Notes: generated by a model from the sequence alone, not told the origin. A stretch of 64,000 nucleotides of DNA from Lepidodermella squamata (GCA_047495785.1 JBLDXI010000064.1:620001-684000); one strand, 5' to 3'; numbered from the stretch's first letter, positions 1-64,000 are shown. Made by a program: numbers and translations.

Positions 1-564
1 AGAATTTAGCACTTGTTTCTGCAGACGAATCCCGCACGCCACCAGAAAACTAGCCGTGATTCGTTGGCTCCGTTCTCTCTGCTCGAGAATTCAGTCAGAT
101 GGTAATAATTAAATATATTAGCGATATACTGTCCGACTGTCGGAGTGCTGTGGAGACCCGCGCTCATTCGGAATTCGGTTGTCTCGGCCCATCAATTCGA
201 CGACTTTTCGAATTTTTTTCATCGATACTGCTACCTAGCGCAATGACACTATGCTGCTTGTCCGATCTTAGCGATGGCCCTAACTGTCGGTTTAAAACAG
301 CGACGCACATGCATTCAAAATTTATGACAAAACATTCGTCGTAAGATCGTTGTCTTCGTCTTCGAAGCCATCATTAACTATTCATAGCATCATATGACAT
401 CGCATCTCAGTGCTGCTATTATCGGATGAATAAATCTCTGGCTCACAATGAAGATCTTCGAAAGAGTCCTTCAGATTTCTGCCTTGATAGATTAATAATG
501 CATAGGAAATTTCGTTATAAATTGTCACTATGGCCTTAAAAATTGTCCAGTCTCGAGCTTGAAC

Positions 565-3305
565 ATGATTTTCATCGCTTTGCTAGCTTTTTACAGTCTC
601 GCCTCGGCGGAAATGGTATTCCGAGGGCGATGCACGCGCCTCATGCAGACCTCGGAGTCGTTCATCACCCTCGACCTGGGCGATCTCGTGCTGAATCGCT
701 ACATCATTTTCCCAATCGTGACGGCCGAGTCTCCGGAGAACTGCGGCACTCGGTGCCTATCCTCCGGCAATCCGCCCTGCCGAAGTGCCTTCTACGAGCC
801 GTACAACAGAACCTGCGTCCTGCTGAGAGCCTCTCAAACGCAAGCGCTGGAATTCGACCGTCCCGAAGTGGCGAAACGGCCAAACCGCGGGGTTCTCATC
901 TCAGCGGCTAGCATAACCGACAGTGGCGTGACAGACCGTCTGAATGGCGTCGAAGGCTGCAAGGAATTTTGCCCATTGCCTGGTCAGACTACCGATGAAA
1001 GCGTGGCGCCGGTTTGCGTCAAGGATTGCGATGAATCAAAGTCGTATTGCGCGGGTAAAAAGACAGAGAAATGTCTCATTTTCAACTTTTTCTAATAATG
1101 TTTCGACAGGTGAGGAATCCGGCTGCGTCGAATACCCACGGCAGTCTGTATACTTGCAGTACAGCGGGATCAAGTCTGCCAGCTCAATCGCGGTAAGAGC
1201 CGTGCATCTTTAAACACTTCATACTCACTTTTTCCAATTTGAAAATAAAGTCTGGAACTTTTGTGAAACTGTACGATTTCACGCACATTCGAGTCACGCT
1301 GAATTTTCCTTGGTAAGAAACCATACAGATTTCCAACTCGAGTTCGACTCTTATGTTGTGTGTGTTTTTAGGTATTCGGGCAGCCAAGGCACTACAGGGC
1401 GAGAAGTTGCTTACATCGACGTAACCCTCGCTGGGTTGAAATGCCAAGGCGAAAGAGGGTTTGTTTTGCGATTTCCAATTCATCACTCTACGCAAAAGTT
1501 TGCTGATTCAAATTGCAGATTTGCGCATCACATCGGCAAAGACATGAAAAACATTGGAACGGATTTAACATCGAACCCGGGTCAAACTATCGCAGGTTTT
1601 CAGCCTGATTCAATTTACACGAATTTTCACAAATGATTGTTTCTTTGAAGGGGAAATGTTGTGTACGAATACTGAAATTGCGAGTGGTAGCCGAAGTTTT
1701 TCGGTAAACTTGCGCCGCGAGCAGACTCAACAGATGTCGGTACTGCTGGGGGCAACGTTCAGCAGCTACTCATCACCGGCGTTCATCTACTTCGAAGAGT
1801 TCATCCCATCGGCTTACTTCTTCAAAACAGGTTAGTGCTGCGTTGTTGATTTTCAGTGAAATACATTGGCTGACGTTGGCTGAAATTTCAGATGACACGG
1901 CGAAATGCCAGTCGGCCACTGTTTACAACACGAATTCAGCCCAATTCCAAGAATCCTTCCCTTACCAGAAAGGAGAGGTCCTTACTCCTTATGTAAGTCA
2001 AAGTCCTTATGAAATATTCAAAATTGGCATTCATCATTGTACTAAGAATGACCCATATTAGGGTGATTTTTCAGATTTTTTGTATCAATCCCGAAGTCGT
2101 AATTTTCGGCTGAGAAATTTCAAAACCCTTTAAAGTTCTGTGAATTTAATAAGCTTTGATTACAGCGCATATTGAAGTTCAAGAAGCGAAGTGACACGTC
2201 GCTGCTTCGAATTTACTGGCACGCCAAGGTGATGTTCGACGTTTACCGACGATGCCTGCGCATTTTTGCGACAATCAACGGCCGCCAGTGCAGAGACCCG
2301 GCGCCCATCCAGCAGACCTTCTACCACTGGCAGCAACATTCGAGCACTGGCTGCCGGCAAAACATAGCCGCAACGACCTTCAACCGTAAAAAAAAACATT
2401 TCAGTCACCCAAAAATCGTAATTTTCTTCATTTCAGTCGATGGCGTTTGCCGAAATTTACCAGCGGGTAAATACGACATCAACATTTTTGTGGACCAGTT
2501 GTGTATCGAATTTGGTCCAGATCTTGAGAGGTAACTATTAAGGCTCGAGACGGCCTCTAAGATAACGATTTTCTCTTAGTTACATCGAGGTTAACATTGG
2601 AAATAACCAGCCGTCGCAACTTTTGGTCGAAGAGATCCGGGAAAGCTTGCCAACTAACGGTTTGCTTCTCTCTGACGGGAGACTTGTGGATTTGCCATAC
2701 TTCAACCGCAAGTACTGGACGTTCATTGGCAGCTGTCGCCACAGCGGTGACTGCTCAGGCGGAGCGTGCCTCACTACGCCATGCGTCAATCGAGCTTTCC
2801 AGGCGTTTTCGTGGGTGAAGCTGCACGACACGTCTGCGATTCATGTCAAGTGGTACGGCGGCCAGTACATGGGCTCAGGTGTGCTGTTCACGGATGACCT
2901 TACAGATATCTTACGCTGGTACGTTATGTTCAACGGCGCCGAGTGCAGATCGCCAACCAAGATCGAGAGTCAGATGATTATGAACGCCAACTACCACGGC
3001 TTCAGAACAAGCCGGCCGACTTACGGTAAATGCTAACTGAATTCACTTGCTTATTGAAAATGAAGCTGTTGTTTAATTCTAGTCGAAGGCATTTGCGATA
3101 TGCCAATCCAAGCCGGTCTTGTCAATTTGACGATACATTACGGCGTGAAATCGAACGCCTATCCATATTTGCGTTACGAAAGCGGTGAGTTGTCTATCCC
3201 AAATTTTGAAATGTTCCTTCAATTTCGACTTTCCTCGAAACAGGAATAGGAACCGGTGGAACGTCTTACTTCATGGTCGAGGAAATATTTCCAAAACGTC
3301 TGTAA
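565..3305 (+). CDS. Secreted protein: signal peptide + PAN/apple-like domain + three tandem CTHRC1 C-terminal-like domains (12 exons, ~667 aa)
   Basis: ATG 565 (MIFIALLAFYSLASA). Exons 565-1054, 1110-1192, 1251-1312, 1372-1458, 1519-1595, 1651-1830, 1892-1992, 2166-2385, 2437-2530, 2580-3025, 3083-3184, 3244-3305 join through GT-AG introns into one 2004-nt frame. PAN-like CxxRCL...CRSAFY...C. Units such as FKKRSDTSLLRIYW..INGRQC..DGVCRNLPAG..VEEI and WVKLHDTSAIHV..RWYVMFNGAEC..VEGIC..VEEI resemble the CTHRC1 C-terminal domain. AATAAA at 3305-3310. Confidence 0.8.
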
Positions 3306-3695
3306 ATAAACGGTGATGAAATGCGACAAACTAAACTCTATCTTTTGCTTGTATTCCTTGCCAAGAATAATTTATGAGATCGATGAGTGAATCTCAAAGA
3401 AAAAAGCTTACCTTTATGCAAAATTCATGACGATAAGAAAAGGAGCGGCGGGCTACCTGTGGATACCATTAATAAAAATGACACCGTCCAAGTGCAGAAA
3501 ATTGCGAGGTATGATTTCAACATTCAGCCAATCAATACCCGCTATTGTTCTAAGCGCTAAATCGAACTTCTCTCCCTAAAGAAAAAATGATATATTTTCT
3601 CAAAGAGATTTGGGCATGAATATTTTATTAAGAAGCATCGCTTGCAAGAAGGAAAATCTGGTAGAACCGAGTTTTTGCTTCAAGTAGCTGAAAAA

Positions 3696-6600
3696 ATGAA
3701 TACGAAGCTAGCAGCGTTGTTACTGGCATGTGTGCTAAGCTATGCCTCGGCCGAAATGGTGTTCCGAGGCCAATGCACGCGCCTCATGCAGACCGTCGAG
3801 TCGTTCATGACCCTCGACCTCAGCGACGTGGTCTTCGGCCGTTACGCTATCTACCCGTACCAGACCGTGCCCGACCAGACCAGCTGTGCCACGCGGTGCT
3901 TGTCCTCACCCAACCCACCGTGCCGCACTGCTTTCTACGAACCCTACAACCGCACCTGCATCCTACTGCGAGCGACAAAGGTCCAGGCCCGGGATTTAGA
4001 CCGGCCTGAGGGCGCTACGAGCCCACTCCGGGGTATCCTGATCTCGGCGGTTAGTCTGACGGAGGGCGGGGTGACGGATCGTGGCAACGGGGTACAGGAC
4101 TGTTCCGACATCTGCCCAGCCGTGTCTGATGGCTCAGTGACGCCCGTCTGCATCAAAGATTGCGACAACTCGAAGTCGTACTGCGCCGGCGAAGAGTACG
4201 GCTGCATGGAATACCCGCGACAGGTGCTTTTCATGCAGTACACCAGTCAAGTGTGGGGCGGCAGCTTCGTCATCAAGGTAAGTAACCTCGTTCGAAACAT
4301 CTTGGGATTCAATTGTCCCCCGTGGGCTGAAAAATGAAGTGTTGATAAGCTTAAGCACTTTGGGAAATCAGAAACCAACATTGAGAAACACTTGAATCTT
4401 GCCAAAAAATTATATTTTGCTGTTGAGGATCCTGGTTACAGAATTAAACGTGATTTTGTTCGCTTAGTCTGGTAGTTTCAACAAGCTGTACGATTTCACG
4501 CATATGAGAATAACTCTCGGCTTCACTTGGTAACTCATTTAAACCCCACGTTATCCTCGTCGTCTGATCAATGTGAAAACATTAGGTTCTACTCGGGCCA
4601 GCCTACAACCGGGCGAGAAGTTGCGTACATCGACGTGACACTGGCTGGTTCGAAGTGCCTGGGCGATGCCGGCTACTCGCACCAAATCGGCAAAGACATC
4701 AAGACGACGGGCACGAGCCTTGTGTCGAGGATCGGCTTCAACATTGGCGGCGAAATGGCGTGCACGGGCGTCGACATTCCGGACGGCTCGCGGTCGTACG
4801 AAATTGCCGTGCGCCGCGAGCAGTCAGGTTCTGGGACTGTCAATATTGGCGCCGAATTCAGCACCTACAACAATCCAGCTTTCATCTACTTCGAAGAGTT
4901 CGTCCCAGCCTCTTATCTCTTTAAAACAGGTTAAATAGCCGAGATTATTCTATGATCTTTTAATTCTTGGTTTTTGAAGATGACACTGCCAAGTGCCAAT
5001 CCGCGACAGTTTACAACACGGTGGCGGAGCAATTCCAAGCCAGTGTTCCCTACACCAAAGGCGAATTGCCGACGCCTTATGTGAGTTGCCTTGCCCTTAT
5101 TCGGTGAATTGTGTACAAATAACTGATGAGAATATAAGCTATTTATGGAATATTTCATTGAAAAATTGATTTTTACGAAATTCCATTCGAATTAAATGTC
5201 AATGAGAAGATAGCAGAAAGTTTTTGGCTAGGTTCCAGGTCATCACTAGCCAATTTTACTAATTGGAAATTATTGTTTGATAAAGAATACTCTTGTTAAT
5301 GATTCCTTACCTAATTCGAGCCAGAATTCGTCGAATTTAATCGAAATATTTGCTGGAAAAAGGTTCATTTATTGAATTCGGGCCCAATGAAGGGCCCTAC
5401 CACTTTTAAAGCGTCCAAATGGGCCTAAACTCCGATAACAAAGACCTAAGCCAAATCACCACTTAATTTCATTAGCAAAAAACAGCATTTTTCGAATTTT
5501 GACTTTTCAGCAAATTCTCAAGTACAAGAAACGAAGTGACACATCGCTGCTTCGAATTTACTGGCACGCGAAGCTGATGTTCGACGTTTACCGGCGATGC
5601 CTGCGCGTCTTCGCGACTATCAACGGCCGCCAGTGCACGAATCCGGCGCCGATCCAACAGACGCAGTACAAGTGGCAGGAGCACACGGGAACCGGCTGCC
5701 GACAGGACGCAGCTGCAACAACTTTCAACCGTGAGTTTGAGCATCTTAAAATTACGACAACAATATCTAACATTCAAGAGAAAAAATCCGCGATTTTCAT
5801 CAAATCGTTATCATCCAAAACTTCTTTTCTTGCAGTTGATGGCGTGTGTCGCAATTTGCCAGCGGGCAAGTACGACATCAACATAGTCGTTGACCAGAAC
5901 TGCCCGCAATTCGGCCCCGATCTCGAGTCCTACGTCGAAGTGAACATCGGCAACAACCAACCGGCGCAGATGATTGTCGAAGAAATTCACGAGCTGCTGC
6001 CCACAAACGGCTTGCTACTCTCAGACGGCACCCTCGTTGATTTGCCGTACTTCAACCGCCAGTACTGGACGTTCACGGACAGCTGCTTGCACCCTGGCTC
6101 TTGCACGAGCGGCACTTGCATGACATCGCCTTGCATCAACGCGCCGTTCAAGGTACGTCCCATGCTTATATGGCTTCTTGAACAGGATTCCAACTGACTT
6201 TTGCAATTCAGACATTTACAGGGTGGTCGAAGCTGCACGATACGTCGGCCATCCACGTCAAGTGGTACGGCGGCCAGTACATGGGCTCGGACACGTTGTA
6301 TCCGTCGTGGACGAACATCTTCCGATGGTCAGTGATGTCTGCAGTGATGCTTTAGTGGGCTTAAAAAATGGATTCATTTGAGACGTCCCATTCATTGAAT
6401 GGATGGGCCGAAGCCATGGGACCCGAATAAGCGCTTGTTGGGGTGTCTTCATAGTGGATTAGCCTACAGGCATAATTTCTCTAGGAACCAGTAACCAGTG
6501 GCTTGGATTTTATTCGATTTAGACCCTATTTTCACTCATTCAGATTCGGAAAGATTGATTCCTGGGGAAGTGTTTTGATTGGATTGATTTTGATTTACCC

Positions 6601-7311
6601 TTGAGGATGCAATCGAAAAACCAAGACATTTCCTATTTTTTATTGAAATTTGCTTTAGAAGGGAAAAGGTAAAAGGGAAAGTGGTTTCACATTCGCTTAA
6701 TTCCATCCATTTCTGGACATTTCGAAGCACCAAGCTTCGTGAAAATCGAGATATTTCGCGATTTATTGTGATTTGATTAGTTCGATTCAGTCCTGGGAAA
6801 TTGGGACAATTATTGATTTTGATTGAAAGAAGGAGGTGATTAAATTCAAAGCTCTGCTTAGAACAGCGACTTTCCAGAGATTATTTTATTTACTGCCTAA
6901 ACAAATCGCCATTTTTCCGATTGCAGGAACGTAAAATTGAACGGCGTCGATTGCAGTTCTCCGACGACAATTGAATCGCAGATGATTGACAACGATTCGT
7001 ACCACGGCTTCAAATTCAGTCGGCCAGTTTATGGTTCGTAAAAAATTCCAACATTCCCTATAAATCTAAGTAAATTGTTTGTGATGTTGTAACAGTTGAG
7101 GGCATTTGCAACATGCCGATCGCATCTGGCCCGGTGACGTTCACTGTCCACTACAGCGTCAAGTCTGGCACTTATCCGTATTTGCAAAACGAAAGCGGTA
7201 AATTTTAATTCAATTTCCTAATGATTTTGTCTACTTTTCTTCGCATTAGGCATCGGAACGGGCGGTACTTCGTACTTCATGGCTGAAGAAATTTTCCCTA
7301 AAAATCTGTAA
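3696..7311 (+). CDS. Tandem paralog of the 565-3305 gene (signal peptide + PAN + 3x CTHRC1-C-like; 10 exons)
   Basis: ATG 3696 (MNTKLAALLLACVLSYASA-EMVFRGQCTRL). Colinear protein similarity through to MAEEIFPKNL* (TAA 7309-7311). Donors near 4278, 4530, 4930, 5080, 5731, 6153, 6327, 7033, 7198. AATAAA at 7378. Confidence 0.8.
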
Positions 7312-7406
7312 AAAACACTCCTTATACTGGACCATGTGACTTTACTCACGTAAACTCTTCACTAAAAACGACGTTTTAATAAAATGCAAAAACATATGGC
7401 TAAATT

Positions 7407-7977
7407 TTAGCCGAATCGTCGACCCGGATGTAGTTTAGCCATCTCGCCGCAAATGTACCTCGCCTCGGTTTCGTTCATTGAAAACGACATGTTGATCTAT
7501 GATGAAAGGACAATTAGCTCAATTATTAGACTTGCTTTTTCGACTACTTACCGGAATGTCATTGCCTGGACACCCAGCCGCATGCGAGTAACACTTTTTA
7601 TCGTCGCACACAACAAATGCCTGGAAAAATTCAGAGAGAAAATAATTTGATTTAATTAGATGTTCCTTAATTACGTACGTGTTCTGCTTCACATTTCGAT
7701 TTTTCCGCCCAGCTAACACGCCAGTTTTCAGGTACAGGTAGCTAGAAGTTTGTCAAAACAATGTAATGTGACAATTTTTTTCGCCGAAATGTTTGGATCG
7801 TACCTCAAATTCAGATTTCGAGCTGTCGCAGCGGCCTGATTTGCAGAAAAAATTGGCATCGCTCGCAGTTGCTTTGCAGCGATAGAAACCGGCTGCACCA
7901 TTGCTCTGCGCAAGTGCCAGGCCAATGGCGAAATGGAACAGAAACAGACAGATTGTTTCCGTGGCTGATGGTTTCAT
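7407..7977 (-). CDS. Small secreted 8-cysteine protein (131 aa, 4 exons) ending ...HPGRRFG*
   Basis: Exons 7977-7804, 7741-7679, 7620-7552, 7496-7407; three phase-0 GT-AG introns of 62, 58 and 55 nt; open frame throughout; signal peptide MKPSATETICLFLFHFAIGLALA; 8 Cys in the mature part. Confidence 0.8.
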
Positions 7978-8290
7978 GTGGGCTGTTTTTTCAAAAACGC
8001 AGGCCTTATTGATTTTGTGGCAACAATTCACATCGAGTTTTGTGCGATTGTTTGCCGACGACACATGAAGCCAACAATGGCGTGTTTTAATAATAAAAGG
8101 CGAGTCGCTTTTGTAGCTTATTATTTTGTTTACACACTTCACCTGCATTTATTTACGTGAAGTGTGAGCGCTCTTGTGTCAATGATCGGCCTGATCAACT
8201 GCGCGCTTTATGAGATTTCCTTTATACAAAAAATAGCAAACAGCGAACAAGTTAGGCTGGCTGTATTTAATCGATCTGATCCCCTGATCT

Positions 8291-9850
8291 GATCCCCGGC
8301 TTAACTTTTGGCCAATACGTCATCCTCGCTATTCTATACGCAGATGACTTGGTCCTGATGGCCGAAAACCCCGAAAACTTACAAAAGTCACTCGATGAAC
8401 TAGCTTCCTACTGTGACGACAACTCCCTTAAAATTAACGTTGAGAAAACTAAAATAATGATTTTTGAGAAACGTTTTTCCGAAAATATCAACCTAAAATT
8501 TACTCTCAACGGTGAATCTATTGAACGAGTAAAAGAATTTAAATACCTAGGCGTTTATTTCACGCATAATTTGAATTTCGACAAAATGGTGGAGGTTATC
8601 AATGCGAATACAAAACGTATAACCGCACTGATCCCGAACATGATAGAGAATTTTACTACTTATCTTCCACCGAAAACATTTAATATTTTACACAACTCAT
8701 ACGTCATCGGCAACTACACTTATGCCAGTGGCCTCTGGGGCCAGACAAAAAAGAATAAAGTTTTCTCATTTAACACCCATTTCGTGAAACAAATTTGTCG
8801 AATTCCAACCTCTGCTAGGAATGAACTAGTAAATCGCGAATTCTACCTCGACCCACCTGCACTTGTCCTCACAAAATCAGCCGTCAGGTACTTCCTACGA
8901 CTCAAGTTTGAGAACGAGCATGTGCTTATCAAAACTGCCTTTGACGTTATTGACGCAAATAAAAATCTATATCGCCATATTTTCAAACATTTACAAAGTG
9001 ATGTCGAAAAACTTGGGGGCACCAACATCTTCACCGCCACTTCTCAATTTGAGGGTTTGGCTCATCTTGGAAAGTGGTACGAAGTGTGGATAACAAACAA
9101 CAAAAAATCTATAGCTAATGATTTAAAAACTATATACCAAAATCCTGTTTTTACAGACGAAAATTTCGACAAATTGCTGCTATATTCTAATGCTCAAAAT
9201 GCTTTTTGGTCGGTGAAAAATATTAGGATACTCAGTATGATTAGGACAAACTCTCTCCATAAACCCTTTTGCTATATCAATAACTTAGGATTAAAATGCA
9301 TTTTCTGTCTTAAACATGGTGATTCGCTTGCTACGCCTATTAGAAATTTCCAAGATACTATAGATCTAATATGCCACCTCTATATTGAATGTAAATTTAT
9401 CCCGAACCACACTCCTCTAACACAACTAGCCTCGATCGATAGTATCAATCATAATGTTAATAATTTTGTCAATTCAATTATCGAATCCATAGTAACTTGC
9501 AAATCCGTCAACAATATCGCACTGCCACACATCTTAACTATAGCTTCTAACTACCGACTCGCTCTTAAATTACACGTTTACCCTAACAGTAATAACAATT
9601 AATGCGTAATTCTCCTGTCCTCTCTTTTCTGTCTTCGCCAATTTATTTAAATAATTCCCACGTCATGATCAGAACTATATGTATTATAACTTTATATTAT
9701 GTATTATAACTTATATTGTAACTATATGTTATGCACGTGTATGTATACATATATATCTGTCTGTGTTTATTATGTTCGAAAATATTCCAGGACGCGCCCA
9801 AAGCCGATGGCCGGTGCTAGTTTGCTTTTTTGATCAAATAAAACATTGCT
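8291..9850 (+). mobile_element. 5'-truncated non-LTR retrotransposon (RT C-terminal half, zinc-knuckle-like end, 3' UTR)
   Basis: ILYADDL just upstream of ORF 8349-9602; KINVEKTKIM; FKYLGV; CIFC...HLYIEC. Similar to the element at 41216-42799. AT-rich 3' UTR with AATAAA near 9837. Confidence 0.9.
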
Positions 9851-10876
9851 TGCTTGTTTCGAACATGATTCTATTTACAAGGCACATGTGGAGTTAACTC
9901 CATGCACCCTCTCTGATTAAGAAGAGAACAAGGGCCAAAGTTCAACCTTTCGAATTCACCGAAAGAGCTGTCGGAAAATGACAAAATAATGAAAATTGGC
10001 AAGTTAGAAACGCGTCTATCGAGCTTAATTTTTCTAGAGATGTATCAATTTGAAATTCGAAGCGCACTTTGTATAGCGCTGTTTCTTTTCCGGTTCTTTC
10101 CAACATGCAAATAATACACTGGCGTAGAAAACGAAAGAAATTTGTAAAATGACCTCTTCTTCGCAGACTGACTTGTTTTCCATTTTTCACGTAGTATTCG
10201 TAAGATATTATTTCGTTAGATTTGTTTCAGTATTTCTGGTTTCTAAAGTAATCCGGAATTGAATTCAGGAGTTAATAATTAATTTGAATTCATATCCTAC
10301 TTAGAGTTTTTGAGCATAGAATAGAGTGATTTTTTAATTAATTTTTTTAAATTAATTAATAGAGTTAACAGAGTAGCTGAGAGCAGCTCTGATGCGATAT
10401 CAACACCGTGTTTTTTGTGTTTTTACTACCTTCTACACTAAAAATATCGCAATAACTGTGCGTGACATTTTAGAAATTATCAGATTAACAAGTCGTATTG
10501 CCGAATTTCTCAGGTTTATTTAAATTTTCGCGATAATGACGTTTCGGCTTTAATCACCAAATACACTAGTAGGGCTTCCATCGTCATAATTTTGGTCTTG
10601 CCGCACATTCGAGGACAGTGGCTTTGAGCCTAGCTGTAATTAGTAATTAATCCCAAGACATTGCCGATTAGCTCGGGATATAGCCTGCCCTTAAATTGTC
10701 GGTTGTCATGCTGGCATAAAACCGGCGTTTAATCAGTACTGCTGAAGAGTCTGCATCCGAGCAGTGTCGAAGATGCCGGGGGGGATGCCAGGGATCATCC
10801 CTACCTCGCGGCCCGGTCGTCCCTGGCAGGGGTGGATGGCATCCCGGTCTCAGCTGGAATTCATTACGCTCGCTCG

Positions 10877-11044
10877 CTGATTGGCCAGTTTGCGTGCGCT
10901 ATAATGCGCGCGCGCGCTGATTGGACGATTTGTGCGTGCTATAATGCGCGCGCGCGCTGATTGGACGATTTGTGCGCGCTATAATGCGCGCGCGCGCTGA
11001 TTGGACGGCTTTTGTGCGCTATAATGTGCGCGCCCTGTGATTGG
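10877..11044. repeat. 40-bp tandem subterminal repeat (~4.2 copies) inside the hAT element
   Basis: Unit CTGATTGGACGATTTGTGCGYGCTATAATGCGCGCGCGCG starting at 10877, 10917, 10957, 10997; partial copy at 11037. Confidence 0.9.
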
Positions 11045-11415
11045 TGTAGTTGCTGTAGCGGAATGTATGGTGGTCGTCACCTGTGCCTAACCTGTCCCTG
11101 GCTGTCCCTATTACACACTGCTCGTCAAGCCCCGTCAGGTTTAGTCTTCCTGCTCTGAATGACTTTTAAGTGCTCTTTTTGCAGGAAATGAAAATAATTT
11201 AATGGAAAATAGAGTGAAGTTTCAAATACTTTTCCAAGAGAGTAAAAAAAATAAATGAAATGAATGAAATAAAGCAAATCGCGTGTTATTTTTTGTTGAT
11301 ATGAAATTGATTTTTAGTATTAAATCAACAGTTTTCGCGACCTGGTCATCCCTGGTTGGCTAGGGTAGCATCCCCATTTCATAAGAATTTGATTTGTTAT
11401 TGTTAGGTTGATTAT

Positions 11416-14275
11416 ATGTCGGCTAAAGGAACATTGGATAGCCTTTGGGGTGGAACCAAAAGGCACCAGTCGACGCCGGGCACTGATAACTCTGAAGTTC
11501 CTACTGAGATAAAACGGCCGAAGTCTCAAGCTGCGAATAACTCAGAGCGTTTAAATGTTGTAGTCTCGAACGAAGTTTTCGAAATAGCTGATAGCGGTGA
11601 GGCTGATCGTCGGAAGTCGGCTCTCGAGAAGCTAATAGCAGCGACTGCTGGGAAGCGCGATTCACATCCGCCTGCTTTCCCCTCGAACGAACTTTTTCAG
11701 TCTTGGCTTTCAAAGCAAAGCAGTGGCGAGTATCAAGCTATTTACTGCCGCAAGACCGCTACGGATCGAGATGGAAAACTATTTGAGCCGCGTCTATTCT
11801 GCGCTCTTTGTCAAATGGGTGATTAATTTTTAAACCTTCATCACTTGATATTTCAATTTCAATTCAATCATTTTAATTAAATTTTAATCAAAAATTAAAT
11901 TTGTTTGCTTTGATTTATATTTGATTGAAATTTTGAATAATTTCAATTTTATTTTTAATTGAATAAATTGTTTTTAAATTAAATTAAATTAAATTAATTT
12001 ATAAATTTAATTTCAAATAGAATTTTGAGCTTTGAAATTTGAATTTTGAATTTTGAAGTCGACTTAAAATAGAGATTAAAATTTAATTGAATATTTATTT
12101 CATGTAAAAGTCATGTTAGATTTTTTACTTTCAAATTTCAAATTTTTCACAGGAAAAATTCCAAATTTTTTATAATTTTGATTTTGATTTTTTTTATTCA
12201 GGTTTCGATTTACCCAAAAATGTTAGGTATTCTCCTGCTTACGTAGCTGATGGTGCTACCTGTCATCAGGACCGTAGTTCTATTTGGGATAAATTGAAAG
12301 AGCATGTGAAAAGTCAAGCGCACCAAATCTCTTGGAGCAAATTGCTTGAAAAACAGGGTAATAAAATCGGCGAGTCCCTTGATAATGCGAAGAAAATTGA
12401 AGAGGAACGATTTGATCGAGTGGCTGGTAAAACCATCGTTGTTTTTAATTCTGCCTATTTCGAGGCAAAGGAGCGTATTGCTTTTGAAAAGCACAACAAT
12501 TTGTTACTTTTGCAAAAGAAAAATGGCATCAAAGTGGGACGCAAACACGCTTCCAAATGGTCAGCGAAAGAAATTCAAGTAATCTGATTTTGGTTTTTTC
12601 TAAATTTAAATCCAAAAATTCCTATTAATTTGTCAGGTTTTCATTGGGAAAAAAAGGCGTGATCTAGTGAATTACATTGTCGAAAAATCCCTGAATATAT
12701 CGGCAATGCTGGATGAATCTACGACTGTTTCGAAGAAGGCAGTTTTAATCGTTTATCTTCGATTTGCTCCAAGGAACAAAGCTATCACGATGTACTTCTC
12801 CCTACTTGAGTTGAAAAAAGCTGACGCGGTCACCATTTGCGAAGTCCTTGAAAAAGCTTTGAAGGACAACGGATTTACTGAGCAATTTCTCAAAGCCCAC
12901 TGGATAGGATTGGCTGTCGACGGCGCTAGCGTTATGATGGGAGTGATTGGAGGTGTCGGTAATTTTAAATCTACTTATTCTGGATCAAAACTCATCTTAA
13001 TTTGCAATGAGGTAAAATTTTGAAAAGAATTTACGGTCTGCTCTGGATTTTTCATTGCCTGGCACATCGTCTTGAGCTAGCTGTCCGTGATGCTATTAAA
13101 GATAATACTTCGGTGAAAGCTTTCATCTCTTTCGCCAATGCTATTTATCGTTTCTACAGCCCGTCCCCAGCTCGAATTCAGCAGCTGAAAGAAATCGCCG
13201 AGGATTTCGGAGTTGTCGTGAAGACAATGCAGAGGCTTCTCGATGTGAGGTGGGCATATTCATCTTATGCATCACTGAATGCTCTACAGTGCAACCTCCC
13301 TGCGCTGCATGCTCATTTTCTCGATCTTAAAAAGGCTGCTAAATCGGCCAAAGAAAAAGAGCAGGCCGAAGAGCTATCTTCTCTACTTGAAGCCATGTCA
13401 GACTTCCATACAATAAGTCAATTGTGCTTAGTCCATGACCTCCTTAGGGAGCTCATGGTGCTCAGCAAAAAACTGCAGGCTACTTCAACTTCTGCGGTGA
13501 ACGTTTGGCCTATGATCAAGGATACCAAAAAGCGTATCAAAAGGTTTAAAAATCATAATGGTCCGAGCGTCACTCTCCTCTTGGAAGAGCTGGAGGAAAC
13601 AGGTGAAAGCTACAAATCTATCGTGTTGAAAAATTTTTCCCCAACCGATCTCGAGGTTTTCGAGCGTAGGCGAGACAGGCTAGTTGACAGCGTTGCTGAC
13701 GCCATGAAGCAGCGTTTTCAGTCTAGCAAAACTTTCCTGAAACATGCTAGCAAGCTCTTGCCTGAAAGTTGGCCTAAGGATGAAGATGAGCTGGATACTC
13801 ACGGTGAGTGCGATGTTTTATATCTTGCTAGCTTTTTCGGCTGGAAGACCGACGAAAGTGCCATACTCAGAGATCTGAGCTCATGGAAGCGCACTCGAGT
13901 TGAGCCAGAAACTGGTCATTTGAGGACACTGCTCAATGATCTTAATGTTTTGCCCGTGGCTACGGCGGACTGTGAGCGTGGTTTTTCAGAGCTGAACGAA
14001 ACCAACACCGACAAAAGAAACCAGCTTGATGTTGAAACTACCTCCGGTAAAACTGTATATTTATGTCCCTTCTCTAGATTTTATTGCTCTTTCTTCAAGA
14101 ACTCATGTTCATAAGCCTCAACGGTCCAGAACTCGCCAGCTTTGAAGCGAAGCCATTTGCGAAAGCTTGGTTCTTGGCTGGTCACGCAGGAAGCTCCGGG
14201 GAGCTGCCAGTCGAGCGGAGTAACCTTACCGAGAAAGAGCAGTTCGCCATTGAACTATGGGGTGATAAAAATTAA
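11416..14275 (+). CDS. hAT transposase (ZNF862/KIAA1586-like), 5 exons, ~770 aa
   Basis: Exons 11416-11818, 12202-12578, 12637-12958, 13012-14046, 14100-14275 give one open frame of 2313 nt. Motifs FCALC, MLDEST, VDGASVM, HCLAHRLEL, DVRW, TADCERGFS. Confidence 0.88.
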
Positions 14276-14847
14276 TCGAAGAACAGAATCAATGACGAGA
14301 GTTGAAAATGTGAACGATATTTTCGTTTGAATAAAAGGATGTAACAGCTTGTGAGACATTAATGCGAGCGTGCGCAGCACGCGAGCGCAATTTTTTTTAG
14401 ATGAACTCGCTATCCCCGTCTCATCGAAAAGTCCATCTTCGACACTGCATCCGAGTTCCACATGGATCACGAATCACGCACTATATCCACAGACCCTGCA
14501 ATTAGTTCAGACCCTGAAATTTAATCAAGTGTACGCGCGATTAAGTTTGCAGCTCACATTGGCTGATTGACCTAAATTCAATTACAGCAACAACACAACT
14601 TGCCTGAATCGGTAAGAAATTGTCGAGCGATTAACGAGAAGTCCTAGATCCGGTGATAACGCGTCTATGTATGGCTGTTGGCAAGCGGTAACTCTGTCAG
14701 GTGTCGTATCAGCCTGGACTTTCAGACGCCTGTCACTTCTCATCAGCATCGGCAACATCAGAGGGCAAAAAATCGCCAGCACGTGTCGGTTTTATTTAAT
14801 AAAGAGGTCGGGTTTGATTCTAATATACCTCAGTCGGGCGAAAAATA

Positions 14848-15211
14848 ATGGCGAAAATATTATTCTTCAGTTGTGTATTCATCGCGAGCCTAATAACAGT
14901 CTTCACAACAGCATCAGCTGCCGAAAACACGGCGAAAGGTATGTTCAATAACAGGAAATGCATCGGATGTGATTCACGTTTTAGCTATCAACTTTTCAGT
15001 TAAATACCAACGTATCATCTCGGCGATATCTGCACTCTTCATCCGCTATCGCATGCATTTGCTCGACAGGTGCTTCGAACGCTACGGAGGTGCAGCCGCC
15101 AGGGCCATTCCGTTGTTTACCCGGCTGTGCTATCGCGACGCCAACCAGCACCTGCTGCAGACTTCCGCCGCAATTCGAGCCGATAAAAGCGCGCCTCATT
15201 CTTCTTCTTAG
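14848..15211 (+). CDS. Small secreted protein (100 aa, 2 exons) with a C-x18-C loop
   Basis: Exon 1 14848-14938 (MAKILFFSCVFIASLITVFTTASAA..), phase-1 intron 14939-14999, exon 2 15000-15211 containing RCFERYGGAAARAIPLFTRLC. Confidence 0.75.
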
Positions 15212-15351
15212 AATTGGACTGTTTTTTGTGTACTAACTACTCATTTTTTGCGACGTTCGTGGGAAATTTGAGAATAAAACACAACAGCTTATAAAGGCGT
15301 TTTTTCAATGGGCTATTTTGTATTTTCCATATTTTCACTTTCTAGAAAAAG

Positions 15352-15767
15352 ATGCCTCGAGTTTTGGCTACTCTTCTCGCTATCGCCTTGCTTTTCGGTC
15401 TGGCTGCTTGCGGCTCTGAGGACAACAATTCAACCACATCTTCTAAAGATGTCAAGCTCAACTACAGCAAAATCAGTGAGTTTTCGAATCATTCCTGCCT
15501 CAATTTTTCTATGATTGCCTATTCATAGAGAACGATTTTCAACGGTTGTGGAAGCAGGAATTGCAGCGTAAATCTAGCGAGCAGATATTGCAGAACCTGC
15601 TCTCAACGCTGGCGACTGCGTTGGAGAAACGCGAGCGTGAAAAAGCCACGGAGCGGTGCTTCGAGCAGCTGGGCGGCGAGCAGGCGAGAGCTGTTGTGCT
15701 GTTTCAACGCATTTGCGCCCATGGTGAAATTGCTGTTGATCGACGGGCGCCGTTCTCGCGTAATTGA
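15352..15767 (+). CDS. Small secreted protein (120 aa, 2 exons), paralog of the 14848 gene
   Basis: Exon 1 15352-15475 (MPRVLATLLAIALLFGLAACGS..), phase-1 intron 15476-15528, exon 2 containing KREREKATERCFEQLGGEQARAVVLFQRIC. Confidence 0.78.
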
Positions 15768-16585
15768 GACCGAGTTTCATAGACAATCATTTCAATTTGC
15801 GATCGAGTCATTCTAAAACTGTCGTCGACGACCTCTCATAATAAACTGACATTTTTCTGGCTTTTAGCCTATAAAAGAGATGAGCTATTTCCACTAGATA
15901 ATTTCGGGAGAATTTTAGGGATTTTATCGCAAATCTGAAATGTTACAATAGGCAATAGGCAGCACAGAAGGTCTCCTGGGATTTTCTCCAACTGGTTTTT
16001 GACCTACCTTAAAACTTTTACGAAATCTCACACCTCAGTCATTTTGAATGCGCAACGCTTCGTTAGTAACGGTGGATTGTCTTCGTCCTAACAAAGATAG
16101 ACGCTCTTATTAACAGCTGCCCATTATAGCTTGTTTGTTACTACTTTGAAGAAAAACCGACGTGGTTAAATTATCAGCACTCTATAATCTCAGAGTTTGT
16201 CTGAAAGTTTTCGATGAGAGGGGGAGTCGCCACTTCATCTAGCCTATTAGCCGTGGTTATTTTAGTTTAATTGCTTTGTTGACTGTACAAATTCCGATTA
16301 TGAAACTGCGGTTATATTTAGCGGCCGCAGCGGAATATCTGGCGGAAGCAAAAAATTGCGGTAATGTTTTCAATCAGCCTCCAATACGCTCTAATTGAGA
16401 TAAAAACACTGTCATCTCGCCTGCCTGTCTTTAGGATAGGAAGGTTTAGGTGGGTTCAGGGTCGCTGCTCGTTGTTCTCGTAGGCTCTGTAAAACGATCA
16501 TCAGAGCTCGGAAAATTTTTGACATTCGCTTTGACGAAAAAATTAAGTGAAATAAGAAATCAGGTAAAAAGTAAAACAGAAATGA

Positions 16586-16888
16586 TCATTGTGTTTGAGG
16601 TTGTAAGTTGAAAAAAATCCGCACGCTGATTGGTCAGTTGGCTCGTATCCATGACTCCGCCTTGCTACTTGATCGTGCAATCTATATAATTTGTGGCTTT
16701 TATTATTTTTATGAAGGCCGTATCGTAGCACGCGTTTCCAACAAATGCGTAAAACCATTCATAAAAAGATATTTTTTGCAAACATTTTATGGATGGCACG
16801 ATCAAGTAGCAAGGCGGAGTCATGGATACGAGCCAACTGACCAATCAGCGTGCGGATTTTTTTCAACCTACAACCTCAAACACAATGA
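16586..16888. mobile_element. MITE-like element with ~95-bp terminal inverted repeats
   Basis: 16586-~16678 is a near-perfect reverse complement of ~16796-16888. Flanks read as a TGA/TGA or ATGAT/ATGAT duplication depending on where the end is placed. Confidence 0.8.
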
Positions 16889-16959
16889 TGATTAAGGTTG
16901 AGTTGCTATTTCTATATATATCATAAGAATCAAGTTAAATCGAGTGTGGACGGTGGACA

Positions 16960-18240
16960 ACGGAAATATTGATGAATTGATCGAGAAATGGCCGGAATCT
17001 TTTAACTTAGGAACATCTCAGATGATATCGAATTTTCGAGCCAATCAACAACTCGACACTCGAATTTAGGCAGTGCATCCTTCCTTTCGCGACGGCGCTT
17101 GCTCGCCAATTTCAACATCTGCACCACCTCGGCTTTTGCCTCGGCGATTTAACTCACGCCCACGTCTCAGCTTTCTTCCACCTCTATCATCCATAAGGAA
17201 TTCAAGCAGTGCCTGTGCTTGAATCCTTAATATTCGCCACTTCAATCGCCGACTCGGGGGAGTGTTCTTTCAAGTAATTCCAGCAGCCAACAAGGGTGGG
17301 CCTTCCGCTACCTGGAGCGAGCCGCCTCACAGCGAATTCCTCACGGACTACCGATCCCTTTTTTCGTTGCCTTGGAATCTTCCGTCTGCCGACTTGGATC
17401 AGCACTGAGTCGCATGGTCAGCCATTTCGATAACTCCGAACTGTGACACCAGACGTAGATGCGTTCGTCCTTCGTCCGGACATTCGAATCCATTCTAAAG
17501 ATAAATATTCTGTAGAGCACTCTAAAAATAACTCACCCAAATACGACCGTGCTGCTGAGCAAATATATTTGAAACAGATTATTGATCCTAATGGCATGAT
17601 TGCATGGACCACTTCATTAATACTTGAACTGCCGAAAATAGACTGCGAGATCGATATTTGAATCTAAATCCTGGGACTGTCAAAAGCCGTTTGGGTCAGC
17701 GATACGTCGTAGGGCAAAATCTAGGCCATGACCCAGCGGTTTAGGGTTTGAGGCTAACGACTTCGAGGAACGCACAGAAATCAACTTGCAAAAATAGTGA
17801 AATTTCGATTGTTGCGCTATAATCTATAATAAATTATCCAGACGCCATAACATGGGTCCAATAATTAGGTCCAATTCTTGGGTCTGGTTTTTGCTCTAAT
17901 CCAAAATTTCGAATTGAGTCACGTGGTTTCATCAGCATTCCTTCGGCATCACTCTGCATCATTGATTTAGGCAATTTCGCCAACTGGCTCAACGTCCTCT
18001 GCATCAGAGACGACATGCTCCAGAAGCTCAATGGAAGCTTTTTCATTCACAAATAGCTTTTTGCGCTCACGGAAACTTTGTAGGAGGCAGTTATCAATTG
18101 TGATAACCTGCCCCAAGATTTTCACGAGTCCATTTTGAGCGCCGAAAACAACGACGCCTATCATCTTCTTATCATCGCGCAAAAAAATCGATCGGGTTGC
18201 TCTACAGAACCAGTGTTGTATCCCCACTTTCTTTTCCACG
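16960..18240 (-). pseudogene. Decayed paralog of the RING-TRAF-NHL gene (3' part)
   Basis: Around 17030-17190 the minus strand reads LWMIEVEES*...DALPKFECRVVDWLENS, versus VWLEEMEK...MALPKFEYRVVDWLENS in the 35809-38290 gene; in-frame stops present. Similarity further upstream is weaker and the boundaries are approximate. Confidence 0.65.
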
Positions 18241-18289
18241 AGTTTTTATGGTTGCATGCCGCGGCTTGGCAGCTCTACACGACCTACGA

Positions 18290-18444
18290 TTTAGTGTAAG
18301 TTCGTACCGGAAAATTCATATCGTGATTCTAATCCTCGCATTGTATTGGGTATGAAAAAATCACTAAAAATGTTATGAAAAGATAACCACTTTTGGTACG
18401 AAATGACAGCGGTACGAAATTGCGGGTACGAAGTTACACTTTAC
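18290..18444. mobile_element. Small non-autonomous TIR element, possibly Mutator-like
   Basis: AGTGTAAGTTCGTACC (18293) / GGTACGAAGTTACACT (18425-18440); 10-bp direct repeat CGACCTACGA at 18280-18289 and 18445-18454. Confidence 0.55.
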
Positions 18445-18963
18445 CGACCTACGACGGCGGGAGTTCCGTATTCTCTAATATTAACATCACATGCCTACGG
18501 TGGACGAAAAATAAAACTGATTCATTTTGGTCATATTTGGTCATTCATTCATTAACAATATTAAGATTTTGTTATCTTCGGACCCTTATGAAATATCTCG
18601 TATGACTTTCAAGTGTAAGTGTTAACTTTTGTCGCCCTGTCAATTTTAGGAGTTCACCGCCAACTGTCAAAAGTCAAAAGCCGCTAAGCTGAAGGAAGTA
18701 ATTACACGCTGCAGTAGCCACATAGCAGTTGACATCGTGGAGAACAAGGCGGTTTTTTGCATTTTCACGAAACTATCGTTGGCTGCAAGACGAATTTCGG
18801 GAACGATTTTCTTGAACTCTAGATGCTGCTAAATCGACAGAGAACACTTATTCGTAATTGAGAGTGAATAAAGAGAATAAATAATTGTATTTTGCACTTG
18901 GATAACATTCGAGAAAAAGTAAATTTGTTGAATCAAAAATCCTTTTCCGTGATTCCGCTGGTT

Positions 18964-21500
18964 TCAACAATATAACGTTGATCGACTTGCTCCCCGCGAT
19001 CTCAGCAAATCAGCAACATCGACTTTCGTATTGCAAATTGCGATATCAAAAGCTGTGTTAAAGCCGAATAAACTTCTAGCATCCTTATTTGCTCTATCCA
19101 GCAACAGTCGAGCTACTTCGACTTGCCCGTAGTGAGCCGCAAACATCAGCGCTGTCCAGCCAAAGTCGGACGTGGCCTCGATGGCCGCCCCGCGATCCAG
19201 CAACAGTCGAGCTACTTCGACTGTCCCATTCGCAGCCGCATACATCAACGCTGTCATGCCACCGTTATTCTTGACCTCGATGGCAGCCCCGCGATCCAGC
19301 AACAGTAAAGCAACTTCATCTCGCCCATTTGCAGCTGCTATCATCAATGCCGTCAAGCCCTGTATAGTTTTAGCATCAATGGCAGCGTTGCGATCCAGCA
19401 ACAGTCGAGCTACTTCGGCTGTCCCATTCCAAGTCGAATACAGCAACGCCGTCCAGCCATCAGTATCCTTTGCCTCGATTAAAGCATTGCGATCCAACAA
19501 CAGTCGAACGACTTCGACTTGGCCATCCGCAGCCGCAACGATCAACGCCGTTTTGCCATTGTTATTCTTAGCCTCGATGGCAGCGTTGCGATCCAACAAC
19601 AGTCGAGCCAATTCGACGGTCCCATTCTGAGCCGCAAACATCAACGCCGTCCAGCCATTGTTATTCTTTGCTTCGATATAGGCCCCGCGATCCAGCAGCA
19701 GTCGAGCCAATTCGACGGTCCCATTCTGAGCCGCAAACATCAACGCCGTCCAGCCATTGTTATTCTTTGCTTCGATATAGGCCCCGCGATCCAGCAGCAG
19801 TCGAGCTACTTCGACTGTCTCACTATAAGCCGAAAACATCAACGCCGTCCAGCCATTGTTATTCTTTGCTTCGATATAGGCCCCGCGATCCAGCAACAGT
19901 CGAACCACTTCGACTCGCCCATACTGAGCCGCATACATCAGCGCCGACCTGCCAATTTTGGACTTGGCCTCGATGGCGGCTTTCCGATCAAGCAGCAGTT
20001 GTACCATTTCGACACGCCCTTTTATTGCCGCAAAAATCAACGCAGTCCAGCCATTGCTATCCTTGGCCTCGATGGCAGCGTTGCGATCCAGCAACAGTCG
20101 AACTACTTCGACTTTCCCATACTCAGCCGCATACATCAACGCCGTCAAGCCATCGCTATCCTTGGCCTCGATGGCAGCGTTGCGATCCAGCAACAGTCGA
20201 ACTACTTCGACTTGCCCCTTCCCAGCCGCAATCATCAACGCCGTCCAGCCATCGTTATTCCTGGCCTCGATGGCACCGTTGCGATCCAGCAACAGTAAAG
20301 CAACTTCATCTCGCCCATTTGCAGCTGCTATCATCAATGCCGTCAAGCCATCACTATTCTTTGCCTCGATGGAAGCCCCCTGATCCAACAACAGTTGAGC
20401 TAATTCGACTTGCCCATTCTTAGCCGCAATCATCAACACTGTCCAGCCAGAGTTATCCTCCCTGTCATTCACATTAGCTCCACGTTCAATGAAAAGCTGA
20501 ACAATTTGCAGTCGCTGGTCTGATTGGCTCCGATTGCACAATACACTGTGCAGCAGGGTGCCATTTGTCATAGTCAAACCACCACAGTCAATCGTCTTTT
20601 CGTTGCGCCAGTTCGGGTCGAATTTGCCGCCAGGGGATTCGTCGATCTCCGCAACGAGTTGCCGCACCTGCGCCACGTCGCCCGCCTTGGCTGTTGCATT
20701 CCACAACTGATCGTAAAGTTCACGAATCTATATGTCATAAACAAAAATTGGGTTTCTATTAGGATCGAATATTTGAGATGAAATTGAAGCTGAAGCTGAA
20801 ACGGAGGATGATCCTGTTGATCGCCTACCTCTTGGCTTGCACTTTCGCAATATTTCAGTTTCCCCTATATAATTATGATTTTTCTTCGCCAATAAGTAGT
20901 TCTATCCAGGGCTCAGACAGTTGTTGTGGTAATTATCGCAAAAAAAGCATTTCTTCTCGAATCAAGCTATCAATATTATTATTGACGTTATTAATTTTAC
21001 CTCGAATCAAGGCATCGAGTAATTTGGTAACAGTAAAAGATGATAGACATTTCACGATAGCTCATGAGCGTGACGTCGACATTTCACGATAGACGTCTCC
21101 CTGAACCCTGAACGTAATCGTAATAAGGAAACACTCGAGCATCCGAGAGACAGTGGAGTTGCGAGATCAGTGATCCGACTAGGTCTGAGCGCTGAGGGGG
21201 TACGCAAAAAGTGATTAAATACATCTCGGTCGCAAACTTTGTTCGCTCCCATTGGCAGCTTATCTCTATATTTACTACTAAAACTAAAGGCCGCACACAA
21301 ATAAACGCCGCAGAAAACATCCTGTTTGTGTTGAATATCAGTAATATTAAATTTAAACAAACCAGCCATGAGTAGTTGTTCGGTCCTGCTGGATCCACAG
21401 CTATGGGGTTCACATAATCGCCTTCAGTTTTACCTTGAGCAGCAACCAATCCGGATGCCAGCCCAAGGAAACCGATTACGATTGCCAAGTAGAGACGCAT
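18964..21500 (-). CDS. Locus A: predicted secreted Cys-capped ankyrin-repeat protein (SP + N-cap + 14 ANK + C-cap, ~633 aa)
   Basis: Exon 1 21500-21363 (MRLYLAIVIGFLGLASGLVAA..NYSWL, phase-0 GT donor). ANK exon 20727-18964 begins at acceptor ..CATATAG|ATT CGT GAA and has no ATG before its N-cap. 33-aa GxTALMxAA repeats. The ankyrin call is firm; the splice join is inferred. Confidence 0.75.
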
Positions 21501-21770
21501 TTTGAAAATTAAACAAGAAAACTGAGCTTTCAAATAAGAATTTTCTCTTGCTCGGGTGTTACGTGCTACGTTTTTTTTCGTTCAAGTATTTTTATTATAT
21601 ATCAAGTCTGAAGTCGTGCCGTGTTTTTTTCTCCTTTTGTAATATTGATGAGTAACGCATGAGTAATAAATTATTCAGATCCTTTGTTTACAAATTCCCA
21701 CTCATATATCAAAAACATCCTGTTAGGATCAGTCGTTTCATTTTCATGACGGTGGCGATTATACTCAATC
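21501..21770 (-). promoter_or_regulatory. Conserved 5'UTR/promoter block of the secreted-ankyrin family (copy A)
   Basis: Blocks such as TTTTGAAAATTAAACAAGAAAACTGA and GCATGAGTAATAAATTATTCAGATCCTTTGTT recur upstream of every family ATG. TATATAA on the minus strand near 21596-21602. Confidence 0.6.
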
Positions 21771-22381
21771 GTGATTGCGAAGAGGAGCGTAACAACCTCT
21801 CATTTGGTGTAAGGTGTAAGGTAGCTGTTGAGTTTCGAGGCGAAGAAACGGTGGCTAGCGGTCAACACCGATCAACAAGGTAATGAACGACAAAACCACG
21901 AGGGTTTCCCCACAGAATCCCTGTCCTTGTCATTGCAACCATCGTTTTCTCTCCAAATTGAATACAATTTACACCGTTTTCAGCCGAAATTTCGGAGAAT
22001 ATTATTGAGCGGAGAATATGGGCCTAAGGCTCATCAATAGTACAAATAGTAAGAATCTGCTGTTCATTGTTTTACAAAAAGTATTCATTGCTGTTAGGGT
22101 AGATTTGAGATTTTAAGGCTGTACTATATATTTGTTAGCTATGTTTCAGTTTTTTGCTTACATTTTGCTGGGTAATTTTACGATAATAACAGCTGCTAAC
22201 AAAGGCTAGATAAAACCTTCTTCGTGTGCGCGTAAACTTGCAGCTTTCTTTGAAGAGTATTTTTCCTATTATTCTAAGTTTTATTCGTGTTTATTTCTCT
22301 GTTTGTAAACAGGAAAATATAAAGGCTCGAGCACAGGGTGAACAGGCGCTTGTCAGTGACAGTGCGCAAGAGACGCTATTA

Positions 22382-22709
22382 CAGGGTGTTTCATAAAAAA
22401 CTGTACGAGATGAGCCTTATATTAGCATGCATAGAAAATATAGGAAAAGTACTGCCGTTATCGATTTTCCATGCGCCATTTTATTTTTGCTGTGTCGCGG
22501 GGAGAAAAAAAGCGGCAAGAATGCGGCATTTCTACGGTGAAAACGTGGCATCTTACGGTGTGTTTACGGTGAATTCACGGTTAACCTGCGGTCAATTTCT
22601 GTGATATTTAGCCTAAAATATCCTCGAGGATAAAGATTAGCGCAAAAAATCGATATCGCGCAGCAGCAGTACATTTTTATAGGAGTTCGGTTTTTTATGA
22701 AACACCCTC
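22382..22709. mobile_element. Tc1/mariner-type MITE
   Basis: TA|CAGGGTGTTTCATAAAAAAC at the left end; GTTTTTTATGAAACACCCT at 22690-22708. Same CAGGGTG terminus as the MITE at 40669. Confidence 0.75.
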
Positions 22710-23099
22710 ATCTTAGGCCGGATTTTGCGGAGTCAAAGTCCAACTACGTGTTGCTCTGATGGTCGATATGATAGCATCAATGGGATCAATGGGGCTTGGC
22801 AGCACGCGATTCTATCAATTGATTAACATAGTGTGAAAAAAAATCACACCCACCAACCCGACCAGCCCCACTATCGCGACCGACCCAGCAACAAGTTGTT
22901 GGACTTCGACACTGCATATCCAGACTAAGATGCTGTAAGTAGGCACATTGAAGAATATATCTGACAAAAGAAATGGGGCGACATAGAGAGAGATAGAGAA
23001 AGAGATAGATAGTTTGGTTATAAAGGTCGAAGAGGAACGACGGAACATTGAGATGAGAAAAGAAACAGATGACGGATCACATGGGAGCAGGAGGCGGGC

Positions 23100-24850
23100 C
23101 CTGTGGCAGACGAGAGTTCGGAAGAAACACCGGTGACTTCAGAGGCGGCGACGGGGAGAGACGAACGCTTTCGAAATCCTCACGCAGAGGCGAAACCATG
23201 GCAGAACGGTATAGTCAGCATAGCGGCTTCGTGCGATGACCAGGAAAGCGGAGATGCTAGGCACGCGGCACCGCTGCTCAAGGGCAGAGTTGCGGACGCG
23301 ATCGTCCAGTCGAACGCGGAGAAGGCAATTGTTCTGAAGTACGTCCAGACGGCGAAGCTGCGGAGGAGAAGGCAACAGCCCTGAAAGTCGCAATGGAGCT
23401 TACAAGTGAAAGGTAGGTAGCGCGGCGCCATCTCAAAGACAGGCCCGGACGATGCACGACCGTGTGAAACCAGGACAGATTACGCCCGCACCGTTGAAGG
23501 ACGTGGTCTTTGTGAGGCTTCAAAGTGAGCTTTTCATCGAAAATGAGCCCGAGTATGCGCAACGCTGTCACCTGTGGAACGGCGGCGCCGCGTAGTTCGA
23601 CTCGAAGGACTGGGGGCTGGCGAGAGAAAGCGATGACTGCGCTTTTAGAGGCATTTTAGAGGCGCCAAAGGCATGCCCAGGCGGCAATTCGATCGACGTC
23701 GGTCTGGGCGAGCGTCTGAGCTTCGACATAGGTAGCACCCGTGCTGGCAAGGGTGAGGTCGTCGGCATAAGCGTCCAGGGATGTAGATGATGTAGGATGT
23801 AGAGGAGCGGAGAAAGCGGGGACCCTTGCGGAACACCGCACTGTAACACGGCCTGCTTGCCTGAGGAAACCGGCCACACGAGCTTGGAGCTTCCGATCGC
23901 GTAAGTAATCCGCGAGCCACCCAATGAGATAGCGCGGCAGAGGCAGTTGGCCAAGCTAATCGACCAAGCCAGCGTGCCAAACTGAATCGTACGCGGCCTT
24001 CACATCGAGACCAACAACTATCATCTTCCACTTGGTCGCGCGGGCCTGATGCACGCGGTGGGCAACACAAACTGAAATGCGAGCCGCCGGGCGATGCTCA
24101 CGAGAAGCATATTGATTGTCCGGGAGGAGATGGTGGGCCTCCAACATCTGGTTCATCAAACGCGTGATTATCGCAACGAGAATTTTGGCATCCGACGGCA
24201 ATAGCGATATGGGACGCTGCGACGACACGGCTTGCCCGACTTGGGCACAGCCACGGCAACTGTCTCCTTCCAATCCGGCAGGGAGTATTGGCTGCCGCGG
24301 CACATGTTGTAGAGCAGACGAAGGTGAGTCTGTAGAGGCACACCAGCCCACTTAAAAAAGACGTTGCCGACACCATCGAGTCCACGAGTTGAAAGGCTTC
24401 AGGTTATGAATTGCTCGCGCTAGCATGCGCTGGCTGACACTGCGGACCAGGTAGGTGAATTACGGCATCAGGCTGGAGGCCAGGGTCTGTGGACATAAGA
24501 TGTTCAAGCTCGAGCCAACGCTGACGGGCAAGAGCGTCGGCAGCTGGGTCACAGTGGTGGTACATCGGAGCCACAAAGTGAGTGAGCAACTCGTCGGCGA
24601 GAGCGGTCGAGGGGCGGAGAATAGAGCCGTCGGGTAGGGTCATCGGACCGGTCGAGCGAGGCGGCTGGTGCCGGTCGAGCTTTCGCAGACGTACCCAAGC
24701 TTCACGATAGCGCAGCTGTGCAGAGATGGCCTCAACTTGCCGCAGGTTGGCGACATCGCGGTTGTACTCGAGCTGTTGCATCGAGCCGCTTGATTTCGGC
24801 TGCGACAGCGGGATCAACGTGATTGCCAATGGCCCGCTTAATAAGAGCAC
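23100..24850 (-). mobile_element. Degenerate (frameshifted) non-LTR retrotransposon RT region
   Basis: Fragments RPISLL, LDVKAAYDSVWH, GVPQGSPLSPLLY, AYADD and LRILGLIFDEKLT lie in several frames; boundaries approximate. Confidence 0.85.
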
Positions 24851-26869
24851 GCATCTCAGGAGTCATCATATTTTCTTCAGCTCGCTACGCTCACAAAGAG
24901 GAACGTGAAGAAGTAGATACATACATACATTGCTCTCTTTGTGATATAGTTTTGGCAGATATTCGTATTCGCGGTATAAAATGAAATTGTCCGCAGGGCT
25001 TTTCAATTTTCTCCTTCCGTGTTCTTCCGGTTTCCCGATAGAGTGTGTGTTGGCCATGATGCCTCAAAGCTTGTAGCCACGCCTTCTTAGAGAGATATCC
25101 TGGGTTCGATCCCCCGATTTTTGATCAACCAGACTGGGCACGTCACTTTATAATAAGAGATATGGATGCAATTGCACGTTCAAGTTATAGCGATTGTTAT
25201 AGCGAGGTACTTATCGAGGTACTTAACCGTCACTATCATGCGTTCAAACCGAATTCTGATAGAATACATGTCACCTAGGCGTCTCGGGTAACTTGGGCGC
25301 CGTCGCGGTGAGAGTGCTAGAGTCAAGGGTGTTGTTACTCGCGAGGCGATTAATCGAGTGCGGCCTTTATACGACTAAATACGGTATTTTGTTCCGTGAA
25401 CGAGAGACATTATTCCGATAGAAAGATATTAGCTCCGTTTAATTCGAATCATGTTGCGCAGCTCGGCTGGCAAAAGGTCTTTTAGCAGTGCGCGATCGGT
25501 TCGTTGCATCGGATGACCTTCCGTCCCAAACAACGCCATTTAAAAACTGCGCTCGCATCGGTTTATTGTCAGCATGAAATTTTGTTTGGAATTGGTGCAA
25601 TTTTTTGAGCTACAAATAGATTGCTTGTTAACAATGATTTTTGATGGCAACCTAGCTCGAAATTAAAAAATCTCAAGTGAAATTTATACTGATTGAGCAA
25701 GCGAAGCAAGGCAATTTTTCGACTTTGACACTAAAAAACGACTTAAAACTTCTCGAAAATGAGATATTGCCTCGGCCACAGAAATTCATGTTAGAGTTTT
25801 CGTTCTCAATTATTAAATTCAATTAATCTTGATCGCATAATGTCATCTCACTTTGTTTTGTTTTATAACGAAACGGACTGACACATCTAACAGCTCTCTT
25901 CACACTTTGTTGATACTTGGACCTAATTTTCAAGTCGAGCTCTCAACAATGGGAACGATGCTCATCAAATAAATAAATAAATAAATGAATAAAATTTGGT
26001 CAGGTAAAATCTGCAACGAGCTTAAATAACACAGGTGACACAGGTCAGTTTAAAATATTAATTCTATCATTAATATCTATCTTCTGATCGTCTTTTGATC
26101 ACACAAAATTCAGAAACAGACAACTCGCGAGCGAAGCTAGCTTTAGCTGACGGTTTTTTTCGATTTTGACTGTGAAAATGGTCCAAAAATGCCTTCTTAG
26201 TGTGGTTCTATTTTAACCACTCTCGAACCCACCACTCTCGAAAAGTTGAAAATTAAAAAGAAAATGTATGTCATATTTTGGCCAATTAAAATATGGCCTC
26301 AAAATTTCAAACCCGTGCATTAATTAACCTTTGCGAGCGAAGCTAGCTTTAGCTGACAATATTTTTCCATTATTCTTTCTGAAAATGAGTTTAAAATGCG
26401 GTATTTTTTCTGAAAACTGCGGTTTTCCCGCCTCCGTTGCCTAGGGCCTAGGATATGTCTTGCTAGCTTGTACAGGGAAGCAGGTCTGTCATCCCAACCA
26501 CTGTCTTAACCAGCCTAGGATGGTTGACTCTCATTGATGAGGATGATCCCTCAGAGATGATCCCCTGAGATGATCACACCCTATAATTCGCGCACTGAGC
26601 TTGGGCTATTAAATTGAACAAACGGGCTATGCATAGCTTAGTTGTATTTGGCCAATATTAATTGATCAAAATACAATAACAATAACAGTTGAGTTATTTC
26701 TAAACAATTTAAGTTAAACAGTTTGTATTATAATAATATAACGCATAATAATAATGCATGATATAACACATTACTAATATGCGATGTATTGCGCCCATTA
26801 CCTCCGTAGTTAAGTCGGGGCAGTTGATCATACGTTCCTTACTAAATCTCTACTATATTTCGATCAATT

Positions 26870-27535
26870 TGTGAAGCCTATGACGCCTTTCACCGACCCC
26901 GCAACGGTGGGCTGACATTGCACAGTTCGTTGCCTCTGATTCCGGGCGAGTTCTCCGTCAGTCAGCGCATTGTTGCCGATGCTGTATCTCGCCTCCAGCC
27001 GGTCAAAGCACCTGGGTTGGATGGCATCAGTCCCCAAGTGGGGAGGTCCGGTGCTGCAACGCCACCTTCGGCTCATGTTCAACCCAAGCCTGGGATCGCG
27101 TTTCGTGCTGCCTGAATGGAAGGATCATAGCTGTTATACCGGTGCCGAAAGCTGGGTAGCCGCTAGGAGCTGTCTCGTCCCAGCGGCCGATCTCGTTGGT
27201 GCCTGTCGATGCTGGAGTCCATCGTGTTGCGCTGGCTTGGAGAGTTCTTGGAGGGCCAACACGCAACCAGTACGCATTCCGCGCTCATCACTCTGAACTC
27301 GATGTTCCTTTACGCATCGCTCTCACCGTTCACCTTAACCGCTCTCAAAAGCGCAAAGTGATCGTTGTTGGCCTGGGCGTCCAGGTGGCCAAAGACTCGG
27401 TCAGAAGTGACGGCCTGGCGTTCAAGCTGCCTCGCAACCGCGCTGGGTGGCTCACGGACTTCCTGCGCGATCGTAGCCTACATGCGCGTATTGCGGGCTT
27501 TCTTAGCCGGCAAGTAATCGTCAACGTGCTGTAAC
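26870..27535 (+). mobile_element. Degenerate RT fragment related to the 23100-24850 element
   Basis: KAPGLDGI, LPEWK, NQYAFR, VVGLGVQVAKDSV, WLTDFLRDRS in shifting frames. Confidence 0.75.
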
Positions 27536-27569
27536 TGACGCATTTCTGTCGTGCGATCCGCTAATAGAG

Positions 27570-28260
27570 AGAGAGAGAAACCATTTTATTTGGTTGTACT
27601 GTGTTATTAACAATAATAACGATGCCTTTAAGACGCAGTGGTATATATTTCTTAATTTTAGTTGGATAATATTTCGATTAATGGTTGGAATGATTGTTAG
27701 CGTATAGATGATGATTTAGGATTCTAATTCCATCTTTTAGAACTTGAAGGGCGATTTCCACTGATTTGCTGCTGCTGATGCCGTAATCCTGAAGTAGTTT
27801 TACCGCTTCTTTTGTCAGTGAGCCACGGGCGCCAATGTAGAGGCCGCGTACTTCGACCGAGTCCAGGTCGAAAGCTTCACAAATAAAGTTACTGCACGGT
27901 TCATATATTGAACGCTTTTCCAGATCTACAGCTGTAAATTGGTCTTCAGTTGACTCGAATCTAATCGTCGGGTCGATAATTAATCCATGTCTACTTCCCT
28001 TTTGAACTGCTAAAATGTCGAATCGTCGCGTTGAACCATTGTTGGCGATGCAATGTCCTTCCTCAGTCACTTTGAGGCCTTGGCTACGTAGTTCAGCCGC
28101 AATTTTCTGACGGATCTTGTTATGTCTCGAAGTAATCAGCAACGAGTTGAAGGGGCAAGCGCCGAGGACGTGGGGAAGGGTTTCAATCTCAGCGCCGCAT
28201 CTGCGACACTGGGTACCGTCCTGACTGACACCTGGCACACCTCTCACCGGAGCCGTATTC
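27570..28260 (-). mobile_element. 3' end of a restriction-like-endonuclease (R2/NeSL-type) non-LTR retrotransposon
   Basis: ORF 27678-28247: CRRC-x-ETLPHVLGAC (CCHC), RHN, RFDIL...DPTIRFE...EKRSIY; short 3' UTR with AATAAA next to a (TC)n run. Confidence 0.85.
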
Positions 28261-28700
28261 GTATTTTATATTTATGTAAACAATGACCTTGCTACACCCT
28301 CTGCACGCTGTTCATTGACCACGAGCGTAAACCCTTAATAATCGTAGCAATCTGCTGCGGCAAAAAACACTTGTTGCAAAAAGTTTCATGGATCGCACGA
28401 CAGAAATGTTTCATCCGGGAGTCATAGCAACAATTGATTGACCAATCAGTGCGCGCCCAGAAATTCAATGTCCCGATCGGGGTGGATGGGCGATAAACAT
28501 TAACGACTTGCCACTAGCTTCCTTGAAATCCGCTGCCGTTGTCTGGATATCCAGGATCAATTTTGCACCCTACATGCTGCTAAATCTGGACAGGCACACT
28601 GTCACAAAATTCAGAGTGAATAAAAAAGAGCGATTTTATTCTGCACTTGGTAAACATTCTCGAACAGAAGAAAAAATTAATTTGCGGCATTCTGCTGGTT

Positions 28701-31700
28701 TCAACACGTTGACCTCGCTCGACTTGCTCCACGCGACCTCAGCAAATCGGCCGCATCGGTGTTGCTGTTGCAAATCGCGATATCGAGAGCTGTATCGCCT
28801 CTTGCATTTGTGACTTTCTTGTTTGCACCTCTATCCAGCAACAGTCGAACTGCTTCTACTGTTCCATTCTGAGCCGCACTCATCAATGCCGTCAAGCCAG
28901 TGGTGGACTTGACCTCGATGGCAGCCCCGCGATCCAATAACAGTCGAGCTACTTCGACTTGCCCATACCAAGCCGCTCTCATCAACGCCGTCACGCCCTC
29001 TATATTTTTACCTTCAATGGCAGCCCCGCGATCCAGCAACAGTCGAGCAACTTCGATTTGCCCGCGGCTAGCCGCAATCATCAACACCGTATCACCAGGG
29101 TAGTTACTCTTTTCCTCGATGTCAGCTCTGCGATCCAGCAGCAGTCGAACTACTTCGACTTGCCCAAACATAGCCGCATACATCAACGCCGAATAGCCTG
29201 ATTTATCCTTAGCCTCAATAGAAGCGTTGCGATCAAGCAACAGTCGAACTGCTTCGACTTGCCCATACCAAGCCGCTCTCATCAACGCCGTCACGCCATC
29301 TATATTTTTACCTTCAATGGCAGCCCCGCGATCCAGCAACAGTCGAGCAACTTCGATTTGCCCGCGGCTAGCCGCAATCATCAACACCGTATCACCAGGG
29401 TAGTTACTCTTTTCCTCGATGTCAGCTCTGCGATCCAACAAGAGTCGCACTACTTCGACTTGCCCAAACTCAGCCGCATCCATCAACGCCGTCCTGCCAT
29501 TGTCGGATTTGGCCTCGATAAAAGCGTTGCGATCCAACAGAAGTCGAGCTACTTCCACTTGCCCATACCTAGCCGCTCTCATCAACGCCGTCACGCCCTC
29601 AATATTTTTACCTTCAATAGCAGCGTTGCGATCCAGCAACAGTTGAATTACTTCGATTTGCCCGCGATAAGCCGCAATCATCAACGCCGTATCGCCGGGG
29701 AAGTTACTCTTGCCATCAGTGGCAGCGTTGCGATCCAGCAACAGTCGAGCTACATCGACTCGCCCATTTGCAGCCGCCCACATCAACGCCGTCCAGCCAT
29801 AGTTATCCTCCCTGTCATTCACATTAGCTCCACGTTCAATGAAAAGCTGAGCAATTTGCAGTCGCTGGTCTGATTGGCTCCGATTGCACAATACACTGTG
29901 CAGTAGGGTGCCATTTGTCATAGTCAAACCACCACAGTCAATCGTCTTTTCGTTGCTCCAGTTCGGGTCGAATTTGCCGCCTGTGGATTCGTCGATCTCC
30001 GCAACGAGTTGCCGCACCTGCGCCACGTCGCCCGCCTTGGCTGTTGCATTCCACAACTGCTCGTAAACTTCACGAATCTATATGTCACAAACAAAAATTG
30101 AGTTTCTATTAGGATCGATTATTTGAGATGAAACTGAAGCTGAAACTAGCTGTAACGGAGAGGGATCCTGTTAATTTCCTAACTTATTACATGCCCTTGA
30201 TCCGACTTTTCAATTTCCCCAAAATGTCTACGAATTATTTGTCGCGAAGCGCGAAGTAGTTCTATCCTGGGCCAGGGCGACGGCCTCTTCAAAATGTATA
30301 ACCCCCGTCTGGGAAAACTAGAGACAAATAGGATGAGTTGTAAGAAAGCAGAAATAGACCGCTGATAAGAGAAGCTGAGCTGAATTTTAGTTTTACAAAT
30401 CGAACCGAATCGAATTCGTTATCGTATATTTGGTTGCCGTGATGAAATACAAACCGAACCGAACGAACCGGATTTCAACCGGATTCGGCGTCGAATAACC
30501 TAAAAAGTGGTTTATTCTTTCAGAAAACTTACAGGTCTTGCCTGCCTCGAGACGCAAAAACCAGGCTGGGACCAGGTGACGTTCGAGAGGCACGATATGA
30601 TAGAATTTCCTCTGATATTGAAATTCGAGTTGCATGATATTGTTCGCGTGGCTCCAACGCTCGATTGACCAGGTGATACGAAGCCGTTTCGGATTATGGG
30701 TGGCAGCCCACAAACTTTGCACGATTATTTTGTTACAATAATCAAAAACGATGAAAAATGAGTCACCTGCTGGTTCACAGCTACCAGCCGCAGACCAGGT
30801 GCCGTTTGCTTGGCACTGACTTGTTCCAGTGTAGGAAGTAGCGGGGGGGATGAAAAGTCGCGAAAAGTCGCGCCCCCAAAAAAATAAACCATCCCCCCTG
30901 CTCCAAGTTTAGTCGTTGTGGCGAAGGGCAGGCTATCAGCTACAGTAACTGAGCTGTTTCCAAGTAACGGTAAACGAATGCGTTCAAAAAACCCCGCTAA
31001 TCAAAGTTCACATGAATAATAAACAGTGCTGAAATAATACATTTCAGTAAAGAAAATCAATATAAATAAATATTAGAATTTAGTTTTTTGAAAAAGAAAA
31101 TACCCGGGAATCCGTTCAACGCATCTAAGAGCACCCGCCGCCTGTTAAGGTAAAAAAGCGTCCACAATCCAGGTTCTTGGACATGCTTGCTCAAAACGGT
31201 CTTGAATTTTGAAAATCTAATTTCAGATTCGTGATCTAGGGACCTTACTTGTAATTAACGATGTATTTTTTCTTTGTATCTCGTTCAGACGTTCAATCCC
31301 GGCTCCATTTTGCTCCGGGAGCGGGATGATCTTGCTTGACCCCAGGTTCTTGGCCATGCTTGCTCAAAACGGTCTTGAATTTTGAAAATCTAATTTCAGA
31401 TTCGTGATCTAGGGACCTTACTTGTAATTAACGATGTATTTTTTCTTTGTATCTCGTTCAGACGTTCAATCCCGGCTCCATTTTGCTCCGGGAGCGGGAT
31501 GTATTTTTTCTTTGTATCTCGTTTAGACGTCATTTATAACCTTGCAGTTTGAAATGTCGAAGCGTGATCGCCTCGTAGCGGTGACTAAGCCTCCGTCTCA
31601 AGTGGAAGTAAACAAGTTTTTCAGAGTGGGTGCTACATCACAAGCCGCCGTAATTGATGTTAGAGCGTCTGAGTCAGAAATCGTTTATTCCGATTCCGAA

Positions 31701-33758
31701 TCTGATGAAAATGGATCGCCTCCCAAGAGAAGACAGATCGTTTCTGCTGTACCTAGGCCGAAATCCGTTGCTGTTAACCGGCAACTTGACTCATCGAGCT
31801 CCTCGGCGTCTACTTGTTCATCAGAGGTGTTCGTTGAACCCAAAAGTGAAATACCGACTGAAATGGTCGAGGTGGTTGTGAAAGCTGCTCGCATCGAACT
31901 GGAATCGCTGGCTGCATTAAAGACTGACAAATCGCATCCCGTTGCCTTCAAATCGGGCGAAATGTTTTCTAAATGGCTAAATCGTCAGTTCACTTCTCTC
32001 GAATTTGGAACGTCTGGGATGTACTGCAAGGAAAACAAGCTTTATTGCTCTCTGTGTCAATCCGGTAAATTCAATTTAAATTTTCATTTCATTTTTAATA
32101 TGTTTTCTTCAGGATTTGATCTGACAAAAGGGCGCTATTCTCCGGCTTTCACAACGGAAGGTGCTACCTGCAATTCGAAGCGATCTGATAAGACTTGGCA
32201 GAAGCTGCATAAACATTTCAGGTCTAGTCCTCACCAGCAAGCCTGGAAGGAGATGAAGAGACGGCAGCTCGATGGCATTCAAGCGGCCTTTCTTGTTGCC
32301 GAAGAAAATGAAGATGAACGATTCCGAAAATGTGTTGGCGAAACTATTGCTGTGTTCGATGTGTCCTATACAAGCGTCAAGGAGCATTTGGCTTTTGAGA
32401 AGCATCCAGAGATGTTAGCCTTGCTTCGTCGTCATGGTGTGAAGACCGGTACCGTTCTCTTTTCGAAACATTCTTCTAAGAAAATCGCCATGTTCGTTTC
32501 CGACGCCATGAAGAAACAGTTTGTCAAGTATATCATCGAGCAAAAAAAGAAGCTTGCGGTTATGGTTGACGAGAGTACTAATGTACAATCGAAGTCCGGT
32601 TTGGTTATCTACATTCGTTTCGTATCCGAACACGAAGGTACAACCTGGTTTTTTGAGCTAGTAGAATTGGACGATCTTGACGCTGATGCCATTGCCGATG
32701 CTATCGTCAAGAGCTTGGTTGATGGTGGCTTCAGTTTGGAGTACCTGAAGGAATTTTGGATAGCGTTAGCGATGGATGGCGCATCAGTTATGCAAGGGCG
32801 ATTTAATGGAGTCGGTATGTTCTAAAATCTCGTCATTATGGCTTTAGGATATAATCTTACATTAACAGGTGCTAATTTAAGAAGGAGGTTTAACAAATTG
32901 TGGCTAATTCACTGCTTAGCCCATCGGCTGGAGCTAGCAATAGCTGATGCCATCAAATCTTTAACCGCTGTTCAAATGTTCAAATCCTTCGCAGCTGACG
33001 TGTACAACTTCTATTCAAACTCAAGCAAGCGTCTCAAAGAGCTATCGTCCGAAGCCTCGGAGCTTGATGTGGTGATTCGTCGCAACCAAAAACTCTTTGA
33101 CATCAGGTGGGCCTACTCGTCCTACCTCAGCATCACTGCTTTGCTGAATAACATGCCTGCAGTTTATGAGCACCTGAAGCGAATTTTTTTGATAACTTTT
33201 ACTTGTGTTTCAAACCTATCCCCCTTTCGCTGAAAAGTCTACTTCCTACACTGACTTGTTCCTTGGCCAACGCGTTTGAAGCCTGGATTGCAGACCAATG
33301 TCATCGTGGACAAGTAAGATGTTGATCTGTTGAAGCTAGTTAGATATCCGTTACTTAATACAGGAGCGGGGCCACAGTCTTGATAACAAGCATGAAATAT
33401 CAGTTTAGAAGAGCTTTTGTTACATACTTATCGGGTTACACCTTCCGTTAATCACCGGTCGAAACGGCGGTACGCACGTGGCAGTCGATACAGATGACGA
33501 ATAGGTGTAGCCAGGGTTGCATTTCAAGCTAACAACTGCTCCTTTTTCCACAGCTGTTCCCGGCCTCAGAACTGCGCCAGAATCTTCCGAAGTTTCCGGC
33601 TCCATTCGTGTCACAAATCCCGCCGGCACGTTAGGCACGGGGCAAGACTGCTCAGGCGTGCTTGTTTGGCTGCGAACATTCGCGTTTTCCGATTGAGCAA
33701 AGACCAGGCCCGATGCCAGCCCAAGGAAAACGATTGCAATTGCTAAGTGGAGACGCAT
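28701..33758 (-). CDS. Locus B: predicted secreted SP-CCP-CCP-CCP-ankyrin(10) protein; middle CCP exon interrupted by a hAT element
   Basis: Exon 1 33758-33428 (signal peptide fused to CCP1, phase 1). CCP2 exon 33378-30767 (NCGPAP..CNPGFK..GTS|QCQANGTWS..CEP) split by the hAT. CCP3 exon 30714-30533 (phase 1 to 0, GTAAGT donor). ANK exon 30077-28701. About 688 aa if the insertion is removed. Confidence 0.75.
31169..31531. repeat. 173-bp near-identical tandem duplication in the hAT 5' region
   Basis: CCAGGTTCTTGG.CATGCTTGCTCAAAACGG.. starts at 31169 and 31342; a partial third sub-copy at ~31498-31531. Confidence 0.9.
31554..33181 (+). pseudogene. 3'-truncated hAT transposase
   Basis: LYCSLC, MVDEST, MDGASVM, HCLAHRLEL and DIRW are present; homology stops at VYEHLKR about 60 bp before the right TIR, so the C-terminal ERxFS region is missing. 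Confidence 0.85.
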
Positions 33759-34290
33759 TCAGAAAATTAAACAAGAAAACTGAGCTTTCAAATTTAAGAA
33801 TTTCCTCTTGCTCGTGTGCGCATCTAATGTTGTTTTTACGTTCAAGCATTTTTCTTATATATTAGGTTTTATCTCTCCTTTTTGTAATATTGATGAGTAA
33901 TGCATGAGTAATAAATTATTCAAATCCTTTGTTCACGAATTCCCACTCGTGAAGACATGCAGATTGAAAACATCTGGCTTGGAAACCTGAATAGATCAGT
34001 CATTTCGTTGTCTTTACTCTTGACGGTGGCGATTATTTGATGTAGGAAGTTCATTGAAGAAAAATGAGCTATCAACTCTTGCTCGTGTATGGGCATTTAC
34101 GTTCTTCGTGTAGCCTTTTCGTCCAAGTAATTTTTTCTCCTATATATACATTAGGTTCTAACTCGTTTTTTTTCTCCTCTGTAATATTGATGCAGTGCAT
34201 GAGTAATAAATTATTCAGATCCTGTTGACAAATTCCCACTCTTCAAAACATCCAGATTGAGAAAATCCTGTTAGGAAACCTGAATAGCAA
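33759..34290 (-). promoter_or_regulatory. Family promoter block of locus B plus an extra tandem copy
   Basis: The block ..TAATATTGATG..GCATGAGTAATAAATTATTCA..AATTCCCACT..GGAAACCTGAATAG occurs at ~33885-33994 and again at ~34182-34287. Confidence 0.6.
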
Positions 34291-35668
34291 GGATGATCAG
34301 GAGGATGATGTCTCGAGGCAAGCATTGCGAATTAGCTGCCAAGACACAAGGTGGACGGAGCTGAGCAGAGATTAAACTAAAGAGAGCCGCCAAATCCACA
34401 TCCTTTCCGTGCTTTTTTATGGCGATTGGCGATAGAATCGTCAAACAGCAGGCTACAGGAAAAGTGTGCAATATGCGTAAAACATTTGATGCTCCGTCTC
34501 GCTCGCTGGTCATTTTTTCAGTGATCCGACTAGGTACATCTCTGAGGATTTTTCAGAAATTTTCGAAATTTTCGGGGGGTTCGTTCACCCCTCACCCTTC
34601 GTACTCGGAGCACTGCATTTTTTAGGTATTGTTCAGATGTGGGGGACTGTCCTAGTGGATAAGGAAGCTAGGCATGAGCGTGACGTCGTGGGTTCAACGC
34701 CCGTTGACGTCGCCCGACGATGGTTTAGCAATTCACCCTGGTGAACAAATGAATTGCTATTCGAAGGCAATTTGAAAAAATTGCCCGGGGCTATCTGGAG
34801 CTCGAATTGATCGAGGGGACCAAAGTGTGTCGTGGCCCAGGCTGGCGTCGAGGAGACGCCGTCCTCCCTCAACACTGGCGTCTTAGTCGTCCGACCAACG
34901 CTCGGCCTTGGCGTTCGGTACACTGAGGTAGATTTATGCCCACGTAAAACGTAAAACATAGCATGCAGGAGTGAGAATGAGATGAGACGATGAGTAGATC
35001 AACGCATTATTAAAATGGACATCGATAGACCATCGTAGATTATTGACAAGCCGACGATTTTTGCCGGCGCCAAGCGATCCATAATCAGTAATATCAACTC
35101 CCGACACGCGACTTGGTCTCACGAGGACCTTTTAGATAATCTCTGGGCACCATCCGACATGGTGGTGCCGGTTTTGGAGAACGAGAGGGTGGAGAACTAA
35201 CCGGAAAAAGTTTGAATTGTAGCTGACATGATTGTTCAAGTGGCGATAAAAGTTGATGTGAAGCACAAACGTATCACGTTGGATTTAATTAATGAAGTTG
35301 TTTTTATTCGGCCAATTCTACAAGTATTCTTTCAATTTATCTAATTTTTTGAAGAAAAAGAGCAAAGAACTTATTCGACCCTAGCGATCCCCAGATTGAG
35401 AAACCCTGCGCGAAGCTATCTATTCTGTCACCGAGCAAGGCACGCTAGTAAAATAAACGAACGGCGGCGATGTCGCTATCACCAACAGCGGGCACAGTTT
35501 TAGCTACAGTCACCAATTTGACCGTGTATACAACGATGAGCATCCGCGAAAATGTCGTTAAACGGCACCCTGGTACAGACCAGTCCGATGGAATCACAAC
35601 AAGTTTTTTTCTGCGCAGCAAATGAATATAAGAACGTCCGGCATCTTTCACTAAGGAACATCCCAGAT

Positions 35669-35737
35669 GATCCATAAATCATCCATAATAAATCCATAAT
35701 AAATCCATAATAAATACATCCATAATAAATCCATAGC
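35669..35737. repeat. Short minisatellite (ATCCATAATAA)n, ~5-6 imperfect copies
   Basis: Read directly from the sequence. Confidence 0.75.
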
Positions 35738-35808
35738 ATTACGAATCTCTCTATAATTTTGACTTGTTTATTTCCACCCCTAAAAGGCTTGCTAAATTGA
35801 TAAACCAA

Positions 35809-38290
35809 TCAATAAATGTAGAGTTTGTTTTTGATCTCATCAACAATCGCCAGCATTTGCTTGTTAGGCGACAGAGCCATGCCGTTCGGAGACGACAGCT
35901 CGCCGTTCGAATTTTCAAGCCAATCCACGACTCGATACTCGAATTTAGGCAGCGCCATTTCCGTCGGCCGTTTCTTCAACCTATCCTTCACTTTCGCCTC
36001 GAAAGACCTCGAATCCTGATCGTTACCACTCGCGCCCTCATCAGCAGACTTATTACCACCGCCGCCCTTCTCCATTTCCTCGAGCCAAACTTGCTCCCGA
36101 ACCTTGTTCTCCCAGCGCCGAGATTCTCGAAGTGACAATTTCGTCGCAACCTTGCCGAACATTTGAACCTTGTAAGAATTCGCATTCGACACAATGACAT
36201 TCTCATGCTGATCGACCGTGACACCGCGAGCCTGGTTCAGCGTGCCGATATCATCACCCTTCACGCCAAACGTGGTGACAAACTCACCGAGGTGGTCGAC
36301 GATCAACACGTAGCTGTCACTGGTCGAGTTCATGCTGACGTAGATGAGGCCCGTGTTTTCGGAGGCGCACGCGTGGTACGGCGTGCCGTGGTAGTCATCG
36401 ACCAGATTGCCGACGTGCGACCCGGCCGAGTCGAACATTTGAACCGTGTTGTGGTGCGTGTCGCACACGTAGACCCGGTTTCGGTACGTCGTTATGCCCA
36501 TCGGGTACTTCAACTTTCCCTTGCCGAAGGTCGTTGAATACTCGCCCCAGGGTGAGAACACATGGACAGCATCGGCCTGAGAGTCCGAGACATACACCCT
36601 GAGCCCAGTCTCCTGAACAGCAACACCCCTAGGCCGGTACAACTGCCTCTCCTTCACAGTTAACGGATCCAGAGTGTTGCGAATCGACCCAGTCTCAACA
36701 TCAACCAGCCAAACTGTTTTGCAATCAGCCATCACTAGAGTTTCGTTATTGACAAAAGCGCAGGAGAAGGGACGAACGAAGCGATAAGTGCCATCTCTCG
36801 GCGACTCAATTACCCGTTTCGGCTGCGACAGTCTGTTCCATTTTGGCCGCATCAAATCGTTGATTTTTGTAAGGCCAGCGGGTAGAACTCGATCGCTGGC
36901 TGTTGGACCAGCCCCGCCAAACATTTCATGCACTGATTTATTATTGACTGCAGCCCGCATCCGCGAGTCGCCCAGCGTGTACAATTGTCCTTTTTTACCA
37001 GCAGCATGCTCAGGCATTAGGCTGTTGAAAGACTTCATGAAGCCATCATCCTCCTGGATCCCATTCGGGTCGTTGAATTGGCCAGGTTTCGCAGCGGGTG
37101 CGGCCTGGGCCATCTCCCGCTGTGTTACATGCATCTTCTTCGTCTCGGATTCGAGGTCTTGAATCCGGCTGGCCATGAGACCCATGTGAAACTGGAATTG
37201 GTCCTTGTTATGCTTGTACAACTCAGTTCTCGGGCCTTTGAACGTGCAGCCAAATTTTGCGAATTCACAGCGAACTGGCTTTTGCGAGCATTCGAAATCT
37301 TCGTGCTTTTGGAGCTAGATAAATTTTGTAGACGACTTGATTTTCAGTCGGAATAATTATTTTAGGGCTTACATTACGTCGTTTCACTTTCTCCCCACAT
37401 CCATGAGGGCATTCGAACGAAAAATCTGGGCAATCGTTGCCGAGATGGGACGAGTGTTTCGAGACTGGCATTTCAGCACCGCAAATGCATTCGATAATTC
37501 GATCTGGGTTGTAATTGCACCGCCTTTCGTGATCGTCCAGCTCGCGGAATTTGATTCGATCCGTACATCCCGCTGGTTCGAAGAAACACGGCAGTAACTG
37601 GTCGAGGATGATATTACTGATATTTGTCGCAGGTTTCACGAGTTTCATTTCGAATCTAAAGCCGCATTCTGGGCATAAGGATTCTTCAGTAGTTCGCAGC
37701 TCGAGGCATCGCTCGCAGAACACGTGGCCGCAATCGACGTGAACAATTTGAACCGGGTCCAGGAAAATTGACCCGCAAATGCCGCACTTCAACGCATCGG
37801 ATACGTCCTGAAATCGGTCGCGCAAATCGCGAATTTTCTCCTTCAAAATGCGGACGTCAGTGGTTTTTAGCGGCCGGTCGACCGCAATGTCTTGCAGGGA
37901 CACGTCCTGGTTTGCCTCGAGATGCTGTTTACGTTTCAATTCGTTGTTCAGCTGCTCGAGCTCGGCGCCTTTCCGCTTATCGTGAGCTTGTTTCAGGATA
38001 GATTTCCCATTTTGACCAGCGATTGGTTTTACAGGGACATTTCTCGGCGTTGGTTCGGATGCTTTGTTGAGCGATGGTTTGCTAGGCGGGGCTTGATTAA
38101 GAGGCTTTGCAGCCGGTTTTGCCGGTAAAGTCGGCAGTGGAGTTTTATTTTTGCCATTCTTTTTCCCTGGGGATTCGTTGTCTGATTCGAAACCACTCAG
38201 CTCACCCGATGAGATGTCGGATATAGACAGCGTAGTCGAGCTAGGTGCTCGCACGGGCTTCTTTTGCTGCAGCTGCACCTTTGGAGGCAT
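35809..38290 (-). CDS. RING + TRAF/SIAH-type zinc fingers + NHL-repeat protein, putative E3 ubiquitin ligase (~807 aa, 2 exons)
   Basis: Exons 38290-37373 and 37314-35809 (58-nt phase-0 intron). C3HC4 RING CGIC..CGHVFCERC..CPEC; CFFEPAGC..HERRC, CPHGC..HEDFEC and CEFAKFGC fingers; NHL blades RPRGVAV..VYVSDS, YPMGIT..VYVCDT, QARGVTVD, SPNGMAL. Start codon uncertain. Confidence 0.85.
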
Positions 38291-38485
38291 AAATAGTGGT
38301 GTACTTACAGCTCGCAATAGATTATTTCTTTACGCAATGTGGGAGTTGGTCTCAGCTGAAGGTGCTAAGCTATCGATCGCCACGACAAGAAACCTAGCCA
38401 TAGATTGAAAAGCACATTGCGGTATTGATCCAAGCATGCAACTATGCACTGCCTCAAATATTGATGATTCAACTACTCTACCTAT

Positions 38486-39000
38486 TACGCCACAAGAACT
38501 TCAAAAATTACTAGATATCCTAGAAAATTTTGCAGTTCGAAACAACCTGAAAATTAACGTAGAAAAAACCAAGGTCATGGTGTTTCATCGGGTCAGCAAT
38601 TATAAAACAGTTGATTTCGAGTTCAACATTTACAACAAAAAGATAGAGCAAGTGTCTGAGTTCAAATGTCTTGGAATCATCCTGACCTATAATCTAAATT
38701 TTAAACGCAGCTCTGAGACGGCCCAGGCTAAAGTTAAGCGAATAATTTCACAACTGCCAGACACACTTAGACCATATAAAATATAAAAATTAATTTCCTT
38801 CTAATACTTTCCGCACGCTGTACTGCTCATATTCTATTAGCCACATGACGTACGGGGCCGGCATATTGGGCTTCAAACTTCGAAACTCGATGCCGTTACT
38901 GAACATTTTATTTACAAAAACCGTCCTCTAATTACCTAAAAGTACTAGAAACGAGCTCATGGCTCGCGAATTTTGCATCGAATCACCTTGCGTCTTGATT
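38486..39000 (+). mobile_element. LINE RT fragment, close relative of the 42965-48580 element
   Basis: PQELQKLLDILENFAVRNNLKINVEKTKVM is nearly identical to ORF 46215-46694. Confidence 0.85.
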
Positions 39001-39984
39001 TGTTTGGGCCTTACGTTAGCGGCGGCGTAGTTTCGAACGAACTTCTTGCATGAGAATACCGTGATTTTGGTTGACCTTTTTGTGCTCGCGCCTGCCAGGG
39101 ATTTCCAGTTCCGAATTTCCGGGTTTGCAATGCAGCTTAGCAGTTACAGATCGAGAATGAAATCCGTCGTTATTGAATAATTGGCACCTGAATGATTGAT
39201 TGTGGCTGGCATTGGTCTTGCGGGCGTAGCTTTTGGTAAGATACTGACCAATAGCTTTCACGTCGTCACAATCGTCGATGAACCTTCCGGCCAATACGGT
39301 TGCATCTTCCTTCGCACTGTTGCTCCAGTTTCACCGTCCGAGGAAACACGTGGCGGCTAGATGATGAATAAAAACGGTTTGCTACTGCTGATAAAGAAAG
39401 GCAAGTAGCAAGCGGCGATGGAAAAATATGTTACGCTGACGAAGAATTCTTGCAGATTTTCCGCGGATTTTCCTCCCTCTCCCCCTCCTAACGTAGAGAT
39501 CTGAATGAACAAATAAAATGTGTTATGAAATCAAATCTGATTAACTTTAATATGCTCAGTTTTTCTGAAGTTCTCTCACGTTGGCTATCTTGTTAATTGT
39601 ACGAACACATTTTATTTGGATGAATGATAAACATACAGAAGCAAGAAGCAAACTTGGAATTTGAGTTTTCTGCCATTCCATTCACTAAGTAAAAATTTGC
39701 ATAAAGCATCATTTCTAAGCCGAATAATCTCATGAAATTTGTTCACATTGTTCGCAAACTTCATGAGATCTTTTAATAGTTCGCTTCAAGGTTTCAGCTG
39801 GAGTGAAAACTGTGTGGATTGTGGATTAAAAAAAATCGCAATCAACACATGCTGAAATGTCAGAAGGCATGCACATAAATAAATAGCTAAATTTTATAAA
39901 CGCAGGGCTAAATTTTGCGAATGACGATAAAAATGTTCCAAATATTCAGGCTAATTTTCGGGTCAATAAGAGCTATTTCGCATC

Positions 39985-42960
39985 ACTATGGGAGAGATTT
40001 GAGGTCGATGAACGTGAGCAGAATGATACTCTGAATTCGCTGATCTTGAAATTGTATCGAACCGGCAATAAGGCCTTTTATGTTAAAAAACAGAAGCAAG
40101 AAAACTCCGAGTATTTATCATTTTTCGACGGCGAATGCCAAACCAAACGCGAATTAATAAGAAAATCCAGGAAATTAGCTCTTACACATCCTTCAAATCC
40201 GCTATACAAAGCTGATATGGACAGACACGAAGTAGAATATAGACAGTTACTCCGCTCGAAAAAACAACTGCATGAAGGTAGACTGCAAGCGGAAGCCGTA
40301 GAATTCGCCGAATTAATTGAAACACACCCGTCCGACTTTTTCAAACTAGCAAAAGAACTAGATCGCCTAAAGAGCATTGAAACCAACGTCGATATGCCTG
40401 AGGCTAGCGAAATAATTAGCTTTTTCAGTCAGCTTTTCACAGCCTCAACAACGGGACCCGCTAGCCCTACGTCTCCAACAGTAGTAGCAAGGGCAACGAA
40501 CGACCAACACGACCTAGCCCTCGTAAAACCAGTATCAGTAGCAGAAATTGAATCAATTGTAGCTAAAGCTAAATCCAGTTCTAGTGCTGGCATAGACCAA
40601 ATCGACTACGAGTGTCTGAAACTAGACGGATGTAAGCGAGGATTATATCCCTTCCTAGCAGTGCTATACAGGGTGACTTTTTTATAGTGGAAATAATCTT
40701 TGTTAGCATTAATAGCGACTAGTACTGTCTAGTATTGCGAGTACTTGCACTGCACTAAAGTCGATTTCTCCAAACTCTTCAAACTCTATCTGATAATTAT
40801 CGCGTAATACCAGGCCATTCATAAAATGTTATTGCTAGCACGAGTTCGTTAAGTTTGGAGAAATCGACATGCAAGTACTCGCCATACAAAGATGATTCAG
40901 TACTAGACGCAATTATTGCTAACATGGATTATTGCCACTCTAAAAAAGTCACCCTGTATACTAAGATCCTGGAAACGGGCGAATACCCAGAATGCTGGCG
41001 TAAAGCACTACTGATTCCTATATATAAGAAAAACAGCCGATTAGATCCTAAAAATTATAGACCTATCTCACTTCTGTCGGTATTTGCCAAAATATTTTCG
41101 AGCATCCTAGAGAAACGCTTGCGAGAATGGTGCACGGCTAAAAAAATATTGCGCCCCGTTCGGATTCACGCCAAAAATAGGCACAGTAGATGCTTGTACC
41201 TTATTTTACGCCATCGTGGCTTATTACCTGACTAGAAAAAAGAAAATATACACAGCCTTCGTAGATTTCTCAAATGCTTTTGACAAAATCAGCCGTGCGC
41301 TCTTAATGAAGAAACTAAAAAAATTAGGACTGCCTTTGTCCTTTATCGAGGTAATTAGGAATATGTATGCCGACAATACCTTGCTGCTAAGAATGAAATC
41401 GTCCATTCTATTCGATAAGCCAATAAAGTCAAACGTGGGAGTCCGACAGGGTGACCCACTATCACCACTTTTATTTTCGATCTTCATCAACGATCTCATA
41501 CCCTTCCTAATGAAAGTTTTCCCCGGCTTGAGTTTTGGAGAATATGTAGTCTTGGCAATCCTTTACGCCGATGACTTAGTCCTACTGGCAGAAAGCCCTG
41601 AACAGCTGCAAAGCCTCCTGGATGAACTAGTAGCCTATGCGGAAGAAAATTCATTAATAATTAACGTCGATAAAACAAAAATCTTGATTTTCGAAAAAAA
41701 ATTTGTTGCAAATAATCAATTAAAATTTTATCTAAACGGCGAACAACTCGAAAGAGTTAAAGAATTTAAATATCTAGGAGTTTATTTTACTAATAATCTG
41801 AACTTTGATAAAATGGTGGAGGTTGTCAATGCGAACGCGAAACGAATTGCAGCGTTTATACCCAACATGATCGATCGATTCACCACATATTTACCACCCA
41901 AAACTTTTCACCTTCTCTATAATTCCTATCTGGTTAGCAACTATTCCTATGCTGGAGGATTTTGGGGTCAATCAAAAAAGGGCAACATTTTTTCCTTTCA
42001 ATACTCATTTCGTAAAACAGCTCTGCCGAATAGCCGCTGCGGCGAGGGACGAGCTCGTGAAACGAGAATTCTATCTAGATCCTCCAAGCCTAATCCTCAC
42101 TAAAACAGCTATTCGCCACTTTCTTAGACTAAAATTCGAGGACAACCATATTCTGCTGAAGACAGCTTTCGAAATAATTGATTCTAACTATATGAACACA
42201 TCTTCAAAAATTTACCAGAAGATGTTGAAAATTTGGGCGGAAAAGAAATTTTTAATGCTACATCTAAATTTGAGGGCCTAGCCCTGCTTGAGAGATGGTA
42301 CGAGAAATGGGTCGAAAATGACAAATTGTCGACGGCCTCTTCTATGAAATCGCTCTATCAAAATCCTGTTTACTCAGAAGAAAAATTTGACAAACTATTA
42401 ATATACTCTACTACGCGGCAAGCTTTCTGGTCAATTAAAAATATTTAAACTCTAGCAATGATTAGAACTAATTCCATACATAAACCGTTTTGCTATATAA
42501 ATAACTTCGGCCTTCGATGTATTTTCTGCTTTAAAAATAGTAATAATCTCGCCCTATCTCTTAATAGCTTCTCGGACTCTGTTGAACTGCTAACACACTT
42601 ATATCTAGAATGTAACCACTTGCCATTCCTACATAATAATGATAAAGCTGAAATAAAACCTGATAAAACTGAAATAATTAATTCCATAATTCGTTGTGAA
42701 TCTAGCGGCTCAGCCCATTTATCAAAAATATTATCCCTCGCCTACAATTACCGGACGACATTAAAGCTACATATATATCCTCCTTCCCCGACTACCTGAT
42801 TCTGACTGGGTCCTGATTATAACTAATTAATAATAAATGTAATTAAAATATCGCTCTGATAAACTATATCTGCACGTGTGACTGTGACGTGTGAGTATGT
42901 AATATATATCGAACGACGCACGCATAGACCTCTCGACGCCTATGTTTTTCAATTCAATTT
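39985..42960 (+). mobile_element. 5'-truncated LINE ORF2 with frameshifts and a MITE insertion
   Basis: SSAGIDQI, NYRPISLLS, FVDFSNAFD, GVRQGDPLSPLLF, LYADD, CIFC..HLYLEC; several frameshifts; boundaries approximate. Confidence 0.9.
40669..40956. mobile_element. Tc1/mariner-type MITE inserted in the LINE ORF2
   Basis: TA|CAGGGTGACTTTTT..AAAAAAGTCACCCTG|TA. Removing it plus one TA restores GTG CTA TAT ACT AAG (VLYTK). Confidence 0.92.
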
Positions 42961-42964
42961 TGCT

Positions 42965-45900
42965 TTGTTTTATTAGAAAAATCCGTTCACAAGTTGTTAA
43001 ATGCCAGCCCGAGGGCACCAAGCATATATATAGTGGTAGTTAGTATCGCGGTTAAGAAAACGGTAAGATAGCACTAGAGTTATTATTCTTCTATCATTTA
43101 TCATCAATTGTTATTATTTTTCGGCAAAACAGGGTAGGCACGATTTTTATAGTCATTTCTCCATTTTAGAATTAATTTGAGTAAAGTGGCTAAGTTGACG
43201 CTATTCGGGCTTTCACAGTTACACAAAGCATTCAAGAGTACAGTTTTATCGAAATCAGATTTGTTTCTATAATTATATGTACAGTTAATTGTAGCAGCGC
43301 AGTCAAAGATTAGATGACTTAAAAGGTTTACAGATTGAAGCGTTTCCTGTTCGCAAAAAATGCATTTCATTTCACCCAGAACATATTGAAATGGCTTAAA
43401 AATAGAATTTGTACGAATTTTGGCCAAAGTTTGTGCCTCCGTGATATCAAAAATGTCAAAATATTCTATCCATCTTGAGAGCCGCTGTTCGACAAACAAA
43501 TTTTGGTTGGTGTAGTAGGAGTTCAATTTTTCAAAAATGTTTGTTTCATCTCTGTCAATAAGGTGAGTTTTATAGTTCTCAATCAATTCAGGAACCAAGT
43601 AACTCGGGGCGTCAAATATATGATCGAAATTGTCTTTGGCAGTTTCATCCCGGAGATTTTTGTAGATGTGGCGGCACAGCGTGTTATTATTTTCGAGAAT
43701 AGTGAATGTCTCCTGTAGTAGGTTGTTATTTTTACGAAATTTTAGGGAAAAATAGTATTTTAGGGCTGCTATGAGCAGTGTTATTTTAGGGGTTCGATGT
43801 AAAATTCGCGAGCTACAAGCTCGTTTCTAGTACTTTTAAGTAGGTTGAGGACAGTTTTTGCAAATCATAGAGAACGAAGTGATCAGAGAGAACACTCGCG
43901 CATCGGCCTTGAAACGCTATTAATTCTTAATTTGAAATGAAAAACTCCAACCTAACATTTTTCGAAATTTGAACTTTTCAAAATGCATTGTTTTTGTGGG
44001 CAAAATTTGTGATTTTTCGAACGCTCATTGCATCAACGGGTATTTCCTGTTTGCCTTAATTCTTTGGCCATTGACGAATTGCGCGATCAGCTATCGATAG
44101 AAATTTCTTCCAAGAAACAGCGGCTTATCCTTCTAAATTGGCAAATTTTATAAAATGAGCCGCGACAAGTGAAAACCGTAGCTTACGACATTTTTTTCAA
44201 ATTCGAGTTCATTGCATGGTCTAATGCAGTTTTTCGCGCTCATTCCAAATCGGAAACCCATTTTTTAATATCTGCTACCGTTCTCAAGATATTAACAATT
44301 GAGTGCGCGCACATTAAAATTGCAATTTTTCAGGAGAAGCAAAAAACTAAAACAAAAGATTCGCACATTTAATAGCGACAAAATTTGATGAAACCTTTGC
44401 AAAATGCGTTGACCGAAACGCCTCATTTATTGGTTTTAATGGCCAACTAGGGCAGTTTGAGTCTTAGATTCTGAATTTCGCATTATTATGAACCTAAGCC
44501 CAGCCGATCTACCTTAATCTAACTCTTCTTTTCAAAGCACTCATTTCCCCACAGAGACGCAATTCCGCACCATTTTCTTACGTCTCTGTTTTTATGCTCT
44601 GTTTTTAAGCTGTGTGCCAACGAAACCGCCAATTGCGACGAGCTGAAAGGCTCGCCCTTTTTATATGGCTACAGCCGTTATAACCAATAAGCAGTATACC
44701 ACAGATGCAATTTGATTTTCAGACTTAACAGCGGTCCTCAAAACATCCACTCACGTTGCATAAGTTTCAATCGGCATCCACCGGCACACTGCTTATTTTT
44801 CACGATTTTCGGGCTCTTCGAGAAAAATCCAAAGAAAAAATCAAGGGGGGCCCTTCTGCCCCCATATTTTCTGACTCTAGTTGAAGAATTCCACAAGGGG
44901 ACCCTTTTGATTCGTGAAACCGGCTTTAATGATCAAGTTTTAGGCCTTTGGACAGAGCTTTTGGACCACAATTTTTAAAAAATTTGCTAGCTTCGCTCGC
45001 ACTTGTCTACTTTTTCAGTTCGGTCTGAACTCTCCAGCCAAACCTTTCTGATCTGGGCAGTATTCGCAGGAAGCATTCGCATTATAAAATGATACGATCA
45101 AACCCAGAACTTATCAATCTGAAAACCAAAATTTTGAAAGTTGATGGCTAAAATTTAGGATTAAAGGCTAGGAACGTTAGTACTTTGGCCATTTGGGGGC
45201 TATTTTATTGAAAAATCCCGAAATTTGCTCGCTTCATTCACATTAATTGGTTCAAATTACATGTAATCTCCAACAAAAGCCGCGGCAAAGTTTTCAATAA
45301 AAAAAGCTGCTAGTCGCTAGTCCAATATGGTCCAGCTCTCAGGTGGTATGTCCAGTCATTCAATTGTAAACCAAATGTATAGGGGCCCCCGAAGATGGAG
45401 ATTTTCTGTGGCCCCGAGGAATTTTTAACTAGGAAAATCCGGCACTGGTAGCTTTGGAGTATGAGGCATCGAACAGGCAGGGGCAACCAGGCCTGTTGAG
45501 TAACCTGAGTTCGGCGAAAAAGACAGCTCTATTCGAGGAGGTAGTTGTGTGTTATTCGAGAACATTATTCGAGAAAAAAGTGAAAAATAAGCAATTTCCT
45601 TGAAAAGAAATATTTTTTTATTCCGTTAGATTGCGATGGTAGAAGATATTTTGTTCCGCGTAATTGTTCCGATAGAAACATCTAGGGCCGCATCAACTAT
45701 TTTGAAAAAGCAGCCGTGTAGGATTTAGGAATTAAACTAATAGATCAGTATTTAGGCCTAGAAGAATAGTATTAAATTTGTTCATGAATTGGCAAAAGGT
45801 CCACAATTTTGAAAAGAATATTCATAGGGGTTATCGAAGCTGAGGAACCCAAATTTTCCACTTTCGAAATGCTGATACTCACCCTAGTAGTGAATTTCGG

Positions 45901-48580
45901 CCTTAGAAGCCACATTGAAGTATAACAAGGAAGGCCTTATTTCACATAGCCCTGGCAGTGTCAATTTTCCTCGCTGCTCATTGAATTTTTTTCTGTAACA
46001 TCTCTTAGTAGTAATGAGCTAATTATCGAAGTGGCGTAAGATTAGGACATTACCCACTGCCACAACGGTCCCTGAAAATTGATGAAAAATACCTCATGTT
46101 CACATGTAAACTGATTTTGAAAAAATCCAGCTCAAAAATTATTTAACAAAAATCGAGAAATTAATAGCGTTAGCTTAGCAAATAAGCGAGTGTTCTCTCT
46201 GATCACTTCGTTCTCTATGTTGCAAATAAAATGTTCAGTAGCGGCATCGAGTTTCGGAGTTTGAAACCCCAAATGCCGGCCCCGTACGTCATGTGGCTAA
46301 TAGAATATGAGTTGTACAGCGTTCGGAAAGTATTAGAAGGAAAATAGTTCTTATATGGCCTAAGTGTGTCTGGCAGCTGTGAGATTATTCGCTTAACCTT
46401 AGCTTGGGCTGTCTCAGAGCAGCGTTTAAAATTTAGATTGTGGGTCAGGATGATTCCAAGATATTTGAATTCAGAAACTTGCTCTATCTTTTTGTTGTAA
46501 ATTTTGAACTCGAAATTAACTGGTTTATAATTGCTGCCCCGATGGAACGCCATGACCTTTGTTTTTTCGACGTTAATTTTTAGGTTGTTCCGAGCTGCGA
46601 AATTTTCTAGGATATCTAGTAGTTTTTGAAGCTCTTGCGGTGATTTAGCCAGTAAAACTAGGTCGTCTGCGTACAAAAGGCAGATCACATACACTCGAGA
46701 ATAGTGTTAAACCTGGTGAGGCTTCAAATAATTCCGGAATTAGGTCATCGATAAAAAGGCAAAATAAAAGTGGCGAGAGCGGGTCTCCTTGCCGTACTCC
46801 TGTATTATTCTCTATTATGTTATCATGAATTAGTTTGTTTTTATATCTTAATAATAGTGAGTTATCGGTATACATTTCGTCTATAATTCGTCTGAAACGG
46901 GGGGACGTGCCACGTCTGTCCAGTTTTTTCAGTAATAATGGTCTATTTATGGTATCGAATGCACTTGAGAAATCTATGAAGGCTGCGCATGGCTTTTTGT
47001 CTATGTGTTTGGCTAAAACAGTGTAAAGTACAGTAGTGCCGTCGGTTGCTGATAGGTCTTCTTGGAAGCCAAATTGTGATGGGTTCAGATTTCTATCTTC
47101 ACTCGCGAGTAACCACATACCTCCTTAGGCGCTTGTCTAGTAGAGATGAGAATAGCTTACAAAATACTGATAACAGTGTAATCGGACGGTAATTTTTTGG
47201 GTCATTTTTATCATTTTCTTTGTGAATAGGTAGAAGAATGGCGCGTTTCCAAATTTTCGGGTAGACCCCGCTGTTATATATGGTGGTGTATAGTTTCGCT
47301 AAAAACGGATAGAGCCACGTTTCGCACTCTGCCATCTTAAGGCATCTGTAATCTACGAGATCAATGCCAGGTGCTGAGTTTGAATTTGCAGCTTCTATAC
47401 AAGGTTTAATCTCGGCAATTTCGAACGGTGCGTCAAGAATCGGGTCCTTCGCTTGCGTCGAGATCGATGTTGAGTAGTCATTTTTCGGGCTATTTTCATT
47501 GTTTTTATCGTAAAACACCTCTTTGAAGAAAGCTATCAAGTCCTCGCTCGATGGCATTTCAACATACTCCTCGTTTTTCAAATATTTGGCTAATTGTTTA
47601 CGAAGTTCCCAAAAATCGATCGGCGTTTCGCTTAGTAGCTGTAAAAATTTATCGGTTTTTTCCCATTCTTGTTGGTCTCTCTCGGCTTTTTTCTCTTCTA
47701 GCAATGCTCTATACTCCTTTTCGATCTGTTTCCTAATTTCACGGAAATTCAAGCATTTGGGGTGATGACGCTCGTGATTTTTGGCTGTGCGCAGTTCGTG
47801 CCTTTTCTTTCGGCATTCTTCATCAAAAAACTGCGCGTCGTCTTCTATTCGAGTTTTTACGTTATAGGTTTTAACGTAGGTCGCCTGGTTGATAAGAAAA
47901 TATAGGTCTTCGCATAATTCCTCGGTTGTGTCAGAGGTTTCACGGTCATTTCCTTTGCGGATGACAAGGTCGTTTTGGCATAGGCTGGCAAATAATTTCT
48001 TATTAAGGCATAAGCGGTTTAGTGGTTTCGGCTTTTCGAAGGAGCCATCTTCGAACACCTCGCAGCAGACATTTGTTTCTATGGCGAAGTGATCTGAGAG
48101 ATCTACGTTAGTGTTTACTTTGAAGTCTGCTATTTTTTCCACCGAACTTACACTGGCTAGGGCGTAGTCGATTACCGAGCCTCCTGTTTTACTATTCTTG
48201 TTCGGTTTTCTGGTGAAATGGCCTGTTTTATCGGAGGCTGAGCGCCCGTTCAATACGAATAAGTCTAATGAATCAATAAAATCCAAAAAGTCGGTAGAGT
48301 TGGGTGTTATTGTGGGGTCCTGGCTATTCCTGGATCGCCAGGGCTCTGGGAGCGATGAATCGAGAAGAGAGTCGTTGTCTAGAGTTCCTATTCGCGAGTT
48401 AAAATCGCCCATGACCAGGATTTCACAGGGTTTATATTTTTCCATTTCTTTTTTAGTATTTTTTATAGATTTTGAAATAGAATTTAGGTAATTTTGGTAG
48501 ACAGTTTTTAAATTTGTTGAGCCCTCAGAATTTGTAGGTAGATTGTAATTTGCGTATGCAAACACCAATATAGTGTAATC
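42965..48580 (-). mobile_element. LINE ORF2 (APE endonuclease + RT + C-terminal zinc knuckle) split by a 2.35-kb TIR element
   Basis: MGDFNSR, SVIDYAL, SDHFAI (APE); NYRPITLLS, GVRQGDPLSPLLF, LYADD (RT); CIFC..HLIFDC in ORF 43104-43598. Tail-to-tail with the plus-strand LINE. Confidence 0.9.
43866..46219. mobile_element. Non-autonomous DNA transposon with 34-bp TIRs and 8-bp TSD (P-element-like termini)
   Basis: CATAGAGAACGAAGTGATCAGAGAGAACACTCGC (43866-43899) and its perfect reverse complement (46186-46219); TSD TTGCAAAT (43858-43865 and 46220-46227); no transposase ORF seen inside. Confidence 0.92.
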
Positions 48581-48612
48581 GAAAATCGAAAAATGTTTTT
48601 CAATATATCGCC

Positions 48613-48710
48613 ATCATATTTGTGATCATATTTGTGGTGCGCCCAAAGCCCAACCGTGGCCGGTGCTTTTTATTACTTTTGAAATAATAAAATAAACAGC
48701 TTCTTGAACT
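48613..48710 (+). mobile_element. Very short LINE 3'-end remnant
   Basis: GCGCCCAAAGCC..TGGCCGGTGCT..AATAAA matches the 3' end of the 8291-9850 LINE (~9793-9843). Confidence 0.5.
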
Positions 48711-49487
48711 TCAATCAAACCGGCCGAATTCGTCCTATCCGCCAGGACTTATACAGGCGGAGTGCGTGACTTTTGAGCTGCAAAAACTGGAAAAGCTGAA
48801 TTCAGATCTGAATGCTGAGCCTCTGAAACTTCTTTAAACTGAATGTTCTCGGCGATTTGAGGGTGGGAGAAACTGTGGGACATTCATGGGAGTAATTTAT
48901 AATGTTAAATTCCAAAGCTGGAGGCGCCTGACACAGAAATTAGGGTGTTCGAAAAATCGCCTGAAATCAGCTGGGCGGATAGGACGATTTCGGCCTGTTT
49001 TTGTACAGCCTTAACGGTGATAGATAAAGACAAACGGATTTCAAGATTGTGATCAGGGCCTTCGAAAACCCCTAGAAAAGCTGTCACATATTTTTCTCCC
49101 GCAGATAAATAATTCCGCCATGAAGGGTTAATAAGCTTGAAGTAGAATTTATGCATGCACATTTCTTCTATGTTTCTTCCGCGCGGCACATTACGCATGG
49201 CTCATGGCTTATGTCTTTTCGTTTGGGTGTTCAACGTCAAAGACCGCTAGGCCGTCAGTGGCAATTGGCAATGTTTCTGCGCTAAACTTAACAACCTCAA
49301 TAGCCTTTTTTAAACTTTGCACAACCTTGCAAATTGCATTTGATCGATGTCCGAAAACCCAATTAAAATGCTAAAAGCAGACATCGGTCTGATTGTGAAT
49401 ATGCAGCTGCAGCTTACAGAAGTGGGCAGAAGGTGATGCTTTTAAAACGCAAGAATAGCCAGGCTGCTATTTTGAATCGAAACATAC

Positions 49488-49607
49488 CAGCCAGGTTGCT
49501 TCGACTGGTTGACTACTGCTTGGATCGTTTGATTCTGCAGCAGCAGTTGAGGTCAACGCAACCAGGCCCGATGCCAGCCCAAGAAAAGCGATTGAGAGGA
49601 GACGCAT
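49488..49607 (-). pseudogene. Locus C: orphan signal-peptide exon of the secreted-ankyrin family
   Basis: MRLLSIAFLGLASGLVALTSTAAAESNDPSSSQPVEATWL|GTATGT is nearly identical to exon 1 of locus E. The downstream intron resembles that of E until ~49130, then no ankyrin exon follows. Confidence 0.75.
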
Positions 49608-49620
49608 TTTGAAACTTTAA

Positions 49621-50173
49621 CACATTCGGTGCGGAGGATTTTGCGAAAAAACTCTAAGTCCTAACTTTTCGAAATTCAAGTGTCATTTGGTCAATTCAGA
49701 TGCGAGAAAACGCTAGAAACGGTTATTTGGGTCACCAGATGCGTCCATAAGAGAATATTACGTAATTTTGACACAGAGCAATTTTGATACACCCGTGTGT
49801 CAATCGCATTTTAGGAAAGGGCGTTTTATGGAAAATCTCAGTCTTCTGCTGAAAAGCATATTTTGCGATTGTGTGAATGCCCACACGTATCATGGAGAAT
49901 TTTTATTTAAGTAGCAGCTTTAGTGACGAAGACCGTTACCCGTTCGATGAGACTTGCCCTCGTCAGCGCCATCTGATGATTAGGGACTTCTTCGAGAACG
50001 ATTTTTTTTGAATAAAATCGTTGAATGTAGACGCGAGAAGCATTAATTCCGGGTTTCAGAGGTTACAGCTAGTTAGAATAAGCTAATTGTTACTTTTGAC
50101 ACACTGGTGTGTCATCCGCACCGAAGCCTAAATTAGTCAGTGACACACCGGTGTGTCATCCGCACGGAATGTG
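49621..50173. mobile_element. Non-autonomous TTAA-targeting (piggyBac-like) element in the 5' UTR of locus C
   Basis: TTAA|CACATTCGGTGCGGA..TCCGCACGGAATGTG. The empty site AACTTTAACAAGAAAACTG is visible at locus E (59011-59029). Internal palindromes TGACACACCGGTGTGTCA. The right TSD is degenerate (AAAA). Confidence 0.75.
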
Positions 50174-51251
50174 AAAACAAGAAAACTGAACTATCAAATC
50201 TTGCTCGTTTGTTAAATGCTAATACGTGTTTTTGTTTATTCGCTCAAGTATTTTTCCTATATTAGGTTTCAACTCGTGTTTTTTCTTGTTTTGTATAATA
50301 TTGATGCAATGCTTGAGTAACAGCTTATTCAGAGTCTTTGCCGACAACTTTCCATTAACGAAGCAGCCCACTCGCAGATTGAAAAGATTCAGTTAGGAAA
50401 CTTGAATTGCAAGGATGATCAGTCGCGGAGCACCGCGGCAACTGTCAGCAGAAGCTGAAATATTTGCCCTTCTTCTCGCGGCCTGGAAACCGCAACTCGA
50501 GACGCATGTTCGAACTTATTGCGAATTTTACTTGCAGATAGAAAGAGCACTGTGCTTTTAGAAGTTTAAACGAGAGAGAAATCAGTAGACCGAGGAATTT
50601 CGGATTGATCGAATTGAGATCGAATAAAGATCTATTTACTATGATCGTGGAAATTACGTATTACTGGCGTATTACTGGTGTTAACCTTGCCACGGGGGGA
50701 TTTGATGAAACAATAAATAATATTATTATTATTAGTTAGCAAAGAAGAAATTATGTAAGGAGCTCACCAAATCGTAGGCGGGAGACAGGTCTGGGAACAT
50801 TCAGTGCAGCCTGTAGCAATTGAGCAAAAATGCTCAACGGATATTTATTATTATTTTTATTTATTATCGTGGCTTAATAAGAAAGTGAGGGCTCGGATTC
50901 TAATTCTGTCCACTCGCGAATAATGGTTGAGATGCACCTTGAATCATAATCGCATCAAGATGATAAATGAATCAAATGCAAAGCACTGACCATGTTTTTA
51001 CTGCAGATCATGCTTGCCGCATTTATAAGTTCACGAAGTTTTGCCGTGAAAGCCTCGTAAAACTGCGGCAAACTTTGTGCTATGCGTTAATCATTTTTCT
51101 TCATGGCTTGAGTGCAAACTGTGAAAGGAGCATGAAAGAAAGAAATAACATGTTGCAATCGCAGCACATAAGGGATATGTCACAAAGTATACAGACAACA
51201 AGAAAATCCATCTCCGTTTCATCTGAACGATCACCATCTCTTTTGGCTTTG

Positions 51252-54200
51252 TCAGCAGGAAGACTGCCCTCGACTTACTCCTCGCGACCTAAGCAGAACG
51301 GCCGTACGGGATTCGTTGCCAAAGACGCAAATCGCGATATCGAGCGCTGTCCGGCCTAGATAATCTCTAGCATCCTTATTTGCACCTCTGTCAAGCAACA
51401 GTGGAACTACTTCGCCTGGCCAATTCGAAGCCGCACGAATCAACGCCGTTGAGCCATTGATATCCTTGGCCTCGATAGCTGCGTTGCGATCTAGCAACAG
51501 TCGAGCTACTTCGACTCGGCCAAAATGAGCCGCCAACATCAACGCCGTCTCGCCAACTACGTCCATGGCCTCGATATCAGCGTTGCGATCCAGCAACAGT
51601 CGAGCTACTTCGAGTCGCCCATATGAAGCCGCCAACATCAACGCAGTCTGGCCATTATTAGTCTTGGCTTCGAGGGCAGCGTTACGATCCAACAACAGGC
51701 GAGCTGCTCTGACTTGCCCATTCCTAGCCGCATACATGAACGCCGTCTCGCCAACTACGTCCCTGGCCTCGATGGCAGCGTTGCGATCTAGCAACAGTCC
51801 TACTACATCGACTTTCCCTAACAAAGCCGCAATCATCAAAGCCGTCGTCCCATCTTTATCCTTAGCATCAATGGTTGCGTTGCGTTCAAGCAACAGTCGA
51901 ACCACTGCGGCATTCCCTGACACAGTCGCAATTATCAACGCAGTCTTGCCATTTTTAACCTTAGCATCAATGGTAGCGTTGCGTTCAAGGAACAATCGAA
52001 CGACATCGACTAAGCCATTCGAAGCCGCAATCATCAAAGCCGTCGTCCCTTCATTATCCGTGGCATCGATGGTAGCGTTGCGTTCAAGCAACAGTCGAAC
52101 CATTTCGACGTACCCCTTCGATGCAGCCAACATCAACGCTGTCCAGCCAACGTCATTCTTGGAGTCAATAGCAGCGGGGTTGCGGTCAAGCAACAGTCCA
52201 ACTACGTCGACTCTCTCATTTGCAACCGCAATCTCCAGTGTCGTCCTGTCAAGTCTATCCTTCGTCTCGATGGTAGCGTTGTGATCAAGCAGCAGTCGAA
52301 CTAGTTCGATGTAACCATCCTCAGCCGCAAACATCAACGCCGTCCAACCTAGTGAATCAGACTTGATATCCACATCAGCACCATGATCTTCAATCAACAG
52401 TTGCGCTATTTGCACTCGCTTGTCTGATTGCGTCCGATTGTAACATATGACACTGTGAAGCAGCGGGCTATTCGTCATATCCCGTAACAGTGAATATTTT
52501 TCCCAAGAATCGCAGAGAACCCGCTCTGGGTTGCGCCAGTTCGGGTTGAAGTTACCGCCAGTGGCATTGTCGATGTCCGCTATCAGTTGCTTCACCAGCG
52601 CCACGTCTTCCGCCTCGGCTGTTGCGTTCCAAAGCCTCTCGTATGCTGTGCGAATCTAAATGCAAAACACAGAAGGATAGATTCCACATCAGCAATGGAA
52701 AGGTGGTCCGATAATACACTGGGAGGCCCAGCGACGTGATTCAGTAAAAATGAACGTGGTTTGAGTCTTGAAGCTGGGGTGTCGCCTGTACTTCGCACCC
52801 TCCTCCTGAGGCAGCCGCATTTTTTGAAATGCGACGATACCCGAGCCTTGACAGTATTAACAGCGCACGAACCAGAATACAGATGATTAAGGGTAGAATT
52901 TATCCTTACAAAATGCAATTAAAAAATCAGCAACAGACATCGATCTATTTGTGAATATGTAGCAACTTACAGATGGTGTCTCTATGACAACGCAAGAACC
53001 AGGCTGCGACCAGGCTGAGTTCGATAGGCACGATATGGCAGCATTTCCTTGAATCTCGAAGTTTTCATTACATGATATGGTTCGGGTGGCTCCGAAGCTT
53101 GATGGACCAGGAGATATTTTGCCGTTTCGGATCGTGGGAACAGTACCGCAGCCTTAACAGACACATTCGGAGGAGAGTTAGCTACAATAATTAAAAATGA
53201 TTAAAACTATTACTTACCTACAGGGTTGCATCTTCCATTTATCAGTGGTTGAAATGGAGACAGGCACGTTGCAGTTGAGACAGATGAGGAGTACTCGTAA
53301 CCAGGGTTGCATTGAACTCTCACCACGCCTCCTTTTTCAACAACTGTCCCAGGCATTAGAACTGACCCAGTATTTGCTGGGTTCACTCGGGTGACATAAC
53401 CCGCCGTTACGCTTGGTACAGGACAGGACTGGACTGATGGGCTGCTGCTCTGTAGACCTGTGTTGTTCGCAATCCAATCGAGAACCTTGCAGACTCTGAT
53501 GTAGATGCTGGGCAATCCTGCTATGCACGAATCGCCATTATTCGAGTTTATGCCCAGTAAATAAGTCCTATTTGATTTCGAGCACATGAGTGGACTTCCG
53601 GAATCGCCGAAGCAGGCGCCTCTGTCATCGGCGGCTAAACACATTTGGGAGTCGGTGATAGAGAACGGATATGGGATGGAATACGGGATGCTGGAATACT
53701 CCTGCGAGCAATTTGCGTAGGACCTAACATGAAGATTAAGTTTCCTCGGGATCTTGGATCTAGGCCGGGCTGAAATACGAAAAAAACAGAAATAAGGCTA
53801 TAAATCACCTCCAACTACGCAGACACATGCACCGCGGTCCTCTTTTTCCCTCCCATGTTTGTTGTCCTATCCCAGTATGCTAGTCTTGGATTAAGGAGCT
53901 GCCAAAATGACTAGTGATTTCAAAATATAAATTCTGAATATTTTCATCTAGATCACAGTCCGGTCTGGCCGAGCTATGGGTGATAGATAATAGCCCCCAT
54001 GATCGTCGCACACTGTCCTATCTTTAAAATCCAAGGAAATCACTGGCCTCTTGGTCTGAATGCATGACGTTCGTGGTGCGGAAGAATCAGCACTTCCTCT
54101 TTTGCTTGAGTACTGGTTCTTCCGCCCCACGAATTATGAGGCCTGATACGTATGCCTTTAGAAAATATCACATACTGTATTCAAAACGACCCCAGCCAAC

Positions 54201-54864
54201 CGCGACAGCTGACTCGCATCCATCAATTGAATTTGCGGTGTAAGAATTTGTTCGGCACATGGTGGCCGCGTCAGGCAAACAAATCGGTTTGATCTGCGGC
54301 GTGAATCTAGGCAGCGGCCTTTTCAATCGCAAGAGGGCAAAATCAAAATCAGGTAAATTCTGATTTCTGTTGTATAGCGGATGCAGCAAAGGCGGTATCG
54401 AGACGAAAGATTCATATGATCCTCCCTTCGAGCGATCACTGATATCATGGTGGCCTAGCATTGCTATGATCCTGTTCAATCAAACACAGAATCGCCAAGA
54501 GGGTAAATTTATTAAAACACTCACGAAATAGGTGGTGTCTTTCCGGCATTCGAAACGCATTGAGCTGCTGTTATCAGCCATTGCTTCGAGATGAGGGAAG
54601 CTCCACAGTAAGACGGTGATGTTTCACCGCTTCTGTATATTTCAAGGAAGACCTTGAATGTAAATCTAGTTATTGTTGAATGAATCTATATTTCGAATGC
54701 AAACATACCAGCCACGGGTATGCGTTGGGCTCTATTGGTTGACTTCCTGGCTGGCTTGATTCTGCATCAGGATGAGTGGAGATCGAAGCACCGCATTCAA
54801 GATCGTCTTGAGCAACGACCAGGCCCGATGCCAGCCCGATTGCAATTGCTAAGTGGAGATTCAT
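51252..54864 (-). CDS. Locus D: predicted secreted SP + trypsin-like pseudoprotease (His to Gln) + 2 CCP + Cys-capped ankyrin(10) protein, ~905 aa, 6 exons
   Basis: Exons 54864-54709, 54652-54525, 54471-54176, 53769-53218, 53152-52971, 52655-51252 form one open frame of 2718 nt. Motifs YPWL, CGASLISKQWLITAAQC, DFALLRL, PICLP, VGWG, CFGDSGSPL; two CCP modules; then IRTAYERLWNAT and the ANK repeats. Confidence 0.82.
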
Positions 54865-56522
54865 TTTGAAAATTAAACAAGAAAACTGAGCCAGAACAAC
54901 GAAGAATTTCCTCTTGCACGTGTACGCTTGTTCACGTTCTACGTGTTTTTTTCTTATTAATTAGTTTTCAACTCGTGTTTTTTCTTGTTTTTTAATATTG
55001 ATGTAATGCATGAGTAATAAATTATTCAGATCCTTTGTTGACAAATCCCGCTCGCAGATCGAAAACATCCGCTTACGAAACCTGAATAGTAAAGATGCAT
55101 AAGATAACAACTCCTGTGCCTCACTTCGCGCGCTCAGTGCAACTCGGCGGGCATTGCAGTCGAACGATTGAGAAATCGAGAAAGGCTTTTCGTTAACCTT
55201 AAGCGTCGTTAACCAAGTAAACGTCTACGCGGGTGAAATCGTAGTGTTTGTAGTGCTGTTGTTCACTGGTAGTCATCGGGTCACCGGGCTAAGAACTGCT
55301 ATGATCTCGAGCTATTCCGCGCTTTCCACTGAGCAAACCTTGTTAAGCTCAGCTGAAATCAGCTGCGCTATTGGGATTAATTTTTCAGCTGCTATATCCT
55401 ATAGTCCAACTAGATTCCAGAGAGAAACTCCGAAAATATCTTCAGGAGTATTCTTGAGTTACGGCAGCTTCAGCTCTCAGGTATTTAGAATAAGCTTGCA
55501 GGAGGTCAGAGACTTGGAGAGATGGCTCAAGATCTCCCCTGAGGTGCTACTAAGACACCAAAGGGGCAAAAAGGCGACAACGTACTTCACACACCTATCC
55601 TTCATTGCCATCGAGCTACCTCATGAGAACGCCATGGAACGGTGAGGCATGACGTTTTATTTATTTATGTATTTTGAAGTTATTACACCCAAGAGAGGCA
55701 GCTCGACAATGTTGCGGAAAACAATATATAATTGCAGGGCAGGTTCAGATTTAGGACAGGAAAGGTGTAGTAGGAGAAGACAACAAGTTATAGGCCGTAA
55801 CAGAGAATAATAGGACAAAAACAATGTATAAGCAAAAAAATATAATGGGCAGAAAAATACATTCAACAAAATTGATCACTGAGATAATTTAGCGGCATTT
55901 TATCCACGACAGTACTGATAAACAGCCTCGCGACATGCTTCGGCGGATTGGGCTTGTTGTTCCTTCAGAGGAAGCTGTTTCCGAAAATCGGGCCCTCGGT
56001 AACCCAGGCTCATCGTACCGCGCAGGAAATCGACGATCGGTTTGATGTTGCTCATCAAACGAACGAAACACTTGCTTATTCTGTAAGTAAACACACGTCT
56101 GTAAAGAAATCATTTTTTATGATTTAAGCAATCTTGGATGGGTCAGAATACAGAAACCAGAAACACTTTTCTTGTACGAATGACTGTATGAATCGAGGTT
56201 CCGCAGGAACCGAAGATGAATACAGTCATGAGGCTGTCACTGTAGTCAGTCAGCAGGCGCTACTACTTACTAACAGTCAAGCAATCGATAACATTTGTTG
56301 AAATTGCTAGAGCATTTCAAGAGATCTTTTAATATTTCGCATTAAGTTTTCAGTTGGAAGTGGACCTGTTGTGTAGGCCATTGAGATAGAAGAACAATTG
56401 TAATCAACACATACATTAGGGAAATGTCATTAAGTATACAAATAATCAGATAATCATCATCCATCTCCGCTATCAGTGAATGCCGCCGAGCGCTGTTGTG
56501 CTTGTCAGCAGGAAGACTTCGC

Positions 56523-59005
56523 TTAACCTGCTCCTCGCGATCGCAGAAGACCGGCCGTAGCGGAGTCGTAGCCAAACATGCGAACCGCCAAATCAAGCGC
56601 AGTCTTGCCATCCTTGTTTCTTATATCCCTGTTTGCACCTCTATCAAGCAGCAGTCTCACAACAGGGACAAACCCTTGGGCGGCCGTCAACGTCAACGCC
56701 GTTTCGCCATCGTTATCCTTCGCGTCGATGGTAGCGTTGCGATCTAGCAACAGTTGAAGTACTTCGAGGCGCCCCATCCTAGCCGCAATTATCAACGCAG
56801 TCTTCCCATCTTCACCCCTTGCCTCGATGGCGGCATGGTGATCCAGCAACAGACGAGCTACTTCGACATTCCCACTCCAGGCCGCCCCCATCAAAGCCGT
56901 CATCCCATCCCAACCCTTGGCCTCGACAGAAGCGTTGCGATCCAGCAACAGTCCAACAATTTCGGGGTGGCCAACTGCACACATTAACGCCGTACTGCCA
57001 TAATCATTCGTGGCGTCAATGGTAGCGTTTCGATCGAGCAACAGTTGAACTACTTCAACTTTCCCATAGATACCCGCTAGCATCAACGCCGTTAATCCAC
57101 CGCTATCCTTGGCCTCGATGTCAGCTTTGCGATCCAGTAACAGCCGAACCAAGTCGACATACCCATACTTTGCGGCCAACATCAATGCTGTCGTGTTATC
57201 TTTATCCCTGGCCTCGGTCGTGACGTTGCGATCCAGCAACAGTCGAGCTACTTCGACACGCCCATGCTCAGCCACTAGCAGCATCGCCTTCGATCCAATG
57301 TTACTCATTGAGGGGTTGCGATCCAGCAACAGTCGCACAACTTCGGCATGTCCCATCTCAGCGGCCTGTAGAATCGCCGTCTCGCCATTTTTACCCTTGG
57401 CGTCAATGGTAGCGTTGCGATCTAACAGCAAACGAACTGCTTCGACTCGCCCTTTATCAGCCGCCCATATCAGCGCAGTCTTCCCATCGTTATCCTTAGC
57501 CTCGATGTCAGCTCTGCGATCCAGCAGCAATCGAACTGCTTCGACTAGTCCATTCGCAGCCGCCCTGATCAACGGCGTCAAGCCATCTTTATCCCTGACC
57601 TCGAAAGCAGCGTTTCGATCAAGCAACAATCGAACTACTTCGGCGTGCCCTTTCGAAGCGCCCGAAATCGCCGCTGCCCGGCCCAGAATAGCCGATGCCT
57701 CGAAGGGAGACTTGCGATCTAGCCACAGGTCAACTACCATCTCAATATAGTTGACTCTTCCAGTCCCAGTTGCTAACATCAACGCCGTCTCGCCAGCGTT
57801 ATTCTCAGCCGCGATGGAAGCGTTGCGATCCAGCAGCAGTCGAACTGATTCGGACTGCCCCCGACTAGCCGCCCACATCAAAGCCGTCGTCCCATCGTTA
57901 TCCTTTGCCTCGATGGTGGCGTTGTGATCGAGCAGCAGTCGAACTACGTCGACTTGCTCATTCTCTGCTGCACGCATCAATGCCGTCCAACCATGTTTAG
58001 TCTCCACAGCATTCACATCAGCACCATGGTCCCGGATCAACAGTTGAGCTATTTGCACTCGGTCTGATTGCGTCCGATTAGAACACATGACACTGTGAAG
58101 CAGCGGGCTATTCGTCATATCCCGTAACAGAGAGTATTTCACCCAAGAATCGCAGAGAACCACACCTGGGTTGCGCCAGTTCGGATTGAAGTTACCGCCG
58201 GTGGCATTGTCGATCTCTGCAATCAGTTGCTTCGCCAGCGCCACGTCTTCCGCTTCGGCTGTTGCGTTCCACAGCCTCTCGTATGCTGTGCGAATCTGGA
58301 ATGCAAAACACAATGTAACAAAAGACGTTCAGATTGCACAGCAGGTGTCATCAAGATGAAGGCACAAGATGAAGGCGGGTATCATCGTCCCATAGAGTAT
58401 GGAAAATATTAATTCCTTACTCTTGCTTTCTTTTGCATAGGTGCAATGCTTTCTTTGCAATGCATTATGAAAAAGTGAATTTACGCATTTAAGCTTGAAG
58501 TAGAATTCACGCATGCACTTTTCCACGCTCGCCTTTGTTTCCTCCTCGCGGCGTATGTCTCCTTGGTTCCCCGGCAGCGTCAAAGACCGCTAAACAAAGG
58601 AATAAGTGGAAATGCTTCTGCGCCACAAAAGTAAGGTCCAGCGACGTGATTTCACTTGGTAACACTACACAAGCAGCTAACAACCCGGCCTAAACAATCT
58701 TGCATCCGTCTCGGCATCGTGAATTAGAAATGCGAACTTTGCAAAACCTTGCACAACCCGAAAACCCAATTAAAATGCTAAAAGCCGACATCGATCTGAT
58801 TGTGAATATGCAGCTGCAGCTAACAGAGGACAGAAGGTGATTCTCTTAAAACGCGAGAACCATGCTGCTATTTTGAATCGAAACTTACCAGCCAGGTTGC
58901 TTCGACTTGTTGACTGCCTGGATCGTTTGATTCTGCAGCAGCAGTGGAGATCAACGCAACCAGGCCTGATGCCAGTCCAAGAAAAGCGATTGAGAGGAGA
59001 CGCAT
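56523..59005 (-). CDS. Locus E: predicted secreted ankyrin(14) protein, ~629 aa
   Basis: Exon 1 59005-58889 (signal peptide, ..EATWL|GTAAGT, phase 0). ANK exon 58295-56523 follows acceptor TTTGCATTCCAG|ATT CGC. The intron keeps a remnant of the last CCP exon end. Confidence 0.78.
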
Positions 59006-60194
59006 TTTGAAACTTTAACAAGAAAACTGAACTATCATCTAACAATTGCTTGTGTGTTACATGCTACGTGCTGTTTTTTCTCGTTCAAGTGATTTTCGTA
59101 TATTAGGTTTTAACTCGTGTTTTTTCTTGTTTTGTAATATTGATGCAATGCATGAGTAACAGCTCATTCAGAACCTTTGTACACAACTTTCCATTAAAGA
59201 AAAAGCCCACTCACAGATTGAAAATAATCCAGTTAGGAAACCTGAATAGCAAGTATGATCAGTCGCGAAGCAACGGCAACTCGCATAAGCTGACATATAT
59301 TTGCTCCTCTTCTCGCGATTAGGGCTACTCGGCAGGAAGTGCGGTCGAGCCAGCGTATCGTAGCTCGTCATCGAGCTGGAAACTGCATTCGAACTTATTG
59401 CGAATTTCACTCGCAGATGGAAAAGGCAGTGTGCTTTTAAAACTTAGAACGATAATCTAAAGTTTTGTCACCTTTTGTCCCTGTTAAATTCCGGATTGAA
59501 AGGAATTGTTGAGAATGGCTAGAATGCGCCGATTCTGTTGTGGGAGGGTGTCGCGGATTGCCAACCGTCATTTTCGTGCATCGAAATTCGTAAGAAAGGT
59601 TTGTCCGCACGCGGTGATTTAAAAGAGCTACTTTCGGAGATTGAGTCGGTTTTTATACCAAAATGAAATTCAGCAGATTGTCTATTGAATAGATATTAAT
59701 TTTTTTGGTGAAAAAATAATGGAAAACAGATTTATGTGCATATTTATTTTCGAGAATGGAGTGCGCGCAATGTGTAAGGCGCGCGTACAACTTTTTTGCT
59801 TTAATTTTCCCACGCGAGAACCCCATATTCAATCGAAAGAGGATTGTCTGAATTATTTTTTGATATAAAAACCGGTTACCAAGGTTGGATATTATAGGTC
59901 GGTTTTGCTGAGCAAATGAATCAGAGCTGGAAAACATGTAAAATTTCCTGCGAACCGATTTTCAAATTTCCTAGCAATTCCTAGCCAAAGCTAACTCTTT
60001 CCAAGCAAAGCTATGCACCTTCCGCAAATCTGAGGAATGATCTAAACAAATGTACCGGGCCATCAGGCTATTTACACAGAAATGCAGAATGATTGATAAG
60101 CTGGCTTGAAAATCCAACGTCAATTCATTAGGGGCATTCAGGGTACCAGCAAATCTATTCAGACGTTTGGCGAAAGGCTCTAAACGCACATCCG

Positions 60195-60480
60195 CCACTA
60201 ACTCGAAATTCGACCCGATAATAGGCTCGTAATATTGCGATCTTGTCGGGGATATGTCGGGGCTGATGTCAAACGGAAACCAACTATAAGAAGCTCTTCA
60301 GCCGATTCAGGAATAGACGCAGGGAAAACGGAAAGGCGATGGCAGGTGATAGGAGATCTCTAGTCAGTCACTTATTATCGAAAACGTTTGAGAAATGACA
60401 GTTTGTTTTATTCCATTCTCTAGCTTGTGAATTCTGGCCGATTTGCCTGATCGCAGGCCCAACGGCGCGAGGCGTTCATT
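60195..60480 (+). pseudogene. Degenerate partial duplicate of the promoter and 5' CDS of the 7TM gene
   Basis: CTCGAAATTCGACCCGATA, ATTCAGGAAT.GACG.AGGG, GTCAGTCACTT and GCCGATTTGCCTGA recur in the same order at ~60560-60825. Confidence 0.6.
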
Positions 60481-60721
60481 GAACAATATGTATCGGAGCC
60501 GACATCAGAGTGTTTCGGAATTGACGGATTGAACCCGCCTCTTTACTTCCGCCGGCAACTCGAAATTCGACCCGATATATGACGTCGAATCAAAGCTAGG
60601 AAACAGAATGGCTGAGCTCGAACGGAAGCCGGTAAAGCACCATCCACTCATTCAGGAATGGACGTAGGGCTCATGAAAAATTATTGTCAGTCACTTCAGT
60701 AGCATATAAGGCGTTCAAAAA

Positions 60722-62209
60722 ATGGCAAATATTTCCAACAGGACACTAACAGCGTCTTTGATGCCGTTTACGAGCTCGTGGATTCTCGCCGATTTGCCTG
60801 ACCGTGGCTTCAATGGCTCGAGGCCGTACTTCATCGGTTGGTTCCACGACTTGAGCACTCAATCGATCGCAGACCGGCTCCCTTACGCGCTGATTGTCGT
60901 CATAACGGCAGTTCTCGGAAGTCTGGCCAGCATCGCGAACGTCGCAATCTACCACCGCCGCAATGTTAAAAGAGACTTTTTGATGCTGAGCTCTCTCGTT
61001 GCTGTGAGAAACGTTCTGTGGTCCATCAACTGGTCTTACGCTGTTCTGGTGCCTTTGAAGACCGGCTTCTGGGAGGCAGGCTCAGCAGCTTGCTCTGCTG
61101 TTTATTGGAACACGGCTACACTGGGCGGCTTCGGCTGTTTCGCGAACATGCTCATCAGCTACGAGAGGCGACTGTGCGCATGCTCAACATCGCTATACCG
61201 CTCCAGTGCATCGAAAGTAAGTCTTTTCCTTGGTCAAGAAGCAACACATGAATCGGGATGCGACACTGTATTGACCTTAATTAAAGTCAACAGGAAAAAT
61301 GTCATCCTCTGTCTCGTCTTAGGCATAGAAAATATTCCCCCTTTGTTTTTCGACAAAATCTTACAAAAAACCCTCTAGTTAGAGCTGGCCATATGCAAAA
61401 ATTGATGCGCTGCATTCCTAGAGTAAATTTGAAAAATCTTCCTTCAACCTCCTTTGTAGGGCAGACATAACTATTGAATAACCAAACAGCCAGGAATTTC
61501 AATATATGTGATGTTTATTGAGCAGCTTCTTCTGCTAGCTGGTGGGCTCTTGTTACTGTGCGGCGGCTGTGCGGTGGTTTTCGTATTCGAGCCATACGAA
61601 GCGCTGTCCTATCAAAACCTAATCATCGATGGGATAGCGAACAACACGGCTGTGCCTCTTTGCGGGTCTTTCGAATACAAATTCATCGGCGAGGCAGATA
61701 CTGTCGTGCTGATCATGGCGTACTACCTCTTTGCAGTTCAAGCTTCGTCTATCGGCCTGGCCTACAACTATTGGTAGGTTTCGCAGTGTTGATATCAGTT
61801 TTATATCAGCCGGTTTGTAATTCCCAGGAGAATGTTTGCCCAAATCCGCGCTGTTCGCTTGAAATGGCGAGAGACGTCAACGATCGAGGAGAAGTGGCAA
61901 AAGCGCGAAGTTTTTATCGCGAAACAGTCGATCGCTGCTTTTTTGGTGTACAACGCATTCCATCTGCCATTGGCTGTTCATTTCGCCCTCCAGCTAGGTT
62001 ATGTTGATCTCGGGCCGCGATTCGCCTCTGGCAACCTCATAAAGTACGGCCACGTGTGTTTGCTGGTCGAGATGGTTGTTTCATCAGTGATCAGATCGCT
62101 GAAACTAGGATTCACCCGCAACTTGCCGTGGCTTGGCTCTTCTCGTCGCATCAAAGTCGCGCCGTCAAGTGGCAACAGCAGCAGTACTCAAACCGCGATA
62201 GTTCGGTGA
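60722..62209 (+). CDS. Divergent rhodopsin-like 7TM receptor (possible chemoreceptor), 3 exons, ~374 aa
   Basis: Exons 60722-61216, 61526-61773, 61828-62209. About seven hydrophobic segments, a TM1 Asn (IANV), a Cys at the top of TM3, an SYERR (DRY-like) motif and an ECL2 Cys (VPLCG). Confidence 0.75.
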
Positions 62210-63251
62210 ATGATTCGATTTGATAGCCATGAAAATTCTGAATTCTATGCTGTTTAAAGTTTGAGCCGTGCAATAGAATGTAAGATAGATTTGATTGGTT
62301 GTTACAATAGCTTAAATCTTTAAAGTTTGCGTACGTATTCGATATTTCCCTACTGTCTGTTAAATAAGTACACTTTTTCTGTCATTTGACATTTCTACTC
62401 TCCTTTCAACTCTCAGTCTTGAAGAAATGACGTTTTGGGTACTGGTTGCATGAAGCAGCCTCGCTAATACAATTAGTATATATTTAGCCACTGCGAATAT
62501 TTCAGCATTTGTGCCGACAGCAAATAACTTCAAGACGAATGAATTTCAATTCCTCCCACAGAATTTTTTTAATAACCCAGTGCGGCCAAGGTAGCAGTAT
62601 TGTCGTAGCTAGATCACTAAAATTGTGGGATCACTCTGGTGTTCGCCATTGATTGAAATAAACAAAAAACGATGCATAAACCATTCGACATGCGCAACTG
62701 TGTATCGATTTTAAGTGCGTGTATACACCCTGGTTTCGGTTGACGCAGCGTAACTGTAGCGTTCAAGGTAAAACCATTGGCGGCGGCGCGATGAATTTCT
62801 CGCGTTTCGTTTCTGCTCGGCCTATAGAATCGGAATAAGGGAATACTCTATGGCTTTTGTCTTTTGTCTATTTAATAATGCAGAAAGTAACAAATATCAA
62901 ATTACTGTGAGTTATCATCCAAGTTAAAAATTCTGAGCAACAACTATTTTATGAGGTATTTATTGAGCATAGTTTTTAATGATGCATCGTCCTATTTTCC
63001 GTCAGGGCTCGCAAAATATCTTCTGGAAAACTTTCTGGAAAGTTTCCAATGCCGTCTGACTGAAAACGCGAGACTATTCGTAACGCATGTTTCAGGTTTT
63101 TGCGGAATTCGCCGTTCAAGCACTCAAAACGTTTCCGTTGATGCTTTTGCACGCAGTAATCTGAGCGTGCGAGGATATGGTTTTAGTCCCCGTTAGTGAC
63201 ATTTTCGAGTGCTTCCTGTGTTTTTACAGTTCAACAAGCGTCTCTCCAGGA

Positions 63252-63365
63252 TCACGCGAAGTAGACGAGGAAAGCCGCTAGCGACTGCTTGGCGATGAAC
63301 AACTCTTTACGATACCACTTGTCTTCCATTGAAGTGACGCCTCGCAATCTCAAACTGTATTTCAA
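63252..63365 (-). pseudogene. Inverted fragment of the 7TM gene third exon (ICL3-TM6)
   Basis: LRLRGVTSMEDKWYRKELFIAKQSLAAFLVY versus VRLKWRETSTIEEKWQKREVFIAKQSIAAFLVY. Confidence 0.75.
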
Positions 63366-63467
63366 CAATCCCCCGCCTTCAACAACCGTCTCTCTATATC
63401 TATAAGTTGCAATAAACAGCAGGCGATGGATTTTGCTAGCTAGCGCCTCAATTTTCGCCACCCGAGC

Positions 63468-63947
63468 ATGTCAGTGCCGATGAATGCAAGCGTGCTGCAC
63501 GGCGGATCGTGGATAGTCACCGATCTGCCGGACCATGGGTTTGATGGACCAAGGCCGTATTTCGTGGGGTGGGCGCACGATCTTAGAACTCGGTCAATGG
63601 CAGATCGCCTGCCTTATACGATCGTAAGCGGCGTGTTATCAATTGTTGCCATTATCGCTAGCCTGGCGAATGTCGCCGTTTATTACCGGCGCAACGTAAA
63701 TCGCGACGTTTTGCTGCTGAACTGCATCGCCGCGTTGAGAAACATATGCTATGTTGCCACCTGGATGTATGCGTTGCTGGTGCTTCTGCCGACCGGCTAC
63801 TGGGAGGCGAGCGACGTCGCATGTCAGCTCACATTTTGGCTCATTGCTTTCTTTGGCAGTTACGGCATGTTTCTAAATCTGCACATCAGCTACGAGCGGC
63901 GAGTGTGCGTCACCTTGAACAGCATCCATCGATCTAGCCCTCTCAAG
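63468..63947 (+). CDS. Second 7TM receptor paralog, exon 1 (continues past the window)
   Basis: SWIVTDLPDHGFDGPRPYFVGW..ADRLPY..ANV..GYWEA..C..SYERR; donor AAG|GTATGA at the same position as in the paralog. Confidence 0.78.
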
Positions 63948-64000
63948 GTATGACCTACTATTAGTGAGATATGAAAGTGCGTACTCGGGATTCAGTGGGC

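What the first reader, a model, noticed from the sequence alone, without database searches (positions are those of the whole stretch)
18964..59005. Secreted, Cys-capped, variable ankyrin-repeat gene family with modular pseudoprotease/CCP exons (candidate DARPin/VLR-like recognition system)
Seen: all four long ankyrin ORFs start at a homologous phase-0 acceptor (AG|ATT CG., at 20727, 30077, 52655, 58295) with no ATG before the N-cap. Each lies downstream of a homologous signal-peptide exon and promoter. The donors that can join them are all phase 0: ..WL|GT in A and E, and the 182-nt last CCP exon with GTAAGT in both B and D. Resulting open frames: A SP-ANK14, B SP-CCP3-ANK10, D SP-SPH-CCP2-ANK10, E SP-ANK14. 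Known: ankyrin repeats are overwhelmingly intracellular (latrotoxins are a noted secreted exception); CCP plus trypsin domains typify complement-type proteins (MASP, C1r/s, factor B, haptoglobin); VLRs use capped variable LRR arrays. Inference: a germline-encoded family of extracellular ankyrin binders, possibly innate-immune opsonins or toxins. I know of no described family with this architecture but could not search.
Basis: partly seen in the sequence, partly recalled or inferred. Interest (0 to 1): 0.95.

Follow-up and report, generated by a model that had tools for sequence, protein, structure and literature searches.

The report
Secreted ankyrin-repeat gene family with protease/CCP modules
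This small animal genome holds about 150 genes that put ankyrin repeats, normally an intracellular binding module, behind a secretion signal and often behind a serine protease and complement-type modules, which looks like a natural outside-the-cell "DARPin" repertoire that I found described nowhere.

Summary
On the minus strand, A and E are signal-peptide exon plus ankyrin exon. D is a clean 6-exon, 905-aa frame: signal peptide, trypsin-like domain, 2 CCP, ankyrin. B is interrupted: a 2.4-kb hAT transposon sits inside its middle CCP exon.

The ankyrin exons cannot start translation themselves. They open at a conserved phase-0 AG acceptor, usually an in-frame TAG, with no ATG upstream. An RNA-like public run holds a contig joining a paralogue's last CCP exon exactly to its ankyrin exon. 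That junction is absent from the genome.

The family is large: at least 148 N-cap copies, 144 open, and about 50 with protease and CCP exons. Most paralogues keep the His/Asp/Ser triad, so "pseudoprotease" applies to D and a small H57Q subclade only.

Secretory-pathway signatures are strong:
- two invariant N-cap cysteines and a C-cap pair lost only together
- almost no cysteine in the repeats
- N-glycosylation sites 2.3-fold above shuffled expectation

No relative of the N-cap turned up in 1.8 billion representative proteins. I found no paper describing this architecture. The function (recognition, defence or toxin) is inferred, not shown. The scan had already noted this family on other pieces of the same genome.

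The parts
18964..20727 (-). Gene A, ankyrin exon: N-cap, 14 repeats and C-cap, 587 codons plus stop
   Evidence: Pfam Ank_2 E=2.9e-199. A phase-0 acceptor tatag|ATT sits at 20727. Repeats are spaced 33 aa apart.
21363..21500 (-). Gene A, exon 1: signal peptide plus 24 residues, ending ..YSWL|gt in phase 0
   Evidence: Hydrophobic h-region, 19-aa Kyte-Doolittle mean 2.27. Homologous to exon 1 of the protease-bearing paralogues.
21501..21720 (-). Gene A, conserved promoter and 5'UTR block
   Evidence: 27-nt motif. Alignment of the four upstream regions.
28701..30077 (-). Gene B, ankyrin exon: N-cap, about 10 repeats and C-cap, 458 codons
   Evidence: Acceptor tatag|ATT at 30077.
30533..30714 (-). 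Gene B, last CCP exon, 182 nt, donor GTAAGT, ends in phase 0
   Evidence: Pfam Sushi 36.5 bits. Coordinates.
30767..30826 (-). Gene B, 3' part of the broken middle CCP exon
   Evidence: Aligned to the intact sister paralogue L031. Boundaries.
30827..33253 (.). hAT-type transposon inserted in B's middle CCP exon. It has 15-nt terminal inverted repeats, an 8-bp target duplication GAACAAGT, and transposase ORFs at 31542-33233 on the plus strand.
33254..33378 (-). Gene B, 5' part of the broken middle CCP exon
33428..33758 (-). Gene B, exon 1: signal peptide fused directly to CCP1, with no protease domain; ends in phase 1
   Evidence: Pfam Sushi 22.7 bits.
51252..52655 (-). Gene D, exon 6: ankyrin exon with N-cap, about 10 repeats and C-cap
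   Evidence: The X1 loose end lies exactly at 52655.
52971..53152 (-). Gene D, exon 5: CCP2, the last CCP, 182 nt, donor GTAAGT, ends in phase 0
   Evidence: Pfam Sushi 37.9 bits..
53218..53769 (-). Gene D, exon 4: C-terminal third of the trypsin-like domain (GDSGSP, with residue 189 changed to Gly) plus CCP1
   Evidence: Pfam Trypsin 59.8 bits and Sushi 20.8 bits..
54176..54471 (-). Gene D, exon 3: middle of the trypsin-like domain, with Asp102 present
   Evidence: Pfam Trypsin 26.9 bits..
54525..54652 (-). Gene D, exon 2: start of the trypsin-like domain; the catalytic His57 is replaced by Gln (TAAQC)
   Evidence: Pfam Trypsin 28.5 bits..
54709..54864 (-). Gene D, exon 1: signal peptide plus propeptide-like stretch ending ..YPWL|gt in phase 0
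54865..55084 (-). Gene D, conserved promoter and 5'UTR block
56523..58295 (-). Gene E, ankyrin exon: N-cap and about 12-14 repeats, some irregular. Both C-cap cysteines are absent and one odd cysteine sits in a repeat.
58889..59005 (-). Gene E, exon 1: signal peptide, ending ..ATWL|gtaagt in phase 0
59006..59225 (-). Gene E, conserved promoter and 5'UTR block
33759..33978 (-). Gene B, conserved promoter and 5'UTR block

Best explanation
The four loci are members of a large, lineage-restricted family of secreted modular proteins. In them an ankyrin-repeat solenoid of 3 to 16 repeats serves as an extracellular binding domain.

The ancestral, commonest layout has 7 exons: signal peptide, S1 serine protease with an intact His/Asp/Ser triad and Asp189, three CCP modules, and one large ankyrin exon. 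Because the exon phases are compatible, deletions have produced shorter forms:
- SP-CCP-ANK (B)
- SP-ANK (A and E), where exon 1 splices straight to the ankyrin exon
- dead-protease forms (D)

Shown: the gene structures, the family size, one CCP-to-ANK splice in RNA-like data, a confident ANK fold, the cysteine and glycosylation-site signatures, and variability concentrated on the canonical ANK binding face.

Inferred: the proteins enter the ER and are N-glycosylated. Their caps are stapled by two disulfides, C48-C64 in the N-cap and the 'AIC' cysteine with the C-terminal cysteine in the C-cap. They are then released. The diversified ANK face binds targets. In canonical members the tethered protease acts on or near whatever is bound, a single-chain recognition-plus-protease molecule, most likely for humoral defence or recognition. 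Protease-less and dead-protease members would act as pure binders.

Within this window the copies are derived or decaying. B is broken by a transposon. D has lost His57 and Asp189. E has lost the C-cap cysteine pair.
For: Gene models:
- A, D and E give uninterrupted frames over canonical GT..AG junctions.
- A canonical 7-exon paralogue on contig C4 gives about 792 aa with TAAHC, DFALL and GDSGGP motifs.

The ANK exon is not a first exon:
- In 30 of 30 paralogues an AG acceptor sits at the conserved start [IV]REVYEQLWN.
- There is no Met upstream, and usually an in-frame TAG.

Linkage:
- The last CCP exon or the signal-peptide exon lies upstream of about 25 of 33 N-caps examined.
- About 50 family-type last-CCP exons and about 47 protease exons occur genome-wide.

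RNA:
- Run X1 covers exons only.
- One X1 contig ends at 52655 and continues with 30 nt identical to the end of the last CCP exon of paralogue C36:562560-562589.
- In the genome that exon is followed by GTAAGT and a 1,203-nt intron before the ANK acceptor.
- The joined sequence is absent from the genome at up to 3 mismatches.

Secretory signatures:
- The N-terminal h-region is the only signal- or TM-like segment outside the ANK repeats.
- C48 and C64 are invariant in 31 N-caps.
- For the C-cap cysteines, 23 members have both, 2 have neither and 0 have one.
- Only 7 Cys occur in 8,513 repeat-core residues. There are 167 NxS/T sites against 72.6 +/- 7.7 in shuffles, and three N-cap sites are conserved in 20-27 of 31 members.
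- D has 24 cysteines after the signal peptide, an even number.

Fold:
- AlphaFold2 gives pLDDT 94.5 and pTM 0.90.
- The best structural matches are DARPins, designed ANK proteins and ankyrins.

Variability:
- Entropy peaks at repeat positions 3, 4, 6, 11, 14, 15 and 17.
- dN/dS is 1.29 (CI 1.02-1.72) at those positions, against 0.42 for the framework and 0.41 for the caps.

Family size: 148 N-cap matches, 144 without stops.
Against: - There is no direct evidence of secretion, glycosylation or disulfides.
- The RNA evidence is a single short contig, from a run whose RNA nature is only a guess, and it comes from a paralogue rather than a window gene. The SP-to-ANK splice of A and E has no transcript support.
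- The canonical R|IVGG activation N-terminus is not conserved (R|GPGS in the C4 paralogue, no Arg in D), so protease activity is uncertain.
- The dN/dS contrast used positions chosen partly from the same data, and repeats may not be orthologous between paralogues. An omega near 1 is also compatible with relaxed constraint.
- Enrichment of glycosylation sites is partly non-independent, because the motifs sit inside repeated units.
- Three of the four window genes show signs of decay.
Confidence: 0.7

Rival explanations
1. The architecture and export are the same, but the proteins are offensive: venom, digestive or effector proteins aimed at prey, hosts, competitors or symbionts. The ANK array would bind targets in or on foreign cells, as in latrotoxins or microbial ANK effectors, rather than serving self-defence recognition.
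For: The only natural exported ANK proteins I could find in papers are toxins or effectors: alpha-latrotoxin, bacterial T1SS/T4SS Anks, oomycete and Plasmodiophora SP-ANK effectors, and Toxoplasma RON9. Large tandem, fast-diversifying secreted families are typical of venoms and effectors as well as of immune genes. Trypsin-type proteases are common gland products.
Against: Nothing in the sequence points to a delivery or pore-forming module. CCP plus S1 protease is more typical of humoral cascades. The organism's biology is unknown to me, and there are no tissue data.
Confidence: 0.2
2. The four window loci are non-functional relics of the family: a decaying tandem cluster in a transposon-rich region. 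Their open frames would merely reflect young age.
For: B is split by a hAT insertion. D lacks His57 and Asp189. E lacks both C-cap cysteines, carries an unpaired cysteine and has irregular repeats. The cluster is interspersed with LINE-like and hAT elements. A's close paralogue L005 ends without a C-cap.
Against: All four ANK exons, 1.4-1.8 kb each, are free of stops, as are all six D exons. Exact-match X1 contigs lie on D exons (records 6 and 7). The H57Q state occurs with both CAA and CAG codons in other paralogues, so a dead-protease subclade appears to be maintained. Promoter blocks are conserved. B can still give an in-frame product by skipping a symmetric exon.
Confidence: 0.15
3. The signal-peptide, protease and CCP exons and the ankyrin exons belong to separate neighbouring genes, and the ankyrin proteins are ordinary cytosolic proteins. 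The apparent fusion would be an artefact of reading raw DNA.
For: Ankyrin repeats are overwhelmingly intracellular (established knowledge). Introns between the last CCP exon and the ANK exon are long in many paralogues, 1.2-5.3 kb, in a small-intron genome. The last CCP exon would meet a stop 9 codons into the intron if left unspliced.
Against: The ANK exons have no start codon and begin at a conserved acceptor. The first Met lies about 55 residues in, inside the conserved N-cap. An exact CCP-to-ANK junction is present in X1 and absent from the genome. Phase compatibility is conserved across paralogues. The cysteine and glycosylation-site pattern is unlike that of cytosolic ANK proteins.
Confidence: 0.04

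Closest known systems
Complement-type modular serine proteases (MASP, C1r/C1s, factor B/C2) and haptoglobin
   Same: They are secreted proteins that combine CCP (sushi) modules with a chymotrypsin-fold S1 domain. Haptoglobin pairs CCP with a dead protease, as D does. The exons are modular and phase-compatible.
   Different: The domain order is reversed here: protease first, then CCPs. There are no CUB, EGF or vWA modules. The recognition part is fused in cis and is an ankyrin array, which none of those proteins has. The R|IVGG activation site is not conserved. By sequence the protease is only a generic S1 member; the best PDB hits are enteropeptidase and chymotrypsin at E of about 1e-10.
Designed ankyrin repeat proteins (DARPins) and consensus ANK proteins
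   Same: These are the best structural matches to the predicted ANK domain. Both have a near-consensus framework with variability at the same loop and helix-1 positions, plus dedicated N- and C-caps, and both work as extracellular binders.
   Different: DARPins are synthetic, cysteine-free and unglycosylated. The natural family has TALM in place of TPLH, cysteine pairs in both caps, conserved N-glycosylation sites and 3-16 repeats, and is fused to other domains.
Variable lymphocyte receptors (VLRs) of jawless vertebrates and other diversified secreted repeat or recognition families
   Same: A secreted solenoid of variable repeat number, flanked by cysteine-containing caps, with diversity concentrated on one face.
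   Different: VLRs are LRR-based, not ANK-based, and are assembled somatically from cassettes. Here the diversity is germline, spread over about 150 genes in tandem clusters, and I saw no sign of cassette assembly.
Toxoplasma RON9 and other microbial signal-peptide ANK proteins (oomycete and Plasmodiophora effectors, bacterial Anks)
   Same: RON9 has a signal peptide, six ankyrin repeats and one sushi/CCP domain, and travels through a secretory organelle (PMC3299665). Oomycete and clubroot effectors are SP plus ANK.
   Different: The organisms are unrelated protists or bacteria. None has an S1 protease or cysteine-stapled caps, and none shares sequence with this N-cap. RON9 is a single-copy gene with a C-terminal membrane span.
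alpha-Latrotoxin family (spider venom)
   Same: An animal protein with a long ANK array that acts outside the producing cell.
   Different: From my own knowledge: latrotoxins lack a classical signal peptide, are released by gland-cell disintegration, and have a distinct N-terminal pore-forming region. They have no CCP or protease modules.

Membership tests
Ankyrin repeat superfamily (Pfam Ank_2 PF12796, Ank PF00023) | Tandem 33-residue helix-turn-helix-loop repeats that match the Pfam models above the gathering score | tested here: met
   Ank_2 E-values run from 2.9e-199 to 2.9e-77 for the four exons. Repeat spacing is 33 aa.
Ankyrin repeat superfamily | Predicted solenoid fold superposable on solved ANK domains | tested here: met
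   The AF2 model has pLDDT 94.5. Foldseek hits to DARPins and ankyrin-R/B/G reach TM up to 0.92 and E of about 1e-16.
S1 (chymotrypsin-fold) serine peptidases, Pfam Trypsin PF00089 | Sequence match to the family model | tested here: met
   D exons 2, 3 and 4 match profile positions 24-46, 53-128 and 137-220 at 28.5, 26.9 and 59.8 bits; the cut-off is 20.6.
S1 serine peptidases (active enzymes) | Catalytic triad His57, Asp102, Ser195 | tested here: not met
   In window gene D, His57 is replaced by Gln (TAAQC), Asp102 and Ser195 are present, and Asp189 is replaced by Gly. The triad is met in at least 9 paralogues outside the window (TAAHC, DFALL, GDSGGP). Three other paralogues share the Gln.
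S1 serine peptidases (zymogen-activated) | Activation cleavage that creates an Ile16-Val-Gly-Gly N-terminus | tested here: not met
   The in-register position reads R|GPGS in the canonical C4 paralogue and S-Q-P-G in D.
CCP / sushi / SCR domain (PF00084) | Module of about 60 residues with four cysteines and a conserved Trp, matching the Pfam model | tested here: met
   The last CCP exons of D and B score 37.9 and 36.5 bits. The CCP1 modules score 20.8 and 22.7 bits, just over the 20.7 cut-off.
Classical secretory proteins | N-terminal signal peptide (n-, h- and c-regions), no later membrane span, no retention signal | tested here: inconclusive
   The start M-R/N-L, a 14-17-residue uncharged h-region and small residues before Gln (..VAAQ..VVAQ..VFAQ) are conserved in exon 1 of the paralogues. 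There is no TM-like window outside the SP apart from amphipathic ANK helices. The C-terminus ..SRAKSSC has no KDEL- or GPI-like tail. No SignalP-type predictor was available.
Variable lymphocyte receptor-like somatic diversification systems | An incomplete germline gene plus flanking donor cassettes assembled somatically | tested here: not met
   All members seen are complete germline ORFs; 144 of 148 N-caps are open, with 3-16 repeats in one exon. No cassette arrays were seen.
Complement lectin- or classical-pathway proteases (MASP, C1r/s) | CUB-EGF-CUB-CCP-CCP-SP domain order | tested here: not met
   The order here is SP domain, then CCP x2-3, then ANK. No CUB or EGF exons lie between the signal peptide and the protease.

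The most novel reading that the evidence does not exclude
This animal has evolved an ankyrin-based humoral recognition system. It is a germline repertoire of about 150 secreted, disulfide-capped, glycosylated 'natural DARPins' under diversifying selection. About a third of them carry their own complement-style protease arm (S1 plus CCPs) in the same chain. Target recognition and proteolytic attack or signalling would then be one molecule. That would be an independent, ANK-scaffold solution to the problem solved by antibodies, VLRs, FREPs and the lectin-MASP pairs.
Probability: 0.3. Interest if true: 0.9.

Novelty: new variant of a known kind. Interest (0 to 1): 0.8.

Why it matters
Ankyrin repeats are the textbook intracellular interaction module. 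Their suitability as extracellular binders is known mainly from protein engineering (DARPins). A natural animal family of about 150 genes would show that evolution found the same solution. It exports ANK arrays, staples their caps with disulfides, decorates them with glycans, varies the binding face and repeat number, and couples many of them to a protease through CCP spacers.

If so, it adds a new scaffold to the short list of diversified recognition systems. It also offers natural rules for stabilising ANK domains outside the cell, through cap disulfides and glycosylation-site placement. And it gives a clear case of exon-phase-driven domain shuffling, with full, CCP-only, bare and dead-protease forms side by side.

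Even on the toxin or effector reading, it would be the first large secreted ANK arsenal described in an animal.

Tried and rejected
- **Relatives of the N-cap.** A word-indexed search restricted to the N-cap gave one weak, unrelated secreted ANK protein. A profile of 31 N-caps against 1.84 billion representatives gave only generic ANK hits to profile positions of about 46-94; none covered the N-cap proper. The top hits carry no Trypsin or Sushi domains and are only 31-36% identical, repeat to repeat. I conclude there are no detectable relatives. Distant ones scoring under about 80 bits would not have been listed.
- **Language-model look-alikes.** These are bacterial ANK clusters. I treat this as consensus-likeness, not as evidence of horizontal transfer.
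- **Lineage.** I could not name the organism. A neighbouring NHL-repeat protein resembles mollusc-rich clusters, which is only a hint of a spiralian.
- **'Opposite strands' joints in X1 contigs**. I could not interpret them and did not use them.
- **Other loose ends**, such as the one at 53458. These are paralogue divergence in the linker, not splicing.
- **A wider census.** Architecture counts therefore rest on 33 loci plus exon counts.
- **'Family of pseudoproteases'.** Rejected.
- **B as an intact three-CCP gene.** Rejected.
- **Membrane anchoring.** Rejected by the hydropathy scan.
- **Complex prediction.** Not run; no binding claim depends on it.

Full report
**What is in the window.** Four long minus-strand ORFs are ankyrin-repeat arrays: 18964-20727 (A), 28701-30077 (B), 51252-52655 (D) and 56523-58295 (E). 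Their Pfam Ank_2 E-values run from 3e-199 to 3e-77. The 33-residue repeats are almost perfectly regular, about 14, 10, 10 and 12-14 copies respectively. Each ORF opens directly after an AG acceptor (tatag|ATT, tttag|ATT, tccag|ATT) in phase 0, with no ATG in the short upstream open stretch.

Upstream of each lies a homologous first exon that starts with a signal-peptide-like sequence: M-R/N-L, a 14-17-residue uncharged stretch, then ..VAAQ..VVAQ or ..VFAQ. A 27-nt motif precedes the ATG at all four sites, 4 matches against 0 expected. About 220 nt of upstream sequence is conserved at 76% mean identity.

**Gene models.**
- A is 21500-21363 plus 20727-18964, giving 633 aa.
- E is 59005-58889 plus 58295-56523, giving 629 aa.
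- D has six exons: 54864-54709, 54652-54525, 54471-54176, 53769-53218, 53152-52971 and 52655-51252. All junctions are GT..AG and the frame is 905 aa with no internal stop.

In D, Pfam places Trypsin on exons 2-4 (profile positions 24-46, 53-128, 137-220) and Sushi on the end of exon 4 and on exon 5. All scores are above the gathering thresholds.

Its exon 1 (33758-33428) joins the signal peptide directly to CCP1. Its 182-nt last CCP exon (30714-30533) and its ANK exon are intact. Its middle CCP exon, however, is split at 33254/30826 by a 2,427-bp hAT-type element with 15-nt inverted termini, an 8-bp target duplication and transposase ORFs on the plus strand. The evidence is the comparison with the intact sister paralogue L031. 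The middle exon is symmetric (177 nt), so skipping it still leaves an open frame of 629 aa. B is therefore either a young pseudogene or a two-CCP form.

**The ankyrin exon is an internal or terminal exon family-wide.** The 95-residue N-cap of A finds 148 places in the 121-Mb genome, 144 of them without stops. In all 30 loci fetched:
- the conserved start [IV]-R-E-V-Y-E-Q-L-W-N has an AG acceptor at it, or within 9 nt upstream of the point where the match begins;
- in 23 of them the acceptor itself forms an in-frame TAG;
- none has a Met upstream.

Upstream, I found either exon 1 alone (A and its identical copy, L005, L006, L008, E) or the series exon 1, protease exons, CCP1, CCP-mid, CCP-last. 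The series occurs at about 20 loci, and the last CCP exon lies 0.3-5.3 kb before the N-cap. Genome-wide there are about 50 family-type last-CCP exons and about 47 family-type protease exons.

A complete canonical paralogue on contig C4 assembles into 7 exons and about 792 aa: signal peptide, S1 domain, three CCPs and five ANK repeats. Its exon lengths match D's where they are homologous (296 nt and 182 nt).

**Transcript evidence.** Only two runs held the locus. X2 is evidently DNA and covers everything. X1 is labelled 'RNA?' and covers only exonic bins. Some of its contigs are identical to D exons (table 2 and records 6-7).

One X1 contig laid on the ANK exon stops exactly at 52655, the predicted acceptor. 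It continues with 30 nt that are not D's intron. Those 30 nt are identical to the 3' end of the last CCP exon of a paralogue at C36:562560-562589. In the genome that exon is followed by GTAAGT and a 1,203-nt intron before ...tttag|ATTCGC, the N-cap of that paralogue. The joined sequence does not occur anywhere in the genome at up to 3 mismatches.

This is a spliced CCP-to-ANK junction at precisely the predicted bases. It is one short contig, it comes from a paralogue, and the run is not certified as RNA. I have no transcript evidence for the direct SP-to-ANK splice of A and E.

**Active or dead protease.** D reads TAAQC (His57 to Gln) and has Gly at position 189. Asp102 and Ser195 remain. Nine other paralogues read TAAHC, DFALL and GDSGGP, with Asp189. 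Three further paralogues share the Gln, encoded by both CAA and CAG. This suggests a maintained dead-protease subclade rather than random decay.

The classical R|IVGG activation N-terminus is not conserved: it reads R|GPGS in the C4 paralogue. Whether and how the intact-looking enzymes are activated is therefore open. By sequence the domain is a generic S1 member; the best solved relatives are enteropeptidase and chymotrypsin at E of about 1e-10.

**Signatures of life in the secretory pathway.**
- No hydrophobic segment other than the signal peptide qualifies as a membrane span. The C-terminus (..SRGASRAKSSC) has no retention or anchor signal.
- The N-cap has two invariant cysteines, C48 and C64, in 31 sequences that are otherwise 57-94% identical to A.
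- The C-cap has a cysteine in ..AIC.. and a cysteine as the very last residue. Among complete ORFs, 23 have both, two (E and L004) have neither, and none has just one. This fits a disulfide.
- The repeat core is almost free of cysteine: 7 in 8,513 residues.
- NxS/T sites number 167 against 72.6 +/- 7.7 in composition-preserving shuffles. Three N-cap sites are conserved in 20-27 of 31 members.
- D has 24 cysteines after the signal peptide. By eye from the translation they fall as 12 in the protease region, 4 plus 4 in the CCPs and 4 in the ANK domain.
- Trypsin and CCP domains are themselves obligatorily extracellular, disulfide-rich modules (established knowledge), and no membrane span separates them from the ANK array.

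**Fold and variability.** AlphaFold2 on a 290-residue member, with an 18-sequence family alignment, gives pLDDT 94.5 and pTM 0.90. The model has a two-helix N-terminal cap, a loop carrying C48, and then regular helix pairs. The nearest solved structures are DARPins, a designed consensus ANK protein and ankyrin-R/B/G.

Across 43 repeats of the window genes, entropy is 2.8-3.6 bits at positions 3, 4, 6, 11, 14, 15 and 17 and below 1 bit at most framework positions. In 14 colinear short paralogues, Nei-Gojobori dN/dS is 1.29 (bootstrap 1.02-1.72) at the face positions. It is 0.42 for the framework and 0.41 for each cap.

This fits diversification of a binding face on a conserved scaffold. But the positions were partly chosen from the same data, the repeats may not be orthologous, and an omega near 1 does not by itself prove positive selection. 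Repeat number varies from 3 to 16. B shows a recent internal triplication of a three-repeat unit.

**Evolution of the modules.** Exon 1 ends in phase 0 just after ..Y-P/S-W-L. That motif is the PWQ/L motif at the start of the trypsin domain. The ANK exon starts in phase 0, and the CCP exons are phase 1-1. Deletions therefore give in-frame SP-ANK (A, E), SP-CCP-ANK (B and its sister L031) and two-CCP forms (D).

The window cluster A-B-D-E appears to have a paralogous cluster in the same order on contig C4. D's protease and CCP exons are 95% identical to C4:1836554-1839435. B's exon 1 and last CCP exon are 94-98% identical to those of L031. A's N-cap is 79% identical to that of L005. Between A and L005 the promoter and exon 1 are 95% identical while the ANK exon is only 78% identical.

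**What it most likely does.**
- Shown: the structure, the family size, the modularity, and a pattern of constraint typical of an exported, diversified binder.
- Inferred: the proteins are secreted, glycosylated and disulfide-capped. The ANK face binds varied ligands. In canonical members the N-terminal protease, held at a distance by two or three CCP modules, acts on or near what is bound.

I favour a humoral recognition or defence role, because CCP plus S1 is the signature of such cascades and because of the germline diversification. A venom, digestive or effector role is a serious rival, since the natural exported ANK proteins found in the literature are toxins or effectors.

**Comparison with the known.** My full-text searches found secreted ANK proteins only in bacteria, oomycetes, Plasmodiophora and Apicomplexa, plus latrotoxin. 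Toxoplasma RON9 (signal peptide, six ANK, one sushi) is the nearest architectural precedent. A survey of domains associated with trypsins, built on the Nematostella set and compared across other taxa, does not mention ankyrin. No protein in 1.84 billion cluster representatives or in the 5.8-billion-protein index matches the N-cap.

I therefore file the domains as members of the ANK, S1 and CCP families. I file the system as a new variant of secreted modular recognition or protease proteins. It is not a member of the MASP/C1r family (wrong order, no CUB or EGF), and it is not VLR-like in mechanism (complete germline genes).

**Earlier notes of this scan.** Several first-reader notes and one follow-up on other pieces of the same genome describe the same family. 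Two notes on this window concern the variable face and the paired loss of C-cap cysteines in E. I re-tested those claims here rather than relying on them.

**Limits.**
- The organism is unidentified.
- No signal-peptide predictor was available.
- RNA evidence is one junction in one run.

Noticed in passing
window 30827-33253 and 11416-14114: Two copies of one hAT-like transposon family, sharing ORF motifs such as ..CSLCQ.. and ..HCLAHRLELA... The first copy is bounded by 15-nt inverted repeats (CAGTGTAGGAAGTAG) and an 8-bp duplication, and looks recently inserted.
   Followed up: partly
G000:C64:607883-611167 (L001), about 31 kb upstream of gene A and outside the window: A stretch holding exon 1 and the first 595 codons of the ankyrin exon of gene A is 100% identical over 3,285 nt to the window copy. 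It is either a very recent segmental duplication or an assembly duplication.
   Followed up: partly
G000:C4 about 1.76-1.85 Mb (L004-L006, L008, L031-L033; matches at 1835696 and 1842807): A paralogous cluster appears to carry the counterparts of A, B, D and E in the same order. Exons of the D counterpart are 95% identical, which suggests duplication of the whole cluster.
   Followed up: partly
window 21560-21690, 33820-33950, 54930-55060, 59070-59200 (minus strand): A conserved upstream block holds two closely spaced TTACTCAT-like motifs followed by TCAATATTA, about 120-170 nt before the ATG of all four genes. It may be a shared regulatory element; the factor is unknown.
   Followed up: no
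G000:C42:1561255, C42:1582683, C85:125789: Other family members carry Gln at catalytic His57, encoded by CAA or CAG. A dead-protease subclade seems to be maintained.
   Followed up: partly
window 35809-38317 (minus strand): Two adjacent ORFs, one with a Cys/His-rich zinc-finger-like region and one with NHL repeats. Together they look like a TRIM-NHL-type gene lying between B and D. Its nearest language-model clusters are mollusc-rich.
   Followed up: partly
window 8349-9602 (+), 23568-24850 (-), 40046-42103 (+), 46215-48568 (-): Several ORFs look by eye like non-LTR retrotransposon ORFs (reverse transcriptase, endonuclease). They are interspersed among the family genes, and two share about 89% identity over 425 nt (38493-38917 with 46220-46637).
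   Followed up: no
window 559-1095 and 3642-4337 (+): Two paralogous ORFs encode small cysteine-containing proteins with signal-peptide-like starts (..AEMVFRG.CTRLMQ..). Two further paralogous ORF pairs follow, at 2172-3036 and 5499-6197. This is a separate tandem secreted family.
   Followed up: no
window 60722-61378 and 63468-63953 (+): Two paralogous ORFs begin with glycosylation-site-bearing N-termini and hydrophobic helices, and look like first exons of 7TM receptor-like genes.
   Followed up: no
Read-laying output on window 52200-55100 (table 5): Seven 'opposite strands' joints occur in X1 contigs within D's exons. They may be assembly fold-backs among paralogues. They remain unexplained.
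   Followed up: no
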